A DNA stretch of 64,000 bases from contig CAXXFV010000004.1 of assembly GCA_963674595.2 (NCBI GenBank), positions 192,001 to 256,000 of the forward strand. The letters are read 5' to 3'. The notes beneath the pieces were generated by a model. The model saw nothing but the letters and a program-made list of their open reading frames with translations. It did no database searches and was not told the origin of the DNA. Numbering within the stretch: the stretch's first letter is position 1; every line of letters starts with the position of its first letter. The translations under genes were made by a program, and so were the position numbers. The stretch is from a bacterium (GTDB taxonomy: Bacteria > Zhuqueibacterota > Zhuqueibacteria > Residuimicrobiales > Krinioviventaceae). Positions 1 to 64,000 of the stretch are shown piece after piece.

Positions 1-14
1 TTTTACAGCAAAGA

Positions 15-875
15 TCAAGGTTCCCTATTTACAACCAACTGAGAAACCAGCATCCCGGCCAGCATCAACACACAGCCGACAAATCCGCGCAAAGAAATCA
101 TTTCCTGCAGCAGCAACCAGCCGCCGAAAACGGCAAAAACAGCTTCAAGGCTCAATATAATGGCGGCATGACTGGGAGGCGTATGTTTTTGTGCAACAAT
201 CTGTAAGCTATAGGCCACACCGACAGACATAATTCCGCCGTATAAAATAGGTATGGCAGCTTTGGTTATCAATTCCATGGAAAAAGACTCAAACAGCACA
301 GCGGTTATTAAACTCGCCAAAGCACAGACTGCGTATTGAATAAAAGCAAGCTGACCAGACCGTATTTTTGGTGAAAAATGGGCGATAATGTGTACATGAA
401 GCGCCCAAAAAAAGGCGCTCAAAAGTACCAAAAAATCTCCTTTTTGAATGTGCCACGCTTCATTAACCGAAAGCAAATACAATCCGATAACGGCAAGGAA
501 CACACCAACCCAGTTAGCTTTACCTGTTTTATGACCGAGAAAAATCCCAAAGATCGGCACGATCACCACATATAGCCCTGTGATAAAACCGGCATTTCCG
601 GCTGTGGTGTAAACAATACCCACCTGCTGCAGAGAAGACCCTAAAAACAACGCGATACCGGCATAAATACCACCGATTAAAGTTGTTTTAAAATTTTTTG
701 TATTTTGATCTTTATTAAATAAAAAGGGAATGAGAACAAGCGCCCCTAAGGTAAAACGAATGCCGTTAAAAACAAAAGGTCCGATATGCTCCATACCGAC
801 ACGTTGAGCAACAAACGCAAATCCCCAAATAGATGCAGTCAGTAATAGAAGGATATCATATTTTAAAACCTTCAT
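15..875 (-). CDS. DMT/EamA family transporter
   Basis: About 10 hydrophobic helices, with EamA-type IWGFAFVAQR and AIILSLEAVFA segments. ATG at 875; an alternative TTG at 893 overlaps the SNF2 stop codon. Confidence 0.9.
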   Translation of the reverse strand: MKVLKYDILLLLTASIWGFAFVAQRVGMEHIGPFVFNGIRFTLGALVLIPFLFNKDQNTKNFKTTLIGGIYAGIALFLGSSLQQVGIVYTTAGNAGFITGLYVVIVPIFGIFLGHKTGKANWVGVFLAVIGLYLLSVNEAWHIQKGDFLVLLSAFFWALHVHIIAHFSPKIRSGQLAFIQYAVCALASLITAVLFESFSMELITKAAIPILYGGIMSVGVAYSLQIVAQKHTPPSHAAIILSLEAVFAVFGGWLLLQEMISLRGFVGCVLMLAGMLVSQLVVNREP

Positions 876-889
876 AAGCCCCAACCGTA

Positions 890-3800
890 TCAACTAAATA
901 ATATTTCTATATCTTTTCTGGTCAAATTTTTGAAAAAATTGGTGTCGGTACTGATGAGATTTGATACCAGGTTTTTCTTTTTGGCCTGCAATTCAAGCAT
1001 TTTTTCTTCAACAGAATTTTTGGTAATCAACCGGTAAACAAAAACATTTTTTTGCTGCCCTATTCGGTGGGCACGGTCTGTTGCCTGCATTTCGACTGCC
1101 GGGTTCCACCAGGGATCATAATGAATTACATAATCTGCTGCCGTCAAATTCAGCCCTGTACCGCCGGCTTTGAGACTGATCAGAAAAATTCGTTTATCAT
1201 CATCATTTTGAAAACGGTCCACACACTCGTGACGGTTTTTTGTATGTCCGTCCAAATATTCATAGGGAATATTATTTTTATCAAGGTATTGCTGCATCAA
1301 TTTGAGCATTTTGACAAACTGGGAAAAAATAAGGACTTTATGTTTTTCCGACAAAATTTCATCAACAAACTCTTTTAACGCTTCAAACTTGCCGGAATCA
1401 TCCAGTGTGCTTTTGTCCACCAAAAAGGGGTGACAGGATATCTGGCGTAATTTGACCAGACCTTCCAGGATATTCATGTGAGATTTTTCAATCCCAACCG
1501 TATCAATTCTGTTCAGTAAAATAGCGCGATAATGGTCCCGCCATTGTTTATAAAGCTGTTCCTGTTTTTCATTCATGGAACAATAAACGGTTTGTTCAAA
1601 TTTTGGCGGAAGTTCTTTTGCTACATTTTCCTTTGTTCTTCGCAGGATAAATGGAAAAATAATCTGGCGTAAAAACTCTGCTGTTTCGGTTTCACCTTTC
1701 TTTTCTATCGGTGTTGAAAAGGAGCGTTTAAAATAGTTAATGGAACCCAGCAAACCTGGATTCAGAAAAGAAAACTGCGACCATAATTCCAACGTATTAT
1801 TTTCAACCGGGGTTCCTGTTAAAACCAGTCGATATTTTGCATTTAACAAACGGGACGCTTTGGCCGTTTGCGATATGGGATTTTTAATTTTTTGCGATTC
1901 GTCTAAAATTGCATAAAAAAAGTCGACATCTTTAAGCAGCACAATGTCCCGGCGCATAATTCCGTAGGTCGTTAAAACAATGTCATAATTATAAAACATT
2001 TTCGCATCAACAACACGATCCAACCCTGTGTGGATATGGACCTTGAGGTCAGGTGTAAATTTTTGAATTTCCCGTTCCCAGTTAAACACAACAGAGGTGG
2101 GGCATACTATAATACTGGGGATTTTGTTGCCCTTTTCTTTTTCCATCAACAACATGGTCAATGTTTGCAGGGTTTTACCAAGGCCCATATCATCTGCCAA
2201 ACAACCGCCAAAAGAATGGTCCTGAAGAAAATAGAGCCAATCATACCCTGCTTTTTGATAAGGCCTTAGCAGTCCGTTAATTTTAGACGGCAGTTTTTTT
2301 TGCCTGATTTGACTAAAATCTCTTAACCGCTGCAACCGGTTTTCAAACTCCCGGTCAGTCGTTTTGCTGGAAGCTTCTTCCAGCAGCAAATCAATCAGCG
2401 TCGCATGATACTGGGGAATTTTAATCTGCTCATCCTGAACATCGGTAAAATTAAACAAATGCTGAAATTTCTTATACCATTCTTCAGTCAACCGGGCCGT
2501 ACTGCCGTCAACAAGCTTTACATACCTCTTGTGATGGAACATGGACTTGCGTAACTCTTTCATGGACAGGCTGACACCGTCAATATCTATTTCCAGGTTC
2601 AGGTCAAACCAGTCAATTTGTGAAGAAACAGCAACTTTAACATTCGGTGACCCGGTGCGGACTTTATACTTTTTCAGGTCACCTTCTCCAAAAACAACAA
2701 ATCCTTTTCCAGAGAGTTTTGGAATATTATCAAACATCCACTCAAGCGCCTTGGAATCGATAATCCGCAATTCATTATTGGCATAATTTCTTAACCCTGT
2801 TTCCAATAATTCATTTCGAATGGACTCTTCCTTTTCCCGGTTTCGCACAATCTGAACGATACCGTTGCCATTTTTTCTTAAAATCTGATTATAAGGATTT
2901 TTATATTCAACTTTGAAATTGTCATAATCAAAGACAAGATCGATAAATAATTCTTTGTAACCTTCACGCAAATAAAGTTGGACCTGCTTTATTTCATTAA
3001 CCACATCAACAACAACGGAATCCGGTAAAGACAACGAAGTAAAATTTGCCAACTGAAAATATTTGTCCTGAACAAAATTTGAAAACTCGGACTTGGGAAT
3101 TTGCAAAGAGATACTGGACCGTGTAAACGGCACCAGGATGTCTGCAGAATCAAGATTATTAACACGATAGAGTCGATTTTCCCACAAAATCCAAACCGGA
3201 TTTTCGGATAAAATATAAAAATCAGGACTGATCTTTTCTCTGATATCCTTGAATACAAACTCGCAAACAAGCTCAAAGTCATCTTCAGTTTCATCAAACC
3301 ACAAATCTATAGAGCAGGATTCCGGTTCAAACTCAATATTTTGATTCAAGTCTGAATTTATGTATAAATCACTATCTGACAAAAAGTCCAATAAAGGGCC
3401 TAATTTGCTGCCGTATTTAAAATGAAAAACATGAGAATCAAAATAATTATTTGAACGATAATAGTTGTAATCATAAAAACTGTTATAGTGCTGTTCAAGG
3501 TTTTGCAAATAGGCAATAACAATAGGATCATTTTGAGAATAAACAAGAGAACTGTTTTGTGGATCAAATTCGCCGATATTCGTCAAACGCCCCAACGAAT
3601 TATCTTTTTTTATATAGGCTTTTTGCGGCATTATCGACCACGATTCGCTATTCAGTTTAACCAGGTAGATAATTTTCCATTTTTGAATTAATTTTGCCCC
3701 GTTTGTTTCAGAAACCTGATGGTTTTTTAAAATATCATCAAAGAAAATATTCCAATCCGGATTTGTTTCCTGGTATACAAGGGTCTCCCGGTTTTCATCA

Positions 3801-4066
3801 TACCACTCTTTGGCAGCCAACAGGGCGGCAATAACATGTTTGCATGTAGCCCAGTAAGGGCACGTGCAACTGGTTAAAAAATGTTCGTGTGTTAACTGTA
3901 CACTGACCTGGTAGGCAAAGCTTCCCTGAACAGTTGCTTCAAACTGTGTAAGATCTATTTTGTTTAATGTAACCCGACCTTGTTTAAAATAACGAAGACC
4001 GCGTCTATAAATCTCCAGGTTGACTATTTTTTTTATTTCACGTAATTCTATTTTCATTTTTATCAA
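890..4066 (-). CDS. SWIM zinc finger + SNF2 family helicase/ATPase
   Basis: SWIM motif CTCPYWATCKH, Walker A LADDMGLGKT, DESQ box, LTGTPVEN, and C-terminal QATDRAHRIGQ. Confidence 0.93.
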   Translation of the reverse strand: MIKMKIELREIKKIVNLEIYRRGLRYFKQGRVTLNKIDLTQFEATVQGSFAYQVSVQLTHEHFLTSCTCPYWATCKHVIAALLAAKEWYDENRETLVYQETNPDWNIFFDDILKNHQVSETNGAKLIQKWKIIYLVKLNSESWSIMPQKAYIKKDNSLGRLTNIGEFDPQNSSLVYSQNDPIVIAYLQNLEQHYNSFYDYNYYRSNNYFDSHVFHFKYGSKLGPLLDFLSDSDLYINSDLNQNIEFEPESCSIDLWFDETEDDFELVCEFVFKDIREKISPDFYILSENPVWILWENRLYRVNNLDSADILVPFTRSSISLQIPKSEFSNFVQDKYFQLANFTSLSLPDSVVVDVVNEIKQVQLYLREGYKELFIDLVFDYDNFKVEYKNPYNQILRKNGNGIVQIVRNREKEESIRNELLETGLRNYANNELRIIDSKALEWMFDNIPKLSGKGFVVFGEGDLKKYKVRTGSPNVKVAVSSQIDWFDLNLEIDIDGVSLSMKELRKSMFHHKRYVKLVDGSTARLTEEWYKKFQHLFNFTDVQDEQIKIPQYHATLIDLLLEEASSKTTDREFENRLQRLRDFSQIRQKKLPSKINGLLRPYQKAGYDWLYFLQDHSFGGCLADDMGLGKTLQTLTMLLMEKEKGNKIPSIIVCPTSVVFNWEREIQKFTPDLKVHIHTGLDRVVDAKMFYNYDIVLTTYGIMRRDIVLLKDVDFFYAILDESQKIKNPISQTAKASRLLNAKYRLVLTGTPVENNTLELWSQFSFLNPGLLGSINYFKRSFSTPIEKKGETETAEFLRQIIFPFILRRTKENVAKELPPKFEQTVYCSMNEKQEQLYKQWRDHYRAILLNRIDTVGIEKSHMNILEGLVKLRQISCHPFLVDKSTLDDSGKFEALKEFVDEILSEKHKVLIFSQFVKMLKLMQQYLDKNNIPYEYLDGHTKNRHECVDRFQNDDDKRIFLISLKAGGTGLNLTAADYVIHYDPWWNPAVEMQATDRAHRIGQQKNVFVYRLITKNSVEEKMLELQAKKKNLVSNLISTDTNFFKNLTRKDIEILFS

Positions 4067-4180
4067 CTTGACTCAAAAGTACATAATCTTAATGTTACTT
4101 TATGTTGACTTAAAAATCAAGCTTAATTTTATCCGATCTGGTATTTTTAGGCGAAATGGAAGTTGATAATTTTCGTGTGA

Positions 4181-5983
4181 TTATGAGACTTTACGCTTGA
4201 TAATTTCCCGGTTATATGAATTGATCACATTTTCATGACTTAAAATTCCTATAACCCGATCTTCATCACGCATATCGACGACTGGAATCTGTTCGTATTC
4301 AAAATCTATAAACTTTTTTAAAGCACTTCGAAGGCTTTCTGCAGGTGTCACTGTTACCAAAGGACTCATTAAATCCTGGGCTATTAAAAACTGGCTCATA
4401 CCCTCTTCAAACAAAACGGTCCTGACGTTTTTAAGAGAAATGATACCTTTTAACTCTCTATTATTATTTATTACAGGGAAATAGCTGCCTTCCCATTGCA
4501 ACATGGCATTTTGTATCTCCTGTAAAGGAGTATGTTCATATATAATTGGAATGGATTCATATTTTTTAAAAGCCTGTTCCACAACCAATTTATCCAAAAC
4601 ATCTACTGTAAAATCTCCCATATGGGAAGGGGAATCAGCCATACGATTGACCTGTTTTTCATACAAAGTTGTTTTGGAAAGTGTAACATAAGCTGTTGAA
4701 GAGGATAACATCATCGGCACCAAAAGATGGTAACCTCCTGTCATTTCACTGACCATAATCATGGATGATATTGGCACTTTGGCTGCTCCGGCAAAAAAAG
4801 CGCCCATACCCACCAGTACAAAAGTCTCAGGATTACTTATAACTCCGGGAATCAATTGATCAATGATCTGTCCATAAGCCCCACCAAGCATCCCGCCGAT
4901 AAACAGAGAGGGAGCAAAAACACCGCCGCTACCGCCGGAACTAATGGTAAAGGATGTGGCAAAAATTTTCACAACAGCAGCAATAAGCATAAAATGTATT
5001 GTTAATTGACCATTCATTGCCTGTTGCAAATATCCATATCCCGAAGCCAAACAATAGGGTGCAAATGCGCCCAATATTCCAATCATCAAACCACCAATAG
5101 CCGGCTTTAAATGTGGAATAACAGGTAAGACTTTAAAAAAATGGTCACGTAATCCATAAAAAATTTTGATATAAATATAACCCACAAAGGCACAGACCAA
5201 TCCAAGACCTGCATAGAATAATAATTCAACCGGATTTTGAAACATAAAATCCGGTGTTTTAAAAAGCATTCCCCAGCCGTATTTGGAGGCAAAAATAGAA
5301 TAGGCGACAATTGAAGAAACAAGAGCAGGAATAAGGGCCTTTGCCTCAAAATCTCTTTTATACAGGACTTCTACAGCGAATAAAGCGCCTCCCAAAGGTG
5401 AACGGAAAATAGCACCGATACCACCGGCCGCACCGGATATCAACAGGATACGTCGTTCATCATCATTCAGGCGTAATAATTTACTTACATAAGCTCCGAA
5501 TCCGGCACCAATCTGCGCAATAGGGCCTTCTCGACCGGCACTTCCACCTGTACCAATAGTAATGATTGAACTAATTGTTTTGATAAGAGGAACACGTTTC
5601 CGTATGTATCCGCGTTTTTGGTGAAAGGCTTCTATCACAGCGTCTGTTCCGTGACCTTCAGCTTCCGGGGCAAATTTGAAAACCAAAAATCCGGATACAA
5701 GCCCGCCAACAGCCGGAGCGATGATAAGAAACCACCAGCGAATTTGCCCGCCAACAGGTTCAAAACCACTCATTTCCCCTTGAGGTTCGGGTGGAAAATA
5801 ATTACATATAACATGAAGGCAATTATGAGTAAGCCAGTTTAATAACGAAAAAAATAATATAGCTCCGAGCCCAGAGACAATTCCAACAATCATACTGGTT
5901 AAAAAAAGCCGTCCCGTTGAACGGAAAGCCATACGATTAAAAAGATTTATAATCCGGGACACTTTTTCACTCCAAACGCTCAA
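4181..5983 (-). CDS. CLC family chloride channel/antiporter with C-terminal CBS pair
   Basis: GREGP and GGVFAP CLC signatures, GHGTD at the GSGIP position, and two CBS domains at the C-terminus. TTG start. Confidence 0.92.
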   Translation of the reverse strand: MSVWSEKVSRIINLFNRMAFRSTGRLFLTSMIVGIVSGLGAILFFSLLNWLTHNCLHVICNYFPPEPQGEMSGFEPVGGQIRWWFLIIAPAVGGLVSGFLVFKFAPEAEGHGTDAVIEAFHQKRGYIRKRVPLIKTISSIITIGTGGSAGREGPIAQIGAGFGAYVSKLLRLNDDERRILLISGAAGGIGAIFRSPLGGALFAVEVLYKRDFEAKALIPALVSSIVAYSIFASKYGWGMLFKTPDFMFQNPVELLFYAGLGLVCAFVGYIYIKIFYGLRDHFFKVLPVIPHLKPAIGGLMIGILGAFAPYCLASGYGYLQQAMNGQLTIHFMLIAAVVKIFATSFTISSGGSGGVFAPSLFIGGMLGGAYGQIIDQLIPGVISNPETFVLVGMGAFFAGAAKVPISSMIMVSEMTGGYHLLVPMMLSSSTAYVTLSKTTLYEKQVNRMADSPSHMGDFTVDVLDKLVVEQAFKKYESIPIIYEHTPLQEIQNAMLQWEGSYFPVINNNRELKGIISLKNVRTVLFEEGMSQFLIAQDLMSPLVTVTPAESLRSALKKFIDFEYEQIPVVDMRDEDRVIGILSHENVINSYNREIIKRKVS

Positions 5984-6003
5984 TCTGCAAATACGTGCAA
6001 TTT

Positions 6004-6459
6004 CTAATCTTCAGCTTCTTCAAAAATCTTTCTAACTTCTACGGGTGTTTGTGCTTTTAAAAGTTTTTGCCTTATTTTATCCTCTCGTAACAGTTTAGAT
6101 AGCCGGGCTAAAACTTTTAAATATTCCCCAACGGCTTTAACGGGTGTTGCAAGTAAAAAGATTAACCTTACATTTTCTTTATCTTCAGCGCCAAAATCAA
6201 CGCCTTCTTTTAGCCGAGTCATGGTGATTGTAATTTCATCAACATTTTGTGTTCGAGCATGAGGTAAAGCGACACCACGCCCGATACCGGTACTACCTAA
6301 ACTTTCGCGCTGATAAACTTCCTGCAAAAATTTCGAAGCATTTGCTAATACATCACATTTCCCCATGAATTCAACTGTTTTAGCAATAGCCCCCACTTTA
6401 TCCGGGGCATCTATATCGAGAAAAATTAAACAATCCCGAAAATAGTCTGATAACCTCAA
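6004..6459 (-). CDS. PTS EIIA (Ntr/fructose-type) domain protein
   Basis: RESLGSTGIGRGVALPHAR with the phosphorylatable His. TTG start after an AAGGAG RBS. Confidence 0.9.
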   Translation of the reverse strand: MRLSDYFRDCLIFLDIDAPDKVGAIAKTVEFMGKCDVLANASKFLQEVYQRESLGSTGIGRGVALPHARTQNVDEITITMTRLKEGVDFGAEDKENVRLIFLLATPVKAVGEYLKVLARLSKLLREDKIRQKLLKAQTPVEVRKIFEEAED

Positions 6460-6552
6460 TGAATCTCCTTTAATGCATCACTGCCAAAGTCTATTTTATA
6501 AAGACAATCTAACTAAATTTTGACTAATTAATTAACAATTATTCAAGTATTA

Positions 6553-6581
6553 AATGTAATGATTACAATAGTAAAAGTCAA
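6553..6581 (-). promoter_or_regulatory. sigma70-like promoter for the EIIA-CLC operon, with an overlapping 13-bp palindrome
   Basis: Minus strand TTGACT-N17-TACATT. Palindrome TGTAAT-G-ATTACA at 6555-6567. Confidence 0.5.
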
Positions 6582-6806
6582 TATGAATTAAAATGATATA
6601 TGTTTCATCGGCAAGTCATGCCCGAATACGACTAGAAAACAAACCAAGTATATCCAATAAAATACAAAACATTACCTAAATCCACTGTTCCATGGGGCAG
6701 CTTGCGTGGTGCAGCACCCCGAACTATTATCGTTTTAAAATCTTATATTTTTGTCAAACCATTTGTTTATGAATCCGGATAAACAAAGTGATCTAAAAAT
6801 CCAAGT

Positions 6807-7337
6807 CTAAATGTTTAGTTTTATCATCGCCTTAAACTCACCCCGAATCGGGACTATTTTTTTGGAAACCGGGTTTGATAATTTCCCGCTAAATGTACCC
6901 TCAACAGCACTATTTGTAACTTTAGTAATTTTTAATGTTCCCTGAGAGTTTAAAGGCGTTGTGTTTGGTGCAGCCGTAAAAGCCAGAAAATCAAGAGGAA
7001 ACGTTTGCCCCTCCCACTTTTTCAGTTCACTTTCTTTATAATTGAGATTGATAATAAACTGAGGATATTTATCAGACCCTATATTATAATTAAAAAGCTG
7101 CAAATTATCATTTTTAAACAATTCACCTCTTGGCGTAAACTGGGCGATAAAAAATTTGTCGTGCATGGCTTTGTCTTTGAGTTTAAAGCGCAGCATACCG
7201 CCATTTGGTTCACGGTCGGATTTATCAGGTTCCGATACCTGAAAAGATCCCTGGGGCCGAAGGACCGGTTGTTTCTTTTTCTCACAGGCAAAAAAACCAA
7301 CCAATATTATTAAAACAAAAAAAATCTTTGTTTTCAT
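6807..7337 (-). CDS. hypothetical lipoprotein
   Basis: Signal peptide with lipobox FFAC. No family recognised. Confidence 0.75.
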   Translation of the reverse strand: MKTKIFFVLIILVGFFACEKKKQPVLRPQGSFQVSEPDKSDREPNGGMLRFKLKDKAMHDKFFIAQFTPRGELFKNDNLQLFNYNIGSDKYPQFIINLNYKESELKKWEGQTFPLDFLAFTAAPNTTPLNSQGTLKITKVTNSAVEGTFSGKLSNPVSKKIVPIRGEFKAMIKLNI

Positions 7338-7470
7338 AAATTTATCCTTAAATTAAGATTCAATATATGGGCAAACAAAAAACATTAACTCGAAATATTA
7401 TCTAAATTTACAATTTTTGTTATGAATAGCAAGCTTTTGAAAATGATATATTATGTGAAAGGAGATAAAT

Positions 7471-8718
7471 ATGACAAACAAGAACTATTCTTGTGTTGAA
7501 CGTTTTCTCGAATACATAAAATTTGACACACAATCCTCAGAAGAATCCGAAACATTCCCAAGCACCGACAAACAAAAAGATTTGGGTAAATTCCTGGTAA
7601 AAGAATTAAAGGACATGGGTATCAACGATGCCGCAATCGATGAACATGGTTATGTTACAGGAACACTGGAAGCAAATACGGACCATAAAGTTCCGGTTAT
7701 CGGATTAATTGCCCATTTAGACACATCTCCCGATGTTTCCGGTAAAGATGTTAAAGCAAAAATCCATAAAAACTACCAGGGTCAAGACCTGGAGTTATCA
7801 CCGGAATCCGGTGTTATCATAAAAGCCTCAGAAAATCCGGCCCTGGCAGAACAAATCGGTAACGATCTAATCACGTCCGACGGAACAACATTATTAGGTG
7901 CAGACAATAAAGCGGGTATTGCAGAAATATTTAACGCTGTTGAATATCTAATTAACAATCCTGAAATAAAACACGGCACTATAAAAATTGCCGTAACACC
8001 GGATGAAGAAGTCGGCAGAGGAACGGAACATTTTGATGTAAAAAAATTCGGCGCTGATTTTGCCTATACCATAGACGGAGAAACACTGGGTGAAATAGAA
8101 GACGAAACCTTTTGCGCGGATGCAGTTACCATGACAATCCAGGGTGTTAATGTCCATCCGGGATATGCCAAAAATAAACTGATAAATTCCATTAAAATAG
8201 CCACCGAAATCATTGACAAACTGCCCCCGAATGCACTTTCCCCGGAAACAACCGAAAAAAGAGAAGGATATATTCATCCGCATGCCATTAACGGCGGCGT
8301 GGAACAAACCGTTATTAAATATCTGATTCGTGATTTTACCGAAGAGGGCCTGAAAGAAAAGGAAAAATTCCTTAAAGAAATTTCAGACAATGTCATGGAA
8401 AAATATCCCAAAGCTGTTTTGGATTTTAAAATTGACGAATTCTACAGAAACATGAAATATCAATTAGATAAAGATGCACGAGTGGTGGATTATGCAGTTG
8501 AGGCGATTGAACGCTCCGGCATTGCTCCCAAAAAGAACATTATTCGCGGGGGTACGGACGGTGCCCGGCTTTCCTATGAAGGTCTGCTGACACCCAATAT
8601 TTTCACAGGCGGGCATAATTTTCATTCACGACAGGAATGGATATCGATTCAGGACATGCAAAAAGCAGTTGATGTTATCATTAACCTCGTACAGGTTTGG
8701 GAAGAAAAAAGTCGTTAA
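7471..8718 (+). CDS. pepT: peptidase T (M20B tripeptidase)
   Basis: IAHLDTSPD, LLGADNKAG, PDEEVGRG, IRGGTDG and HNFHS motifs. AAGGAG RBS. Confidence 0.96.
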   Translation: MTNKNYSCVERFLEYIKFDTQSSEESETFPSTDKQKDLGKFLVKELKDMGINDAAIDEHGYVTGTLEANTDHKVPVIGLIAHLDTSPDVSGKDVKAKIHKNYQGQDLELSPESGVIIKASENPALAEQIGNDLITSDGTTLLGADNKAGIAEIFNAVEYLINNPEIKHGTIKIAVTPDEEVGRGTEHFDVKKFGADFAYTIDGETLGEIEDETFCADAVTMTIQGVNVHPGYAKNKLINSIKIATEIIDKLPPNALSPETTEKREGYIHPHAINGGVEQTVIKYLIRDFTEEGLKEKEKFLKEISDNVMEKYPKAVLDFKIDEFYRNMKYQLDKDARVVDYAVEAIERSGIAPKKNIIRGGTDGARLSYEGLLTPNIFTGGHNFHSRQEWISIQDMQKAVDVIINLVQVWEEKSR

Positions 8719-8744
8719 TTTTAAACGAATATGTTATCAGCCTT

Positions 8745-9404
8745 ATGCATTTTGATTTTTTTGTAACCAAAAAACAACTGAAAATAAAATATAAAATACT
8801 GATTGTATTTTTATTTATCATATTTTGCTGGATGATTCGAAAGCCGGTTTTAACAGCACTCGGACGATATCTGGATATGCCTTCTTCAACCGCAGTATGT
8901 GATGTTGTCGTTGTGGAAGGCGGTCCGACTGTGGCCCGTCAACGTGTTGAAGCGGCTGTTAAATTGTATAAAACAAAACAAGCAAATTTTATCACCATCA
9001 CCTTAACCGGTTATGACAATGCTGTTGATGTTTTTGCACTAAAAAATTATACAAAAGCCGTCATGAAAGGACTGGACTCTCTGGGTGTCCCGCAAAATAG
9101 TTATCTCATAAAACATCTCAAAATCAAAGATCCGTTTACATATAATACCGCCCGGGCTTTGGCCCCGGAATTTAAAGACCGGGGTTTCACATCCCTCTTA
9201 ATAATAAACGACAATTTTCACATACGCCGCAGCTACCGGACATTTAAACACGTTATGAAAGCGCAGGGTATTTCGGTACATCCTTATACTGTGCCTATTT
9301 ACATAGACGCAACAAACTGGTGGCTGGCAGCCAACGGGTGGCGGCGTGTATTTTCAGAATATCTCAAGCTTGCATTTTATGGCTTCAAAGGTTATCTTGA
9401 TTAA
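8745..9404 (+). CDS. YdcF/ElyC/SanA (DUF218) family protein
   Basis: N-terminal TM, DVVVVEGG, TYNTA, FHIRRS and EYLKLAFY match the DUF218 pattern. Start uncertain. Confidence 0.75.
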   Translation: MHFDFFVTKKQLKIKYKILIVFLFIIFCWMIRKPVLTALGRYLDMPSSTAVCDVVVVEGGPTVARQRVEAAVKLYKTKQANFITITLTGYDNAVDVFALKNYTKAVMKGLDSLGVPQNSYLIKHLKIKDPFTYNTARALAPEFKDRGFTSLLIINDNFHIRRSYRTFKHVMKAQGISVHPYTVPIYIDATNWWLAANGWRRVFSEYLKLAFYGFKGYLD

Positions 9405-9432
9405 AACGTGAATTTGTAACAAAAGGAGCAGC

Positions 9433-10674
9433 ATGGCATTAAAAAAACTTTCTCTGACGACATGGATTTTTATCGGTATCTTTTTAGGGATTTTAGCCGG
9501 GTGGATTTTCGGGGAACCAATAATAGTCATAGCAGAACCAATGGCAAATTTGTTTTTAAGACTGTTACGTATGACAATTATGCCGCTCATTGTCACTTCT
9601 ATTTTGTCCGGAGTTTTAAGTGTTGGTACAGCAAAAAACCTGGGACGTTTGGGCATAAAAACATTTCTTTATTATACAACCAGCACCATCCTTGCCATCA
9701 TAACAGGTCAAATTTTGGTGAATATTTTTCGTCCCGGTATTGGGGCAAATGTTGGTCTCGAACAAAGTGTTGAAACAGTACATGCTGCAGAACAAAGTAT
9801 TGGAGACATGCTTTTCCGAATCATTCCTGAAAATCCTTTTCAATCAATGGCCCAGGGTGATGTATTACCTGTCATTTTCTTTTGCATTCTTTTGGGATTT
9901 TTTATCACACGGCTGAATGAACATCACAGACAACACATGACGGATTTTATTCAGGCCGGTTTTGATGCCATGATGAAAATGGTCCATTTGATTATTTGGA
10001 TGGCCCCCATAGGCGTTTTCGGAATCAATGCAAAAATAGTAGCAACTACCGGATTTAGTGCTTTTAAATCCCTGGGATTTTATTTTATTACGGTTGTTAT
10101 TGGTTTAGCTATCCACGTATTATTAACATTACCAATGCTGCTAAAATTTGTTGCCCGAGTTAATCCTTTTAAACATTATAAAGGAATGACCTCAGCAGTG
10201 TTAACAGCGTTTTCCACAAGTTCCTCAATGGTTACACTTCCCTTTAACCTGGAATGTGTGACAACCCGTTCACGTGTGTCTAAAAAAGTTGCCGGCTTTA
10301 TGCTGCCGATAGGTGCAACAGTAAATATGGACGGAACAGCTTTATACGAATGTGTTGCCACAATTTTTATAGCCCAGGTTTATGGAATTGACCTGAGCTT
10401 TACACAACAATTGCTTGTAGTTATAACAGCTTTGCTGGCGTCCATTGGAGCAGCAGCCGTACCAATGGCCGGTCTGGTTATGATGTCGATTATTCTTCAA
10501 GCTGTCGGATTACCACTGGAAGGTGTGGGAATTATTCTGGCTGTGGACAGAATTCTGGATATGTTTCGCACAACTGTCAATGTACTCAGCGATTCATGCG
10601 GCGCTGTCCTTGTCGCCAGGCTTGAAGGTGAATCCCTGGACAGAATGGGAGAACCGGCCGACGAAGAAGATTAA
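9433..10674 (+). CDS. dicarboxylate/amino acid:cation symporter (GltP/DAACS)
   Basis: AFSTSSS, GATVNMDGTALY and AVDRILDMFRT motifs. Confidence 0.95.
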   Translation: MALKKLSLTTWIFIGIFLGILAGWIFGEPIIVIAEPMANLFLRLLRMTIMPLIVTSILSGVLSVGTAKNLGRLGIKTFLYYTTSTILAIITGQILVNIFRPGIGANVGLEQSVETVHAAEQSIGDMLFRIIPENPFQSMAQGDVLPVIFFCILLGFFITRLNEHHRQHMTDFIQAGFDAMMKMVHLIIWMAPIGVFGINAKIVATTGFSAFKSLGFYFITVVIGLAIHVLLTLPMLLKFVARVNPFKHYKGMTSAVLTAFSTSSSMVTLPFNLECVTTRSRVSKKVAGFMLPIGATVNMDGTALYECVATIFIAQVYGIDLSFTQQLLVVITALLASIGAAAVPMAGLVMMSIILQAVGLPLEGVGIILAVDRILDMFRTTVNVLSDSCGAVLVARLEGESLDRMGEPADEED

Positions 10675-10788
10675 ATTTTGTTTGTTTAGCACAAAATAAT
10701 CCTGATAATAAAAAAAGTGAAACAAAATTCATTAAAAACCAGTAAAATACCCTGTTATATAAAAAATAAACTATTTTACGGTTACATA

Positions 10789-11970
10789 ATGAAAACTATT
10801 ACATACAATCTGGCCGCAGCAGAAAAAAACTCGGACAATTATTATCAGGATGTTCGTTTATTTACAGAACAGGTTTTACACGCAACAGAACCGGAAATAA
10901 TGTCTTTTGTAAACGGATTTGTTCAATATATTAACAAAACACATTGCGAACCAACGAGAGCAGAAAAAGAATATATTTTTGATATATTGACATTAGGCGT
11001 ACTTTGGAACATTTACAGTGGCAATGCCTTACAGACATCAAAATCCGTTAATCGTTTTTTAGCTTTTCTATACCATTTCAGAAGAAAACACCCCAAATTA
11101 AAATCCTCAATTGATTCCGTCAGGGGCATCCTTTCAACTCTTTATTTAACGCAGCGAAAAATTCATGCTGAATATCTATCTCTAAACAATGCAAAAAAGC
11201 TGATCGTATGGCTTGATGCAACAGGAGAGTTCCGCGAAGAAGTAAAAAGAATACAATTGATTCTAAATTATATGGAAACCTTTCCTGAAAAGAAACAGGG
11301 ATTTTATTTTGCTGTCTTTACAGACTTTGCATTTTGGTTCCAGAAAAACAGTCCATATTTTCTTGAAAAATATACAATTCATGTTGCTGACTTTAGGAAA
11401 ACCCAGCTTTCTTCTCATAAATGGAAGGAAGACTATATATTTTGTGGACGGCATCAAACAGAATATCATCTGAGCATGGTTGGCGCTGAATTGATGAACC
11501 AGGCCTTTCGGGCAGATTTTTCAAAAACACAGCGCAAAACAGTGCTTGTCCCTGCCTGTATGCGTAAAAATCAGCCACAAACATGTAAAGCAAAAAAAGT
11601 ATCGCTTGATTATAAATGCTCCGGCTGCACGCAGGATTGCCGCGTTAACAAACTTCGATTATTAGGTCTAGAACACAAATTCGATGTCAGCATTATTCCC
11701 CACTCTTCGGATTTTTCAGCCTGGTTAAAAAACTGGGCTGCCGGCAAAGAAATCGGTGTTGTCGGAGTGGCCTGTCCTTTAAACCTCATAACCGGCGGGT
11801 TGGAGCTTCGTGCATTAAACATCCCGGCCCAATGTATCTTGCTGGATTATTGCGGATGTAAAAATCATTGGCACAAAATCGGTTTCCCGACAGAAATTAA
11901 CACAGAGGAACTGCTCAATTTACTTGAAATTAAAAAACCATCTATAAAGCCGGTATTATTGGCAAGCTGA
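10789..11970 (+). CDS. DUF116 domain-containing Cys-rich protein
   Basis: C-terminal VPACMR..C..CSGCTQDC..VGVAC..L..GG..GCKNHW pattern resembles DUF116. ATG at 10789 preferred. Confidence 0.7.
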   Translation: MKTITYNLAAAEKNSDNYYQDVRLFTEQVLHATEPEIMSFVNGFVQYINKTHCEPTRAEKEYIFDILTLGVLWNIYSGNALQTSKSVNRFLAFLYHFRRKHPKLKSSIDSVRGILSTLYLTQRKIHAEYLSLNNAKKLIVWLDATGEFREEVKRIQLILNYMETFPEKKQGFYFAVFTDFAFWFQKNSPYFLEKYTIHVADFRKTQLSSHKWKEDYIFCGRHQTEYHLSMVGAELMNQAFRADFSKTQRKTVLVPACMRKNQPQTCKAKKVSLDYKCSGCTQDCRVNKLRLLGLEHKFDVSIIPHSSDFSAWLKNWAAGKEIGVVGVACPLNLITGGLELRALNIPAQCILLDYCGCKNHWHKIGFPTEINTEELLNLLEIKKPSIKPVLLAS

Positions 11971-12066
11971 TAAAAAGACTGACAATTTTTACGATTCCGG
12001 ATTGTATTTTAAAATAAAAATTCTTTTATTGGTGCATGAAACACGAGTATTAAAAGAAAGATATTC

Positions 12067-13059
12067 ATGCCCATGCGACCCTTTAACATATCCCGCCTTT
12101 CCTCGGGTGGATTAATCACCAACTATTACTGCTCTTCTGCCTGCCGGCACTGCCTGTATCGTTGTCATCCCAAATGGCCCAGGAAATATATTACCCGGGA
12201 AACGGGTGAAAAAAACCTGCAAAAAATTTCCGGCATGGGCTGCCGCTCCATACACATCGGCGGTGGCGAACCCATGTTAAACATCCCTGGCCTGCTCGAT
12301 GTTCTGGATATAGCAAAATCCAATGGAATTTACATCGACTATGTTGAAACCAATTCCTCATGGTATAGTGATCACGACTCCTGCTGCCGAATCCTTGAAA
12401 AATTACCCCGGCAGGGCGTATCTACCCTACTTGTCTCCATCAGTCCCTTTCATAATGAATTCATCCCCTTTTACAAAGTCAAAGGTGTTATACAGGCCTG
12501 TCGCAGTACCGGCATCCAGGTTTTTCCCTGGATAAGTGATTTTTATTCCGAAATGGACCAATTGGATGATAGCCAAAAACACGCCATGCAGGAATATGCA
12601 GAACTGTTTGGTCCGAATTATGAAAAACAATTGTTAAACCGTTATTGGATATCTCCGGGCGGCCGGGCTTTAGATTTGCTTCGCCGTCACAAACCTAGTT
12701 ATACCGTTGATGAAATACTGGCAGCTAATCCAATGGGCTGTTCTGAACTGACGGATGTCAGCCATTTTCACATAGACCTCTACAATAATTATATCCCAGG
12801 GTTATGTACTGGACTTGCCATACACAGAGAAGACTTGGGAAAACCGCTTTTGCCCCAGGAATATCCTTTTTTAAATATTCTTTACAATAAAGGCATACAG
12901 GCCTTTTTTAAATATGCACAGGAAAACACAGGCTTTACCCCAGGCAAAGACACATATATTAATAAATGTGAATTGTGTTTCGAGATCCGATCCTGTTTTA
13001 TAAACGCTAAAAACATTACCTCTAAAGAATTGCAGCCGGTTCAACACTATATGATATAA
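12067..13059 (+). CDS. radical SAM protein of unknown function
   Basis: CSSACRHC (CxxxCxxC), GGGEP, ETN, and C-terminal CELC. Confidence 0.88.
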   Translation: MPMRPFNISRLSSGGLITNYYCSSACRHCLYRCHPKWPRKYITRETGEKNLQKISGMGCRSIHIGGGEPMLNIPGLLDVLDIAKSNGIYIDYVETNSSWYSDHDSCCRILEKLPRQGVSTLLVSISPFHNEFIPFYKVKGVIQACRSTGIQVFPWISDFYSEMDQLDDSQKHAMQEYAELFGPNYEKQLLNRYWISPGGRALDLLRRHKPSYTVDEILAANPMGCSELTDVSHFHIDLYNNYIPGLCTGLAIHREDLGKPLLPQEYPFLNILYNKGIQAFFKYAQENTGFTPGKDTYINKCELCFEIRSCFINAKNITSKELQPVQHYMI

Positions 13060-13195
13060 ATCAGATAATGATCTGTCAAAAAAGATCAAGCAAACACATT
13101 TTTAAGCTGTTTTTTTCAAAAAAAGTAAAACTTTTTTCCACCGTTTCCGTATCTTTTATCGATTGTAAAATAAATACTAGTAATCAGGAGAAATT

Positions 13196-13753
13196 ATGGC
13201 AGAAAATCATGTTTGCCCTGTTTGGATAGGATACTTGCTGGCAAGTCCACTTAGAAAATTATTTCAAAATCCGGAAAAAATTTTAGCGCCATTTGTTAAA
13301 AAAGGAATGACAGTAATGGATATTGGCAGCGCCATGGGTTTTTTCAGCATACCGATGGCAAAAATGGTAGGATCGAATGGTAAAGTGGTTAGTGTGGACT
13401 TGCAGGAAAAAATGTTAACATCACTTAAAAAGAAAGCAACTAAAGCTGGTTTGGTAAATAGGATCGAAACACGTCTTTGTCAGAACGATACATTGGCAAT
13501 TGACGATTTTGAAGAAAAAATTGATCTTGTTCTGGCTTTTGCAGTTGTTCATGAAGTTCCGGATACACGTGCGTTTTTTACGGAGATTTATCCGGTCTTA
13601 AAAAAAGGCGGAACCCTTTTAGTAGCTGAACCCAAAGGTCATGTATCAGATAATGATTTTAAAGTAACGTTGGGAATTGCTAACGATGCTGGATTTAAAC
13701 TGGTAGATAATCCGGGGATTCATAAATCAAGAACAGCCGTATTACAAAAATAA
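13196..13753 (+). CDS. class I SAM-dependent methyltransferase
   Basis: VMDIGSAMGFF motif I and LKKGG. CAGGAG RBS. Confidence 0.88.
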   Translation: MAENHVCPVWIGYLLASPLRKLFQNPEKILAPFVKKGMTVMDIGSAMGFFSIPMAKMVGSNGKVVSVDLQEKMLTSLKKKATKAGLVNRIETRLCQNDTLAIDDFEEKIDLVLAFAVVHEVPDTRAFFTEIYPVLKKGGTLLVAEPKGHVSDNDFKVTLGIANDAGFKLVDNPGIHKSRTAVLQK

Positions 13754-13780
13754 TAAAGCCGGTTTAAAACCGGCTTTATT
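13752..13780. terminator. bidirectional intrinsic terminator
   Basis: Perfect inverted repeat AATAAAGCCGGTTT-A-AAACCGGCTTTATT between convergent genes. Confidence 0.85.
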
Positions 13781-14481
13781 TAAATTCGAAAATCCTGATA
13801 CTCTTCATAGAGCCTTTGTATTGCGGGAACATATTCCTGCGTCTCCCTCGCCAGAATTCCATGCTTTTTCCCACTGTCAAGCCAAAGAGCGGCACGCCGT
13901 TCACCTCCATTATAAGCTGCCAATCCGCCATCCACATCGTAAATTTCAATAAGAGACGAAAGATAACGCGAGCCGATGCGGATATTATAAATCGGATTAT
14001 ATAAAACCTCATCCGTTGATGTCCAGCTTATGTTTTCATAGGCGGCAACAAACATTCCGGTTGTCGGCATAATCTGCATTAAACCTTTGGCCCCAACCGG
14101 AGACATAACTTCAGGGTCCCAGGTTGCTGCGGATTCATGCGTGATTGTCGCACAAATCAAATCGACATTCAGGTTACTATACTTGTTTGCCATTCTTACA
14201 ATTTCTTCGGCAATCTCATATTTTTGGTGGTTTGGCATCTCTGTGTTAAACTGATCAATAATGGCAATAATTTTATGAATTTGATACTGCCGAATACTGT
14301 CCACCTGAATAGCTGATTGCATATTTTGCAAAAGGTTTTCCAATTCGGCAATTTTGTTTTCATTCTGTTTGTCGTTCAGGTACTTGAGCCCGGAAAATAT
14401 TCCGGTTATTAAAAATAAAATCACAAGAGATCTTGTGACGAAATTGGAAAAAATCAAACTTTTTATCGTGTGTTTTTTCAT
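13780..14481 (-). CDS. lytic transglycosylase (SLT domain), membrane-anchored
   Basis: ITHES catalytic Glu, GAKGLMQIMP, AAYNGG and ETQEYV motifs. N-terminal TM. Confidence 0.92.
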   Translation of the reverse strand: MKKHTIKSLIFSNFVTRSLVILFLITGIFSGLKYLNDKQNENKIAELENLLQNMQSAIQVDSIRQYQIHKIIAIIDQFNTEMPNHQKYEIAEEIVRMANKYSNLNVDLICATITHESAATWDPEVMSPVGAKGLMQIMPTTGMFVAAYENISWTSTDEVLYNPIYNIRIGSRYLSSLIEIYDVDGGLAAYNGGERRAALWLDSGKKHGILARETQEYVPAIQRLYEEYQDFRI

Positions 14482-14696
14482 TTTTAACCTAACATTAATA
14501 AAACTATCTTTTTAAAACAGTTTGAAATATACAAAACAAAAATACGGAAATCAATAATAATTAAAACTATTAACGTTAATTACGGATAATTTGTTTCAAT
14601 TTAGTAAACTATTAAAAAATAATTATGATTTTTATCACTTTTTCCCACGCAAATTAAGACAAATGTAGTACTTGTTAATGATTATAAAATTCCAGC

Positions 14697-14725
14697 TTGA
14701 TTTTGGATTCCTATTGTATTACATT
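14697..14725 (+). promoter_or_regulatory. sigma70-like promoter of RHH-sat-cysC
   Basis: TTGATT-N17-TACATT, about 22 nt upstream of the ATG at 14748. Confidence 0.45.
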
Positions 14726-14747
14726 TATACTCTTTTAGGAGTGTTAT

Positions 14748-14975
14748 ATGAGCGCAAAATCAAACGATAAAGTTACTATCAAAATACCCCGTATCCTTTA
14801 TGACCGTCTGGCAAAGATCGTAGATGATAGTGGTTTCAATTCCGTGACGGATTTTGTAGTCTATGTTCTTCGGGACCTGGCCTCAACAAAATCTCAATCT
14901 TTGGATGACGGTACACTATCCAAACAGGAGATTGATGTCATTCGAAAAAGACTGGAATCTCTGGGATATTTTTAA
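14748..14975 (+). CDS. CopG/ribbon-helix-helix small regulator
   Basis: VTIKIPRILYDRL...GFNSVTDFVVYVLR RHH pattern and C-terminal RLESLGY. AGGAG RBS. Confidence 0.8.
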   Translation: MSAKSNDKVTIKIPRILYDRLAKIVDDSGFNSVTDFVVYVLRDLASTKSQSLDDGTLSKQEIDVIRKRLESLGYF

Positions 14976-15038
14976 GTTGAAAATCGGGGCATAATATATT
15001 CTTTGAATTCATTTTATTAATAATAACAGGAGTATTAT

Positions 15039-16208
15039 ATGACGACAAAACTGGTTCCACCACATGGCGGTGTTTTAAAACCTCTAATGCTTGAAGGTGC
15101 TGAATTACAACAGGAAATTGAAAAAGCAAAATCTCTACCACAGGTCCGTCTTTCATCTCGTGAAACTTCAGACCTGATTATGATGGCCGTAGGCGCATTC
15201 AGTCCCTTGACAGGGTTTATGAAAGAAGCAGATTATAAAGGTGTAGTTGATAAAATGCGTATACAGGACGGCACATTATGGCCTATTCCTATTACACTAT
15301 CTGCACCAAAAGAACAGGCTGATTCGTTGGCCATCGGCTCAGAAGTCGCTCTCGTCGATGACGAAACCAACGAACTGATGGGCAGCATGGTTATTGAAGA
15401 AAAATATACTTATGATAAAAAGCACGAAGCAAAAATGGTTTTCCGTACGGAAGATGAAGCGCACCCAGGTGTCGCCAAAGTATATGCTCAACATGATATT
15501 TTATTAGCTGGTCCGGTAAAAGCTTTCAGCGAAGGACCTTATCCGAAAACTTATGGTGAACATTATGGCCGCCCGGCAGAAACACGCAAATTGTTTGAAG
15601 AAAAAGGATGGAAAACAGTTGCCGCTTTTCAAACAAGAAATCCTATTCACAGATCTCATGAATATTGCACGAAAATCGCCCTGGAAGTATGTGACGGACT
15701 TTTTATTCATCCATTGGTCGGTAAATTAAAAGCCGGTGATATTCCCGGTGAAATCCGTATGAAATGTTACGAAGAGTTGTTGGATAATTATTATCCCCAG
15801 GAACGTGTTGCTCTTAAAGTTTACCCTATGGAAATGCGTTACGGTGGTCCGCGTGAAGCAGTGTTGCACGCTGTTTTCCGTCAAAATTACGGATGCAGTC
15901 ATTTAATTATCGGTCGCGATCATGCCGGAGTCGGCAGCTATTATGGACCATTTGATGCACAAACGATATTTGAAGAAATTGATCGAGATGATTTGTATAT
16001 TAAACCTTTGAACATAGACTGGACATTCTGGTGCCATAAATGTGACGGCATGGCGTCCATGAAAACCTGTCCGCACGGAAAAGACGACCGCGTTCTTATC
16101 AGCGGTACCAAACTGCGGGAAATGCTGGACAATGGTGAAATGCCTCCAAAGGAATTCACCCGACCGGAAATTGGTCAAATACTAATGGATTATTACAAAA
16201 CGTTATAA
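15039..16208 (+). CDS. sat: sulfate adenylyltransferase (single-subunit Sat)
   Basis: [27 protein letters not shown] and ISGTKLR motifs. Confidence 0.96.
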
Positions 16209-16219
16209 ACGGAGATAAC

Positions 16220-16828
16220 ATGGCACAACAAAAAGCAACAAATATAACGTGGCACGATGGTGCAATTACACGCGACGATCGTCAAAGACTCCTGGGTCAA
16301 AAAGGAGCTGTTATTTGGTTTACAGGGCTTTCCGGATCAGGAAAATCCACATTAGCGAATGCTGTTGAAGAAAAATTGTTCGAAGCAGGAAATTTAACGT
16401 ATGTTTTGGATGGTGACAATATCCGACATGGACTTAATAAGAACCTTGGTTTTTCACCGGAAGACCGGGAAGAAAATATTCGCCGAATCGGTGAAGTTGC
16501 CAAACTTTTTGCCGACGCCGGTGCTATTACAATGACGGCTTTTATTTCTCCCTACCGTGTAGACCGGGACAAAGCCCGTGCACTGCTCAACGATGGTGAA
16601 TTTATTGAAGTTTTTGTCAAAGTTCCTCTGGAAGTTGCAGAGCAACGCGACACCAAAGGACTTTATAAAAAAGCGCGTGCCGGAGAAATTAAAGAATTTA
16701 CCGGTATCTCCGCACCCTATGAAGAACCGGAAAATCCCGAGCTCGTTGTTGACACCAGCAAACTTTCACTTGAACAGAGTGTAGACCAGGTTCTGGACTA
16801 TTTGAAAGCAAACGGATTTATAAAATAG
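16220..16828 (+). CDS. cysC: adenylyl-sulfate kinase
   Basis: [22 protein letters not shown] and [11 protein letters not shown] motifs. Confidence 0.97.
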
Positions 16829-16829
16829 T

Positions 16830-16856
16830 AAAAGCCCGATTTTTCGGGCTTTTTTT
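16830..16856 (+). terminator. intrinsic terminator after cysC
   Basis: AAAAGCCCGA-TTTT-TCGGGCTTTT followed by a T-run. Confidence 0.85.
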
Positions 16857-16916
16857 ATTTTAGCATGTTTTAAACATTTTTTTATGACATGAACTTAATT
16901 TTTAGTACTTTACCCC

Positions 16917-17837
16917 ATGCAAGAATATTATACTTTTTCAAAATTTTTAAAAGAAAAATACAAAGAAAAAGTCTGGAAAGTCAGCATCGACGCCGGTTTT
17001 GAGTGCCCGAATCGAAATGAAAAATCCGGACGCGGCGGTTGTATTTTTTGCAGAATGGACAGTTTTTCCAAGTGCCAATCCGAATATAATATCAACATAT
17101 ACGATCAAATCAGAGAAGGCATTGAGCTCGGCCGCGAACGCCTGGGCATTGAAAAATATATTATTTATTTTCAGGCATCTACAAATACAAACGCACCGGT
17201 AGAAATCCTTAAAGAATTGTATGAAAAAGCGATTGATTTCGACGGAGTGGTTGGCCTTTCTATCGCTACCCGCCCGGATTGTCTGGAAAATGATGTTGTC
17301 AGTCTTATTAATGAACTGGCCCATAAAGTTGATGTCTGGGTGGAACTGGGTTTACAAAGTGCTCACAATAAAACATTGGAATTGCTGAACCGCGGACACA
17401 GCTTTGAAGATTATGCCGTAGCGGTCGAAAAACTGTCCAAACTTCCTGTTCGTATTTGCACGCACATTATGCTGGGTTTGCCGGGTGAAAACCGGCAGGA
17501 TGTTTTGCATACGGCAAAAATCCTGGCGCACTCTCCTATTCATGAAGTTAAACTGCATCCTTTGCTGGTGTTAAAAGACACCATATTAGCGAAAATGTAT
17601 GAACAGAAAAAATTCAAAAGTCTGGAACTGGAAGAATATGCATCTCTGGCCTGCGATTTTATTGAACAGTTACCGGCTAATATGGTGATTCAACGGTTAA
17701 CTGCCGAATCACCGCATGATATTCTTTTAGCCCCGCTTTGGACAAAAAATAAACATGCGGTTATTAACAGTATTCGTCAGGAATTTAAAAATCGTCAAAC
17801 CTATCAGGGCTTTTTCTTAAACACACCATCAAATTGA
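16917..17837 (+). CDS. TIGR01212/YhcC family radical SAM protein
   Basis: DAGFECPNR...GGCIFC, YFQASTNT, TRPDC, VELGLQSAH and RQTYQG motifs. Confidence 0.92.
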   Translation: MQEYYTFSKFLKEKYKEKVWKVSIDAGFECPNRNEKSGRGGCIFCRMDSFSKCQSEYNINIYDQIREGIELGRERLGIEKYIIYFQASTNTNAPVEILKELYEKAIDFDGVVGLSIATRPDCLENDVVSLINELAHKVDVWVELGLQSAHNKTLELLNRGHSFEDYAVAVEKLSKLPVRICTHIMLGLPGENRQDVLHTAKILAHSPIHEVKLHPLLVLKDTILAKMYEQKKFKSLELEEYASLACDFIEQLPANMVIQRLTAESPHDILLAPLWTKNKHAVINSIRQEFKNRQTYQGFFLNTPSN

Positions 17838-17915
17838 TCAAAATGATAATTATTTTGTGTTTTATCGGATTTCTTTTTACATTTATTTCAACCATGACTA
17901 AAAAGAGAGAAAAAA

Positions 17916-18902
17916 ATGAAATATAAAGTCGGAATTGTAGGCGTCGGAAAACTGGGATCTTTTCATTGTAATTCTTTATCTCAAAACCCAAAAGCCGAAC
18001 TTGCAGGAGTTTATGATACGGACCAAACTCGTGTCGATGAAATCACATCAAAATTCAAATGTCAGGGATTTTCTAATGTAGACGACTTGATTGAAAATTC
18101 GGACATTGTCGGTATTATCGTGCCGACAACGCTGCACCTGGATATCGCTAAAAAAGCCATTCAGGCAAAAAAGCCGATTTTCGTTGAAAAGCCAATTGCA
18201 TCATCTGTGGAAGAAGCAGAAATAATGGTTAAATTGGCCGATGAAATGAACGTCCCCATACAGGTCGGTCATATCGAACGTTTTAATCCGGCCATACGGG
18301 CGGTTGATAAAAACGGCTTTAATCCCATGTTTATCGAATCTCACCGGCTGGCGCCATTTGATCCACGCGGAACAGATGTGGCTGTTATACTCGATTTGAT
18401 GATCCATGACATTGATATTATTCTCAGCCTGGTAAACAGCGATCCGGTGCAAATAAACGCCAATGGAGTTGCGGTTGTTTCCGATGAAATCGATATTGCC
18501 AACGCCCGCATTCAGTTTGAGAACGGTTGCGTCGCCAACATTACTGCCAGCCGTATTTCACAACGTAAAATGCGTAAAATGCGTTTGTTTCAAAAAGATT
18601 CTTATACTTCAATCGATTTTTTACAACGTTTGACCGAAGTATTTAAACTCGTGGATGAAAACAGTGGTCTTCCCAATACGGTTGTTCTGGGACAAATTGA
18701 TAAAGGTAAACATAAACGACATATTATTTATGATCAACCGGAAACGCCGGAACAAGATGCCATGCAGGCCGAATGGCACAGTTTTTTCAATGCTCTGGAA
18801 ACAAATACACCACCGATTGTCAGCGGTCATGACGGGTTAAAAGCCCTTCGCGTGGCATCTGAGATAATGCATATTATCGCAAAAAATCCGATAAAAGAGT
18901 AA
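17916..18902 (+). CDS. Gfo/Idh/MocA oxidoreductase, probable UDP-GlcNAc 3-dehydrogenase (GnnA-like)
   Basis: GVGKLG, EKP, QVGHIERFNPA and DLMIHDID motifs. Lies directly upstream of lpxB. Confidence 0.8.
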   Translation: MKYKVGIVGVGKLGSFHCNSLSQNPKAELAGVYDTDQTRVDEITSKFKCQGFSNVDDLIENSDIVGIIVPTTLHLDIAKKAIQAKKPIFVEKPIASSVEEAEIMVKLADEMNVPIQVGHIERFNPAIRAVDKNGFNPMFIESHRLAPFDPRGTDVAVILDLMIHDIDIILSLVNSDPVQINANGVAVVSDEIDIANARIQFENGCVANITASRISQRKMRKMRLFQKDSYTSIDFLQRLTEVFKLVDENSGLPNTVVLGQIDKGKHKRHIIYDQPETPEQDAMQAEWHSFFNALETNTPPIVSGHDGLKALRVASEIMHIIAKNPIKE

Positions 18903-18981
18903 GTTAAGATAGATTGTGTTATTAAACAGGGATGTTTGTCATAGGATGATCATCCCGTTTTTATTATTAAATTGAGGCAAA

Positions 18982-20109
18982 ATGTCCAAAAAAATAATGA
19001 TCATTGCCGGTGAAGCGTCCGGAGACCTTTACGGCGGGCAACTGGTCAAAGCACTATTTGAAAAAGACCCAAATCTGGAAATTTTCGGCGTAGGCGGCGA
19101 CAACATGAAATCAGCCGGAATGGAATTGTTCTACCACGTTGACCAGATGGCTATTATTGGTTTTATTGAAGTTGTTAAACATTTCCGGTTTATTAAAAAC
19201 GTTTTTTATCATTTATTGGCTGTATTGAAAAAGCGCAAACCGGATATCGTGGTGCTTATCGATTATCCGGGATTTAACCTGAGATTTGCAAAAAAAGCAA
19301 AAAAACACGGTGCAAAAATATTCTATTTTATAGCCCCGCAAGTTTGGGCCTGGGGACAGGGACGCGCCCCCAAAATGGCCAAATATATAGATAAGATGGG
19401 TGTTATTTTTGATTTTGAAGTACCGTTTTTCAGTAAATTTGGTTTGGACACCGAGTTTGTCGGGCATCCTCTTGTAGAAAAATTAAAAACCGTCAAAACG
19501 CGGCAAGAATTTTTTAATGACGAAAATCTGGATATGGAAAAACCGTTGCTTGGCCTTTTCCCAGGCAGCCGAAAACAGGAAATTGAAAAACTATTACCGG
19601 CTATGCTGCAAACCGCACAAACAATAAAAAGCAAACACCCAAACATACAGGTTGCCGTCAGCAAAGCCCCGACGATTTCATTGCAACATTTAAATCAATT
19701 TTTAAACACATTCCCGGATATTAAAATTATCAGCGGTGAATCCTATGATCTCATGAAATATTCTTCAGCCGCCATTGTCACCTCGGGCACGGCTACACTG
19801 GAAATGGCATGTTGGCATACGCCGTATATTATCATTTATCGCGTTTCAACCCTTTCCTATTTAATTGGAAAAAAAGTAATTAAAATCAAAAATATCGGCC
19901 TGGCAAATGTAGTTGCCGGGAAAGAACTTGTTAAAGAATTTATCCAGCATGATGCTGTTCCGGAAAAAATGGCGCCGGAGGTGGAAAAGCTTTTATTTGA
20001 TGCAAAATATAGAGAGGACCTTGTGTCATCTTTAAAAACCATAAATCAAAAGCTGGGGTCGGCCGGAGCTATTAAAAGAACCTCGGAAATCATAATCAAC
20101 ATGCTTTAA
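18982..20109 (+). CDS. lpxB: lipid-A-disaccharide synthase
   Basis: AGEASGD, IDYPGFN, PQVWAW, PGSR and SGTATLE motifs. Confidence 0.96.
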   Translation: MSKKIMIIAGEASGDLYGGQLVKALFEKDPNLEIFGVGGDNMKSAGMELFYHVDQMAIIGFIEVVKHFRFIKNVFYHLLAVLKKRKPDIVVLIDYPGFNLRFAKKAKKHGAKIFYFIAPQVWAWGQGRAPKMAKYIDKMGVIFDFEVPFFSKFGLDTEFVGHPLVEKLKTVKTRQEFFNDENLDMEKPLLGLFPGSRKQEIEKLLPAMLQTAQTIKSKHPNIQVAVSKAPTISLQHLNQFLNTFPDIKIISGESYDLMKYSSAAIVTSGTATLEMACWHTPYIIIYRVSTLSYLIGKKVIKIKNIGLANVVAGKELVKEFIQHDAVPEKMAPEVEKLLFDAKYREDLVSSLKTINQKLGSAGAIKRTSEIIINML

Positions 20110-20178
20110 TATCTTTTTATAAAAGAATTAAATGTGATATAAAGCACATTCATCTACTATTTCAATTTGTATTTTAAT

Positions 20179-20838
20179 ATGCTAAAATCGAAAAAAGAAT
20201 TTTTATCATATTTGGGCATCAAGCTCGCTTGGCTGCTCATTTTGTTCTTTGGAAAAACCGGAAGGATTTCCATTAAAAACCGCCACTATTTAAGACAAGC
20301 TGTGAAAAGCGGCAGACCTGTTATTTATGTGGTCTGGCATGGAAGAATGCTGCTGCCGATTTACATTCACAGAAAAGACGGTATTTGTGCCATGGTCAGT
20401 GAACATGGCGATGGCGAAATTATTGCCAAAACAATAGAACGGCTGGGATATACAACCGTACGCGGTTCCAGCACTCGCGGTGGAAGCAAAGCTTTTCGGC
20501 AAATGCTTAAAGTACTTAAAAATGGAACGCCCTGCACTATTTTACCGGACGGTCCACGCGGACCGCGTTATGAATTCAAAATCGGCGCCGTTTCCCTGGC
20601 ACAACGCTCCGACGCCCTGATTTTGCCGTTGTCGTTTTCATCTTCCAATCCTATTGTTCTTAAAAGCTGGGACCGTTTTACATTATGGAAACCATTTGCA
20701 AAATTATATGTAGTTTATGGAAAACCAATGATCGTTCCCAGGAAAATTTCTCAGGAAGAGCTGGAAGCATACCGTATTAAAATTGAAAATCAAATGAACG
20801 ATTTGCAAGAGCAGGCAGATGCAATTTTTTCAAACTAA
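20179..20838 (+). CDS. DUF374 lysophospholipid acyltransferase (LpxJ-like lipid A secondary acyltransferase)
   Basis: WHGR, SEHGDGE, RGSSTRGG, PDGPRGP and SWDRF motifs. Lies between lpxB and lpxK. Confidence 0.82.
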   Translation: MLKSKKEFLSYLGIKLAWLLILFFGKTGRISIKNRHYLRQAVKSGRPVIYVVWHGRMLLPIYIHRKDGICAMVSEHGDGEIIAKTIERLGYTTVRGSSTRGGSKAFRQMLKVLKNGTPCTILPDGPRGPRYEFKIGAVSLAQRSDALILPLSFSSSNPIVLKSWDRFTLWKPFAKLYVVYGKPMIVPRKISQEELEAYRIKIENQMNDLQEQADAIFSN

Positions 20839-21829
20839 ATGGCCGGCTATTCTCTTGAGGCCTTTTTCCTTCCTTTTTGGAATAGTTATCAGGTTTCGTA
20901 ATTTTCTATATGATTTTCAGATATTAAAAAGCACTCATATAAGCTGCCCGGTAATCAGCATCGGTAACATTACTGTTGGCGGAACAGGAAAAACACCGAC
21001 TGTTTTATTTTTGGCAAAATGGTTAACAGAAAAATACAAAGTTTGCATCATTAGTCGTGGGTACAGACGAAACAGCACAGGACATCTTGTTGTTTCTGAT
21101 GGAGAAACAATCTCGAGTACGGTTCAGGAAGCCGGAGATGAACCCTTTTTGCTGGCCAAACGATTACCAAATACAATCGTAATCGTCAATTCAAATCGTG
21201 TCGAAGCTGCTTTAAGGGCATACCAGGATTTTCATCCTGATGTAATTTTGCTGGATGATTCTATGCAGCATCGAAAAATTTTCCGTGATATGGAAATTGT
21301 CACAATGCAGGGCGACAACTTTTTCGGTAATAAATTCATGCTTCCGGCCGGACCTTTACGGGAACAATTGTCCGGGCTAAAAAGAGCGGACCTTATTTGG
21401 ATAAATAACAGTAAAAACAATTTAAAGACGTTTAAAAACAAGCCTGTTATAAACGCACACTATCAGCCTGAAGGCCTCGGTGATTATGCCGGAACTGTTT
21501 TTAAAATAAGCGACCTGAAAACAAAAATAATAGCCGTCTGTGGTTTGGGCTCGCCGGATAATTTCAAAAAAACGCTCGAACAATATGGTGCCTATATTAC
21601 AAAATTTTTAACGTTTAAAGATCACCACGAATATACACTAACAGATATTCAAAATATTGAAAAACAGTTTAAACAAAACAATGCAAAACTTTTAGTGACG
21701 ACAGAAAAAGACTGGGTAAAAATTGCACACCTTGTCTCTCTGAAAAATAATTGGCGCTATCTGATAATAAACGCTCAACCGGATGACTTGGAAAAAATCG
21801 CAGAATTAATAGAGTCTGTATTAAGTTGA
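20819..21829 (+). CDS. lpxK: tetraacyldisaccharide 4'-kinase
   Basis: GNITVGGTGKTP, SRGY, GDEP, LDDSMQH, PAGPLRE and TTEKD motifs. Confidence 0.96.
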   Translation: MQFFQTKWPAILLRPFSFLFGIVIRFRNFLYDFQILKSTHISCPVISIGNITVGGTGKTPTVLFLAKWLTEKYKVCIISRGYRRNSTGHLVVSDGETISSTVQEAGDEPFLLAKRLPNTIVIVNSNRVEAALRAYQDFHPDVILLDDSMQHRKIFRDMEIVTMQGDNFFGNKFMLPAGPLREQLSGLKRADLIWINNSKNNLKTFKNKPVINAHYQPEGLGDYAGTVFKISDLKTKIIAVCGLGSPDNFKKTLEQYGAYITKFLTFKDHHEYTLTDIQNIEKQFKQNNAKLLVTTEKDWVKIAHLVSLKNNWRYLIINAQPDDLEKIAELIESVLS

Positions 21830-21857
21830 AGTGTATCACAATAGAACAAAAAATTAC

Positions 21858-21886
21858 TTGATATTTAACCAAATATTTGCTAGTAT
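21858..21886 (+). promoter_or_regulatory. sigma70-like promoter (extended -10) of the response regulator
   Basis: TTGATA-N17-TAGTAT with a TGn extension. Confidence 0.5.
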
Positions 21887-21925
21887 TTTAGCGATTGTAA
21901 AAAAATAATTTTTGGAGAACACCAA

Positions 21926-23308
21926 TTGGGTAATCAAACCAAAAGACCTCAAATACTCATCGTTGACGATGATAAAAATATTTGCAAAATGATTGAGGCC
22001 AGTCTTCGCAAGGAAAGGAAATATGAAATTTCCACGGCTTTAAGCGGCGAAGCTTGTCTGGCGTACATTCGTGAAGAGGTCCCAGACCTTGTTTTAATGG
22101 ACATACAAATGCCGGGTATTGACGGCATTGAGACCTTGAAACAGGTAAAACAGGAAGATTCCAGGATACCAGTTGTAATGATGACAGCACACGGCACCAT
22201 TGAAAGAGCTGTCCAGTCCATGAAACTTGGTGCATACGATTTTATTACCAAACCTTTCGCCCGCGACCGACTGCTCGTAACAGTCAATAATGCCCTGGTG
22301 AACAGTTCTCTTCGTAAGGAAGTGGATGAATTACGTTCTGAATTAAAAGACAAATATCAATTCGAAAACATTATCGGTGAAAGCGGGGTCATGCAGGATG
22401 TTTTTCGTGCTGTTGAAAAAGTAATCGACAGCAATGTAACGGTTATGATAAATGGAGAAAGCGGTACGGGTAAAGAATTAATTGCCCGAGCCATCCATTT
22501 TCACTCAACAACCCGCGCCGGTAAACCTTTTGTGGCCGTTAACTGTTCCGCATTACCGGAATCTTTGCTCGAAAGTGAATTGTTCGGACACGAAAAAGGG
22601 GCCTTTACCGGTGCATCCGGAAAACGTATCGGTAAGTTTGAACAGGCCAACGGTGGAACGATCTTTCTGGACGAAATCGGGTTGATGACACCCGCAACAC
22701 AATCCAAAATTTTACGCATTCTTCAGGAACGGGAATTTGAACGTGTCGGCGGCAGCGAACTTGTTAAAGTTGATGTTCGTATTATCTCGGCGACAAACAA
22801 AGACCTTGAAGAAGAGATGAAAAAAGGCAGTTTCCGCGAAGACCTTTATTATAGAATTTCTGTTTTTCCCATCAAATTGCCGCCTTTACGGGACCGTAAA
22901 GATGACATTCCCAAGATCGCAGCTTTCTTTTTAAATAAATATGCCAACCAGGAAGGAAAATCGATCGATTGTATTTCTCCGGACGCCCTGGATCTGTTAA
23001 TGGCCTACAACTGGCCGGGCAATGTCCGTGAACTGGAAAATGCTATTGAAAGGGCCGTTGTTTTGGTTAATGGAGATGAAATCTCTGCCAAAGAACTACC
23101 TTCATCTGTCCGGGCGCTGGGCGAAAAAAGAATTTATGAAGCTGACAATACTCTGGCAAACTGGATTGAAAAGCTTGAAGAAGATGCCTTGAAACAGGCG
23201 TTGTTGGAATGTGAAGGCAATATATCAAAAACCGCCAAAAAGCTGGGAATCGGCCGGGCCACCATCTACAGAAAAGCCAAAAAATACGGCCTTCCTATGG
23301 TAAAATAA
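21926..23308 (+). CDS. sigma54-dependent response regulator (NtrC/AtoC family; REC-AAA+-Fis HTH)
   Basis: REC (VDDD, MDIQMP, KPF), GESGTGKE, GAFTGA, WPGNVRELEN and a C-terminal HTH. TTG start after GGAG. Confidence 0.95.
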   Translation: MGNQTKRPQILIVDDDKNICKMIEASLRKERKYEISTALSGEACLAYIREEVPDLVLMDIQMPGIDGIETLKQVKQEDSRIPVVMMTAHGTIERAVQSMKLGAYDFITKPFARDRLLVTVNNALVNSSLRKEVDELRSELKDKYQFENIIGESGVMQDVFRAVEKVIDSNVTVMINGESGTGKELIARAIHFHSTTRAGKPFVAVNCSALPESLLESELFGHEKGAFTGASGKRIGKFEQANGGTIFLDEIGLMTPATQSKILRILQEREFERVGGSELVKVDVRIISATNKDLEEEMKKGSFREDLYYRISVFPIKLPPLRDRKDDIPKIAAFFLNKYANQEGKSIDCISPDALDLLMAYNWPGNVRELENAIERAVVLVNGDEISAKELPSSVRALGEKRIYEADNTLANWIEKLEEDALKQALLECEGNISKTAKKLGIGRATIYRKAKKYGLPMVK

Positions 23309-23313
23309 ATTTT

Positions 23314-23340
23314 AAAAAGCGGATGAATATCCGCTTTTTT
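23314..23340. terminator. bidirectional intrinsic terminator
   Basis: AAAAAGCGGAT-GAAT-ATCCGCTTTTT between convergent genes. Confidence 0.85.
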
Positions 23341-24084
23341 TTATAATAACCCTGAAAAATGATGATCGCTGAAAAGTTTGACCGGATCATTAACTTTTAT
23401 AGGTTCCCGCACATAAAATGGCTCACCATAAGCAGAACCGATTTTATTTCCCCAATACTGTCCCCGTGTAATTATGGATTGTAAAAACTCTTTTGTCGCG
23501 ATATAGGTTGCTTCGTTGCCGGTTTCCTTATTATTTTCCGAATAAAACTGTGATTCATAGGCTTTCATGGCTTTAATTTTGTCGTCAAAGGAATCTGATA
23601 CATCAACAATAAAAGACGGATCAAAGTCATATAATTCCATGTAATAAATTGTTTTGTCAGGACGAAATTTTTCCTGTCCGGTACTAATATTTATAAGGCC
23701 GGAATAAAACGATGCCTCACGAACCAGGCTGGAACAATGGCTGTGGTCCGGATGCCGGGTCTTCCAATAGGGTGCAAAAACAATTTTTGGGCGATATTTA
23801 CGGATCGCAGAAATGACTTTATTTCGGTTCACTTCTGTTACCTGCACTTTACTGTCAGGTATATCAAGAATTTCATTTGCTGATAACCCCATTATCTGAC
23901 TGCTGTTTTCAAACTCTTTTCGGCGAATTTGTACGGTCCCTCTGGTGCCCATTTCACCGGCAGTTAATGAAACCACGCCTACTTTATATCCTTCACGACT
24001 TAGTTTTATCAAAGTCCCTGCACACATTAATTCAACATCATCCGGATGAGCACCGAATGCCAAAACATCAAGCGATAGACTCAT
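23341..24084 (-). CDS. bshB1: bacillithiol biosynthesis deacetylase
   Basis: AHPDDVEL, LTAGEMGTRGT and RHPDH motifs (PIG-L family). Adjacent to bshC. Confidence 0.9.
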   Translation of the reverse strand: MSLSLDVLAFGAHPDDVELMCAGTLIKLSREGYKVGVVSLTAGEMGTRGTVQIRRKEFENSSQIMGLSANEILDIPDSKVQVTEVNRNKVISAIRKYRPKIVFAPYWKTRHPDHSHCSSLVREASFYSGLINISTGQEKFRPDKTIYYMELYDFDPSFIVDVSDSFDDKIKAMKAYESQFYSENNKETGNEATYIATKEFLQSIITRGQYWGNKIGSAYGEPFYVREPIKVNDPVKLFSDHHFSGLL

Positions 24085-24087
24085 AGG

Positions 24088-25695
24088 TTATAACTCCAGA
24101 ATTTTATGTTCCGGTTTTTCAATATCAATAGCGTCATAAATTTTATGAAAAATATCAAAATTATATTTGGTTATAAAAGACAAAATATTAACCATCCGCT
24201 CCTGCAATTTATGTTGAGGAAGCAGATTGATTTGAATGCTGCCAAGTTGGTCTGAAACTGTTTTTTCACGCTGTTCAAACATTCGCAAAATTTTAGTTTC
24301 CAATTGATCATGCTGTTTTATAAAATTTGCCCGTGTTTTTTCAATAATTTGTTCCATTGAAGGATCAATGCCGGATAATGAACGGCCCAATTGTTCATAT
24401 TCATTTGTAATATGGTGCTTTATTGACGACAATTGTTCGTTAATATTATCCGGTATTAACCGGGAGGAAATTTCTTTTACTATTTTTTCCGGCTGAGTTA
24501 TAAACTCTAAAACAGAGATATTAAATTTCGCCAAATGTCGCTGAACTTTAGGCTCAACAAGGGTAAACCCGGCCCTGGGCATAACAACCGGCATGGACAT
24601 TTTAAAATTTTCATACACAGGTTTTAACTGGGCCCAATAGGAAATTTCTCCCGGCCCGGCGACATAGGCAACCGTCGGCAGTAATGTATCCTGAACAATG
24701 GGACGTAACGCAACTTTCGGACTTAACTTTTCCAGCCCTGCCAATAACTGTTCACTGGTATATTTCTCACCGGAAAACATGTTTTGAAAAAGATCACCCG
24801 CTTTTTGCAGACTGTGCCGACCCCGGTCCAGCATAAAAACATTGGGACGATCATTAATAAAACTAATTTGCCGGTGATAATCTTTTTGTTCTAATCTCTT
24901 ATCAGAAACGGATAAACCTTTATTTGTCAGGTCCTCGTTTAACTCTTTTTCAAAAACAGGCAGCATATACTTTTTCAAACGGTCATCGGAACTGTCCAGT
25001 AAAATAATGCCATACTCTGCAAAAAGATAAGAAAACCAGCGGGCAAACGCGGTATGAAAACTTTCACCTGAATGATAGCATTCACCCAATGTTTTAAAAA
25101 CAGATTCTTTAAATTCGGTATCCGGCAACATATTATCAAGCTGCCGAATCAATTCATAAATTGTATCGTTCAGCTTTATATCACTTACGGGCGTCCGTTG
25201 ATTTTCCGATTCCGAATTATATACCAATTTTTCAAATTGGTTCGCCCGGTTAACAATTCCGGTCCATTGTACTTCTTCAAAATCATGGTCCTCACTCACT
25301 AAATAAAAAATCGGCAGTACATTTAAATTTAATTTCGCTGATAAATGCTCTGCAAGCTTTATAGTCGTTAATGCCTTATAAAAAGTATATAATGGTCCGC
25401 CAAACAATCCAACCTGTTGTCCGGTTACAACAGCCAGGGAATCCGGGTTTTTTAATTTTTGAATATTTTCCAGTGTTTTTGGACCGCAATGAAAAGCCAT
25501 GTTCTGGGAATATAAAATATCAACAATGCTTTCCCGGTTGTCCCAGGATTTTGTTAAAACATTATCAGCCTGTTTTTTATAATCCGAAATTTTTCCAAAA
25601 TCACCATTAAAAAATTCAGCAACACGGTCAAAATCATTCACATAATCTTTAACCAGCGGCATATAGCCGGGTAATTTTTCCACAGGAACTATCAT
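24088..25695 (-). CDS. bshC: bacillithiol biosynthesis cysteine-adding enzyme
   Basis: VVTGQQVGLFGGPLYT, SEDHDFEE, YVAGPGEISYWAQ and LQER motifs. Confidence 0.95.
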   Translation of the reverse strand: MIVPVEKLPGYMPLVKDYVNDFDRVAEFFNGDFGKISDYKKQADNVLTKSWDNRESIVDILYSQNMAFHCGPKTLENIQKLKNPDSLAVVTGQQVGLFGGPLYTFYKALTTIKLAEHLSAKLNLNVLPIFYLVSEDHDFEEVQWTGIVNRANQFEKLVYNSESENQRTPVSDIKLNDTIYELIRQLDNMLPDTEFKESVFKTLGECYHSGESFHTAFARWFSYLFAEYGIILLDSSDDRLKKYMLPVFEKELNEDLTNKGLSVSDKRLEQKDYHRQISFINDRPNVFMLDRGRHSLQKAGDLFQNMFSGEKYTSEQLLAGLEKLSPKVALRPIVQDTLLPTVAYVAGPGEISYWAQLKPVYENFKMSMPVVMPRAGFTLVEPKVQRHLAKFNISVLEFITQPEKIVKEISSRLIPDNINEQLSSIKHHITNEYEQLGRSLSGIDPSMEQIIEKTRANFIKQHDQLETKILRMFEQREKTVSDQLGSIQINLLPQHKLQERMVNILSFITKYNFDIFHKIYDAIDIEKPEHKILEL

Positions 25696-25696
25696 A

Positions 25697-26431
25697 TTAA
25701 TCCTTTTTACCTATCATAATAAGCCGGGGAGAATCCGGCGTAAAAGCGCCTCCATTATAATCACCATACACAGCCGTACACATCAGGCCGGCTTCTGCAA
25801 ACATGCTTCCCAACTCAATAATTCCATAAACACGAACCGATTCTAAATATTCCCGTGTGTTCCGCTGATCGGAAATTGTTATCTTTTTTTCAAGCCGAAA
25901 AGAATGAGGATTAAAATTACGTTCCTGAACCAACTGCACCCCATGCTGTTCTTTTTTGTCTTTGGGGACCAAATTTTTTAAAGCATATTGTAAATTTAAA
26001 TAATCGAGCAGAAACAAACCATTTGGTTTAAGCGCACCCGAAACCGCTTTCAAAACCTTGACATTATCCTCTTCCTTTTCAAAATACCCGAAACTGGTAA
26101 ACAGACTCACCACGGCATCAAATGCGTTGTGATGGGGAATATCTTTCATATCTCCTCTGATAACATGAAAAGAATTCTGTGTCTCGCCGGACTTGATCTT
26201 GGCCATTTTAACAAAAACCGGTGACAGGTCCAGGCAGGTGACTTTGATATTATATTTACTAAAATGCACGGCATTCCGACCATAACCACCGCACAAATCC
26301 AATACCTGCTGCCCCGGTTCCAATCCCAAAACATTAACGCTAAATTTAACAAGCTGCCGGGCCTCTTTATCATCCCGATGCTGATAAACCTGCAAATAAT
26401 CTTTACCAAATGATTTTTTATACCATACCAT
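25697..26431 (-). CDS. SAM-dependent methyltransferase, probable N-methyl-bacillithiol synthase (NmbA-like)
   Basis: YLQVYQHRDDKEA N-terminus, VLDLCGGYGR, FTSFGYF and SPRLI motifs. Ends 1 nt before bshC. Confidence 0.75.
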   Translation of the reverse strand: MVWYKKSFGKDYLQVYQHRDDKEARQLVKFSVNVLGLEPGQQVLDLCGGYGRNAVHFSKYNIKVTCLDLSPVFVKMAKIKSGETQNSFHVIRGDMKDIPHHNAFDAVVSLFTSFGYFEKEEDNVKVLKAVSGALKPNGLFLLDYLNLQYALKNLVPKDKKEQHGVQLVQERNFNPHSFRLEKKITISDQRNTREYLESVRVYGIIELGSMFAEAGLMCTAVYGDYNGGAFTPDSPRLIMIGKKD

Positions 26432-26576
26432 AATATTTCAATAAATTATTAATTAAAAATTTTCATAATGTATGAAATATAATGGATTTTAAAAAGGTTT
26501 TACAGCAAAACCTTGATATTCGCCGACAATTTTAGTACCTTTAAGACTATTTAATTGCCTTAGAAAGGAGTACTTT

Positions 26577-27260
26577 TTGAATAAACTTGATGTTATACTT
26601 TTTGATCTGGATGGAACACTATTAGATACAATCCCGGATGTTCATGATTGTGCCAATCAAACCCTGAAACAAATGAATTTCCCCACCTTGCCCGTCGAAC
26701 AAATACAAAAAGCCATCGGACCCGGACCCGGCGTTTTTGCCAAAATTGTTCTGGGCGAAAAACATACGCATCGTATTGACGATTTTTTTGAAATTTTCCG
26801 TCCGCTTTATCATGACCATTGCATCAACAGCACCCGGCCTTTTCCGGGAATTATGGAGCTGTTGGATAAATTTGATCATTACAAAATGGCGGTTGCATCC
26901 AATAAACCCAAGTTTATGAGCACCCGAATTTTAAAAGGACTTGATTTATATGATCGGTTCGACCTGGTTATCGGACCGGAATCGGTAACAAACGCAAAAC
27001 CAGAACCGGATATGATCCATTTTGCGGCCGAACATTTTAACGTCAACGTTGAACAGACCATTTTGATAGGTGATACGGATAACGATATTTTGGCTGCCAA
27101 AGCAGCAGGCTGTCACAGCATATTAGCCGGCTGGGGCTATTCACACGAATTAGATCAACTTAAAAAAGACGCCTCTTTTTATGCCGAAAAACCTTTGGAT
27201 GTCATTCCGATTATTCATAATTTAACACAAACAAAACCTATAGAAACGGTTAATGTCTAA
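26577..27260 (+). CDS. HAD-IA hydrolase (phosphoglycolate phosphatase-like)
   Basis: FDLDGTLLDT, SNK, KPEP and IGDTDNDI motifs. TTG start after AAAGGAG. Confidence 0.9.
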   Translation: MNKLDVILFDLDGTLLDTIPDVHDCANQTLKQMNFPTLPVEQIQKAIGPGPGVFAKIVLGEKHTHRIDDFFEIFRPLYHDHCINSTRPFPGIMELLDKFDHYKMAVASNKPKFMSTRILKGLDLYDRFDLVIGPESVTNAKPEPDMIHFAAEHFNVNVEQTILIGDTDNDILAAKAAGCHSILAGWGYSHELDQLKKDASFYAEKPLDVIPIIHNLTQTKPIETVNV

Positions 27261-27276
27261 AGAATTTGGATGAATT

Positions 27277-27765
27277 ATGAATAATATTAAAAATTATCTT
27301 CCAACCTATAAAGGCTGTTTTATTTGCGGCCAAAAAGATGAAAATCCATCTACTATGAATGTTCGTTTTCAAGTGACGGAAGATGGGGTACAGGTGCCGT
27401 TTAAACCGGATAAAACCCGGGAAGGTTATAAAAATATTGTACACGGGGGTATTTTATGCGCCCTGCTGGATGAAACAATTGGCTGGGCCGCTGCCGTATC
27501 CAGACAGCGTTTTTTTATGACCATGGAACTGAATGTCAAGTTTGTCCGTCCGGTGGAAACCGACAAGGAATATCTGGTTAAAGGACGACCGACTGAACAT
27601 AAATCCAGGTATTCACTTGCCGAAGGAGAAATTGTTGATTTAGAGGGCACAGTTTACACCAAAGCAACCGGAAAATTCTTTTTAATGCAGGACGAACAAG
27701 CCCGAAAAGTCAACGATTATCTGGAATATAAGGAAAACGATTTGGATATTTTTATCCAATCTTAA
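27277..27765 (+). CDS. PaaI family hotdog thioesterase
   Basis: CFICG..NP and HGGILCALLDE motifs. Confidence 0.88.
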   Translation: MNNIKNYLPTYKGCFICGQKDENPSTMNVRFQVTEDGVQVPFKPDKTREGYKNIVHGGILCALLDETIGWAAAVSRQRFFMTMELNVKFVRPVETDKEYLVKGRPTEHKSRYSLAEGEIVDLEGTVYTKATGKFFLMQDEQARKVNDYLEYKENDLDIFIQS

Positions 27766-27802
27766 AACCAGAAATAAAACATCTATAGCAAAAGCCGGAA
27801 AA

Positions 27803-28387
27803 ATGAATATCTGGGACCTTAAAGCTCCGTTTTACCATATGTTTCGCAAGATGTGGCCCCTTAACCTGATCCATAAAAAAGAGACCACATCCATACAAAC
27901 GTTGTTATCATCCATCGGGGACCGGCAAGATGTTGTCCTGGACTTGGGTTGCGGCTGTGGTGATTCTTTTCATTTAGTCCAAAATGCAAAGCACATCTTC
28001 GGCATGGACCAAAGCCTGGTAATGGTTAAACGATACCGTAACAAAACCCAAAGACCGGTTTTTGTAGCCAAAGCTGAACACCTTCCCTTAAAATCAGGTT
28101 CCGTCTCATTATTCTATGTTATCGGCGTTTGTGAATATATAAAAGAGCTTTCTATTACTTTAAAAGAATGGAAACGATCATGCCGGCCAACCGGGAACGT
28201 TATTCTGACCTCTTCACCTCCGGTTTTATTCAATAAATTGCGAATAATCGGCGGCAATAGACTCTATCTTCGCACGAGCAATGTAATGAAAAACCTGATA
28301 AAGCTGTCAGGTTTTTATGTACAAAAAAATTTAAATTCCGGGTCGCAGCAAGCGTTTCTGTTATCAATTAAAAATCCCGGGAAATAA
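27803..28387 (+). CDS. class I SAM-dependent methyltransferase
   Basis: VLDLGCGCG and AEHLPL motifs. Confidence 0.75.
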   Translation: MNIWDLKAPFYHMFRKMWPLNLIHKKETTSIQTLLSSIGDRQDVVLDLGCGCGDSFHLVQNAKHIFGMDQSLVMVKRYRNKTQRPVFVAKAEHLPLKSGSVSLFYVIGVCEYIKELSITLKEWKRSCRPTGNVILTSSPPVLFNKLRIIGGNRLYLRTSNVMKNLIKLSGFYVQKNLNSGSQQAFLLSIKNPGK

Positions 28388-28451
28388 TTAATAAATAAAG
28401 AGAGCTTTTATACTAAAATAAAAGCCCGAAATATTCAACCAGAAATATTTT

Positions 28452-29876
28452 TTATTCTGCCATTACCCCATGGGGACGAAGATTTGCCTTGAGTTCGGCG
28501 TCAAAAGCAAGACCCTTTTGTTTTAGTTTTTCAGCAATTTCAGGGTATTGTGAAATCAAATTCGTTGTTTCACCTATATCTTTTTCCAAATCATAAAGCG
28601 CCCAGTCTGTTTTCAAATGATCTAATTTTGCGGGCATACCACCGGTTCCGCCCGGTCTTCCGTTCAGGGACCTGTATTCATGAGGAAAATGAAATTTCCA
28701 ATTCCCCATACGCACGGCTTCCAGATCATCCAGCCAATAAAAATACAACGCATCATGCGGGGACGCAGCACCGGACTCACCGGCCATCAAAGGCCATATA
28801 TCCAGTCCGTCTATGATATGATTTGGTAACTGCCCGCCGATTAAACCGGCAATGGTCGGAAAAATATCAATATTCATCACAGGTTCGGTACATAGTGAAT
28901 TTTCTTTAATCTTGCCGGGCCAGCGCATAATGCAAGGCACACGATGTCCACCCTCCCAGGTGGTCATTTTTCCTTCCCGCAATGGTTTGGCAGAACCGGC
29001 ATGGTCTCCATAAGAAAGCCACGGACCATTATCGGATGTGAATATAATTAATGTATTCTCATCCAGACCATGCGTTTTTAAAGCCTGCAATACCTGCCCG
29101 ACAGACCAGTCAATTTCCATAATAACGTCACCATACATTCCCTGCTCGGATTTGCCTTTGAACTTGTCGGAAACACCCAGCGGTACATGAGGCATGGAAT
29201 GGGCCAGATAAAGGAAAAAAGGTTTTTCCTTATTTTTTTCAATAAACTGAACAGCCCGTTCCGTATAACGGGTCGTTAACGAATTCATATCCGGATTATA
29301 TTCAACAACAGTATCGCCGTCAAAAAGCGATAAATCAGGAAAGTTTTTTCCGGCAGTCGGATGAAAGGGCCACATGTCATTACTATATGGTAAACCAAAA
29401 TATTCATCAAATCCATTCTGTAGCGGCAGATAGGGTTCTTTGCAGCCCAGGTGCCATTTACCAAATATTCCGGTCGTATAACCTTTTTGCTTGACCAGTT
29501 CTGCCAGGGTCATTTCATCCTTATGAATTCCATAGCCGCTATTGGAATTGAGTGCACCACGAATGCCGATACGATTGGGATAACAGCCGGTCAACAATGC
29601 TGCCCGCGAAGCACTGCAAACCGGTTGGGCCGCATGATAACTTGTAAACCGCATTCCCTGATCGGCCATGCCATCCAAATTTGGTGTTGTAAATCCTTCA
29701 GCCCCAAACACACCAACATCTGCATAACCCTGGTCATCGGTGTAAACAATAATAATATTTGGCAAGCTTGAGTGTTGGGTATTTTTAAAACAGCCCAATC
29801 CACCCAGGGCGGTTAAAGAAGCCCCTTGTAAAATCGTACTTTTAATAAAGTGTCGTCTCGATAATGTATCTGCCAT
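28452..29876 (-). CDS. formylglycine-dependent (S1) sulfatase, Tat-exported, probable lipoprotein
   Basis: SRRHFIK Tat motif, LGGLGC lipobox, [22 protein letters not shown] and TSDNG motifs. Confidence 0.93.
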
Positions 29877-29938
29877 TATGACCTCACTTGTTTAGTAAAA
29901 AATACTATTTTTAATAAAACATATAGATTTTGCTTAAC

Positions 29939-30195
29939 TTGTCAACACTTGTTCACATTATCCACAATTTGTTCACATGGTGTTCAAATAACATGTGGGA
30001 AAAATTATGATTCATTTTTCAATTAAAACAAAGGGTTATCAACAAATCATAACAACATAAATTTTATAATTTTATGCCACGAAAAACTTATCCAATGCAA
30101 CTCTAATAAAATAAACAGCACTATTAAAAATTTTTATTAATCAAAAACATATTAACAAAATGCTTGCAATTTTCACAATCCACAAGTTATCCACA
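29939..30195. other. DnaA-box cluster (oriC or datA/DARS-like candidate)
   Basis: TTATCCACA at 29958 and 30187. Near-matches: TTGTCAACA 29939, TTGTTCACA 29949 and 29969, TGTGGGAAA 29994, TTATCAACA 30036, TTATCCAAT 30088, ATTTTCACA 30169, CAATCCACA 30176. All lie in a roughly 400-bp AT-rich intergenic region. Confidence 0.7.
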
Positions 30196-30213
30196 TTTAA
30201 GTTTGCCCTTTTC

Positions 30214-30243
30214 ATTATACAATTTAATCATCGTTACTGTCAA
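30214..30243 (-). promoter_or_regulatory. consensus sigma70 promoter pointing into the DnaA-box cluster
   Basis: Minus strand TTGACA-N18-TATAAT. Confidence 0.65.
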
Positions 30244-30278
30244 GAATAGGACACGTCTTTATTTCTGTTAAAACAATT

Positions 30279-30842
30279 TTACAGATTATCAAGAACTCCT
30301 GTTTCCTTTGCTTCCAGCAAGGCATCTATATAGGGTTTGTATAACTTTCTGCAATGATAATCAGGCGGCAGGTATTTTTTATCCAGTAAAAATTCTCCAT
30401 CAACCTGATGTTCAATTGCCTTAAATAATGCGGATAAAGGGACCCATACATAAAATCCCCGTTCATTATAGATACCACCCTCCAACGAGGTATTAATAAT
30501 TTCAAAAACAGAAACATAATCAACAGGCACAAAAAATGTTACAAATTTTTCCTGTTCAACTTTACCATTTAATCGGTTTTCAATATGTTGAGATAAAAAA
30601 ACATTTTTTGTTTCTTCATGAAACTCCCGAACAGCTGTCTGTTCATTGGTTTCCCCGGGTACATGTTTTCCACCAAAACTCGCCCATCCCCTGTCTTTAA
30701 ATTGATGATCGGCAATCAGAATAAAAGTTTGACCACCGCTTTTAAAATAGGGAACAATTCCCGCATTTTTTTGGGCCAAACAGATATTAACTAAAGATAG
30801 CAGAATAAAAACAGACAGGATATAAGGCACATGTTTTTTCAT
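30279..30842 (-). CDS. NUDIX hydrolase with predicted signal peptide
   Basis: Nudix box GKHVPGETNEQTAVREFHEET. Hydrophobic N-terminus ending CLA-Q. Confidence 0.8.
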   Translation of the reverse strand: MKKHVPYILSVFILLSLVNICLAQKNAGIVPYFKSGGQTFILIADHQFKDRGWASFGGKHVPGETNEQTAVREFHEETKNVFLSQHIENRLNGKVEQEKFVTFFVPVDYVSVFEIINTSLEGGIYNERGFYVWVPLSALFKAIEHQVDGEFLLDKKYLPPDYHCRKLYKPYIDALLEAKETGVLDNL

Positions 30843-30909
30843 CAAAAACCTCGTGGTTTGTTATGAAGGATTTAAGGAAGATAATGGAGATGTGAATAAT
30901 TGTTTACAT

Positions 30910-30954
30910 AAAAAAAGCCCCAAAGACCTTAATCAAAACGATCTTTGAGGCTTT
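30910..30954 (-). terminator. intrinsic terminator
   Basis: Minus-strand hairpin AAAGCCTCAAAGATC...GGTCTTTGGGGCTTT followed by a T-run. Confidence 0.7.
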
Positions 30955-30967
30955 AAGTTAATAAAAA

Positions 30968-32317
30968 TTATTTAACCAGTAAACACTTTTGTGATAAAAT
31001 TTGGTTTGGGGTAACCAAACGATACAGATAAACACCGGAAGAAACTTTTTGATTCAGCATATTTGTTCCATCCCATGACATGGTGTGTAGACCTGTTGAC
31101 AGGCGTTGATTTTGGACCAAACTTTTAATTAAAACACCATTACTATTGTAAACATTTAAAGTTACAGTTTGATCGGAAGGTAACCGGAACTCGATGGTGG
31201 TTGTCGGATTAAAAGGATTGGGATAATTTCCTAAAGCATATGCCTGAGGAAGCTGTGCGTCGGGCCGGTCAGTGACCTCAACATTACGATCATAAGTATA
31301 AGTAGTTCGGTATACTTTAAGCCAGGAGTTTAAAAACCAGGTATAACCAATCTCTACACTGACCCAATTATCGTCATTATATGTGTATTCTGATTTTGTT
31401 CCTATAAAAACAACCCACTGAGTTCCATCCCACGTCGAATACATATATTCGGACTCATTTCCATGAGCATCATAGCTATATTCGTATTTGTAGCTATTGA
31501 CCCATTGAGAACCATTCCAGTCTTCAGTGAGCCACAATGTCCAATTCTGACTTGTTCCATCATAAGTAAACGTGTCACGAGCACTCTTTTGCCATGCAGA
31601 TCCGTCCCATAAAAAATAAGTGGTTACTCCCTGTCGGCCCTGAGCATCGTTTGTTGTTTCATAACGTTCGGTATTGACATAAGCAGCCCCATTCCACATT
31701 TGTACAACTTCTACTTCTTTACCGCCTTCTACAGAAAATGTTGTTTTGGACATTTGGCCCCATGCCTGAGTAACGGGATTCCACATTTCCGTGTACATTT
31801 CAGTAGTATTGCCGGACCCATCATAAACCACAGTGGTTTTACTACCTCCGATCATCGTTCCATTATCATACGAGCTGGAAGTCATGGTAACCGGCAAACC
31901 CTGAGCATTATAGGTGTTCAGCATTTCTAAAAAAAGTACCCAGGAACCGCTTTCATAACTATATTGTTTCATGGAAGATATTCCATTAGCCGAATTATAA
32001 GTAATTTCGGCTTTACCGTCATTTTGCCAGGCAGAACCATCCCATGATTTGGATAAAATCTGGGTTTGGTTACCATGGGCATCATAACTGTATTGCTCAA
32101 GCTCTGAGTTTACCCATGCATCACCAGTCCAATCTTCAGTCAAAGCTTCTTGTACGTAGCCCATTACATCAACACTGGGCATTTCGGCCTGAAACTCGGC
32201 AATTTTGTTTTTTAAGACTTCACTTGGCCTGATCTTGCGCTCAACGCTGTTTGCAGCAAAAATCATAGAGGATACAGTTAATGACAAGAGGACTGTTATT
32301 AACAATTTTCTTTTCAC
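30968..32317 (-). CDS. secreted Trp/Tyr-repeat protein with FlgD-Ig/T9SS type A-like sorting domain
   Basis: Signal peptide, about ten ~29-aa repeats (YDxxGN...WxGxxW), and GNYPNPFNP...WDGT..SSGVYLY C-terminus. GTG start after AGGAG. Confidence 0.85.
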   Translation of the reverse strand: MKRKLLITVLLSLTVSSMIFAANSVERKIRPSEVLKNKIAEFQAEMPSVDVMGYVQEALTEDWTGDAWVNSELEQYSYDAHGNQTQILSKSWDGSAWQNDGKAEITYNSANGISSMKQYSYESGSWVLFLEMLNTYNAQGLPVTMTSSSYDNGTMIGGSKTTVVYDGSGNTTEMYTEMWNPVTQAWGQMSKTTFSVEGGKEVEVVQMWNGAAYVNTERYETTNDAQGRQGVTTYFLWDGSAWQKSARDTFTYDGTSQNWTLWLTEDWNGSQWVNSYKYEYSYDAHGNESEYMYSTWDGTQWVVFIGTKSEYTYNDDNWVSVEIGYTWFLNSWLKVYRTTYTYDRNVEVTDRPDAQLPQAYALGNYPNPFNPTTTIEFRLPSDQTVTLNVYNSNGVLIKSLVQNQRLSTGLHTMSWDGTNMLNQKVSSGVYLYRLVTPNQILSQKCLLVK

Positions 32318-32430
32318 GTTTCTCTCCTATTTAGATTTATTAGACTAACTTGTGTCAGATATTCCAATCGATCAAATCAGTGCTTTGAATAAAAAGGTTT
32401 TTTATTCTTACCTTATTACTCAAATTGATC

Positions 32431-33153
32431 TCATTCATCAAAAGCCATACCGGTTTTCCAGATTTTCCAAACATTGCCGACCAGGTCAGGACCGGGTTTT
32501 AGGGTCATTTTTCCTGGTTTCCAACCGGAAGGCGTTGCTTCGGAACCCTTACTGTTTCGAACAAGCTGAAACGCCTGTATCTGTCTTAAGGATTCGTTCA
32601 CGTTACGTCCAACCGGTGGTGTTAAAACCTCATACCCCTGCACAACACCATCCGGATCAATGATGAACCGGCCTCTTGTTTCCACACCTGCATTCTCATC
32701 ATAAATCCCATATACAGTTCCAACCTTACCACCGGCATCAGAAAGCATAGGATATGGAATGCCGCCTGAAACCATTTTTGACAACTCGTGGTCATTCCAC
32801 ATTTTATGAACAAACACACTATCGATGCTCATTGACAATACCTGAACACCCAATTTTTGAAATTCTGGAAATTTTTCAGCAACTGCTGATACTTCGGTTG
32901 CTCAGACGAATGTAAAATCACCGGGATAAAAACATAATACAACCCATTTGCCAAGATAGTCGGACAATTTAACATTAATAAATTTTCCTTGATGATAGGC
33001 AGGGGCTGAAAAATCCGGAGCTTTTTGACCAACTTTGATCATTTTGGTTACCTCCACAATTGGTTTTTCATTATTTTCAGGTGGGTTAGTAATTGGCTCA
33101 CCAACAGGCCCTCCTGTTGGACGTGCACATCCGGCTTTGATTTCTTCTCCCAT
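32431..33153 (-). CDS. prxU: selenocysteine-containing peroxiredoxin (AhpC/TSA family)
   Basis: ORFs 32902-33153 and 32431-32853 share one frame and are joined by a TGA at 32904-32902. This reads [14 protein letters not shown] at the peroxidatic Cys position; 240 aa in total. Confidence 0.92.
32876..32901 (-). promoter_or_regulatory. putative bacterial SECIS hairpin
   Basis: mRNA hairpin UCAGC-AGUU-GCUGA begins 12 nt after the UGA. Alternative pairing GCAAC/GUUGC. Confidence 0.55.
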
Positions 33154-33323
33154 ACTAAATCTCCCAGGGTTTTATGAAATCAGCAATCAAAAAAATTTAT
33201 ACAGCGAGTCTATTTTTCGCTTAATAATTTAATATAAAGGTTAAAATTCCAATTTTCAACTGATTTTTGAAATTTTACTCTTTATTTAACACTGGATAAA
33301 ATAACCTTTTCCAAACCTTTTGT

Positions 33324-33339
33324 TGTGATACATTTCACA
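33324..33339. promoter_or_regulatory. CRP/FNR- or Rex-like palindrome upstream of prxU
   Basis: TGTGA-TACATT-TCACA, about 170 nt upstream of the prxU start. Confidence 0.5.
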
Positions 33340-33368
33340 GTTTAAAAAAGAAAAGTCTATCTTTAATT

Positions 33369-34751
33369 TTATTTTAACAATATACACTGCCGTGAAAACA
33401 ATTGATTTGCAACCTGAAGGCGATAAATATATATGCCGCTTGGCATATTTTGTCCGTTATTATCAGTTCCGTTCCAAACATATTTATATAAACCTGAAGA
33501 TAAAAAATCCTGATCAAACAAAGTTTTTATTTCCTGGCCGCTTATATTAAAAATCCGCAAAGAAACCGGATTAGGTGACAATAATTGAAATGAGATTGTA
33601 GTTTGTGGATTAAACGGGTTGGGATAATTTGATAATTCAAATGTTTGCGGTACGTTGGAATCTTTTGTAACAGAAACAGTATGACCATAGGTATAACTTG
33701 TACGCTGAAATTTTTTCCAATCGTTATCAGTAAACTGGTAACAAACCTCATTACTCAGGCAGGCCATCCCGTCATAACAGCATTCTGTTTTTGTGCCGCC
33801 TGCAAGCTGCCATGCACCATCATTCCACAGATATTCCGTAGATTCGATACATTTTCCCTGAGCATTATAATTTTTATTCAAGCTGTCGACATTGGTCCAA
33901 CTATTATCCTGCCATTGCTGCACACATTTTTCCGTTAACCGGGCCATGTCGTTATATTTATAAGTATAATGACGACAGTTGGTCCATTCTCCGTTTTGTT
34001 TTATAAACAACGTTTTATTTACAGGGTCTGAAAAGGTATTCAACTCTGAAACATGTTTTTCCAAATCAACATATTCGCCGTTTACCCATTCCTGAACAAG
34101 TTCTTCCCGCATATTTTCATCATTCATTGAGAACAAGGAACGAAAAGCATTTTGCCATTCTGTCTGACCGGCATACATATAATCAGTCTTCCATTCTACA
34201 AGGAATCCATCTTGATAGCTTATTGTATATTTGGCGCCCAATGTCAATTCACCTGTATCAACGTCAAACTTTACAATAATCCATTCTTTATAGCGGCCAT
34301 CGGGAACGTATTGATATGTTTCCTGCTGTGTAAGGGCCATGGCATCTTTATCAGGTTGATATGTATACAATGACTGCATAATCAGTTTATTTTGATAATT
34401 ATATACGTAAACCTTTTTCTGATCAACCTGCCACTGATCACCGTCCCACTTTTTTATCGTTATTTCTATGGCATTATCATTTGCATCATATTCATACTGT
34501 AACAGCCGTTTTTTCTCCCAATCAACATCATTCCAGATTTCTTCCATGCTTCGCTGCAAATGATTATTAACTGCTTCATTGAGCATAAAATCAAGTTCAC
34601 TTGAATTTTCCGATAAATGACCCGACCGTAGTGTGTTATCATTTGAATTAATTAAATCTGTTAAATCAGGTCGATTTTGACCGGAAAAAACAAAACCACA
34701 TAAAGACAAAAGTAACAAAATTGACCATTTGCAGGTTTTGTATGAGTACAT
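33369..34751 (-). CDS. secreted Trp/Tyr-repeat protein with FlgD-Ig/T9SS type A-like sorting domain (paralog of 30968-32317)
   Basis: Same ~29-aa repeat and an SNYPNPFNP...WNGT..PSGIYIY C-terminus. ATG at 34751 after GGGAGG. Confidence 0.85.
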   Translation of the reverse strand: MYSYKTCKWSILLLLSLCGFVFSGQNRPDLTDLINSNDNTLRSGHLSENSSELDFMLNEAVNNHLQRSMEEIWNDVDWEKKRLLQYEYDANDNAIEITIKKWDGDQWQVDQKKVYVYNYQNKLIMQSLYTYQPDKDAMALTQQETYQYVPDGRYKEWIIVKFDVDTGELTLGAKYTISYQDGFLVEWKTDYMYAGQTEWQNAFRSLFSMNDENMREELVQEWVNGEYVDLEKHVSELNTFSDPVNKTLFIKQNGEWTNCRHYTYKYNDMARLTEKCVQQWQDNSWTNVDSLNKNYNAQGKCIESTEYLWNDGAWQLAGGTKTECCYDGMACLSNEVCYQFTDNDWKKFQRTSYTYGHTVSVTKDSNVPQTFELSNYPNPFNPQTTISFQLLSPNPVSLRIFNISGQEIKTLFDQDFLSSGLYKYVWNGTDNNGQNMPSGIYIYRLQVANQLFSRQCILLK

Positions 34752-34950
34752 GATAATTCCTCCCAAATATAAAAGGCAATCAAATGAAACAGATGTTTAT
34801 CTGTTCAATATGATTAATTTAAAGATCCCTGGATGCAAAATTTATAAAGTCAAACTGGACAGGTGAATCTCCCAACACGCTGTAATTATATAAAAACGTA
34901 TAAAGAAAATAAAAAAAAAGCAACAAAAAATTAATATTTTTAAAAATATT

Positions 34951-35931
34951 TTAAAACCAACTCTTTTCTTTATACCATGCAACAGTCTGTTTAAACCCGT
35001 TTTCAATCGTCATATTCGGCTGAAAGCCGAGCTCCTTATTTGCTTTGAGGTTACTACACAACCAGGAATCCTGTTTCATTTCACGGACTTTATCCCGGTT
35101 TAACAAAGCAGGTTTATCCTTTATTTTTGAAAAAAAAATATTAATCCATGATACAGCATCAAGAAGCAGGAATGGTACAAATAGGGGTAAAAAATATTTA
35201 TCAAGAGACGCTGCCATACACTTGCCAATTTTCATCAAAGTATATTCTTCATCTCCTGACATGTAAAAAATCTCTCCGTTGCCCTTTTCGGAGCCGGAAG
35301 CCAGCAAGAGTCCCTCAACCAAATCAAAAACATGAATCATGCTGAGCCTTTGCCTTCCAAATCCGGGTACGGGGAAAATACCTTTTTGCACGTTTTTAAA
35401 CATGACAAAAATATCTTTATCACGCGGTCCGTATACGGACGGAGGTCTTATTATTGTCACTGGTCTGTATTGACCGTGTTCAATAACGGCTTTTTCCGCT
35501 TCCAGCTTTGATCGCCCGTATAAAGATATGGGATGCGGTACATCCAACTCTGTTCGGGGCTGTCCGCTCAAACTCGGGCCTCCGGCTGCCTGACTAGAAA
35601 CATAGACAAATTTCTGATGTTGAGGTCCATATTTTAAACAAGCATCCAGCAAATTGACGGTTGCCTGACAATTACCGTTAAAATAATCCTGAGGATCTTT
35701 AGCCTTTGTAACACCTCCCAGGTGAAAAACAAGGTCAACATTTTTAACAGCTTTAACTAAAGATTCAGGATGTAATAATTCCCCATAAAAATATTCAATG
35801 TCCAAATCCTTCAACCATGTCAGATCACTTGTTTGGCGAACAAGACACCGAACATTATAGTCCCTCTCTAGACATTTTTCCACCAGGAAACTACCGATAA
35901 ATCCGTTACTTCCTGTTATCAACACCTGCAA
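34951..35931 (-). CDS. NAD-dependent epimerase/dehydratase (extended SDR)
   Basis: TGSNGFIG, YGRSK and RPPSVYGPRD motifs. Confidence 0.9.
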   Translation of the reverse strand: MQVLITGSNGFIGSFLVEKCLERDYNVRCLVRQTSDLTWLKDLDIEYFYGELLHPESLVKAVKNVDLVFHLGGVTKAKDPQDYFNGNCQATVNLLDACLKYGPQHQKFVYVSSQAAGGPSLSGQPRTELDVPHPISLYGRSKLEAEKAVIEHGQYRPVTIIRPPSVYGPRDKDIFVMFKNVQKGIFPVPGFGRQRLSMIHVFDLVEGLLLASGSEKGNGEIFYMSGDEEYTLMKIGKCMAASLDKYFLPLFVPFLLLDAVSWINIFFSKIKDKPALLNRDKVREMKQDSWLCSNLKANKELGFQPNMTIENGFKQTVAWYKEKSWF

Positions 35932-35964
35932 AGCAATTCTCCATTAATCCATACTCATTACATA

Positions 35965-36930
35965 TTACATCTTTTCAGGAAACCAGCCTGTTAAAAAATC
36001 TCTTAAAGAACCCTGATAAACCGCCTTTGCTAAAAATTCAGTACCTTGCTGGTCCCCCCAGGAATAGCTGATAATCAATTCTCCTTTATACTCGCACATA
36101 TCGATATCGGAATTGTTAATATTTCTGGCTTTAACAACGAATTCAATTTGTTGGGGAGTTAAAGATGAATTTGCAATTAATTTATCATCCTGAGAAGCAC
36201 GCAACACCGGATTTAGCGGGCTTTGTTCCCAATTTATCAGGTCCTTTGAACGGACAACACGGGTTTCATATCCCTCTCTGTTCTCCAAATAAAAATTATA
36301 AAAATAACCATCCAGATAACGTAAACAATGCGGCGCACTGTAGCGTTCTTTTGTATAGGTGCACTCCGGCGGCGTCAACTCCCAGTTTCGAAGATCAGTA
36401 GAAACAGCAAATCGGGCGGTAAAACGATTACCGGCAATTTCAGGCGGTTTTCCCACTTCAAACATGAGCACGTATTGGCTGTCCGCTTTACAAAGAGATG
36501 TATTAAACAAACCATATCCCGGTAAAGTCAAAGCATTCCAGGAGGTCCATGTTTTCATATCGGTTGTAACAAACATGTCGATTTTTTCGCCATCCCAAAT
36601 ATCCGTTCCGATAGCGTATAACGAATCACCTTCGACAAAAGCACTGCCTAAATGGTAGCCATGTGCGAACGCGTCAGAAACCTGGCCTGTTTTATAGTCT
36701 ACAAAACGAAAATAGGAATCACCGGTATCATTCTGCTTATATTTCGGACGAACATATTCAAATCGGTAAAGAGTATTTTTAAAAACAACCGGTGTTGCCT
36801 CAACCAGGTCACAATCTATGGTTCCTAACTTTTTAATAAAAGGCCGGCCAAGTTCATCAGTTGGGGGAGTGTTGCTCACACACGATAAAAAAATAACGGT
36901 TAAAGTAAGGAAAATAAAAGTTATTTTCAT
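35965..36930 (-). CDS. lipoprotein, probable beta-propeller glycoside hydrolase-like
   Basis: Lipobox FLSC. Repeated T/SxDLxxW blade motifs (TTDMKTW, STDLRNW, SKDLINW) and NPVL. Confidence 0.6.
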   Translation of the reverse strand: MKITFIFLTLTVIFLSCVSNTPPTDELGRPFIKKLGTIDCDLVEATPVVFKNTLYRFEYVRPKYKQNDTGDSYFRFVDYKTGQVSDAFAHGYHLGSAFVEGDSLYAIGTDIWDGEKIDMFVTTDMKTWTSWNALTLPGYGLFNTSLCKADSQYVLMFEVGKPPEIAGNRFTARFAVSTDLRNWELTPPECTYTKERYSAPHCLRYLDGYFYNFYLENREGYETRVVRSKDLINWEQSPLNPVLRASQDDKLIANSSLTPQQIEFVVKARNINNSDIDMCEYKGELIISYSWGDQQGTEFLAKAVYQGSLRDFLTGWFPEKM

Positions 36931-37031
36931 TATGCATCCTCGCCAGATTTAAAACATTTTACATTTTAATAATATTAATTATACGCTGAATTATTGAATT
37001 AATCAAGTACGGATAATCAGCACGGTTTAAT

Positions 37032-37065
37032 AAAAAAGGCAAAGTATTAAATATACTTTGCCTTT
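37032..37065 (-). terminator. intrinsic terminator
   Basis: AAAGGCAAAGTAT-TAAAT-ATACTTTGCCTTT with an A-run on the left (T-run on the minus strand). Confidence 0.8.
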
Positions 37066-37089
37066 AATTACATTGCTAAACCAAAAACT

Positions 37090-39351
37090 TTATTTTAAAT
37101 AAAGCGCCTGTAAAGTTTGCTGCCAAATTGAGGTTTGTAACCGAATGAAATATATACCACTGGCAACCTGTTCACCCTGTTGATCTAAACCGTCCCATTT
37201 TACACTATGTTTCCCGGCAGACAGATCTTGCTGCATAAGGGTTTTTACCAGACGACCGCTAATATCATAAACCGTTACTTTAGTAAAAGACTTTTCAGGA
37301 ACATCAAACTCAATAACAGTGGACCCGTTAAACGGATTTGGATAATTTTGATATAGCTTAAAATCCTTTGGTATCAAATTTTGATTTACATCCTCATCCA
37401 CATCTGTTGTGTTTTTGTCACTCTGTAAATAATCTATAATTTCTCCCTGACGATTTATGGCGCTTAACATCATGGTTTTATCATTCAGATCGACACGTAC
37501 ATAATGATGCTGATTTATCCAAACAGATACATGCTCATAATCATAAGCATGAATACCCTCTTCCAAAGGGGCACCACCACCACCGGCAATAATATAATAA
37601 ACGCCGTTTAAATATCCGCGTTCATAATCGTGAGTATGCCCGTTAAACACCATATCAACCCCATATTGTTCAAAAAGCGGTACAAGGTATGTCTGAACAC
37701 TGGTTTCTCCGGGATACCCGGGCCATCCTTCGCTCCAGGGTGGTTTATGGAAAATAATAACCGTCCACATGGTCTCGCTGCGCATTTCAGATTGCAGGTC
37801 CTGGACCAACCACTCATATTGTGCACTGCCCGGAGAGTAAGGCCAATCTGTATCCAGTGAAATAAAATGTCCGTTACCATAATTAAAAGAATAATATCTT
37901 TCCGTACTATCAGGATTATTATATGGCAAGTTAAATGAGGCAAGATAGGTTTGTGAATGATCGTAAGCATTATCATGATTTCCGATACAGGGAAAAATAG
38001 TCTTGTTCTTTAAAATATCCTTATAAGGTTGATAATAAACAAGATCATACTCTTCACCACGATGCTGATTAACATCACCTGAATGAAGTCCAAAATCACA
38101 ATCAGTTTCCAGTAAAAGTGCCGCTATATCTCTTTGTGCCTCACTGCTGCCGAATCCTTCATAGGGACTGGAATCACTGATAACAAAAAAGCTGACATTT
38201 TCCTCGGAAGAAGGTTTTGCAGAATAAAAGTGTTCGACCTTAGAAAGAGAGTCTCCGTTCCATACTTTATAGAAATATTTTGTATGAGGTTCAAGATTCG
38301 TAATTTTCGCTTTATGTTCGCTCTTTGTCGTCAGGTCTTCAATGACATTCGTACATTCTTTTGTTGTTCCCCAATACAAAACAGAGGGTTGTTGGGTCAA
38401 TGTATTCCATTGTACGATAATTGATGATGTTGTCGGACATTCCACATGCGGATACCGGGCAAAACCATCCAGGCCTTCCGGTTTTTCAATATTATAATAT
38501 AATCCATATTCACCTGTCGGAGGGTGATTTTCATTTAAAACCAGGTCTTCATTAGCTATTGAATTATAATAGCTTCTAACACAAACATAATAAACACCGG
38601 TTACAGAGAAAAGACCTTTTAAACTGGAAAATGTACAATTGACAGTTCCGCTTGGTGTATCAACATTCCCAAGATCATCATTTTCCATAACAATTTGACC
38701 GGAAGCATTGTATAAAGTGATATATGTATCCGTATCCCTGGGATGAAGGTCTAAAATCGGCATTGTACCGATTTCAAAATAATTACCTGCCGTACCTTCT
38801 ATTTTATAATAATCAAAATCATTTGCCGGGTAAATCGCGCCATAAAGGGTATCACCCATTGCAAGTGGCTGAACGCTTCCGGATTCAATTTTTGTATTGT
38901 CCGGTTCATGAATTAAAAGGGAATCCGTTCCACGACCTCCGGCAAATCGAAATTTATACTGCCCGGTCTCGTTGTCTGCTTCAAAAACTCTGGCATAATA
39001 AACACCAGAGTTGTATGGCACATATCCGGATAACCGAAAATTGTTATTTCCATTTCTGCCGGCTACAGAAGATTGTAACAAATTTGTACTGGAAGCCTGA
39101 TTATATAAATTTAAATCAGGCTTCAAACCGGAACTATTTTCGACACTTGTCAGATAATACATTTTATCCAGTTCAAGCTCGATTTTAAAATAATCCTGAT
39201 CTGTTGTTGTATGAAAGGATGCTTCTATTGTCTGCCCAACAGAAACAGGATTTGCAAATAATTTATCATTATTAGGTTCTGTCTCACTCGTTTGAGACTG
39301 TAAAAAGCTTGTAGAAAATAATATAACCGCAAGCACCATCAATTTTCTCAT
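37090..39351 (-). CDS. secreted metallophosphoesterase (PPC domains + Fn3/PAP-N + calcineurin-like) with FlgD-Ig sorting domain
   Basis: ETEPNND and DQDYF PPC motifs; GDVN, GNHD, HKPPW and GHTHDYER; QNYPNPFN C-terminal domain. Confidence 0.85.
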   Translation of the reverse strand: MRKLMVLAVILFSTSFLQSQTSETEPNNDKLFANPVSVGQTIEASFHTTTDQDYFKIELELDKMYYLTSVENSSGLKPDLNLYNQASSTNLLQSSVAGRNGNNNFRLSGYVPYNSGVYYARVFEADNETGQYKFRFAGGRGTDSLLIHEPDNTKIESGSVQPLAMGDTLYGAIYPANDFDYYKIEGTAGNYFEIGTMPILDLHPRDTDTYITLYNASGQIVMENDDLGNVDTPSGTVNCTFSSLKGLFSVTGVYYVCVRSYYNSIANEDLVLNENHPPTGEYGLYYNIEKPEGLDGFARYPHVECPTTSSIIVQWNTLTQQPSVLYWGTTKECTNVIEDLTTKSEHKAKITNLEPHTKYFYKVWNGDSLSKVEHFYSAKPSSEENVSFFVISDSSPYEGFGSSEAQRDIAALLLETDCDFGLHSGDVNQHRGEEYDLVYYQPYKDILKNKTIFPCIGNHDNAYDHSQTYLASFNLPYNNPDSTERYYSFNYGNGHFISLDTDWPYSPGSAQYEWLVQDLQSEMRSETMWTVIIFHKPPWSEGWPGYPGETSVQTYLVPLFEQYGVDMVFNGHTHDYERGYLNGVYYIIAGGGGAPLEEGIHAYDYEHVSVWINQHHYVRVDLNDKTMMLSAINRQGEIIDYLQSDKNTTDVDEDVNQNLIPKDFKLYQNYPNPFNGSTVIEFDVPEKSFTKVTVYDISGRLVKTLMQQDLSAGKHSVKWDGLDQQGEQVASGIYFIRLQTSIWQQTLQALYLK

Positions 39352-39420
39352 ATCCTGGCTCCATGTATACAATTTTTAAAAATATCACGATATAGTCAAA
39401 TAAACACTATTAATACAATA

Positions 39421-40782
39421 TTATTCCACAAGCTCCAAAACTAAAGTAGCCGGTAAATCATTTGTTTTTATATTTATCTGAACAGTATCTCCTTTTTCAT
39501 TCAACGTTAACATTTTATCTTTGTTTTCCAAAGAATAAGCTGTAGTTATAGTATTTTTGCTCACCGGTATGGTTATTATGTTATTTTTCGGACTTTTAAA
39601 AACATGAACATAAAGCTTGTTTCCTTTTTTTGTATACCGGCCCCATTCGGGTTTTTCAAACGGGCTTGCCTGGGTTGCATAAACTGATTCACCATTTACT
39701 GCCATCCATTCACCGATCTGCTGCAGTCTTTCAATACTGGCCTGCGGGATTAATCCTTCAGATGTCGGACCGACATTCAGTAGATAATTTCCTCCCTTGG
39801 AGGCAATGTCTACAAGATTTTCTAAAAGTGTTTTTGTCGACTTCCAATTTTCATCAAAATATTTGAATCCCCAGGTATCATTCATTGTCATACAGCTTTC
39901 CCAGTCCATACCGGGAATACCCGTATCCGGAATTTCCTGTTCGGGCGTTCCAAAATCACCTGCGTACTCGCTACTTTTACTCAAGCCCGCCATACCGTCG
40001 CGTCCTTTTCCAACTCTGTTGTTGATAATAATATCCGGTTTTAAAGAACGAACATAATTATACAAGTCTTTTCCATCCTCTTCAGTCCACCAGTCTACCC
40101 ATTCACCATCAAACCATAAAACGGCCGGATCGTAATTTGTAACCAGTTCAGCAAGCTGTGCCTTTAAATAGGTGACATATTCCTGTTTTTTACCCTCTTT
40201 CATCTTGTTACTGCCATAGCCCTCAGGTCTGTGAGCTTCTTCAGGGTCCACCCATTGGGCCGGATGGTGCCAGTCCAAAATAGAATGATAAACACAAAAT
40301 TTAAGGCCCTGTTTTTTACACTCCCGGCTTAATGGCGCCAATAAATCTTTGCCATAGGGTGTGGAATCAACAACATCAAAATCAGATACTTTGGAATCCC
40401 ACAATGCAAAACCATCATGATGTTTTGATGTTATGACAATATATTTCATACCGGCATTTTTTGCCAGCTTGACCCATTCTTCTGCATTAAATTTTACCGG
40501 ATTAAAATCCTTGGCAAATTTTTCATACTCATCTCCGGGAATATTTAAATGGGCACGTATCCATTCACCAATCCCCTCATCTCTTTGGCCGTTATATTCA
40601 CCAGCCGGAACGGAATAAATTCCCCAATGAATAAACATGCCAAAACGTGCATCTCTCCACCACTGCATTCGCTGGTCCCGTTGTTCTTTTGTTTCATTTA
40701 AATAATTGACTTTAGTGTTCTTGGCACATGAGATAAAAAGTGAACTTGTAAAAAACATTAAAATAAACATAACTCGAAACAT
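39421..40782 (-). CDS. alpha-L-fucosidase (GH29), lipoprotein
   Basis: [27 protein letters not shown] and NYLLNVGP motifs. Lipobox FISC. Confidence 0.94.
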
Positions 40783-40797
40783 AGGGCCTCCTAAGGG

Positions 40798-43167
40798 TTA
40801 ATTTTCAATTATGAATCCGTGATAAAGTCCCATATAATAGGGAAGTAAAAATACGGCACCATCGCCCATTGAATGTCCGTTTCCACCGGTATTCAATTGC
40901 CATGGATTTCTGTTCCAGTGATTAAAGTAGCATTCATCAACAGGAATCACTTTGCCGTTAAGCTGATGTCCGTTACCAGCCATGGATCCCTTATCAAAAT
41001 CGCGCATCCACTCCGGTAAGGGAATAATGTCCAATCGATGACTGTTTGTATGCCGCCAGTCCACCCGATCGAGAGGAAATCTTTTCAAGGTTTCTATGGA
41101 ATCTTCCAACCAGTCTCCGGTCGGATCCATAGGATGCTCTCCCCAGGCATCTTTAAAAGAAACCCCGTCGCACATGGCAGCAAAGGCAAAATTAAAAAAA
41201 GGATTCATTTCCGGTTGTTCCAACCGCCAGCTCTTCCAAAATGAAAGCGCATAGCGGGACGTTAATTGAGGATTTTTTTCATATTTTAAAATATTGTAAT
41301 AGCACATAAAAGCCATTTCATCATCGGATTGGTTGCCGGAACCGGCCCCACGTTGCGGTTTAAGGTACATTAAATTTTGATGATAACTGTGCTTTTTAAT
41401 GAGTTCATTTGCAATCTTGCGGTATTTTTTATCTCCTGTAATATGTTCCGTTACAGCCAGATATGAAAGCATGCTGAGAGAATTTAAACCCCGTTCAGTA
41501 AACCAGTTTTCACTGTAATTTATTTCTTTTGGACTAAACCGCGCCCATCGTGTTGGTTTACCGTCATGATCAACGAGTTGAAAATCATGCTTTACAAGAT
41601 GGTCTGTTAATGCTTTAATATGTTTTCTAACCCGTGTTTTTTCTGCTTCTGTTTGCGCAACAAGGTCGTAATAAAGGCCATAAAAGAAATAATGACCATC
41701 CAGTTCGTCGGAGCTTGTATCACATTTCCAATACCATTTTCCATCTTTGCTTACCGGCCACCTGGGATCAATGACCTTCCACAGCTTATCACCGTGTTGT
41801 TGTTCTCGCCTGTCACGCTCAAGCCTTCCATCATTTGGATTATGACCGGACGTTGGAAGAATTGTTCGGGCAACAAATCCCGGAGGAGCAGGATTTGTTC
41901 CTCCCTGGGTAACCTGGCCTAAAAACTCAAGGGCTGCAAACGCTTTATCTGCCCGTTCCTTGGCCTTTGGGTCTTTTGTAACAGCATAGGCAAAACATTC
42001 CCCGGCGCCATACATACTGGTCCACAAACCATCATTATCACTGTCGTGTTTAACAACATTGGTTTTATCCCCGGCAGCAGGCAGGTTAACTTCCAGGACA
42101 TACTCGTAAGGTGTGCGCCGGTGATACCGGTCGATTTCATCTTCATACCATTTTGCTTTTTCAGCAAGAGTCATTTCAATGTTTTTAATCAAGCCGACTC
42201 CGGCATTTGTAGCAAACCAGGCATCTCCGTTATCGGTAACAGCAATATCTTTAACCTTATCATCCGGCAGCCATCGTTTGCCCTGGCGGTATTCCCATTT
42301 GTTGCCATCATACCGCATAGCGCCAATTGTGGTGCCAAACCAAACATCCTTTACACCATTCGCCGAAACAACGGTAAAATCATTAAAGGGTAATCCTTCC
42401 GCACCTGTAAACAATTTCCAGGAATCATCAAAACAACCCACTCCCTGGGGACAGGCAAACCACACCCGACCGTTTTTATCAACCGCAACACCTCTCACAT
42501 CACGGGGCGCCCAGCTATATTTTTCATCATGCGGATAAACAGACTGCCATTGTCCCAAAGATTTTGAATATTTTAACAGAGAAGCTTTTGTAGCCGCCCA
42601 AATATCACCATTTGACAAAACAGAAAATTGTCGTATGGGTAAATCCGGTATTTTTAGAGGGGTAATATTCATTTTTTCTTTAGAGATTTCGCACCGGTAA
42701 AGATCATTCACTCCGGCGAGGTAAATGGCATCGGCATATTGAACAAGATGTGAACTCTGAGCGAGTTTCAGCATTTCGGGAATTATGATACTCGCCTTTA
42801 CGTCGCTGCCGGCCAGAAAATGCAATTCCGCATTTTCCAGATAATCTTCGTTTAGCGAACCCGTGACAAAAACCAAATCCTGTTCGTCTTTACAAATTGC
42901 ATATACGGCTTTTTTCTGCCCGGGTATATTATACCATTTCGTTTCTTTAAAAACCGACAATCCCTTTGCCGTACCGGCATAAACATTGCCATTATTTGCT
43001 ACAAAAATTGAATAAATTTCGTTTGAAGGTAAACCGTCATTCATTGAAAATGTAATTCTTTTTTGCTGATAAAAAGAACCGACCTCAACCCCTTTGCTTT
43101 TACCACATGCGCTGCTTAAAGCAGCCAGCACAATAACAGCCGTGATGATAACCTTGATTCTTTTCAT
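40798..43167 (-). CDS. lipoprotein with N-terminal regulator-type beta-propeller and uncharacterised helical C-terminal domain
   Basis: Lipobox SSAC and repeated GLP/LP...D..G.VWF.T..G blades. C-terminal half has DSDNDGLWT, DTSSDELDGH and YYMGLYHG. Confidence 0.65.
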   Translation of the reverse strand: MKRIKVIITAVIVLAALSSACGKSKGVEVGSFYQQKRITFSMNDGLPSNEIYSIFVANNGNVYAGTAKGLSVFKETKWYNIPGQKKAVYAICKDEQDLVFVTGSLNEDYLENAELHFLAGSDVKASIIIPEMLKLAQSSHLVQYADAIYLAGVNDLYRCEISKEKMNITPLKIPDLPIRQFSVLSNGDIWAATKASLLKYSKSLGQWQSVYPHDEKYSWAPRDVRGVAVDKNGRVWFACPQGVGCFDDSWKLFTGAEGLPFNDFTVVSANGVKDVWFGTTIGAMRYDGNKWEYRQGKRWLPDDKVKDIAVTDNGDAWFATNAGVGLIKNIEMTLAEKAKWYEDEIDRYHRRTPYEYVLEVNLPAAGDKTNVVKHDSDNDGLWTSMYGAGECFAYAVTKDPKAKERADKAFAALEFLGQVTQGGTNPAPPGFVARTILPTSGHNPNDGRLERDRREQQHGDKLWKVIDPRWPVSKDGKWYWKCDTSSDELDGHYFFYGLYYDLVAQTEAEKTRVRKHIKALTDHLVKHDFQLVDHDGKPTRWARFSPKEINYSENWFTERGLNSLSMLSYLAVTEHITGDKKYRKIANELIKKHSYHQNLMYLKPQRGAGSGNQSDDEMAFMCYYNILKYEKNPQLTSRYALSFWKSWRLEQPEMNPFFNFAFAAMCDGVSFKDAWGEHPMDPTGDWLEDSIETLKRFPLDRVDWRHTNSHRLDIIPLPEWMRDFDKGSMAGNGHQLNGKVIPVDECYFNHWNRNPWQLNTGGNGHSMGDGAVFLLPYYMGLYHGFIIEN

Positions 43168-43179
43168 ACTCCCTCACTT

Positions 43180-43920
43180 TCAAGAAAATTTTTCAATAAT
43201 TTTTAGTATTTTTTGATAATGCGATCCTTTCCAATAAATTTTATAACATTTTTGACATTGACTATATTCATTGTAAAACATGGCTGTATTCGGCGGCAGT
43301 TTGTCCAGAATATTCTTTTTTTCAACACTTTTAATAATTCCATTACAAACAATACACCTGGTAAAAGGCGCTGTTTGAGAATAAAGTTCAAACCGGTTAA
43401 AGACTTGTTTGATTTGCTCTGTCCATAAAGTAGACCGGACCCAATATCCGCAGGACACAATTTTATTTTTCAACAAGCCAATGTCACGGGTTAAAATAAT
43501 CCGTTTCTGCTCAAGAGCAAGATCAATTATTTTTGGGTCACTAAAATCATTTTCATAAAGGCAATCAAATCCAAACATACGTAAAACGCGTGTCAGTTTA
43601 CCCAAATGTACATCAAGGATAAATGTTTTAGTGTTTTGAGAAAAGTTATTGAGTTTTATTACGGGTGAAATATTTAAATTTTGATAAACTGGATAAACAT
43701 CAACAGAATCCCCATTGTATATATGTTTTTCAAAATCAACAGATTCCCCGTTTATCACAATCATATCAATCTCCGTATGAGGAATTCCAATTGCTTCTAT
43801 GGCATCTTTGACTGATGGTTTACCAGAAAAAAAATATTTAAAATATTTTTCTCTGCGGCTGCTGGGTAAAAAATCATTTAATTCTTTATGAAATTGAAAT
43901 ATAGCGCAATTTAGCGGCAT
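43180..43920 (-). CDS. Ub-like + Mut7-C RNase (PIN) domain protein
   Basis: ELNDFLP..SVKDAIEAIGIPHTE, DVHLGKL, LTRD, RCIVCNG and C..C.KIYWKGSH motifs. Confidence 0.9.
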   Translation of the reverse strand: MPLNCAIFQFHKELNDFLPSSRREKYFKYFFSGKPSVKDAIEAIGIPHTEIDMIVINGESVDFEKHIYNGDSVDVYPVYQNLNISPVIKLNNFSQNTKTFILDVHLGKLTRVLRMFGFDCLYENDFSDPKIIDLALEQKRIILTRDIGLLKNKIVSCGYWVRSTLWTEQIKQVFNRFELYSQTAPFTRCIVCNGIIKSVEKKNILDKLPPNTAMFYNEYSQCQKCYKIYWKGSHYQKILKIIEKFS

Positions 43921-44052
43921 GATTGCATTTTTATTTAAAATACATTATCTGCTAAGGATTGACATTCTATTAAAAGTTATCGACGGCATTTATATTTTTT
44001 AAAAACATATTATATCAAATCTAATTATTGAAAGCAAGTAATGATTTTAGTT

Positions 44053-44517
44053 TTAAATATCTTTATCAAAATCAAATTTAATTAAATTGTTGTCTGAAGG
44101 ATAATTCAATATTAAAATATTATTAATAAAATCAAAATCCAATTTTTTATTAAAATAAAAAAAATGAGATTGACACCTGCAATCAGAACAACCAAAATCT
44201 GTTATACAATCATCGGCGAAATGACTTAATAATTGCGCATACTGACATTCCCGTTTTTCAGGAAAGTTTGTATACCATATATCCAAAAGGTTTGCAAAAT
44301 TTTTAAAATAGTCAATGTGCCATCTTGGTTTGGTGGATTTTTTTATGTGGTGCTTTATTCTGGCAAAAACACCGCCGGGTCCAAAAGCGCTTCCAATATA
44401 ATAATAATAACCTGCTTTGAAATGTTTTTCCCCAAGCTTACCAATAACTAAACTCTGATCATGATCCAGAAAAAAGAAAAGTAGATAGGTCCCCTTGAAA
44501 TTTACATTATCATTCAT
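44053..44517 (-). CDS. GIY-YIG nuclease (DUF123 family)
   Basis: KGTY, YYYIGSAFGPGG..ARI.HH, WHIDY and FGCSDCRCQSH motifs. Confidence 0.88.
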   Translation of the reverse strand: MNDNVNFKGTYLLFFFLDHDQSLVIGKLGEKHFKAGYYYYIGSAFGPGGVFARIKHHIKKSTKPRWHIDYFKNFANLLDIWYTNFPEKRECQYAQLLSHFADDCITDFGCSDCRCQSHFFYFNKKLDFDFINNILILNYPSDNNLIKFDFDKDI

Positions 44518-44522
44518 TTTAA

Positions 44523-45617
44523 TTAAATTTTCACAAAATGTTTTCCTGCCAGTTGCCGAACATAACTCTTTAATTCAAGAGAAAGCAAAATCGATAAAAC
44601 CAGCGAAGAGGATAAGCCGCATTTTTGACAGAGAATATCAATATGTAAAGGTTCTTCAGAAAGATATTTTAAAACAATTCTTTCATCATCTGAAGCATCT
44701 TTATAGGTTTTGGCAAGCGGAACCTTTTTCTTTTCAACATTATATTCAGATAATATGTCATCAGGGGTTAACACCAAACGTGCCCCATCCTGTATAAGCC
44801 GGTTACAACCGATGCTTTTCGGATTTGTAATATTGCCGGGAACGGCAAATACTTCTTTTCCTTGATCCAAAGCATATTCTGCGGTAATAATTGCACCGCT
44901 CTTATTTCCGGCTTCAATAACAAAAACCGCCTTACTTAGTCCGGAAATTAATCTGTTTCTTTTGGGAAAATTTCGTGCATCCGGTTTTGTAGACATTGGA
45001 AACTCGGATATTAAAGCACCGCATTCAAATATCTGTGACAACATGGATATATTTTCCGGGGGATAAATGACATCAACACCAGACCCTAATACAGCAAAGG
45101 TAATGCCTCTGTTGGTAATGACGGTTTTGTGGGCAATCGTATCGACACCTCTGGCAAAACCACTAATTACAGAAATATTTTGCCGAGCAATTTCCGCAGC
45201 AAACTTTTCTGTTATCAGTTTTCCATAGGTACTGGGATGTCGTGTTCCAACAATGGCCAGGCTTTGATGGTTTAACTTTTGAGCACATGAGCGAACATAC
45301 AAAATACAGGGAGGATCATAGATATTTTTCAATGATACAGGATAATCCTGATCCCAATAAGTTAAAATTTTGGTATTAAACTGTTTTGCGCGTTTTATTT
45401 GCTCAGAGGCAAACTCAGCATTGTTGGTATTTTTAATTAGCTGAGCCAGCTTTTTATCAATCCCATCAACTTCAATCAATTGACGGGGTGACGCCGACAA
45501 AACAGCCCCGGGTTCTTTAAACCGTTTCATTAAATTAAGAAGACGATATGAACCTACCCCAGGCACACTCGATAATCGGAACAGAGCATTTAAATCAATT
45601 TCTTGATTTTTTTCCAC
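44523..45617 (-). CDS. dprA: DNA-processing protein DprA
   Basis: AIVGTR, SGFARGVD, FPKRNRLISGLS, EAGNKSGA and VFAVPG motifs. Confidence 0.96.
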   Translation of the reverse strand: MEKNQEIDLNALFRLSSVPGVGSYRLLNLMKRFKEPGAVLSASPRQLIEVDGIDKKLAQLIKNTNNAEFASEQIKRAKQFNTKILTYWDQDYPVSLKNIYDPPCILYVRSCAQKLNHQSLAIVGTRHPSTYGKLITEKFAAEIARQNISVISGFARGVDTIAHKTVITNRGITFAVLGSGVDVIYPPENISMLSQIFECGALISEFPMSTKPDARNFPKRNRLISGLSKAVFVIEAGNKSGAIITAEYALDQGKEVFAVPGNITNPKSIGCNRLIQDGARLVLTPDDILSEYNVEKKKVPLAKTYKDASDDERIVLKYLSEEPLHIDILCQKCGLSSSLVLSILLSLELKSYVRQLAGKHFVKI

Positions 45618-45627
45618 AATAAATTAT

Positions 45628-46617
45628 CTATTCAATTTCGGATTTTATTAAATCAAATAATTTTTTCTTCATTATATCAATGTTATCCCCACGAACAGAG
45701 GAGATTAAAATATATTCATCATTCGGATCTATAAAAGAAGGTTTGTCCGGAAATTCGTCTTGCAATAAATCTGCTTTGGTAAAAATAACCAGTTTTGGTT
45801 TTTCAAGCAGTAATTTATCAAAAGAGGCTAATTCATTTAACAGAATGGTATAGTCCTGTTCCATATCTTCAGATGTGGCATCCAAAAGAACAGCCAAAAC
45901 CCGGGTCCGTTCAATATGTTTTAAAAATTGGATTCCAAGTCCCTTTCCCAAGTGGGCACCCTGAATAAGGCCCGGTATATCTGCAGCAACAAAAGTCTCA
46001 AATTGACCGGCCTGCACAATACCTAACTGCGGTACGAGTGTGGTAAAAGGATAATCTGCAATTTTGGGTCGGGCCGCTGTAATACGCGAAAGCAAAGTGG
46101 ATTTACCGGCATTCGGCAGACCAACAAAACCAACATCCGCCAACAGCTTGAGTTCCAATTGTATGTTCTTTTCTTCGCCTTCTTGTCCGGGTTCCCACTC
46201 TTGAGGCGCCCTATTGGTCGGAGAAACAAAACGGGCATTTCCACGTCCTCCTCGGCCGCCTTTGGCAATAATAACTTGCTGCTTGTCTTTAACCAAATCT
46301 GCCAAAATTTCTCCGGAATCAATATCCTTAATGACAGTACCGATAGGAAGACGTATAAATAAATTATCAGCGCTTTTGCCGATTTTATTATCACCCTCTC
46401 CGTGTCTGCCTCGTTTGGCTTTGTAGTGTCGTTTATACCTAAAGTCTAGCAATGTTTGTATGCTCTTATCCGCAACGGCAATAATATGCCCGCCTTTTCC
46501 ACCGTCTCCGCCGCTTGGGCCTCCTTTTGGGACAAATTTTTCCCGTCTAAAAGCCAAACAACCACTACCGCCGTCACCGGCTTTTATATAAACTTTTGCA
46601 CTATCGACAAAATTCAT
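45628..46617 (-). CDS. obgE: GTPase ObgE/CgtA
   Basis: FRREKFVPKGGPSGGDGG, GLPNAGKST, YPFTTL and DIPGLI motifs. Confidence 0.97.
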   Translation of the reverse strand: MNFVDSAKVYIKAGDGGSGCLAFRREKFVPKGGPSGGDGGKGGHIIAVADKSIQTLLDFRYKRHYKAKRGRHGEGDNKIGKSADNLFIRLPIGTVIKDIDSGEILADLVKDKQQVIIAKGGRGGRGNARFVSPTNRAPQEWEPGQEGEEKNIQLELKLLADVGFVGLPNAGKSTLLSRITAARPKIADYPFTTLVPQLGIVQAGQFETFVAADIPGLIQGAHLGKGLGIQFLKHIERTRVLAVLLDATSEDMEQDYTILLNELASFDKLLLEKPKLVIFTKADLLQDEFPDKPSFIDPNDEYILISSVRGDNIDIMKKKLFDLIKSEIE

Positions 46618-46686
46618 TTTTTTCTTACAACTTTAATTTTGAATGGAATAATAAAGATTTGTAACCCAAAGTCCCCCCGTTTTCCG

Positions 46687-47360
46687 CTATGAATAATTAA
46701 CAGAAAAAATTTGTCGTTTCTTTTTTGAATCCAGATCTATTTTTTTTAATATCTTACGTAAACCAAACCATCCTATTTTCACATTTCCGTATTGTGGTGT
46801 ATTTAACATCCGGGCAATATTTAATGTACTGGAATTGGGATGAGTTGTTACAATTTTTTTAACTTTATCTTCAATAGACAAATCCGTTCTAATTGGTTGA
46901 TCGGATTGTGTTGTTTTTATCTCTTTGTCCGCAACAGGAGTTGCTGATTTGGGTTCAGTTGTATTAACTTCAACAACGTTTGTTTGTTTACTTCCATTTG
47001 ACAAAAGTCGTTCAAAGTCGCTAACAGCTTCTTCCAACGTGTCAAAGGCTTTTAAAATATAATGAAACTCGAGTAATTCAAAAACTTCATAAACTTCAGG
47101 AATCATTCGAACCAGTTTCAAGTCTCCGCCTTTTTCACGAATACCTTTAATTTCACTGATAAAAATACCCAGCCGGCACTGCTGACATAATCAACATTTC
47201 CTAAATCAATAATGATATTGTATGAACCCGCTTTTAATAAAGAGTTCAATGCATGTTCCAGCTCGGAAGAGGTAGTGGTATCAATATACCCGCCAACCTT
47301 AATAACTGAAACACTGTTCTGGCTTCCAGTTTTTTCTACAGACAACTGAATACCTTCCAT
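46687..47360 (-). CDS. STAS anti-sigma-factor antagonist with C-terminal HTH-like domain, split by a 1-nt frameshift
   Basis: GYIDTTT..DLGNVDYVSSAGW continues as GIFISEIKGIREKGGDLKLVRM..VYEVFELL if one G is added to the GGG run (plus strand ccc at 47168-47170). This joins ORFs 47118-47360 and 46687-47121. GGAG RBS. Confidence 0.85.
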
Positions 47361-47473
47361 TTTTATTAGTCTCCATTAGTTCCCCATTCTATTCCTACGC
47401 CACTCTAAAAGAATGCATTTTATATAATATTTTCATTTTCCTTGAACTTCCCCGCAACACCTAAAGTGTCATT

Positions 47474-47502
47474 AATATAGTTGTTAAACCTTAAAATGTC
47501 AA
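47474..47502 (-). promoter_or_regulatory. sigma70 promoter for STAS(-obgE-dprA)
   Basis: Minus strand TTGACA-N17-TATATT. Confidence 0.6.
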
Positions 47503-47529
47503 TAGTATTTTCTTGTCAAAACAGTAGAA

Positions 47530-47877
47530 TTATGAAAGATTAAGATATTGTTTAGCACGTTCTATGCTGTTTCTAATATCTTGTCTTTCAGGAGAAATTT
47601 TGAGAATTTGTTCCCATTGATTTATAGCTCGCCTAAAGTCTCCCTGATTGGCATGAATAACTCCTAAATTTTCATGCGCCTCGATATTTTCAAAATCCAA
47701 TTTAATTACTTTTTCATATTCTTTAGCGGCTTCGTTATATAAACGTTGTCTGTAAAGTGCATTCCCGCGCAAAACATGGGCCTGCCATTTATCCGGATAA
47801 TTTTGTATTATAGTATTTAATAGTTCCATTGCTTTTTTATAACTGCCATCAGAATACAATTTTGAGGCATCTTCCAT
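47530..47877 (-). CDS. TPR domain, probably the frameshifted C-terminus of the upstream kinase/phosphatase
   Basis: About three TPRs (AHVLRGNALY, AHENLGVIH). It overlaps the upstream ORF end and becomes in frame if one A is removed from the A6 run at 47879-47884. Confidence 0.7.
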   Translation of the reverse strand: MEDASKLYSDGSYKKAMELLNTIIQNYPDKWQAHVLRGNALYRQRLYNEAAKEYEKVIKLDFENIEAHENLGVIHANQGDFRRAINQWEQILKISPERQDIRNSIERAKQYLNLS

Positions 47878-50800
47878 CTTTTTTGTTATACATATATTCA
47901 TCTTTTTCAAGATTGACATCAAGAGGAAATTTTTCATGATCGGACATTTTCTTTTTATCTGTTAAAGCTTCTTTTAACAGCATTTCAAACTGTTCTTCAT
48001 CTTCATCATAAAAAGTATCATCCGACTCTACAAAATCCAACAATTCATCAAACGATAAACTTTTGGAATCTTCTTCAACAACAGATTCCTCATCACCTTG
48101 TTCAAACTTGAAATCGGAAATATCCCAGTTTATTTCCTCTTCAAATTCATTTTCCGAGTGGTTGTTTATTTGTTCCTTTATTTCATTTTCAAGAATTTGT
48201 TCAGAAATTGTTTCTTCTATTTCGCCGGTTGTGGAAATAACACCTTCTTCATCTATTATTTCAATAAACTCATCAAAGGAATCGGAAAAATCTTTTTCTT
48301 CGTCAAACAACAAAGAACTTTCTTCATCTATAAAATCTATATCCTCAACCGGTTCACCTTCAAATTCATCCTTTTCTTCTTTCTTTTCAGGTTCATCAAG
48401 ACCACCACCGGCATTTAAAGCATCAATAAAATCAAGCTCTTCTTTTTCCGATTGGGTTTGTAAATGATCGGTGTCGGAATATTCAAGATCCCCTATTTCT
48501 TCTTCCTTTTCAGCTTCACTTTCCGGTTCGGTTTCATCTCCGGCAAAGTCAAAAATTTCCAGGTCAGAGAAATCATCGGCTTCCAGTTCAAGGATAGCAT
48601 CATCAGTTTCTGTGTCGGGTTCCGGTTCTATCGATGCTTTTTCGTCTTGTTTAACTTTATCTCTTTCTTCATCAAAAGGAGCTTCAAAAAATTCAGATTC
48701 AGACACATCAATTACTGATTCGTGTTCAGATAACAGTATATCTGTATCCTGGTCAACAATCATATCATCTTCATCATGGACAAAATCAAAATCCATTGAA
48801 TCATCTACAGATGACAGTTCATCATCTTGATTTTCGTGAATATCATCTTCTTTTACATCTTTAACTAATTCTTGTTGTTCATCAGATTCATCACGATCTT
48901 GAACTCTATCCGGCTGCTCAGGCCCGCTTTCCTGCTGACGGACGGTTACATTTTTTCTTTTATCAAATAAATCAACAAGAGGGGTCAGCAATAAAGAGTC
49001 CGGTTCTAAATCCAAAAGCTCCAGGGGGGACTTGAATTCCTGAATTACCTGGGCAACCTCTTCTGTTTCAACCGGCTTTGTTGTAATCTCAGCGTCTAAT
49101 TCAATATCCTTAGATTTTTTATCCTGTTTCGGAAGTTCTTCAGATTCAAACTGTTTCAAATCTTCTTCTTCAGGCAGCGAATAATTTGCTTTTTGTAAAA
49201 TGACTTTGCCGTCAATGGTCAACATGGGTGTTCCGGGCGGCTTAATCCGGCGTTTTTTACCACCTCTGGCAATAAAAGCTTTCCTCAATTCTTTAGTGTT
49301 TAGCCTGGACCGAACAAGTTCTTCATAAATTTTAGCAGCGCTGATGATAGAAAAACTATAACGTTCTGTATTTAATTCTTCACTGATCCTTTTTGCGCCA
49401 TAGTCCGGGAACCGTCGGATAATGTCATAAATTTTTGTTTTTTCTTCAATACTGAGATGGCGAGCTTCAATTTGTTCTTCTTCGTTCTCCAGGGTAAACT
49501 GATCAAGACCTTCTTTTTCAAAACTGGCTTTATACTTGTTATAGGCATAAGTCGTGATGCCGACCGATTCACAGGCCTCTTTGATACTTTTTCCTTCGGA
49601 AACGAGATTAAAAACTTTTTTAGCCCGTTTTAGCTCTACTTTTTCAGCAGATGACTTTTCTTTAATAGAAACAAGTGTAATATCATCGTTTTGTGGAAAA
49701 CCTTCGGTGAAAGCTACAATTTCCCGTTGGAGTTTTTCAACAAACTCACCGGCGGTCAAATGTCCAAATCTTCGTACAACATTCAAAAAACGTTCTTCAG
49801 CAAACAATTGCCGTTTGGCATTCATTGCTTCTGTAATGCCGTCCGTATATATTATTAAAATATCATCTTCAGCTAAAGAGACAGTTCCGGACTCGATGGA
49901 GTTACGAAACAGGTGCTTATCCGGCAAAGAAATACCTATGGGGAAGCCTCGGGGATTTAAATAATAGGTATTATTCGTACTGGGTCGAAACAGAATCATC
50001 GGATTGTGGCCGGCGCTGGCAAAATTTAAGCGGCGACGTTTAGAATCGATAATGACATAAAAAAGGGTCACAAACATGCCCTTTTTCATGTCATTAACGA
50101 CAAAATCGTTTACGCGCGCTAATACTTCTGCAGCATCTTTAATTCCACGTGCTTCTGTTCGTAATGCAGTACGAATCATGGTCATAACAAGTGAACCGGG
50201 AACACCCTTTCCGGAGACGTCGGCTACTACTATACCCAGAGTATCGCGGTCTACTTCTACAAAATCAAAATAATCACCACCTACCTCTTTTGCGGCTGCA
50301 TAATAGGATGAAATGTCATAACCTTCAATATCAGGGAACTCACTCGGCAAGAGCGTTTGCTGAATTTCCTGTGCAACCTGCATTTCTTTTTGCAGACGTT
50401 CCTGTTCCGCCAGGTTGAGCTGCGATGCTTTAAGCTGTTGCGTAATATCGCTAAAAGCCTGGGCAATTTCACCAACTTCGGTTGATGAATCAATATCCAT
50501 TTCTTCAGCGACGCCGGGTTTTCCAAGTTCTTTAACCCACTCCTGAAGACGGCGAAAAGGATTCATTACAATGTAAATCAATAAAAAGAGTCCTGCGACT
50601 CCTATGACCCAAACGAACAATGCCAGACTAAGATTATTTTGCCTGGCTTTAGAAACATCAGAGTAAATTTTGTCTCCATCAATGAACAGGTGGGCCCTGG
50701 ACATTATATGGTCCTGTTCGTCCACAACGGGATAGACAATATCCACGACTTTTTTTCCGTCAGGCTGCCGAAATTCAAAAACATTTTTTTGAATTTCCTT

Positions 50801-51646
50801 AACATTATCGGGAAATTTAAAAGGCTCTAATATTTCTCCTTCATCAGCCCGGGCGATAATCGTGTTGCTGTTATCAACAACAAAGGCATTATATAAAATA
50901 TCCCGATGTTCGGACATTTTTAAAGTAGAAATAGGCTTGTAAGCGCTGGATAATACATCCCACTCCTGACTGCCCGATTCAATAAGCTGCTGCCGTCGTT
51001 CAGGGTCAAAACCCTGAAAGCTTGTTGCAACTTCAGTGGCAAGAACAGAGCAAGCCTGCCGTCCCCTGTCCAGATAATCTTTCAGGACAATATCATCATC
51101 CCTAAAAAATAAAAAGAAATACCCTATTATTATCAATACAGTGTAAATGGACAGGGAGATAAGCCAATAACGTGCTTTTAGAGTTAATGGAATGGTTGGA
51201 ACCGCCAGCCTTCGCTTTGTAAGAGGCTCCCTGTTTTTAACCATCCATAATTCATTTCCCTCTTCTGTCTTTCGGTAATCTATGGAATCCAAAAGGCGGC
51301 GCATAATAAAAATACCCAAACCGCCTTTTTTACCAATTTCGACATAACGCTGCAGGTCTGGATCACCAACCTGGCGCGGATCAAAATATTTTCCCTGGTC
51401 GATAAGAACGATAGTAATACTGTTCTTCTTTAACAAGGCACGAATGGTTATACTGCCTTCCCAATCACGATAAGCATGCTTGATAATATTGGTAGCTGCT
51501 TCATCTATAGATAACTTGAAAGCATTTACAATTCGTTCGGAAAAACCATGTCTTCTACCCACCTTTGTAACAAAATCTCGAAGTTCTCCCAAATACTCAA
51601 TTTTTGCCGGTACTTTTAATTGTTCTTTTACAATATTCCGAAACAA
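47849..51646 (-). CDS. membrane protein fusing RsbW-like Ser kinase + periplasmic sensor + HAMP-like linker + SpoIIE/RsbU PP2C phosphatase + HTH + acidic tail
   Basis: HATPase (DEAATNIIKHAY, DQGKYFDP, GGLGIFIM), two TMs, PP2C (GGDYFD, ADVSGKG, SAGHNP, YTDGITEA, DDIT), an HTH region and a roughly 400-aa D/E-rich region. Confidence 0.88.
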   Translation of the reverse strand: MFRNIVKEQLKVPAKIEYLGELRDFVTKVGRRHGFSERIVNAFKLSIDEAATNIIKHAYRDWEGSITIRALLKKNSITIVLIDQGKYFDPRQVGDPDLQRYVEIGKKGGLGIFIMRRLLDSIDYRKTEEGNELWMVKNREPLTKRRLAVPTIPLTLKARYWLISLSIYTVLIIIGYFFLFFRDDDIVLKDYLDRGRQACSVLATEVATSFQGFDPERRQQLIESGSQEWDVLSSAYKPISTLKMSEHRDILYNAFVVDNSNTIIARADEGEILEPFKFPDNVKEIQKNVFEFRQPDGKKVVDIVYPVVDEQDHIMSRAHLFIDGDKIYSDVSKARQNNLSLALFVWVIGVAGLFLLIYIVMNPFRRLQEWVKELGKPGVAEEMDIDSSTEVGEIAQAFSDITQQLKASQLNLAEQERLQKEMQVAQEIQQTLLPSEFPDIEGYDISSYYAAAKEVGGDYFDFVEVDRDTLGIVVADVSGKGVPGSLVMTMIRTALRTEARGIKDAAEVLARVNDFVVNDMKKGMFVTLFYVIIDSKRRRLNFASAGHNPMILFRPSTNNTYYLNPRGFPIGISLPDKHLFRNSIESGTVSLAEDDILIIYTDGITEAMNAKRQLFAEERFLNVVRRFGHLTAGEFVEKLQREIVAFTEGFPQNDDITLVSIKEKSSAEKVELKRAKKVFNLVSEGKSIKEACESVGITTYAYNKYKASFEKEGLDQFTLENEEEQIEARHLSIEEKTKIYDIIRRFPDYGAKRISEELNTERYSFSIISAAKIYEELVRSRLNTKELRKAFIARGGKKRRIKPPGTPMLTIDGKVILQKANYSLPEEEDLKQFESEELPKQDKKSKDIELDAEITTKPVETEEVAQVIQEFKSPLELLDLEPDSLLLTPLVDLFDKRKNVTVRQQESGPEQPDRVQDRDESDEQQELVKDVKEDDIHENQDDELSSVDDSMDFDFVHDEDDMIVDQDTDILLSEHESVIDVSESEFFEAPFDEERDKVKQDEKASIEPEPDTETDDAILELEADDFSDLEIFDFAGDETEPESEAEKEEEIGDLEYSDTDHLQTQSEKEELDFIDALNAGGGLDEPEKKEEKDEFEGEPVEDIDFIDEESSLLFDEEKDFSDSFDEFIEIIDEEGVISTTGEIEETISEQILENEIKEQINNHSENEFEEEINWDISDFKFEQGDEESVVEEDSKSLSFDELLDFVESDDTFYDEDEEQFEMLLKEALTDKKKMSDHEKFPLDVNLEKDEYMYNKKDGRCLKIVF

Positions 51647-51668
51647 CGAATGTAACCTCTATTATTTT

Positions 51669-53678
51669 TTAATTTGTCTTTTGTTGGCGTAACTTTTCAA
51701 CAGCAGCATCCAATGCGCGTAAAATAGATATATTGTTTGGTTGTAAATCTAATGCTTTTTGATAAAAATCCAAAGCAGTTTTAAAATCACCTTTTGTATA
51801 AGCCATAACACCTTTTGTATAAAGGTCTTTAACTTCGGGGGTCATTTTCATTTGTCGTGCTTCTGCACGTTGTTTTGTTGCTTTATATTTTTTCTGTAAT
51901 TCTTTATTATTCGGATCGCTTTTTAAAGCGTCTTCATACAAAGCGGCAGCTTCTTTCCAGTTTTTATCACGTTCATAAATAGCCGCACGTCTTACTTTAT
52001 CTTCATTGTTTAACCTTAATTCCAGTCTGTTTAACCGATTGGCGATATAAGATTCCACTTGTTTATTTCCACGGGCGAGGCGCCGTGCTCGGTTATAATA
52101 ATTTACAGCTTCATATCGTTGACCACGTTCTTCAAATTTTTTCGCATTTTCAAGTAATTCTTTTAATTTTTGTTTCAAATCTTCGGTTATTTTATCGCGA
52201 AGTTCTTTAACAATTTCACTGTTCGGTTCAACTTCCAATGCCCGTTCACATTCAAGCAAGGCATCCGGGTACTCTTCATCTGCAAAATAACCCATTGCCT
52301 TGTTATAATGCTCTTCAACAAGCTGTTGCTGGCGCCTTCTGGCCGCCGCTTCCTGATCACGTTTTAACAATTCCAGGTTTTCTTCTTCCTGCTGTTTTTT
52401 GATCGCCATATTAATGCGGCTTAAGAGGTCCCTTGCGTCGGCAAGTTCAGGATCATCACCGGATTCATCATAGGTAAGGACTTTGTTAATGGTCGTAAAT
52501 GCGCGCGCATAATCTTTACTCTCAAAAAATTGATTTGCCCGTGCCATTCCGCTGACTATGGCATTTTGTCTTTCAAGCTGTTTCTGCCGGTAAACCTCTT
52601 CCTGAATGCGTTGTATTTCTTTTTCACGAATTTCCGCCAAACGCTGCTCCCGATCTTTACCTATATTCATAACAAAAGATAACCGGTGGCTGCTTCCCAA
52701 AAGAGAATCCCAACCATTCCAATATGAATAATCGAGTTCAAAACCGACAAATTTTAAACCAAAACCATAGGTCGGCATCGCGCTTTTAGTGTCGGTAATG
52801 TCGGGTCGCATATCATAGCCCAGCCTGAGCATAAAGTTTTGGTTAAAATCATATTCTACACCCATGTGATATTGGGTTGGGATATTATAATTAAAATTAT
52901 TTGAAAATTGTCGTTCATTAACATCCATCTCAAAAGCAAAAGTAAGATAGTTTTTTGGATTGCTCATAACAACAGTTTTTGACAATCCAAACCTGTAATT
53001 TCTCGGTGTTGTTTCGCGGTCTTCTATGGCCCGAATACTTCTTTGAATAAAATTCTGGATATTAAGACCGATTTTTACATTGCCTAACACTCCTGAATTA
53101 AAAGGCGACAGTAATATGCCGACATCCGTACCAAATCCGGATTCGGTAATATTGCTGACATTTAATGAATTATCCGCATACCCCGGAAGATCAACACGTT
53201 CCAATTTAAATGTTGCACCCAATGACATCCAGTCAAGCATTTGGTAACCATAACCAAATAAAAACAATGTCCGGCTGTAATTTGTTGATCCCAACTTTGT
53301 AGCATCATCATCCCGAACCGTTATATCACCTGTGGATAACCTGAGAATACCTACAGACATGGTTCCCATTGTCAATGTTGGGTAGGCATAGGAAAAATAA
53401 TTATATTGGGTTCCGGCAGGCAAATTTGAATAATAGAAACCCAGTCCCATTTGAGGAATTTGGTCCAATGCAGCCGGGTTCCAGTATAGCGCAAAAGGAT
53501 CGTTGGCAACAGAAACATAAGCGCCTCCCATAGCCATAGCCCTGGCGCCGACCGGAGAATCAAAAATATCCGTCATTCCTCCCCACTGGCTGCTTGAGTT
53601 TTGTGCAAAACACACCAGCGGAAAAAATAGAAATGCGAGTTTAAAATATTTTAATATTTTTGTTTTCAAATCAGTCAT
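51669..53678 (-). CDS. PorV/PorQ-like outer-membrane barrel with C-terminal TPRs
   Basis: Signal peptide; VGARAMAMGGAYVSVAND..ALYWNPAAL; beta-strands ending DYS...SHRLS; then a coiled coil and multiple TPRs. Confidence 0.85.
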   Translation of the reverse strand: MTDLKTKILKYFKLAFLFFPLVCFAQNSSSQWGGMTDIFDSPVGARAMAMGGAYVSVANDPFALYWNPAALDQIPQMGLGFYYSNLPAGTQYNYFSYAYPTLTMGTMSVGILRLSTGDITVRDDDATKLGSTNYSRTLFLFGYGYQMLDWMSLGATFKLERVDLPGYADNSLNVSNITESGFGTDVGILLSPFNSGVLGNVKIGLNIQNFIQRSIRAIEDRETTPRNYRFGLSKTVVMSNPKNYLTFAFEMDVNERQFSNNFNYNIPTQYHMGVEYDFNQNFMLRLGYDMRPDITDTKSAMPTYGFGLKFVGFELDYSYWNGWDSLLGSSHRLSFVMNIGKDREQRLAEIREKEIQRIQEEVYRQKQLERQNAIVSGMARANQFFESKDYARAFTTINKVLTYDESGDDPELADARDLLSRINMAIKKQQEEENLELLKRDQEAAARRRQQQLVEEHYNKAMGYFADEEYPDALLECERALEVEPNSEIVKELRDKITEDLKQKLKELLENAKKFEERGQRYEAVNYYNRARRLARGNKQVESYIANRLNRLELRLNNEDKVRRAAIYERDKNWKEAAALYEDALKSDPNNKELQKKYKATKQRAEARQMKMTPEVKDLYTKGVMAYTKGDFKTALDFYQKALDLQPNNISILRALDAAVEKLRQQKTN

Positions 53679-53690
53679 AAAATTAATTAA

Positions 53691-56600
53691 TTATTTAACA
53701 ACAGCAATTTTTGTAATGGCTGTTTCTGTTTCTGTTATTATATAAGCCAGGTATACACCATTCATTACCCTGAAATTCTGGCCATTAGTTCCGTCCCAAA
53801 TGACATCACCTTGATGAACACCTTCACTTGTTTGTAACTGGTCTGAACTTTTTGAAAAACTCCAGGACCGTACCAATTCTCCGGTTAAAGTAAAAATCTT
53901 GATTTCAACATCACTCGGTTGACTGAGATAATATAAAAATTTTGTTTCCGTTCTGTCCGGACGTCCAAACGGGTTTGGGTAATTACAAAATGTTTTTTCC
54001 AGTTGTTCTTCAACAACAACAGATAATTTTGAAGAGATACCTAAATCTAATACTTGATTATAATTAGAATCAACAATTGTCAACGGCAGTCCGGATACAT
54101 CAGAGGCCCGGATATTTTCAGGACTGTTGATATATAATTGAAATCCATAGGCACTGCCAACATTTCCAATATCTGCAACAATATCAATAGAATCCGGTTC
54201 TGTACCTTTCAGAGTATCTGGTAAATTCGATTTTAAATCCAACAGGATAAAGTCTGTACCAAAATTCGTCTGCCACGCAAAAACATGTGCCGGATCGGAA
54301 TGTCGAACGGCAGCGACGCGTGAAAAAACGGATGCCGGTGATACCGGTTCACCTTTTTTATCTTTAACAAATATTTTCAAGCTGTCAATAATGGAAACAC
54401 TGCTCGAAGCCGCATCCTTGTTTCTGGCTTTAAAACCCATCATTTTAACATTTTGACTGCCTTTAGAAACAACAGATTTTTCCTGTAAAACATAGGGTTC
54501 GATAACTACCATACCTGCTTCGGAGGATACCAATATTTTTGCCAAATCTTTGTCAATAGAGGCTTGCTGTTTTGTATAGGTGTCATTTGGTGCTTCCAGC
54601 AAATAAAACTTAATCGTATCGGGAACATCTGTTTTATATTTAGGGGCCTGAATTGTCCAGGAAATTGCATCATTTGCACCGGCAGCGGTTTTAATCGTAT
54701 CACCTTTTGTTGTAAAACCATTATCTGAAAGTTTTATTTTAACCTGATAGGAACCGATCAGGTCAGACTCTCCGATATTTGATAAATAGCTTACAACCTG
54801 AAATTCACTACCGACACGCACGGTACCGGAATCAATAAAAACATCCTGGTCCATTGAAGCTAAAAGTTCGACACCTGCTTTATTTAATGTCTGTAAAGTA
54901 AAGGTCTCAGTATCTTTAGAAATTTTAGCGTTTGTACCGGAATTTTGATCAACAGGCGCCTGAATAAAATTAAACTCAAATTTCGACAAACCCTCTGGTT
55001 TGGCAGCGGGAGCCTGTAGTTCCCACTCGGGAAAGATATTATTCTTAACATCCGCAACGGTAACAGAAAGTCGTCTCTCACCTGACAGAGAAAAACCAAC
55101 AGGTAACGGAGCTAATTCGACAACAAAACTGTCCGTATCTGCAAAGCCGGCATCACCCGAATTGGTAATAGATGTTGTAAGGGTAAAATACTGGCTTGTG
55201 GAAACGCGATCTACAAGTCCTTCAGGAGCCGATATTTTTGGAGTTATAGAAACAACAGCCTGGTTTTCAACGGTGATGTCCATAGCATCAGAAAAAATTT
55301 CTAAATCTGCTCCAGACCGAAGGTCCTTTGCATTGACTTTAATTTGTACATTCCCATCGCCGGTCACACCTGGTGCCGTGACTTTCCAGGTAACTCTTTG
55401 GTCGTCTCCTACAGCGATATCCTGGTTTACCGGATTTACAGCGTCGAATTCTTCCGAAGAAAATATAATCTGCGCACTTATATCTTCAGCAACCTGACCG
55501 GAACTTATTTCGGCTGTAATGTAAAACGTTTGATTCGTGGACAATTTATTGTCTCTTGCACCGACAGGATTACTGACCCACAAAGAATCAACACTGATAT
55601 ATCCGCCTTCCTGTGTATAAACGATTAATTCCCGAGTATTGGTTTCAACTTCCACACTTTTATTGGAATTTTCATCTTTTGGAACGCTGTCAGAGTCAAT
55701 TTCTACCTTAACTCGTTTATTTTGCAATACTTCATTCGGAGCAGTAATAGTCCAGCCAATATTTTCATTTATATCAAAATCTTTAGTAGCAGATTCTCCG
55801 TCAGCCAAAGATAATCCACTATCCAATAGATCTAGTTTAAGCTTTCCTTTTGCTGTTTCAGGATCAAGACCGGCAGAGCCAAGGTTGGTAACCCGGGCCT
55901 GTAATGTTGCTGTTTGACCTGTTGATAGATAGGTTGCCCCGTCTGTCATTGTTGTCAGAGGTATTACAGACAATGCTTCCAAATTTAAAATTGCTTTAGT
56001 AACAACTTTTTTAATGGTTATACTTGCTTTAGAAACTTTTTCTTTTCCGTTTTCTTCACCTTTTAATTCAAGTTGAAGGGTATGATTATCTGAAACTTCG
56101 GCTGATGGAGCAAAGATCGTCCATGACAATGTAGCAGAATCCTGATCAACAGTTTTTTCCAGACTATCATCGTCTGCTAACGAATAACGCCGGCTGCCGG
56201 CAATTGCCGGTAATAAAAGTTTGACTTTTCGATTGGTCAAATTCTTTGACGTTTTGACCTTGGCTTCCAATTGAAGGGTCTGTTCCGTAGAAAGCACACT
56301 GTCTTTGGCGCCTTCGGGTTCAATAATTGTAAAATAATCTATTAGCAGAATTGAGGTTTTGGTCTCTACCAGAAAACTATCCTCTTCCACCTCTATCAGG
56401 GCATCTTCAAGTGTGTTCAAATCTTTAGGTGTTTCAGTAATCGCAGCCTTGACCGCTAACGGAGCGGTATCTGTATCAGGGGATTCTAATTCGTAATTAA
56501 CTTCTTTTGATACATCATCTCCTGTAAGACTGAAATTTGCCGTCTGAGGATCCGTTATATAATCTATTCCATCAAAAATTCGATAACCTTCAGGCGGCGT

Positions 56601-59600
56601 AAAGACAAAGTTTCCATCCTTAACCTGAGATGTTCCTAATCTTTCAACTTTGACTGTAACCTTAAATTTGCTCGACGCTGTTACAACCGAATCTGCTGAA
56701 TTTGCCGGGAACACAGAAATATTAACCCGTGCCGGTTCCTGAATTCGAATCCGTGCCTGGTCATCATCCGCATCAGGTTCCTGAATCTGGGCTATTTCAT
56801 CACTGCCGATAGCTTTTGCAGATAATATTTTCGCCGTATAAAGTTCCGAAAGTTCTTCATTAACACCCAAATCATTTACAGCCGTAACATCAAACACAGC
56901 ATAGGCCGTTGAATCTTTAGCAATACGCGGGATTATTACGGTATCCGGTTTAACCATAGACAAAACAGTATTTGATGTGACCTCTCTGGAATCCAATTCA
57001 ACCTTAACACTGTCAACGCCCAAAACCTGCCCGGCTTTAACTTTAACCTGAACCTGAAATGCCTGACCTCGATTAACCAGACCGATTCCATTGTTATCAA
57101 ATGTGTTACAAACTATTTCCGTGTCTTTAACCTGCACCCTGGCATTAACACTTCTCACAATAATATCGGCCGATGCATTATCCGTCAAAACCGGGCTGTC
57201 CGTCGGCAGGTTTTTATCTCTGGCCTGCAATGCTACATCAATTTTCCCTGTTCCGGCCAGCTTTCCATTGTTACGGACAATATAAACCAACGAATCTATA
57301 GCGCCGCCGGGTAAAACCAATCCTACCTGGTTTTTTAATTTTTGTGGTGGAGCGATGTCATAGTCCGCGTCAACAACATCGTTTATAGAAAAAACAATAT
57401 TCTCAGCATTAATATTGACAAATTCCAAATCAGAACTTCCTGTATTAGTAACCTGGACAAAAATATTCCAGTTTACCAACTCATCTCCGGCATTGATAAT
57501 GTCCTCTTGCGGACTGACAGATAAAATTTCAAAAACTGCCGGGTTTTCCACAATGGCCTGAGTTATGTTATTTCCCTCAGGATCTAAAATTGTTACACCC
57601 TGGTTATTATGAACACCCAGGGCATTATTAATATTTGCTGTAAACTCTACATTCCCTGATTCACTACCGGCAGTTATTCGAAAACTCAGTTCCTGTTCCT
57701 GGTTGCCTTGAATGTTTTGAGCAAAAGTAATAGGTGATGTTAATACTTTACCCAATGTTTCGCTACTTGTGCCTAAAGATACCTGAACATCTTTGGCTGC
57801 TTCTGAACCTGTATTTTTGACTTTAACACTTACATCAAAACTCTGTCCTGTATTAACAGTCCCTTCTGAACTAGGGGCAAGATTTTCGACAGCTATAATT
57901 TGCAGCCTGGCAGGTTCATGAATTTTAATAATGGAAAAATTATCATTTGATGACGAAATATCAGCAATTGACCCGTCTCGGGCAACAGCCCTGATAATGT
58001 GTGCCTCAATTTTCTCACCGGTCAAATTCTCAGCATCAGCAGCGGTCAGGTTAAATGTCAGCGTATCAGTTTGACCAACGCCCAATCTGTGACTTTCTTT
58101 TATACCATTTATAATAGCCGAACTTGGCGCTGTTAATTGAACTTTAACGGTATCCAATTCCTGAGCACCAACATTTTGGACCATCACCTTTATAATTAAA
58201 TCCTGACTAATATTTACATAACCCGTATCATTAACAACCACGGGCAAATCAGGATCAACAAAAGTTTTCACAAGCATTACATTAGAGCGGTTAGTTGCCT
58301 GCACGGATGTTTGTTTGGCCTGGGTAGCGATAGTACGGTTTGCGTCATTCAGGTCCGTGGCCGAAACTTTTCCGGTTATTGTAATTTCGCCGCCGGCTGG
58401 TCCGTTTGAAGTAACATCAAAAATTAATGTATCGCGTTCGCCGCCCTTTAACACCAAGTCATCTTCGGTTACAGCCCGTGGACTAAATACATATCCTTCT
58501 CCCGGATTAAACGTAATGTCGTCCTTGGTCGGCTGTTTCAGTTTTAATGAACCACCCTGCTCTGTGTTATTTTCAACATCGAGAAAAATTTGCCAGTCGA
58601 CACTTGTCCCGGGGATAACGGTATCAACAGATGTATATACCTGGTGTAAAACAAGGTTTCCGGGTTCCTGAACATGAACCGTAATTGATGAATCCAGGGG
58701 CGTTAAAATTTTTGCCGACTGTTTTGTATTACGTGCAATAGCTGTTTCAACTTTGGCAACGAGATTATCTTTAAATCCGGGTAAATCAGGTGCATTAACT
58801 CGTACACCAGGTTCCGTCCATACTGATTCTCCCGGACCTAATGATTCAATATTAAAAGTCTGGCCTTCCGGGGAAAATTGAAATACATCCGATTCCGAAT
58901 AAAACCGAATCGTGGTTTGCTGAACAGTATCACCTGATTCCGGATTGCCCGGATTTGTCACAAGGGCTTTAACATAAAATGATTGTTCGGAATTTACAAA
59001 AGAATCTGATGGAACATCTATAATAACCTGGTCCAGTCGTATAGCCGCCGAATCCTGAATTGCCAAACTAACCTGGCCATTTCCCGGAGCTGTTGAAAAA
59101 CTGTATATCAAATTCCTGTTTACTTCGGTCATTCGGACTGTGGCGTTGACTGTTGTTATACCGACTATTGATTCTTCCGCACTTGTTAACTGAACATTAT
59201 AGATCAAACTATCCCGGCTTCCGCCTGAAAGTATTTTACTATTACTTCCATCAAAAAATCCGGGTTTGGTAAAATTAAAATATTCATCACCAATTCCAAA
59301 ACTCAGTTTGGTATTTTCTGAATCCAATAATAAATCTGCTTCTCCTGCATTTTCGAGATGCAAAGTCACTTTCCAGGGCGTAGTCTGTCCGCGAGTGATA
59401 CTCGACTGGCTCAAATGCAGCCGCGTAAATTCCAGTTCAGCAGGGTTTTGGACCTGAATTTCATCGCCTCTCGGTAGTGTACTTTCCGGATGATCATCTG
59501 TATTGACCAAATCGGTCATAAATACAGATCCATTAAGGACCGTCTGTTGGTTCGGTGTTTCCGCAGATACATTTGTAACCGCAATACGAATGGTGTCGGT

Positions 59601-62600
59601 TTGTCCGGCTGATAAAATATTACTTTCACTAACAAAAGAATTCGGAATATCAAAAGTAAAATATTCGGACACGTCGTTGGTGCCCTGAGAAAAAGTCAAT
59701 TCCGCCGTATCATATTGCAAATTATTGGAACCATTATTGACCAGAATAAAATCAATTTTCCATTGATTGGTTTGGCCAATTGTAACACTGGGTGTTGAAG
59801 CAACAATATGATTAAGTGAAAATTTTCCCGGATCACTGACCGTTAATGAAGTTGTTAATTCTATATTATCAGAAAAAGCATTATTGTTTTCAGTACCACT
59901 TATTATTAATTGAGGTAAATACTGGCCCTTTTGAAATGCAAGCGGTATTAATGTCCTTAAAAAGTTTATTGTAACCGTTTGTCCTCCCGGCACACGGTTA
60001 TCATAAGCCGGATCAAGAGCAGCACTGAAAAAATGAAGACCATCGTTAAATTGAAATTTCGTTTGGCTTGTGTTTAAAATTAAATCAGAGCCGCCGATGT
60101 TGCTAACATCAACAGTAAAACCAACCTGTGCACCGGCAGAAACAGTCGTTGGCTGAAGACTGTTTTCAACATATTCGATATTTGCCGGTTCCTGAACGGT
60201 AATAATTTTAGTTGACGATGTAAATTGTTCAACAAAAAATTGATTTCGGTTAGGTTCACGAACACGAACCTGAGCCTGTCCAAACAGGTCACCCAGCACG
60301 TTTCCAATGGTTGTTGCTTTAAAAATAAGGCTGTCGCTTTCACCGGCCTTTAAAATAATGGAATTGGATGCAGATAGTTTTTCCGGCAATGTAAAAGTAA
60401 AATCTTGCTGATGTACGCCTTCCTGCAATAACCTTACCCAGGTATTTTCAGCATTTGTTAAATCGATTTCAACATCAGCGCCGCCGTCATTGGCTACATG
60501 GACCGTAACCCACCAATTTGGTTCAACCCCAAAAGTAACAAATTCCGGAACGGCCTTAATATTTGTTATTTTAAAATCAGATGCTTCCTGTATGGACACA
60601 ACAGCTTTCATAGCTTCAGATGCGGTGATCTCTTTTGCGGCCTGAGTGTTTACATTTTTATAATGAATATTTGCACCTATTAAAACATCACCGACCTGGC
60701 TGCCCGTTTCGGTAACGGAAAAAACAAGCGTGTCTGTTTCATTTGACTTTAACTGTGAACCTAAATTTTGAAGCGCATCCGAACAATTATGAACAAATGT
60801 ATCATTAGAAAACTGCAGGACGCTTGTATCAAAATCCATTTCAATGGTGCTGCCGCCCTGGTTTTTCAACACAACGGCAACAGTCCAGGGGTGCGTAGCA
60901 TCACCAGCAGTGGCTGTTGTTTGTGAAGGAATAATGTCAAGAATGCGCAGGTCATCTGCTGTTTGGACTTCGAATCCTCCAAAAACATCACTGATATTGG
61001 AATTGGTATAAATCTGGTTTGTCGCCTCAACCCGCCCATAAATATCGATAGGGCCTGTTGTTGTTCCGGTCTCATTAACAGTAAATTGTAAATGTCTCGT
61101 TTCGCCGGCAGGAATGGTTAATCCGCCCTCTACCAGAGCTGTAGGGGTTGAAATATTATATTCAGATTCCGTATAATCGGTACCACCACGTTTAAAACGA
61201 ATATATGTCTTGTCTGTGTCTATGGATAACGTCAGATCAATTCCGCCGGTGTTATGAATCCCCATTAAAACAGTCCAGTCAGCTAGTTGCCCGGCAGTAA
61301 CGGTAGATTGAGAAGCGGTAAGCTCTGTAAACTCTAATGATGAGCCTTCGACCACCTGAAATAAATTCGGGATTTGTGTAACAACTTGTTTTTCAATTCC
61401 GGAATTGGCATCACTGTAATTAATTGTCTGACGAACTGTTATATTGCCAAGGTCCGCTTGATCAGTAACTGTAATATAATAGGTCAACGCCTGAACAGCG
61501 CCGCCATCAACAGTTTCAGGATTTCCATCATATATAACAACAGAAAACTGTGAAGTAACATCTTCCAGATTATTAATAAACTGAAATTGACTCGATATCA
61601 AATCGGCTGGAGCCGAGTTTGTAAAATTTAAATTATTTGAAACCTGAGTTTGCAGCTCAATCCCCCGGCTTCCCTGGGCCAGTTGATTATCTTCAATCGA
61701 AATACTGTTAATTGCCAAATTTGCTGCTTGCTGGACAATCCATGCAGGATTTGGGTTTGTAAAGATCGTTGAAATCGAACTTGTACCTACAAGACCATCT
61801 AATTGACCGTTTATTGTAATAACTTCCAGAGCAGCCGTAGACGCTACATCAACTAAAAATTGTAACGTTGCTATTTGATTCGCGGCAATGGATCTGGTTT
61901 CAAACGCCGGAACCTGATAATCAATATCCCGATCAACAGTTCCTGATCTAAATTGAAGGACTGCTGATGTTAATGTTATTTGTTGACTACCACTGTTCTG
62001 CACACGCATGGACACCTGAACATTTGATTGTCCCTGACTAACACGGTCGGTAGCGCTGGTTATACTCAAAATATTAAGGGCACTAACAGTTATAGAGCTG
62101 GATTGAGTGGATATCCCTAAACTCTGGTCATGAACTGTAAATGTTTGTGTACCCGGTGTATTAAAAACAAAATTATTTCCGCCAAATACCATAGGGTGAC
62201 TTGTAAAATTGGTAGAGCCTGGTAATGTAGCAGACCCATCAGTACTGGTAAAATAAATTAACCCGCTGTAATTTGTTTTTTCATTGCCATAAGCATCTAT
62301 AGCACGAACAATAACATCTGTATTAAAAGAATTGCCTGCGGCCACAGATGTCGGATAATTTGAAAGTTCAAATTTGGCCAGACTTCCGGGAAGGACTGTA
62401 ATTGTACCGGTGGTCTTTGTTACACCCGTGGTTTGGTCCACTCCCCGCAGGGTGACCGATTCCACCCGATAAAGGGTCTGCTCTGCTTCTCCTGTTCCAT
62501 TAACCACAGGAATTTTTGTAAAACGCGGGGCATCACCATTGGGAGAACTACTACCGCCAATGGCCGCACTGATAACAATATTACCGGAAACCGGATTTAA

Positions 62601-63851
62601 GTACTGATCGACAGCATTGGTAACCTGCAATGTAAAAGGTACACCCGCTGTCTGAGTTGAATTCATAACAAGGGCAAAATCGTAAAGAGGGCCTGCCGAC
62701 ACCTGTATAGCACTGCTGGTTTTGGCGATTGTACCGTTCGTTACCGTAATTGTTTGTGTACCGGCAGAGCGGAATTGAAAATTTGAACCGGAAATTGATT
62801 TAATTCCGGCGTCATTTACCGGGTCAAAAGCAACAGGATTTTGGTCATCATAGGTCAATTCGGCACTGTTATCGGTTGACTCAAAATAAATAGTGCCGGC
62901 GTAATTTGTCTTGATATTTTTCCAGGCATCATAAGCGGTAACGGTTACATTACCATCAAGCCCTGAACCGGCATTTGTTGCTGTGTCATCAAGATCTATA
63001 TTATAAGAAGCAAGGGTTGAAGGTTGAATAGAGAACAATCCGGTTGTTCGTGAAAGTCCATTCACCGTTCCCCTTAGCTGAATATTTGTCTCTGCTTTGT
63101 ATAGCCGGACCGTTGCCTCACCTTCACCATTTTTTACAATGACATTGGTTAAAAAAGGCTGTGTAAAACCATCCGGAGCCGTATGTGCCTGACCATCTGA
63201 AAAAGAGAGCTGCACAATACCATCGGTAGGAGAATTGGCATCATCTAGAGCATTTTCAACACGAACGGTAAAATCACTGCCCGCATTAAAAGCCAAATTA
63301 GATACATCAATATCAAAACTGTTGATAGGGTTACCAATATCAAAAGGATCTGACCAGCCCTGATCAATAACAATGTCACTGTGGTCCAATGTTTCAACAA
63401 AAACAACAGCGTCCTGGACAACATCCGGAGGATTAATAATTGAAGTGATTGTTATTGTAAATGTTTCACCTGGCTGCACGGTTGAACCGGTCCCATCACG
63501 TTTACATACAATTTTTTGCAACCCATCTTCACTTACAAATTCGGGGTCATCAAAATTACCACTAAAAATAGTTTGACTGTCACTATAAACCGCGATAACG
63601 GGTGCCAGATCAAAATCGTAAATACTTAGATCAAAACCAATTTTTATACTTCCCTTACTCGGAATAGCGGTTCCGGCAGGATCTGTGGTGATTGTAAAAG
63701 AATAAGTCGATTGTTCACCAACAACGGCATAACGTGGATTAACAACAACTTGCTGCAAAGCGCCTGCAAGTGCGCTGACTGACCACAAAAATAAAAATGG
63801 AAAAATATATTTAAAATACTTGATTCGCATTGTAATTGAACAAAATCTCAT
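53691..63851 (-). CDS. giant (3386 aa) secreted Ig-like-repeat surface protein with FlgD-Ig/T9SS-like C-terminal domain
   Basis: Signal peptide. N-terminal AG..F...A.DAYGN..NY.G.IYF.STD repeats, then roughly 20 CARDB-like units (xQEPA.L.I...V..GQ..W.V...N.G). CNYPNPF...WDGTN..NGVYL C-terminus. Start overlaps the upstream stop (ATGA). Confidence 0.88.
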   Translation of the reverse strand: MRFCSITMRIKYFKYIFPFLFLWSVSALAGALQQVVVNPRYAVVGEQSTYSFTITTDPAGTAIPSKGSIKIGFDLSIYDFDLAPVIAVYSDSQTIFSGNFDDPEFVSEDGLQKIVCKRDGTGSTVQPGETFTITITSIINPPDVVQDAVVFVETLDHSDIVIDQGWSDPFDIGNPINSFDIDVSNLAFNAGSDFTVRVENALDDANSPTDGIVQLSFSDGQAHTAPDGFTQPFLTNVIVKNGEGEATVRLYKAETNIQLRGTVNGLSRTTGLFSIQPSTLASYNIDLDDTATNAGSGLDGNVTVTAYDAWKNIKTNYAGTIYFESTDNSAELTYDDQNPVAFDPVNDAGIKSISGSNFQFRSAGTQTITVTNGTIAKTSSAIQVSAGPLYDFALVMNSTQTAGVPFTLQVTNAVDQYLNPVSGNIVISAAIGGSSSPNGDAPRFTKIPVVNGTGEAEQTLYRVESVTLRGVDQTTGVTKTTGTITVLPGSLAKFELSNYPTSVAAGNSFNTDVIVRAIDAYGNEKTNYSGLIYFTSTDGSATLPGSTNFTSHPMVFGGNNFVFNTPGTQTFTVHDQSLGISTQSSSITVSALNILSITSATDRVSQGQSNVQVSMRVQNSGSQQITLTSAVLQFRSGTVDRDIDYQVPAFETRSIAANQIATLQFLVDVASTAALEVITINGQLDGLVGTSSISTIFTNPNPAWIVQQAANLAINSISIEDNQLAQGSRGIELQTQVSNNLNFTNSAPADLISSQFQFINNLEDVTSQFSVVIYDGNPETVDGGAVQALTYYITVTDQADLGNITVRQTINYSDANSGIEKQVVTQIPNLFQVVEGSSLEFTELTASQSTVTAGQLADWTVLMGIHNTGGIDLTLSIDTDKTYIRFKRGGTDYTESEYNISTPTALVEGGLTIPAGETRHLQFTVNETGTTTGPIDIYGRVEATNQIYTNSNISDVFGGFEVQTADDLRILDIIPSQTTATAGDATHPWTVAVVLKNQGGSTIEMDFDTSVLQFSNDTFVHNCSDALQNLGSQLKSNETDTLVFSVTETGSQVGDVLIGANIHYKNVNTQAAKEITASEAMKAVVSIQEASDFKITNIKAVPEFVTFGVEPNWWVTVHVANDGGADVEIDLTNAENTWVRLLQEGVHQQDFTFTLPEKLSASNSIILKAGESDSLIFKATTIGNVLGDLFGQAQVRVREPNRNQFFVEQFTSSTKIITVQEPANIEYVENSLQPTTVSAGAQVGFTVDVSNIGGSDLILNTSQTKFQFNDGLHFFSAALDPAYDNRVPGGQTVTINFLRTLIPLAFQKGQYLPQLIISGTENNNAFSDNIELTTSLTVSDPGKFSLNHIVASTPSVTIGQTNQWKIDFILVNNGSNNLQYDTAELTFSQGTNDVSEYFTFDIPNSFVSESNILSAGQTDTIRIAVTNVSAETPNQQTVLNGSVFMTDLVNTDDHPESTLPRGDEIQVQNPAELEFTRLHLSQSSITRGQTTPWKVTLHLENAGEADLLLDSENTKLSFGIGDEYFNFTKPGFFDGSNSKILSGGSRDSLIYNVQLTSAEESIVGITTVNATVRMTEVNRNLIYSFSTAPGNGQVSLAIQDSAAIRLDQVIIDVPSDSFVNSEQSFYVKALVTNPGNPESGDTVQQTTIRFYSESDVFQFSPEGQTFNIESLGPGESVWTEPGVRVNAPDLPGFKDNLVAKVETAIARNTKQSAKILTPLDSSITVHVQEPGNLVLHQVYTSVDTVIPGTSVDWQIFLDVENNTEQGGSLKLKQPTKDDITFNPGEGYVFSPRAVTEDDLVLKGGERDTLIFDVTSNGPAGGEITITGKVSATDLNDANRTIATQAKQTSVQATNRSNVMLVKTFVDPDLPVVVNDTGYVNISQDLIIKVMVQNVGAQELDTVKVQLTAPSSAIINGIKESHRLGVGQTDTLTFNLTAADAENLTGEKIEAHIIRAVARDGSIADISSSNDNFSIIKIHEPARLQIIAVENLAPSSEGTVNTGQSFDVSVKVKNTGSEAAKDVQVSLGTSSETLGKVLTSPITFAQNIQGNQEQELSFRITAGSESGNVEFTANINNALGVHNNQGVTILDPEGNNITQAIVENPAVFEILSVSPQEDIINAGDELVNWNIFVQVTNTGSSDLEFVNINAENIVFSINDVVDADYDIAPPQKLKNQVGLVLPGGAIDSLVYIVRNNGKLAGTGKIDVALQARDKNLPTDSPVLTDNASADIIVRSVNARVQVKDTEIVCNTFDNNGIGLVNRGQAFQVQVKVKAGQVLGVDSVKVELDSREVTSNTVLSMVKPDTVIIPRIAKDSTAYAVFDVTAVNDLGVNEELSELYTAKILSAKAIGSDEIAQIQEPDADDDQARIRIQEPARVNISVFPANSADSVVTASSKFKVTVKVERLGTSQVKDGNFVFTPPEGYRIFDGIDYITDPQTANFSLTGDDVSKEVNYELESPDTDTAPLAVKAAITETPKDLNTLEDALIEVEEDSFLVETKTSILLIDYFTIIEPEGAKDSVLSTEQTLQLEAKVKTSKNLTNRKVKLLLPAIAGSRRYSLADDDSLEKTVDQDSATLSWTIFAPSAEVSDNHTLQLELKGEENGKEKVSKASITIKKVVTKAILNLEALSVIPLTTMTDGATYLSTGQTATLQARVTNLGSAGLDPETAKGKLKLDLLDSGLSLADGESATKDFDINENIGWTITAPNEVLQNKRVKVEIDSDSVPKDENSNKSVEVETNTRELIVYTQEGGYISVDSLWVSNPVGARDNKLSTNQTFYITAEISSGQVAEDISAQIIFSSEEFDAVNPVNQDIAVGDDQRVTWKVTAPGVTGDGNVQIKVNAKDLRSGADLEIFSDAMDITVENQAVVSITPKISAPEGLVDRVSTSQYFTLTTSITNSGDAGFADTDSFVVELAPLPVGFSLSGERRLSVTVADVKNNIFPEWELQAPAAKPEGLSKFEFNFIQAPVDQNSGTNAKISKDTETFTLQTLNKAGVELLASMDQDVFIDSGTVRVGSEFQVVSYLSNIGESDLIGSYQVKIKLSDNGFTTKGDTIKTAAGANDAISWTIQAPKYKTDVPDTIKFYLLEAPNDTYTKQQASIDKDLAKILVSSEAGMVVIEPYVLQEKSVVSKGSQNVKMMGFKARNKDAASSSVSIIDSLKIFVKDKKGEPVSPASVFSRVAAVRHSDPAHVFAWQTNFGTDFILLDLKSNLPDTLKGTEPDSIDIVADIGNVGSAYGFQLYINSPENIRASDVSGLPLTIVDSNYNQVLDLGISSKLSVVVEEQLEKTFCNYPNPFGRPDRTETKFLYYLSQPSDVEIKIFTLTGELVRSWSFSKSSDQLQTSEGVHQGDVIWDGTNGQNFRVMNGVYLAYIITETETAITKIAVVK

Positions 63852-64000
63852 TTATTAATTCGCATAACCCGATTTTTACTTTTATTAACATTGGGTATTA
63901 ATTTCTTCTTGTCTATTAACAAGTCAAACCCGTATTCGGTCTCCATGTTTGAGGGAGAAATAACATCCGCTACAATAATATCACAATCTTGATTAGCCGG
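63848..64000 (-). CDS. 3' end of an upstream gene (partial, unknown function)
   Basis: Open frame from the window edge (PANQDCDIIVADVISP...VMRINK*). Its TGA overlaps the giant gene's ATG. Confidence 0.55.
   Translation of the reverse strand, partial: PANQDCDIIVADVISPSNMETEYGFDLLIDKKKLIPNVNKSKNRVMRINK

Follow-up and report, generated by a model that had tools for sequence, protein, structure and literature searches.

The response regulator SypE is a soluble protein in which a receiver domain occupies the centre. According to a review (PMC8256260), SypE of Vibrio fischeri is a dual serine kinase/phosphatase acting on SypA, a protein made up of a STAS domain only, and unphosphorylated SypA is the output, controlling a cell-surface product without a sigma factor; the same review gives the target of SypA as unknown, and it describes BtrU, BtrW and BtrV of Bordetella as a partner switch governing type III secretion rather than a sigma factor. 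The locus presented here resembles SypE/SypA, as far as that account goes, in that an RsbW-type kinase and a PP2C phosphatase are united in one protein and the partner is a STAS protein. It differs in its input, as no receiver domain was found in a domain scan of the sensor, which has instead a periplasmic domain between two transmembrane segments followed by HAMP. The sensor further adds an HTH region, an acidic tract and a TPR domain, an HTH-like tail sets the STAS protein apart from SypA, and the neighbouring genes encode a type IX secretion system (T9SS) cargo and a PorV-like barrel rather than a polysaccharide locus. With the Bordetella set, as described there, it has in common that a partner switch is tied to a secretion pathway; however, BtrU, BtrW and BtrV are three separate soluble proteins, serve another secretion system and have no outer-membrane partner.

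Two further comparisons are instructive. In Pseudomonas aeruginosa, HsbR, a fused PP2C and RsbW-type kinase, reportedly acts on the STAS protein HsbA, which resembles the sensor/STAS pair described here. HsbR is soluble, is not known to be linked to any outer-membrane protein and receives its input through a receiver domain supplied by a phosphorelay. In the FecA/FecR/FecI system, an outer-membrane barrel reaches with a periplasmic extension to the periplasmic domain of an inner-membrane regulator, and through this contact a cytoplasmic transcription regulator is switched. This is the logic that we propose for the present locus, although no part is homologous: a TonB-dependent receptor, a FecR-type anti-sigma protein and an ECF sigma factor are absent here, and the proposed cytoplasmic step is reversible serine phosphorylation. 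Our best reading of the locus is a partner switch of the SypE/SypA type that works without a sigma factor and is linked to a T9SS cargo together with its anchor. Literature searches returned no published description of this cassette, which the earlier note on this DNA had put forward as a candidate undescribed system; as a design, the fusion of kinase and phosphatase has precedents, since it is seen in SypE and in many phyla.

Gene layout and frame corrections

The DNA comes from an uncultured bacterium of the phylum KSB1 (Zhuqueibacterota; assembly GCA_963674595.2, contig CAXXFV010000004.1, positions 192,001-256,000), and the window is this whole stretch of 64,000 nt; all genes, domains and sites of the locus given below lie on its minus strand. 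The four-gene run reported earlier was confirmed where it had been placed, with open reading frames at 53691..63851 (3386 aa, the giant surface protein), 51669..53678 (669 aa, the barrel) and 47849..51646 (1265 aa, the sensor), and further ones at 47118..47360 (80 aa) and 46687..47121 (144 aa). The tight spacing holds for the gaps of 12 nt between giant and barrel and 22 nt between barrel and sensor. It does not hold for the ATGA overlap of 4 nt between the 80- and 144-aa frames, which we rejected as a junction of two coupled genes: it is an assembly frameshift inside one STAS gene, and not operon coupling. The earlier observation is partly confirmed, and two of the gene models are broken in the record by single-base homopolymer errors.

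The first of these is the STAS-plus-tail gene (46687..47360, true product ~224 aa), in which the 80-aa frame is the N-terminal half of the STAS domain with the VSSAG motif and the 144-aa frame is the remainder. Relatives count 240 nt at a place where the window has 239 nt, and the frame is lost through one missing G at 47167 (GGGG read as GGG), behind which the contigs of four out of four runs have one more C (plus strand). The second is the sensor gene (47530..51646, true product ~1371 aa), whose frame is lost at 47879, where a run of A is one base too long; the contigs of the same number of runs (4/4) lack this base. Both single-base changes restore the frames in Logan contigs from all four public runs over 46600-48100, at a word depth of only 2-5.8, and intact frames of both genes are also seen in relatives; an intact 1371-aa sensor is present in the protein collection, with 100% identity over residues 1-700. 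A 135-aa TPR frame (47530..47937) that the earlier note had omitted corresponds to the C-terminal domain of the sensor in relatives, where it is part of the sensor frame in 66 of 67 loci.

The surface protein and its barrel

The giant protein (53691..63851) combines a signal peptide, an N-terminal region of ~580 aa for which no family match was found, a long series of repeats and a T9SS type A C-terminal domain. It had been described as a 3386-aa Ig-repeat protein, of which the size and the repeats are right, but the repeats are 20 tandem CARDB-like beta-sandwich units of ~125 aa (residues 581-3086, 54594..62111). All 20 were detected, at E 4.6e-11 to 1.2e-24, with an HMM built iteratively on 13 orthologous giants, and Pfam CARDB reached 21.4 bits, under its cut-off of 22.7. 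The NYPNPF sorting domain (53694..54023; NYPNPF ... KIAVVK, interrupted by an insertion) had been recognized correctly: TIGR04183 gives 29.7 bits for the isolated 110-aa piece against a cut-off of 23, and 18.2 bits, under that cut-off, within the whole giant, and it matches 45 of 47 orthologous giant C-termini. Orthologous giants of 1805 to >4400 aa occupy the same position in relatives, and the genome encodes the T9SS core proteins SprA (657 bits) and PorU (880 bits).

The adjacent gene encodes a PorV-like barrel extended by TPRs, as had been proposed. Residues 42-338 (52665..53555) form a PorV/PorQ-family outer-membrane beta-barrel (NF033709, 158 bits, cut-off 90), and residues 341-669 (51672..52658) a predicted periplasmic coiled-coil and TPR arm (TPR_2 4.8e-20, TPR_1 1.7e-18). 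Its counterparts are PorV and PorQ of the T9SS attachment complex and the SprB/SprF cargo-barrel pairs of Flavobacterium johnsoniae: here, too, the barrel is encoded beside a giant T9SS cargo, much like barrels dedicated to holding or shuttling a single cognate cargo. It differs from PorV and PorQ in staying under both equivalog cut-offs (67.5 of 250 and 76.6 of 220 bits, respectively) and in its extension of ~330 aa. SprF, a PorP-family protein, serves C-terminal domains of type B, whereas the cargo domain here is of type A. The arm is kept on the barrel in all 42 aligned orthologs, and the genome's 17 other above-cut-off paralogs of ordinary length are without it. The genome has 19 PorV-family loci above cut-off. 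Long open frames among its PorV-family loci are limited to this barrel, with 673 aa, and a second locus, with 980 aa, the rest measuring 304-519 aa save for one weak partial match in a 767-aa frame.

The sensor, the STAS protein and the output step

The sensor is built as RsbW-type kinase, transmembrane segment, periplasmic domain, transmembrane segment, HAMP, PP2C, HTH, acidic tract and TPR, which bears out the claim of an inner-membrane protein with an RsbW-type kinase and an RsbU-type phosphatase around a periplasmic domain. The cytoplasmic kinase domain (residues 12-137, 51236..51613; HATPase_c_2 1.6e-27, RsbW models 2.2e-21) has E49, N53, D83, G85 and G108-G111 of the N-box, G1 and G2 motifs invariant in 43 sequences. 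Hydrophobic segments at 160-181 and 339-361 flank a loop of ~157 aa, predicted from hydropathy to be a periplasmic sensor domain (residues 182-338, 50633..51103), and HAMP (residues 356-406, E 0.0025) precedes the SpoIIE/RsbU-type PP2C phosphatase (residues 467-662, 49661..50248; SpoIIE 1.9e-49), in which D458, D461, D476, G479, D602, D654 and D655 are invariant in the same number of sequences (43). A pair of HTH elements of transposase type comes next, along with a basic motif that is conserved (residues 680-815, 49202..49609; IS481 N-terminal region 1.3e-9), with HTH_23 (7.3e-4) and HTH_32 (0.032) both under their cut-offs. The acidic tract (47852..49159; 435 aa, 36% Asp+Glu) varies in length among relatives, whose sensors measure 1111-1665 aa, and the cytoplasmic TPR domain (47533..47877; TPR_2 2.2e-17), separate in the record as the 135-aa frame, forms the C terminus.

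The STAS protein has the conserved phospho-acceptor serine region (VSSAG) claimed for it, the motif VDY[VI]SSAGWGIFISEIKGIRE being invariant in 40 sequences, and its predicted structure is closest to SpoIIAA and RsbV in kinase complexes (TM by target 0.86). It ends in a four-helix HTH-like tail (46690..46905; hhalign; model pLDDT 87), so that HTH-type regions are built into both proteins, in keeping with the built-in HTH domains of the earlier note. On sequence grounds, the tail and the second HTH region of the sensor are homologous (hhalign probability 96%, E 2.8e-9 with sensor residues 668-796; BLASTP E 4e-5 with the HTH region). Both regions could be docking modules instead of DNA binders, the tail pairing with the sensor region and the output going to a target protein, which is also the proposal for SypA. 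This would agree with their homology, with the acidic tract that follows the sensor region and with the review passage on SypA cited above, and also with the matches of the tail to winged-helix/HTH folds, which reach Z 5-5.9 at most (VIA), under the tool's meaningful level. Taken by itself, the resemblance of the tail to an HTH is weak, Pfam giving E 0.04-0.06 in one ortholog and Foldseek E > 1. Against docking, the sensor region matches the DNA-binding N terminus of IS481 transposases, DNA-binding winged-helix/HTH domains make up nearly all of the tail's best 50 matches by fold and a basic motif follows the HTH-like domains of both proteins. We consider docking somewhat unlikely; it concerns the output step only and is compatible with envelope contact as well as with the no-contact explanation discussed below.

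A gap of 169 nt separates the STAS gene from the sensor gene. Within it lies the promoter-like site of sigma-70 type that scores best in the region (TTGACA-17-TATATT, 11/12; 47474..47502), and to judge from this site the STAS gene may have its own promoter, although such sites show no excess in the region (22, versus 23.4 in shuffles). The genome has eight other STAS loci, and a search with the sensor finds 17 places in it, for the most part owing to PP2C, so that cross-talk is possible.

A possible link across the envelope

The four genes are neighbours in almost all genomes of the phylum, and the order that the earlier note had proposed to test is conserved. Of 167 phylum genomes, 157 have a sensor ortholog (E <= 1e-80), or 155 of 165 without the unpublished genomes G158 and G162, as do 103 of the 105 of high quality. 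Within the same family and order, the giant C-terminus, PorV-TPR, sensor and TPR are found in 20/20 loci and STAS in 19/20. In a public set of 80 loci, which partly covers the same genomes, PorV-TPR is directly upstream of the sensor in 68/68 assessable loci, with the giant C-terminus in 61/61 and STAS downstream in 66/68; in further families of KSB1, all 14 loci have a complete core and 13 of them have STAS. The loci in which STAS is not adjacent are L027/L039, L107 and L127.

The contact across the envelope that had been suggested passed its controls in complex modelling, while the interface proved not to be conserved. The model of the TPR arm with the periplasmic domain reached an ipSAE of 0.66, compared with 0.06 for the best of three controls, a mark that 116 of 157 solved complexes attain as against 2 of 215 mismatched pairs; these counts hold only roughly because the alignments used were custom-made. 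The three runs agree (partner pLDDT 87) and bring barrel residues 612-658 together with sensor residues 227-240 and 271-273. In both domains these columns vary more than the remaining ones (entropy 2.97 versus 2.66 and 2.67 versus 2.31 bits), and the interface lies partly in a lineage-specific insertion, sensor residues ~218-231 being missing from most of the distant families. The periplasmic domain evolves fast (mean p-distance 0.80), and its distances follow the distances of the arm (r 0.79) more closely than they follow the PP2C of the same sensor (0.55), which could reflect similar saturation of fast-evolving parts in genomes that are related and not independent.

It is unlikely, but deserves consideration, that the four proteins cooperate without contact between the membranes. 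The periplasmic domain would then read a small ligand or the general envelope state, the switch would regulate production or secretion of giant and barrel, and the arm would serve T9SS assembly or cargo handling. The variable interface fits this, as do the position of the periplasmic domain, which is that of the ligand-binding domains of sensor kinases, and the alignment of sensor residues 171-419 to the WalK extracytoplasmic/HAMP region (E 5.2e-9). Fused kinase/phosphatase architectures are moreover found in many phyla with other sensor domains, for example Cache or PDC ligand-binding domains, and the sensor/STAS pair may not be bound to T9SS cargo as such. Against it stand the margin of 0.60 over the controls, the arm on the barrel in 42/42 orthologs and the rarity of long frames among the PorV-family loci.

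The kinase could also sequester a sigma factor encoded elsewhere, with the STAS protein as anti-anti-sigma factor, as in RsbW/RsbV/SigB, and the RsbW models as best matches of the kinase and the likeness of STAS to SpoIIAA and RsbV would suit such a circuit. We regard this as quite improbable, as the kinase is tethered to the membrane, the STAS protein has its own conserved output-like tail, and the statement that the window holds no sigma factor gene is upheld: none of the 45 scanned open reading frames matched the sigma-70 family at E <= 0.01, 0.001 or 1e-5, and in the whole genome no SigB/F/G-type sigma factor scored above cut-off (best 123 versus 234 bits). A sigma-54 activator is encoded in the window at 21926..23308. 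That the gene order is inherited only, with the signalling pair and the cargo/barrel pair functionally unrelated, is the least probable of these readings: obg and a dprA-like gene also keep their order around the locus within the order, and STAS may have its own promoter, yet the core order survives in all families sampled whereas adjacency to obg is lost in many loci across the phylum, the spacers are only 12 and 22 nt, and the complex model passes its controls.

We return to a phylum-wide KSB1 envelope module in which a signal from surface cargo and barrel would be relayed through the sensor to a sigma-factor-free STAS output, a model that we consider quite possible, if short of probable; the earlier interpretation is partly supported. 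The giant CARDB-repeat protein would be exported by the type IX secretion system of the genome and its C-terminal domain presumably held at the surface by the adjacent dedicated barrel, the arm of which would hang into the periplasm and may touch the periplasmic domain of the inner-membrane sensor. A signal through HAMP would shift the balance between the RsbW-type serine kinase and the PP2C phosphatase, both predicted on the cytoplasmic side, and this balance would set the phosphorylation of the conserved serine in the neighbouring STAS protein. Without a sigma factor, the output would pass through the STAS protein's HTH-like tail, to which the homologous sensor region may contribute. The relay of the state of the adhesin, DNA binding by the HTH-like regions and the regulated target are what we infer. 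That these genes are neighbours in almost all genomes of the phylum suggests a signalling route from the surface to the cytoplasm, and the module, if true, would be an unpublished route of this kind.

Conservation and gene models of the cassette

We revisited here a minus-strand cassette for which the earlier note had asked whether the order of four genes, encoding a giant type IX secretion system (T9SS) cargo, a PorV-like barrel with tetratricopeptide repeats (PorV-TPR), a kinase/phosphatase sensor and a STAS protein, is kept across KSB1, the phylum of the host, and in Calditrichota and related genomes. Within KSB1 the order is conserved. Using the first 700 sensor residues as query with a threshold of E ≤ 1e-80, a sensor match was found in 157 of 167 genomes of the phylum (155 of 165 when the two unpublished genomes among the positives, G158 and G162, are excluded) and in 103 of the 105 high-quality ones, mostly as a single copy with 48–72% identity. 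In 20 loci from the family and order of the host, the giant C-terminus, PorV-TPR, sensor and TPR are found in this order without exception, and the STAS gene is present in all except L027. Among 80 public loci, which overlap in part with the genomes of the 20-locus set, PorV-TPR lies directly upstream of the sensor in 68/68 with enough flanking sequence, the giant C-terminus lies upstream in 61/61, and STAS lies downstream in 66/68, being missing in L039 (same contig as L027) and L107. Other families of the phylum gave the same picture, with the core complete in 14/14 loci and STAS present in 13. In the window the STAS reading frames are followed by obg (45628..46617), encoding Obg; this adjacency is lost in many of the conserved loci, and the core order is therefore not merely general synteny. 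In L027/L039, L107 and L127 the STAS-tail gene was not found directly downstream of the sensor gene, and it may have been relocated in these genomes. Look-alike clusters for the sensor and the STAS-tail protein in the Atlas, a protein-cluster resource, are labelled Calditrichota, Zixibacteria and Eisenbacteria. These labels are based on few members, and in public records many KSB1 bins go under different names.

The conserved unit may be larger than four genes. Beyond the window's end (stretch L113 of contig G000:C4), a gene for a 151-aa protein with a signal peptide (L113:848–1303) overlaps the start of the giant gene by 4 nt, and upstream of it lies a gene for a 382-aa cytoplasmic TPR protein without signal peptide (L113:1706–2854). 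By tblastn the 151-aa gene was detected in 11 close-set loci and 6/14 distant loci, and the 382-aa gene in 10/14 distant loci, with one locus unassessable. As both genes recur upstream of the giant in many relatives, the sequence comparison suggests that the cassette may comprise six genes. The 151-aa protein has no Pfam or NCBIfam family, and its similarity to the N-terminus of the giant (E 0.044) is suggestive only. The N-terminus of the 382-aa protein has a weak similarity to RomY (E 0.033, below the cut-off), which was set aside. No Rfam family reached its gathering score in the window or in the 15 kb upstream of the giant gene.

The earlier note had also described a tight minus-strand run with gaps of 12 and 22 nt and an ATGA overlap. 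The two spacers agree with the ORF coordinates; the 4 nt overlap between the last two ORFs is most likely an assembly error. In the record, the giant (53691..63851, 3386 aa) and the barrel (51669..53678, 669 aa) are followed on the minus strand by a sensor ORF (47849..51646, 1265 aa), a TPR-containing ORF (47530..47937, 135 aa), an ORF encoding the first half of a STAS domain (47118..47360, 80 aa) and a second ORF of the STAS gene (46687..47121, 144 aa). Beyond the VSSAGW motif, the DNA encodes in a shifted frame an ordinary second half of STAS, and from the start codon to this second part there are 239 nt in the window versus 240 nt in the relatives, which read through in a single frame to give products of 212–239 aa. 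The spacing between the STAS halves is 33 nt in 65 of 66 loci and 24 nt in the other one. The sensor ORF of relatives also extends through the TPR domain, with a total of 1111–1665 aa; TPR lies within the sensor ORF in 66/67 loci, the lone exception being a 3-nt alignment overhang. When contigs of public sequencing runs (Logan) that cover the stretch were compared with the window over 46600–48100, all four runs had one extra C behind 47167 (G on the coding strand, changing GGG to GGGG) and one base fewer in an A-run at 47879, and elsewhere only 0–4 single-base differences, at a low word depth (2–5.8) and with one run possibly being the source of the assembly. Furthermore, a 1371-aa protein with TPR families (P0001) is 100% identical to the sensor over residues 1–700. 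Taken together, the intact frames in relatives and in the four runs and the protein P0001 lead us to conclude from sequence comparison that the region 47530..51646 truly encodes a sensor of ~1371 aa and the region 46687..47360 a STAS-plus-tail protein of ~224 aa, and two gene calls of this record need correction.

An alternative explanation would be programmed frameshifting or phase variation at both breaks. We rejected this as the main reading, since relatives have a single frame at both places and the four runs are intact; a minor shifted population is possible, since rare variants drop out of contigs. Two homopolymer indels only ~700 bases apart suggest that more such assembly errors are present elsewhere in the record. 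In the 5-contig assembly of genome G009, the giant, barrel, sensor and STAS frames of locus L032 are all broken, most likely also by assembly errors.

A different kind of gene-call problem was seen in an AhpC-TSA peroxiredoxin gene of the window (32431..33042, minus strand), which has an in-frame TGA (32902–32904) at the place of the peroxidatic cysteine (FTFV-TGA-ATE). SelB is encoded in the genome (354 bits, cut-off 242); the product is probably a selenocysteine peroxiredoxin, in which case the 140-aa ORF call is too short. On the plus strand of the window, a DUF374 gene is flanked by lpxB and lpxK, two genes of lipid A synthesis (18982..21829), and a gene for a sigma-54-dependent response regulator comes next (21926..23308).

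Envelope components and a proposed contact across the periplasm

The giant had been described as an Ig-repeat protein with a T9SS sorting domain. The sorting domain is of type A: the C-terminal 110 aa in isolation match TIGR04183 with 29.7 bits (cut-off 23; 18.2 bits with the whole protein), as do 45/47 orthologous C-termini. Tandem repeats are present as well, with 20 units of ~125 aa between residues 581 and 3086; as to their kind, the sole Pfam hints were CARDB and Transglut_C, each below threshold. Self-BLAST revealed no internal repeats at E 1e-3, and therefore an HMM iterated over 13 orthologous giants was required to detect them. In loci from other families the giant ORF ranges from 1805 to >4400 aa. 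The genome encodes core T9SS proteins, namely SprA (657 bits, cut-off 200) and PorU (880 bits, cut-off 420). Other T9SS-type C-termini (FlgD_ig/Por_Secre_tail) are encoded in the window at 30968..32317, 33369..34766 and 37090..39372 (minus strand), one of them on a calcineurin-like phosphoesterase, and dozens of CTD-like matches are found genome-wide.

The 669-aa protein is, as proposed, a PorV-like barrel extended by TPRs; it matches the PorV/PorQ family model NF033709 with 158.1 bits (cut-off 90) and has C-terminal TPRs. It does not reach the equivalog models for PorV (67.5/250), PorQ (76.6/220) or PorV2 (65.4/325), and the best of the 19 PorV-family loci above cut-off in the genome lies elsewhere (C8, 313 bits); both of these findings mark the protein as a specialised paralog. 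Long open frames are rare among the 19 loci: apart from that of the window (673 aa), there is a single one, of 980 aa. The 19 loci amount to a large expansion of T9SS barrels in this genome.

That a single protein carries both a kinase and a phosphatase around a periplasmic domain was confirmed by Pfam and NCBIfam matches to HATPase_c_2, the RsbW-type kinase domain (residues 12–137, 96.5 bits), HAMP (356–406) and SpoIIE, the RsbU-type (PP2C) phosphatase (467–662, 168.7 bits). Based on hydropathy there are two membrane segments, 160–181 and 339–361, which places the kinase and everything beyond HAMP in the cytoplasm and residues 182–338 in the periplasm. In 43 aligned sensors, kinase residues E49, N53, D83, G85 and G108–G111 of the N-box, G1 and G2 motifs are invariant, as are the PP2C residues D458, D461, D476, G479, D602, D654 and D655, which include the metal-binding aspartates. 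Asp and Glu make up 36% of the C-terminal 435 residues in the 1265-aa frame. Residues 680–789 match the N-terminal HTH region of IS481 transposases (E 1.3e-9; 38 bits with a whole-protein cut-off of 224, over the first 107 positions of the model only), and matches of residues 680–815 to HTH_23 (19.7 vs 24.6) and HTH_32 (15.2 vs 33.7) are below cut-off. The 700-aa sensor query matches 17 places in the genome, mostly through its PP2C part.

The earlier note had suggested modelling the TPR arm together with the periplasmic sensor domain. When sensor residues 182–338 were modelled with residues 341–669 of the barrel protein, the coiled-coil/TPR arm, the median ipSAE score was 0.66 versus 0.06 for the best of three controls, the contacts agreed in three runs and the partner pLDDT was 87. 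This mark is reached by 116/157 solved complexes and 2/215 mismatched pairs, a calibration that applies only approximately, since we supplied alignments of our own. The modelled interface is formed by sensor residues 227–240 and 271–273 and the last TPR (612–658). Against this contact, the interface positions vary more than the remainder of either domain, and most of the distant families lack sensor residues ~218–231. In pairwise distances, the periplasmic domain correlates better with the arm (r 0.79; partial r 0.69 given PP2C) than with the sensor's own PP2C (0.55) or HTH (0.43) regions, a pattern that similar saturation of fast-evolving parts could also cause and that comes from related, non-independent genomes. 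One computational result, the complex model, supports a predicted contact between arm and sensor across the envelope.

The STAS protein and the output of the proposed circuit

The intact STAS ortholog has a STAS match at 3e-18, and the sequence of the domain hardly varies within the phylum, the stretch VDY[VI]SSAGWGIFISEIKGIRE included. The conserved phospho-acceptor region read from the window is present, with S60 and S61 of SSAG invariant in 40 sequences; by analogy with SpoIIAA, one of these two serines would be the acceptor. Together, sensor and STAS protein have three sequence features of a partner-switching module of the RsbW/RsbU/RsbV type: the kinase motifs, the PP2C aspartates and the conserved STAS serine. 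In an AlphaFold model of the intact ortholog (pLDDT 83.7), a disordered linker (127–152) joins a STAS fold (1–126) to a four-helix tail (157–218), and the top PDB matches of the STAS model are SpoIIAA and RsbV bound to their kinases. Eight other STAS loci are found in the genome. The 169 nt gap before the STAS gene holds the region's best promoter-like site (11/12), in a region where the total of such sites is not above that of shuffled sequences.

Homology links the tail to the sensor's second HTH element (hhalign probability 96%, E 2.8e-9; BLASTP E 4e-5), and on its own the tail is modelled with a pLDDT of 87. A VIA comparison of this model gave Z values of 5–5.9, almost all to winged-helix/HTH DNA-binding domains (e.g. 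ArgR/AhrC, NarL and sigma-54), a level that may reflect just a shared helical arrangement. Foldseek returned no match at E ≤ 0.001 and none below E 1, and the tail profile matched among solved-structure sequences only RecA fusion constructs and SYK, in a chance-like manner. The homology and the VIA matches of limited Z make DNA binding by the modelled tail plausible.

A canonical anti-sigma circuit (RsbW-SigB, SpoIIAB-SigF) requires a cognate group-3 sigma factor. In line with the earlier note, which saw no sigma factor gene in the window, none of its 45 scanned ORFs matched the sigma-70 family, and no SigB/F/G-type sigma factor in the genome is over the cut-off (best SigBFG 123 vs 234 bits). 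We infer that the kinase would phosphorylate the STAS domain and the phosphatase would reverse this, and the mechanism of the cassette overall is likewise one that we infer.

Relation to known systems and meaning

Cell-surface signalling of the FecA/FecR/FecI type consists of a TonB-dependent transducer, a FecR-type anti-sigma factor and an ECF sigma factor. None of these was found among the six proteins of the locus, so that the two systems are alike in logic only and share no homologous part. A closer likeness is to SypE/SypA. In proteins of the SypE family, kinase and phosphatase are separated by a receiver (REC) domain at the centre; for the window sensor no Response_reg match was obtained at E ≤ 0.01, and two membrane segments, the periplasmic domain and HAMP occupy that place. 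The shared design, described for SypE/SypA in a review (PMC8256260), is one protein that combines kinase and phosphatase and acts, putatively so in the cassette, on a STAS-only protein which is itself the output. HsbR/HsbA have this design as well. Fused SpoIIE and HATPase_c_2 sensors with many kinds of input domain are found in several phyla in the Atlas, and the fusion itself is therefore not new. The cassette is set apart by an input that spans the membrane, by HTH-like domains in the enzyme as well as in its putative substrate, by an acidic tract and TPR in the sensor, and by its constant neighbours, the genes for a T9SS cargo and for a PorV-like barrel bearing a periplasmic arm.

Literature searches returned no description of the cassette, none joining KSB1 with type IX secretion and none joining PorV, tetratricopeptide and 'anti-sigma factor antagonist'. 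For partner-switching combined with 'type IX secretion', a paper that was checked contains the term only within a reference. In the KSB1 phylum paper (PMC11683472) the main text mentions neither secretion, T9SS or anti-sigma nor motility or adhes-. Overall, we regard the cassette as real and strongly conserved; it is missing from the searched literature, and its parts are of known kinds.

Partner switches are familiar as cytoplasmic circuits, and T9SS cargo/barrel pairs as secretion and anchoring devices. It is conceivable, and in our estimation rather unlikely, that the cassette senses touch or load at the surface. Whether a micrometre-scale fibre of CARDB repeats is present, pulled or lost would then be signalled through the PorV-like anchor and the TPR arm to the kinase/phosphatase and on to a DNA-binding STAS regulator; the cassette would be a T9SS counterpart of cell-surface signalling, working through serine phosphorylation and not sigma/anti-sigma, and a core trait of KSB1 and perhaps of neighbouring FCB-group phyla. 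The soluble domains (kinase, PP2C, STAS-tail, TPR arm and periplasmic domain) are accessible to in vitro work that needs no culture of the organism. A conserved physical link between partner switch and cargo/barrel pair, if true, would be a new route by which Gram-negative cells inform the cytoplasm about the condition of a surface structure. As the cassette is near-universal in this uncultured phylum, it is probably central to KSB1 envelope biology.

Follow-up and report, generated by a model that had tools for sequence, protein, structure and literature searches.

The window analysed here is a 64,000-nucleotide stretch of a bacterial contig, and the genes of interest lie on its reverse strand, where a two-TM kinase/PP2C/double-HTH protein is encoded immediately upstream of a STAS protein ending in the second HTH (Table 1). 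The larger protein has the domain order HATPase_c_2, two TM segments, HAMP, SpoIIE, two HTHs, an acidic region and TPR. Both genes are interrupted in the window: the STAS gene is spread over two ORFs (47118-47360 and 46687-47121, -), and the TPR tail of the kinase has become detached from the main kinase ORF (47849-51646, -; 1265 aa). Judged from the sequence, both frameshifts are probably assembly errors, since each falls in a homopolymer run; near-identical intact proteins are on record for the STAS protein (P0006, 224 aa) and for the kinase/phosphatase (P0125, 1371 aa), and a truly split STAS protein as the norm of the family was rejected. With two breaks within 720 bp in genes whose intact proteins are known, indel errors may affect other genes of the window as well.

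Table 1. Features of the kinase-STAS locus, in the order of transcription (coordinates are those of the window)
Feature	Position	Strand	Remarks
3386-aa Ig-like repeat protein, FlgD-like C-terminus	53691..63851	-	weak Pfam Ig-like matches
PorV/PorQ-family barrel with C-terminal TPR region	51669..53678	-	22 bp upstream of kinase gene; NF033709 158 bits, cut-off 90
RsbW/SpoIIAB-like Ser kinase (HATPase_c_2)	51236..51613	-	Pfam E 1.6e-27
TM, probable periplasmic sensor, TM, HAMP	50429..51163	-	hydropathy segments 162-180 and 343-361; HAMP E 0.0025
SpoIIE/PP2C phosphatase	49661..50248	-	catalytic motifs intact; Pfam E 1.9e-49
Kinase HTH1	49508..49657	-	residues 664-713; weak Pfam HTH_23/28/Tnp_1; IS481/paired-like unit together with HTH2
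Shared domain, kinase copy	49262..49459	-	residues 730-795; HTH2 and tail helix
Basic tail with KPPGTP motif	49187..49261	-	low model confidence
Long acidic, poorly conserved region	47897..49174	-	median 358 aa and net charge -75 in the 119 best-listed homologues
TPR tail of kinase/phosphatase	47530..47937	-	severed by frame break in A run 47879-47884
Sigma-70-type promoter of STAS gene	47474..47502	-	TTGACA-17-TATATT, 11/12 match; T tracts on either side of -35
STAS domain (anti-anti-sigma-like), N-terminal half	47118..47360	-	Pfam STAS E 6.8e-8; frame break in G run 47168-47170
Ser61, predicted phospho-acceptor	47178..47180	-	motif YVSSAG
STAS domain, C-terminal half, and linker	46885..47121	-	unconserved linker of ~40 aa; pLDDT <50 at 124-159
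Shared domain, STAS copy	46690..46884	-	residues ~160-224 of intact 224-aa protein; IS481/IS3-type second HTH and tail helix
obgE and dprA, usual downstream neighbours	44523..46617	-	obgE downstream in 57/71 testable loci (best 80 of 523)

The conserved motifs of the enzyme are widely kept. Among the 110 best-listed full-length kinase homologues the N-box is found in 106, the G1 motif in 97 and the G2 motif in 110, each of the four PP2C motifs is found in all 110, and a crude hydropathy scan detects two TM segments in 92; sCache_3_2 is detected in the relatives P0332, P0354 and P0371, not in the kinase of the window. The KPPGTP motif that follows HTH2 is near-invariant (109/110 of the same homologues), and this tail may fold on a partner or serve as a Thr phosphorylation site. 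The intact STAS protein P0006 exceeds the TIGR00377 cut-off, and the STAS model overlays SpoIIAA (Z 17.0, rmsd 2.0, 115 aligned). The STAS serine motif is present in 116 of 119 homologues taken from the best 120 of 625 matches, and Ser61, at the position that corresponds to SpoIIAA Ser58, is the predicted phospho-acceptor. Across 42 loci the p-distance of the STAS core is 0.18, against 0.40 for ObgE, 0.45 for ObgE plus DprA and 0.51 for the STAS HTH; a core as conserved as this may reflect more than one partner or an essential function.

A preliminary description of this DNA had proposed that the C-terminus of the STAS protein is homologous to a segment of the kinase/phosphatase, and both peptides lie where it placed them, at the end of ORF 46687-47121 and at residues 730-795 of the kinase ORF. 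The pairwise alignment with shuffled sequences that it suggested as a check is borderline when taken alone. The local score of 57 between the two copies is reached in none of 20,000 domain shuffles (maximum 54), but with the complete ORFs of 144 aa and 1265 aa as input, 57 of 5,000 shuffles attain it. Within the window tblastn pairs the STAS copy with the kinase copy at E 0.007; run in the other direction, it ranks an unrelated TPR stretch level with the true match (E 0.009 vs 0.010). Profiles are clear. Those made from the best 120 of 625 STAS matches and of 333 kinase matches, with the window's own ORF excluded, give a 60-column alignment at probability 96.1 and E 3.5e-9 (119 STAS vs 120 kinase homologues). 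Against the wider kinase region the score is 46.1; none of 200 column shuffles exceeds 22.6, and the reversed profile scores 15.8. Alignments from genome loci (77 STAS vs 73 kinase rows, from the best 80 of 523 relatives) give probability 96.9 and E 2e-10. AlphaFold2 models both copies alike at a pLDDT of about 90, as three helices, a 3-residue helix in a loop and a fourth helix, with helices at H163-173, 179-186, 198-207 and 213-223 of the STAS protein, where four helices and no strands are modelled beyond residue 160, and at H70-82, 88-95, 107-116 and 122-130 of the kinase region (region numbering). On these profiles and models the STAS and kinase copies are homologous, with matching predicted helices; neither a non-significant alignment nor differing predicted folds, the two outcomes named beforehand as refuting the idea, was found.

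It might still be argued, given the borderline pairwise significance, that two basic helical segments resemble each other by chance or that a recent transposon left a functionless scar. We regard this as extremely improbable: the profile score is twice the shuffle maximum, the kinase copy has a p-distance of 0.33, below the 0.40 of ObgE (42 loci), the STAS and kinase copies each fall in a supported clade of their own (see below), and the integrase core is absent from the 30 carriers scanned. The profile scores, clades and p-distances already refute it.

What the preliminary description did not see is the type of the domain, the presence of a second HTH just upstream in the kinase, and the occurrence of the domain in unrelated proteins. 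No Pfam family names the STAS copy of the window, and among the 77 STAS copies from the genome loci there are weak matches to HTH_21 in 14 (best 6.6e-7) and to Tc3_2 in 10. The 73 kinase regions match, at Pfam E<=0.1, HTH_32 (52 regions), HTH_23 (47), HTH_21 (47) and HTH_28 (46). A tblastn search of plasmids with the kinase region returned IS481 and IS3 transposases at non-significant scores (best E 0.2), and six annotated IS481-type proteins are colinear with kinase residues 664-795. These six were chosen from search matches and are thus not an unbiased sample; their N-termini align with the kinase region by hhalign with probability 97 and E 1e-10, and the region scores 66 against the IS481 profile, where the maximum of 100 shuffles is 18.6. 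Compared directly with the same six N-termini, the STAS copy stays below significance (probability 3, E 0.014), and its tie to IS481 runs via the kinase copy. The likeness to IS481 transposases lies in the colinear N-terminal-type double HTH of the kinase (Pfam HTH_23/28 followed by HTH_32/21) and in an L-x-[TN]-x3-R tail that is also present in three of the IS481 proteins, whereas a loop longer by three residues with an aromatic-Gly motif, an acidic linker and an altered helix 3 set the present domain apart, as do the lack of a DDE integrase core and a vertically conserved host locus with fixed gene order; no rve match was found in the window proteins or in the 30 domain carriers scanned.

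The structures that match across both kinase HTHs are Pax5, Pax6, Tc3, Prd, Mu, IstA, Mos1, SETMAR and TnsB, all of them weak matches (Z 4.5-6.4, rmsd 8-10), and the likeness to the paired-like domains of Tc3, Mos1 and Pax is again that of a colinear double HTH. For the kinase region, Foldseek gave no match at E<=0.001, a VIA fold comparison gave none at Z>=8 and the PDB sequence search gave none at all; its ESM Atlas matches to HTH_23/28/29/32 clusters at 0.80-0.83 serve as a lead only. Fold searches with the full STAS model were taken up by matches to STAS domains, so that their outcome bears on that domain. The STAS copy had no usable match in the ESM Atlas and nothing significant in the PDB sequence search, in which a Sleeping Beauty transposase fragment appeared at E 0.44, SYK kinase entries at E 0.09 were dismissed as chance, and no CapS entry was retrieved. 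Taken together, the alignments identify the shared domain as the second HTH of an IS481-type transposase DNA-binding region with its tail helix, not as a new domain; the same comparisons place the complete bipartite IS481/paired-like region of the kinase directly behind its PP2C domain and leave the STAS protein with the second half only. HTH similarity within IS481-related N-termini has been described as only weak (PMC10045372).

Listing the architectures that carry the domain with a profile HMM, the other check suggested, recovered kinase-type, STAS-type and other carriers: a joint profile search yields 553 representatives at E<=0.001, and the best 150 of these comprise 53 kinase-type, 46 STAS-type and 51 other proteins. 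The last group consists of 7 divergent kinases or fragments, 33 short domain-only pieces and 11 other architectures, which in the 30 proteins scanned include an FHA fusion, a T2SS-C-like protein, HTH repeat proteins and glycosyltransferase-2 proteins that bear two pairs of HTHs. The domain is therefore not private to the kinase-STAS pair, and a new family confined to the pair was rejected, given the IS481-type HTH and the unrelated carriers. Several carriers deserve mention on their own account. P0336 is an FHA protein bearing a STAS-type HTH; P0330, P0364, P0368, P0351 and P0353 are glycosyltransferase-2 proteins or relatives that start with two tandem IS481-like HTH pairs, probably a separate case of domestication; and P0316, P0366, P0245 and P0377 have three to five tandem HTH-plus-tail units, in one case N-terminal to T2SS protein C/PDZ. 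Long-linker paralogue families, one of them named Calditrichia, are also found among the STAS carriers.

In a domain tree of 107 rows and 65 columns, 30 kinase copies form one clade (99/93), and 43 of 45 STAS copies form, with the FHA copy, a separate one (97/84). STAS and kinase copies are sisters in 78 of 200 bootstrap trees (76 rows), or in 127 of 200 when two kinase-like second copies are removed, with an AU p of 0.485. A common 11-residue loop (75/76 STAS and kinase rows) with an aromatic-Gly-type motif (74/76) favours their sistership over IS481; by loop length and motif the IS481 proteins score 1/6 and 0/6, the T2SS-C copies 0/6 and, by length, the repeat copies 0/8. Glycosyltransferase-type copies have an equal loop length in 4 of 10 cases, and the glycosyltransferase-fused copies are by profile as near to both copies (87-94 vs 91). 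On this sequence evidence a duplication within the locus is likely.

The adjacent kinase/phosphatase-STAS pair, like the HTH fold, had been foreseen, and profiles, models and a locus survey agree on both. The survey kept 80 of 523 relatives, those most similar to the full STAS-HTH protein, so the presence of the domain in 80/80 loci is not an estimate of frequency. The genomes are labelled KSB1 and Calditrichota, with some Cytophagia or Deferribacteres, and the pair is conserved in KSB1/Calditrichota-type genomes. Within this set the kinase gene is upstream of the STAS gene in 75/80 loci; three of the other five are at contig ends, one has the TPR tail only, and one (L001) has a PPIase gene in its place, so that L001:230-736 is the sole clear exception to the gene order. 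A PorV-family gene adjoins the kinase gene in 62/64 testable loci, the misses being due to a contig edge and the distance cut-off, and a giant Ig-like gene precedes the PorV-like gene in 58/58. Recurrent neighbours are the PorV-like and Ig-like genes, obgE, dprA, a tRNA synthetase gene and icd; PADLOC matched DprA alone of the 6 proteins tested. The 3386-aa Ig-like protein is a probable T9SS-type cargo. The PorV-barrel/TPR and Ig-like genes of the window (51669-63851, -) are tightly linked to the kinase gene and make up a T9SS-like module outside Bacteroidota.

Could this be an ordinary RsbV/RsbW/RsbU-type circuit for a sigma factor encoded elsewhere, in which the HTHs would be accessory, non-specific nucleoid tethers? 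The three catalytic or substrate domains of RsbV/RsbW/RsbU and SpoIIAA/SpoIIAB/SpoIIE are all intact here, together with the serine motif; the STAS protein passes TIGR00377 and overlays SpoIIAA, the kinase domain is RsbW-like, and the STAS core is the most conserved part. In contrast to those systems, kinase and phosphatase are fused and membrane-anchored, the STAS protein is multidomain, and no sigma factor gene is conserved in the flanks: a scan of 139 of the 164 neighbour-family representatives, from which 25 likely shadow or partial ORFs were excluded, found one ECF family only, in 2/80 loci and about 9 kb off, and 32 further ORFs of the window contain no sigma factor. A cognate sigma factor may sit elsewhere in the genome, as the upstream flanks ended within the giant gene. 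The kinase domain built into a membrane protein and the retention of the HTH across several divergent families of STAS paralogues, whose linkers are long and unrelated, also speak against such a circuit, which we consider unlikely.

A sigma-70-type promoter lies between the two genes and is conserved, with a match of at least 10/12 in 63 of the 72 kinase-STAS intergenic regions (best 80 of 523 loci; shuffle mean 4.3, maximum 10). T tracts flank the -35 box in 78-95% of 64 sites, unlike 38 other promoter-like sites, which mostly represent one orthologous promoter; the tracts may be a weak candidate operator but could equally be UP-like or a generic feature. Inverted repeats within 25 bp of the STAS promoter show no excess in 61 loci and are rarer than in shuffles.

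The two copies have diverged in a systematic manner. The STAS copy is basic in 77/77 rows (median +7, net +4 to +11), whereas kinase HTH2 has a net charge of 0, an inter-HTH linker of -4, where the aligned IS481 linkers are basic, and a tail of +6. Positions 2-3 of helix 3 are hydrophobic, mostly WF, FF or YF, in 40/45 STAS rows and in 0/60 other copies, and position 8 is Glu in 30/30 kinase rows, 2/45 STAS rows and 0/30 other rows. The hydrophobic pair would sit, going by the alignment and general knowledge of HTHs, at positions that face DNA in transposases. The HTH1 helix is canonical in 7/25 parsed representatives and in 0/44 parsed locus rows. A common DNA site for the two proteins, as first suggested, is therefore doubtful, and with presumed recognition helices that differ systematically the STAS and kinase copies are unlikely to recognise a single site alike. 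Co-evolution as a cognate pair was not borne out beyond shared inheritance: in 42 loci, a sample of low power, the mirror-tree partial correlation corrected for ObgE plus DprA is 0.15 (control windows -0.09 to 0.30), and the fraction of MI-APC covariation pairs with z>3 is 0.0052, against 0.0053-0.0058 in controls.

These changes invite a different explanation, in which the duplicated HTHs are now protein-docking modules. The basic, aromatic STAS copy would bind either the neutral copy of the kinase, or the kinase's acidic region acting as a DNA mimic, or some other protein, for pair specificity or substrate sequestration, with DNA binding lost or secondary. The clade-specific helix 3 changes are complementary, kinase HTH2 is neutral, its linker and the long region that follows are acidic, and the near-family HTH1 helix is non-canonical; in P0251 and P0259, moreover, a STAS protein holds in a single chain a truncated STAS-type copy and a more kinase-like second copy, with a coiled-coil-like stretch between them. 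Set against this are the lack of covariation or mirror-tree excess between the copies, at the low power noted, the canonical transposase-like HTH1 helix retained in divergent kinases, and L001, in which a STAS-HTH protein occurs without the kinase upstream. We hold docking to be a serious but rather unlikely account.

The reading we prefer, with a confidence somewhat short of even, is that of a partner switch in which phosphorylation of Ser61 gates DNA binding by the STAS-HTH protein. A periplasmic signal would pass through the TM-HAMP unit and set kinase against phosphatase; the resulting balance would determine whether Ser61 is phosphorylated, and its state would alter STAS oligomerisation or membrane capture and thereby switch DNA binding by the basic HTH, whose targets would probably include its own promoter, as in CapS. 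The kinase HTH pair would be the older, complete module, as its fusion directly after PP2C and the canonical HTH1 of divergent kinases suggest, and would most likely act as a DNA tether of the enzyme or a dock for the substrate, without having to read the same site. Several observations argue for the STAS protein as output: the homology, the HTH fold, its transposase type and the basic STAS copy in 77/77 rows; the intact catalytic sets and serine motif with the kinase upstream in most of the best 80 loci; the near absence of sigma genes among the neighbours scanned; and the conserved intergenic promoter, in the same layout as that of CapS binding to its own promoter. It is weakened by the hydrophobic pair at DNA-facing positions of helix 3, which is equally interface-like, by the lack of inverted-repeat excess, by the flexible 40-aa linker, unlike the compact CapS, and by the dispensability of the CapK HTH (PMC13373217); the contrast in p-distance between STAS core and HTH also agrees with a constraint set mainly by ordinary partner binding.

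That an HTH-bearing STAS protein could itself be the transcriptional output, as the preliminary description suggested, has a tested precedent in CapS, a STAS-HTH protein that acts as a phosphorylation-switched repressor (PMC13373217, EMBO J 2026), and with this precedent the idea is not categorically new. According to the accessible text of that article, CapS binds its own promoter, situated between capK- and capS-type genes, phosphorylation breaks the CapS dimer and frees the DNA, and ssDNA activates CapK. Shared with the present locus are adjoining genes for a GHKL anti-sigma-like kinase and a STAS-HTH protein, an HTH in both partners, the conserved STAS serine and a promoter between the genes. 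The differences are considerable: in CapS a winged ArsR/MarR-type HTH adjoins the STAS domain directly, whereas here an all-helical IS481-type HTH follows the long linker; CapK is a soluble, ssDNA-activated HTH-STAS-GHKL protein, whereas the kinase here is arranged as kinase-TM-sensor-TM-HAMP-PP2C-HTH-HTH-acidic-TPR; CapKS systems flank immune operons and use palindromes, whereas the present locus lies among PorV-like, Ig-like, obgE and dprA genes and shows no palindrome excess at the STAS promoter; and the accessible text makes no mention of homology between the HTHs of CapK and CapS, such as exists here. Membership of the CapKS family was ruled out, since HTH type, kinase architecture and immune neighbourhood all differ, yet the system may by analogy work like CapK and CapS. 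A second tested precedent is SypE/SypA of Vibrio fischeri, a bifunctional enzyme with a downstream STAS substrate (PMC10120452), which likewise joins an N-terminal Ser kinase and a C-terminal PP2C in a single polypeptide; SypE is switched by a central receiver domain where a membrane sensor with HAMP is found here, and SypA is a single STAS domain of 105 aa, whereas both proteins here bear HTHs.

Open-licence PMC and bioRxiv literature yielded no description of the kinase-STAS locus, and the pair is apparently undescribed. As a partner-switch pair with an IS481-type HTH in enzyme and substrate it is, by its sequence, real and conserved, with a predicted function. If the STAS-HTH protein is indeed the output, this would be a second, independently built partner switch with the STAS protein as its transcriptional output, in this case housekeeping-linked, membrane-sensing and reversible, and a clear bacterial case of enzyme and substrate both retaining a transposase DNA-binding domain. 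The pair would also offer a concrete regulator candidate for the little-studied KSB1/Calditrichota-type bacteria, in which the switch may be wired directly to gene control. The scheme could be extended to a pathway across the envelope that derives from a domesticated transposase. The giant Ig-like surface protein and the PorV-like barrel with a periplasmic TPR arm would feed signals to the kinase/phosphatase in the membrane, and STAS phosphorylation would govern whether the STAS HTH joins the HTH pair of the kinase at target promoters, the three forming a composite, paired-like unit that binds DNA, without any alternative sigma factor; we give this elaboration little credence.

Two further features of the region were observed. 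In loci L004-L074 another conserved sigma-70-type promoter, preceded by an A tract, lies past dprA at about 2.9 kb downstream from the STAS start, and in many loci it fronts a Glu/Gln-tRNA synthetase gene. Elsewhere in the window (23341-25695, -), the bacillithiol genes bshB1 and bshC exceed their NCBIfam cut-offs.
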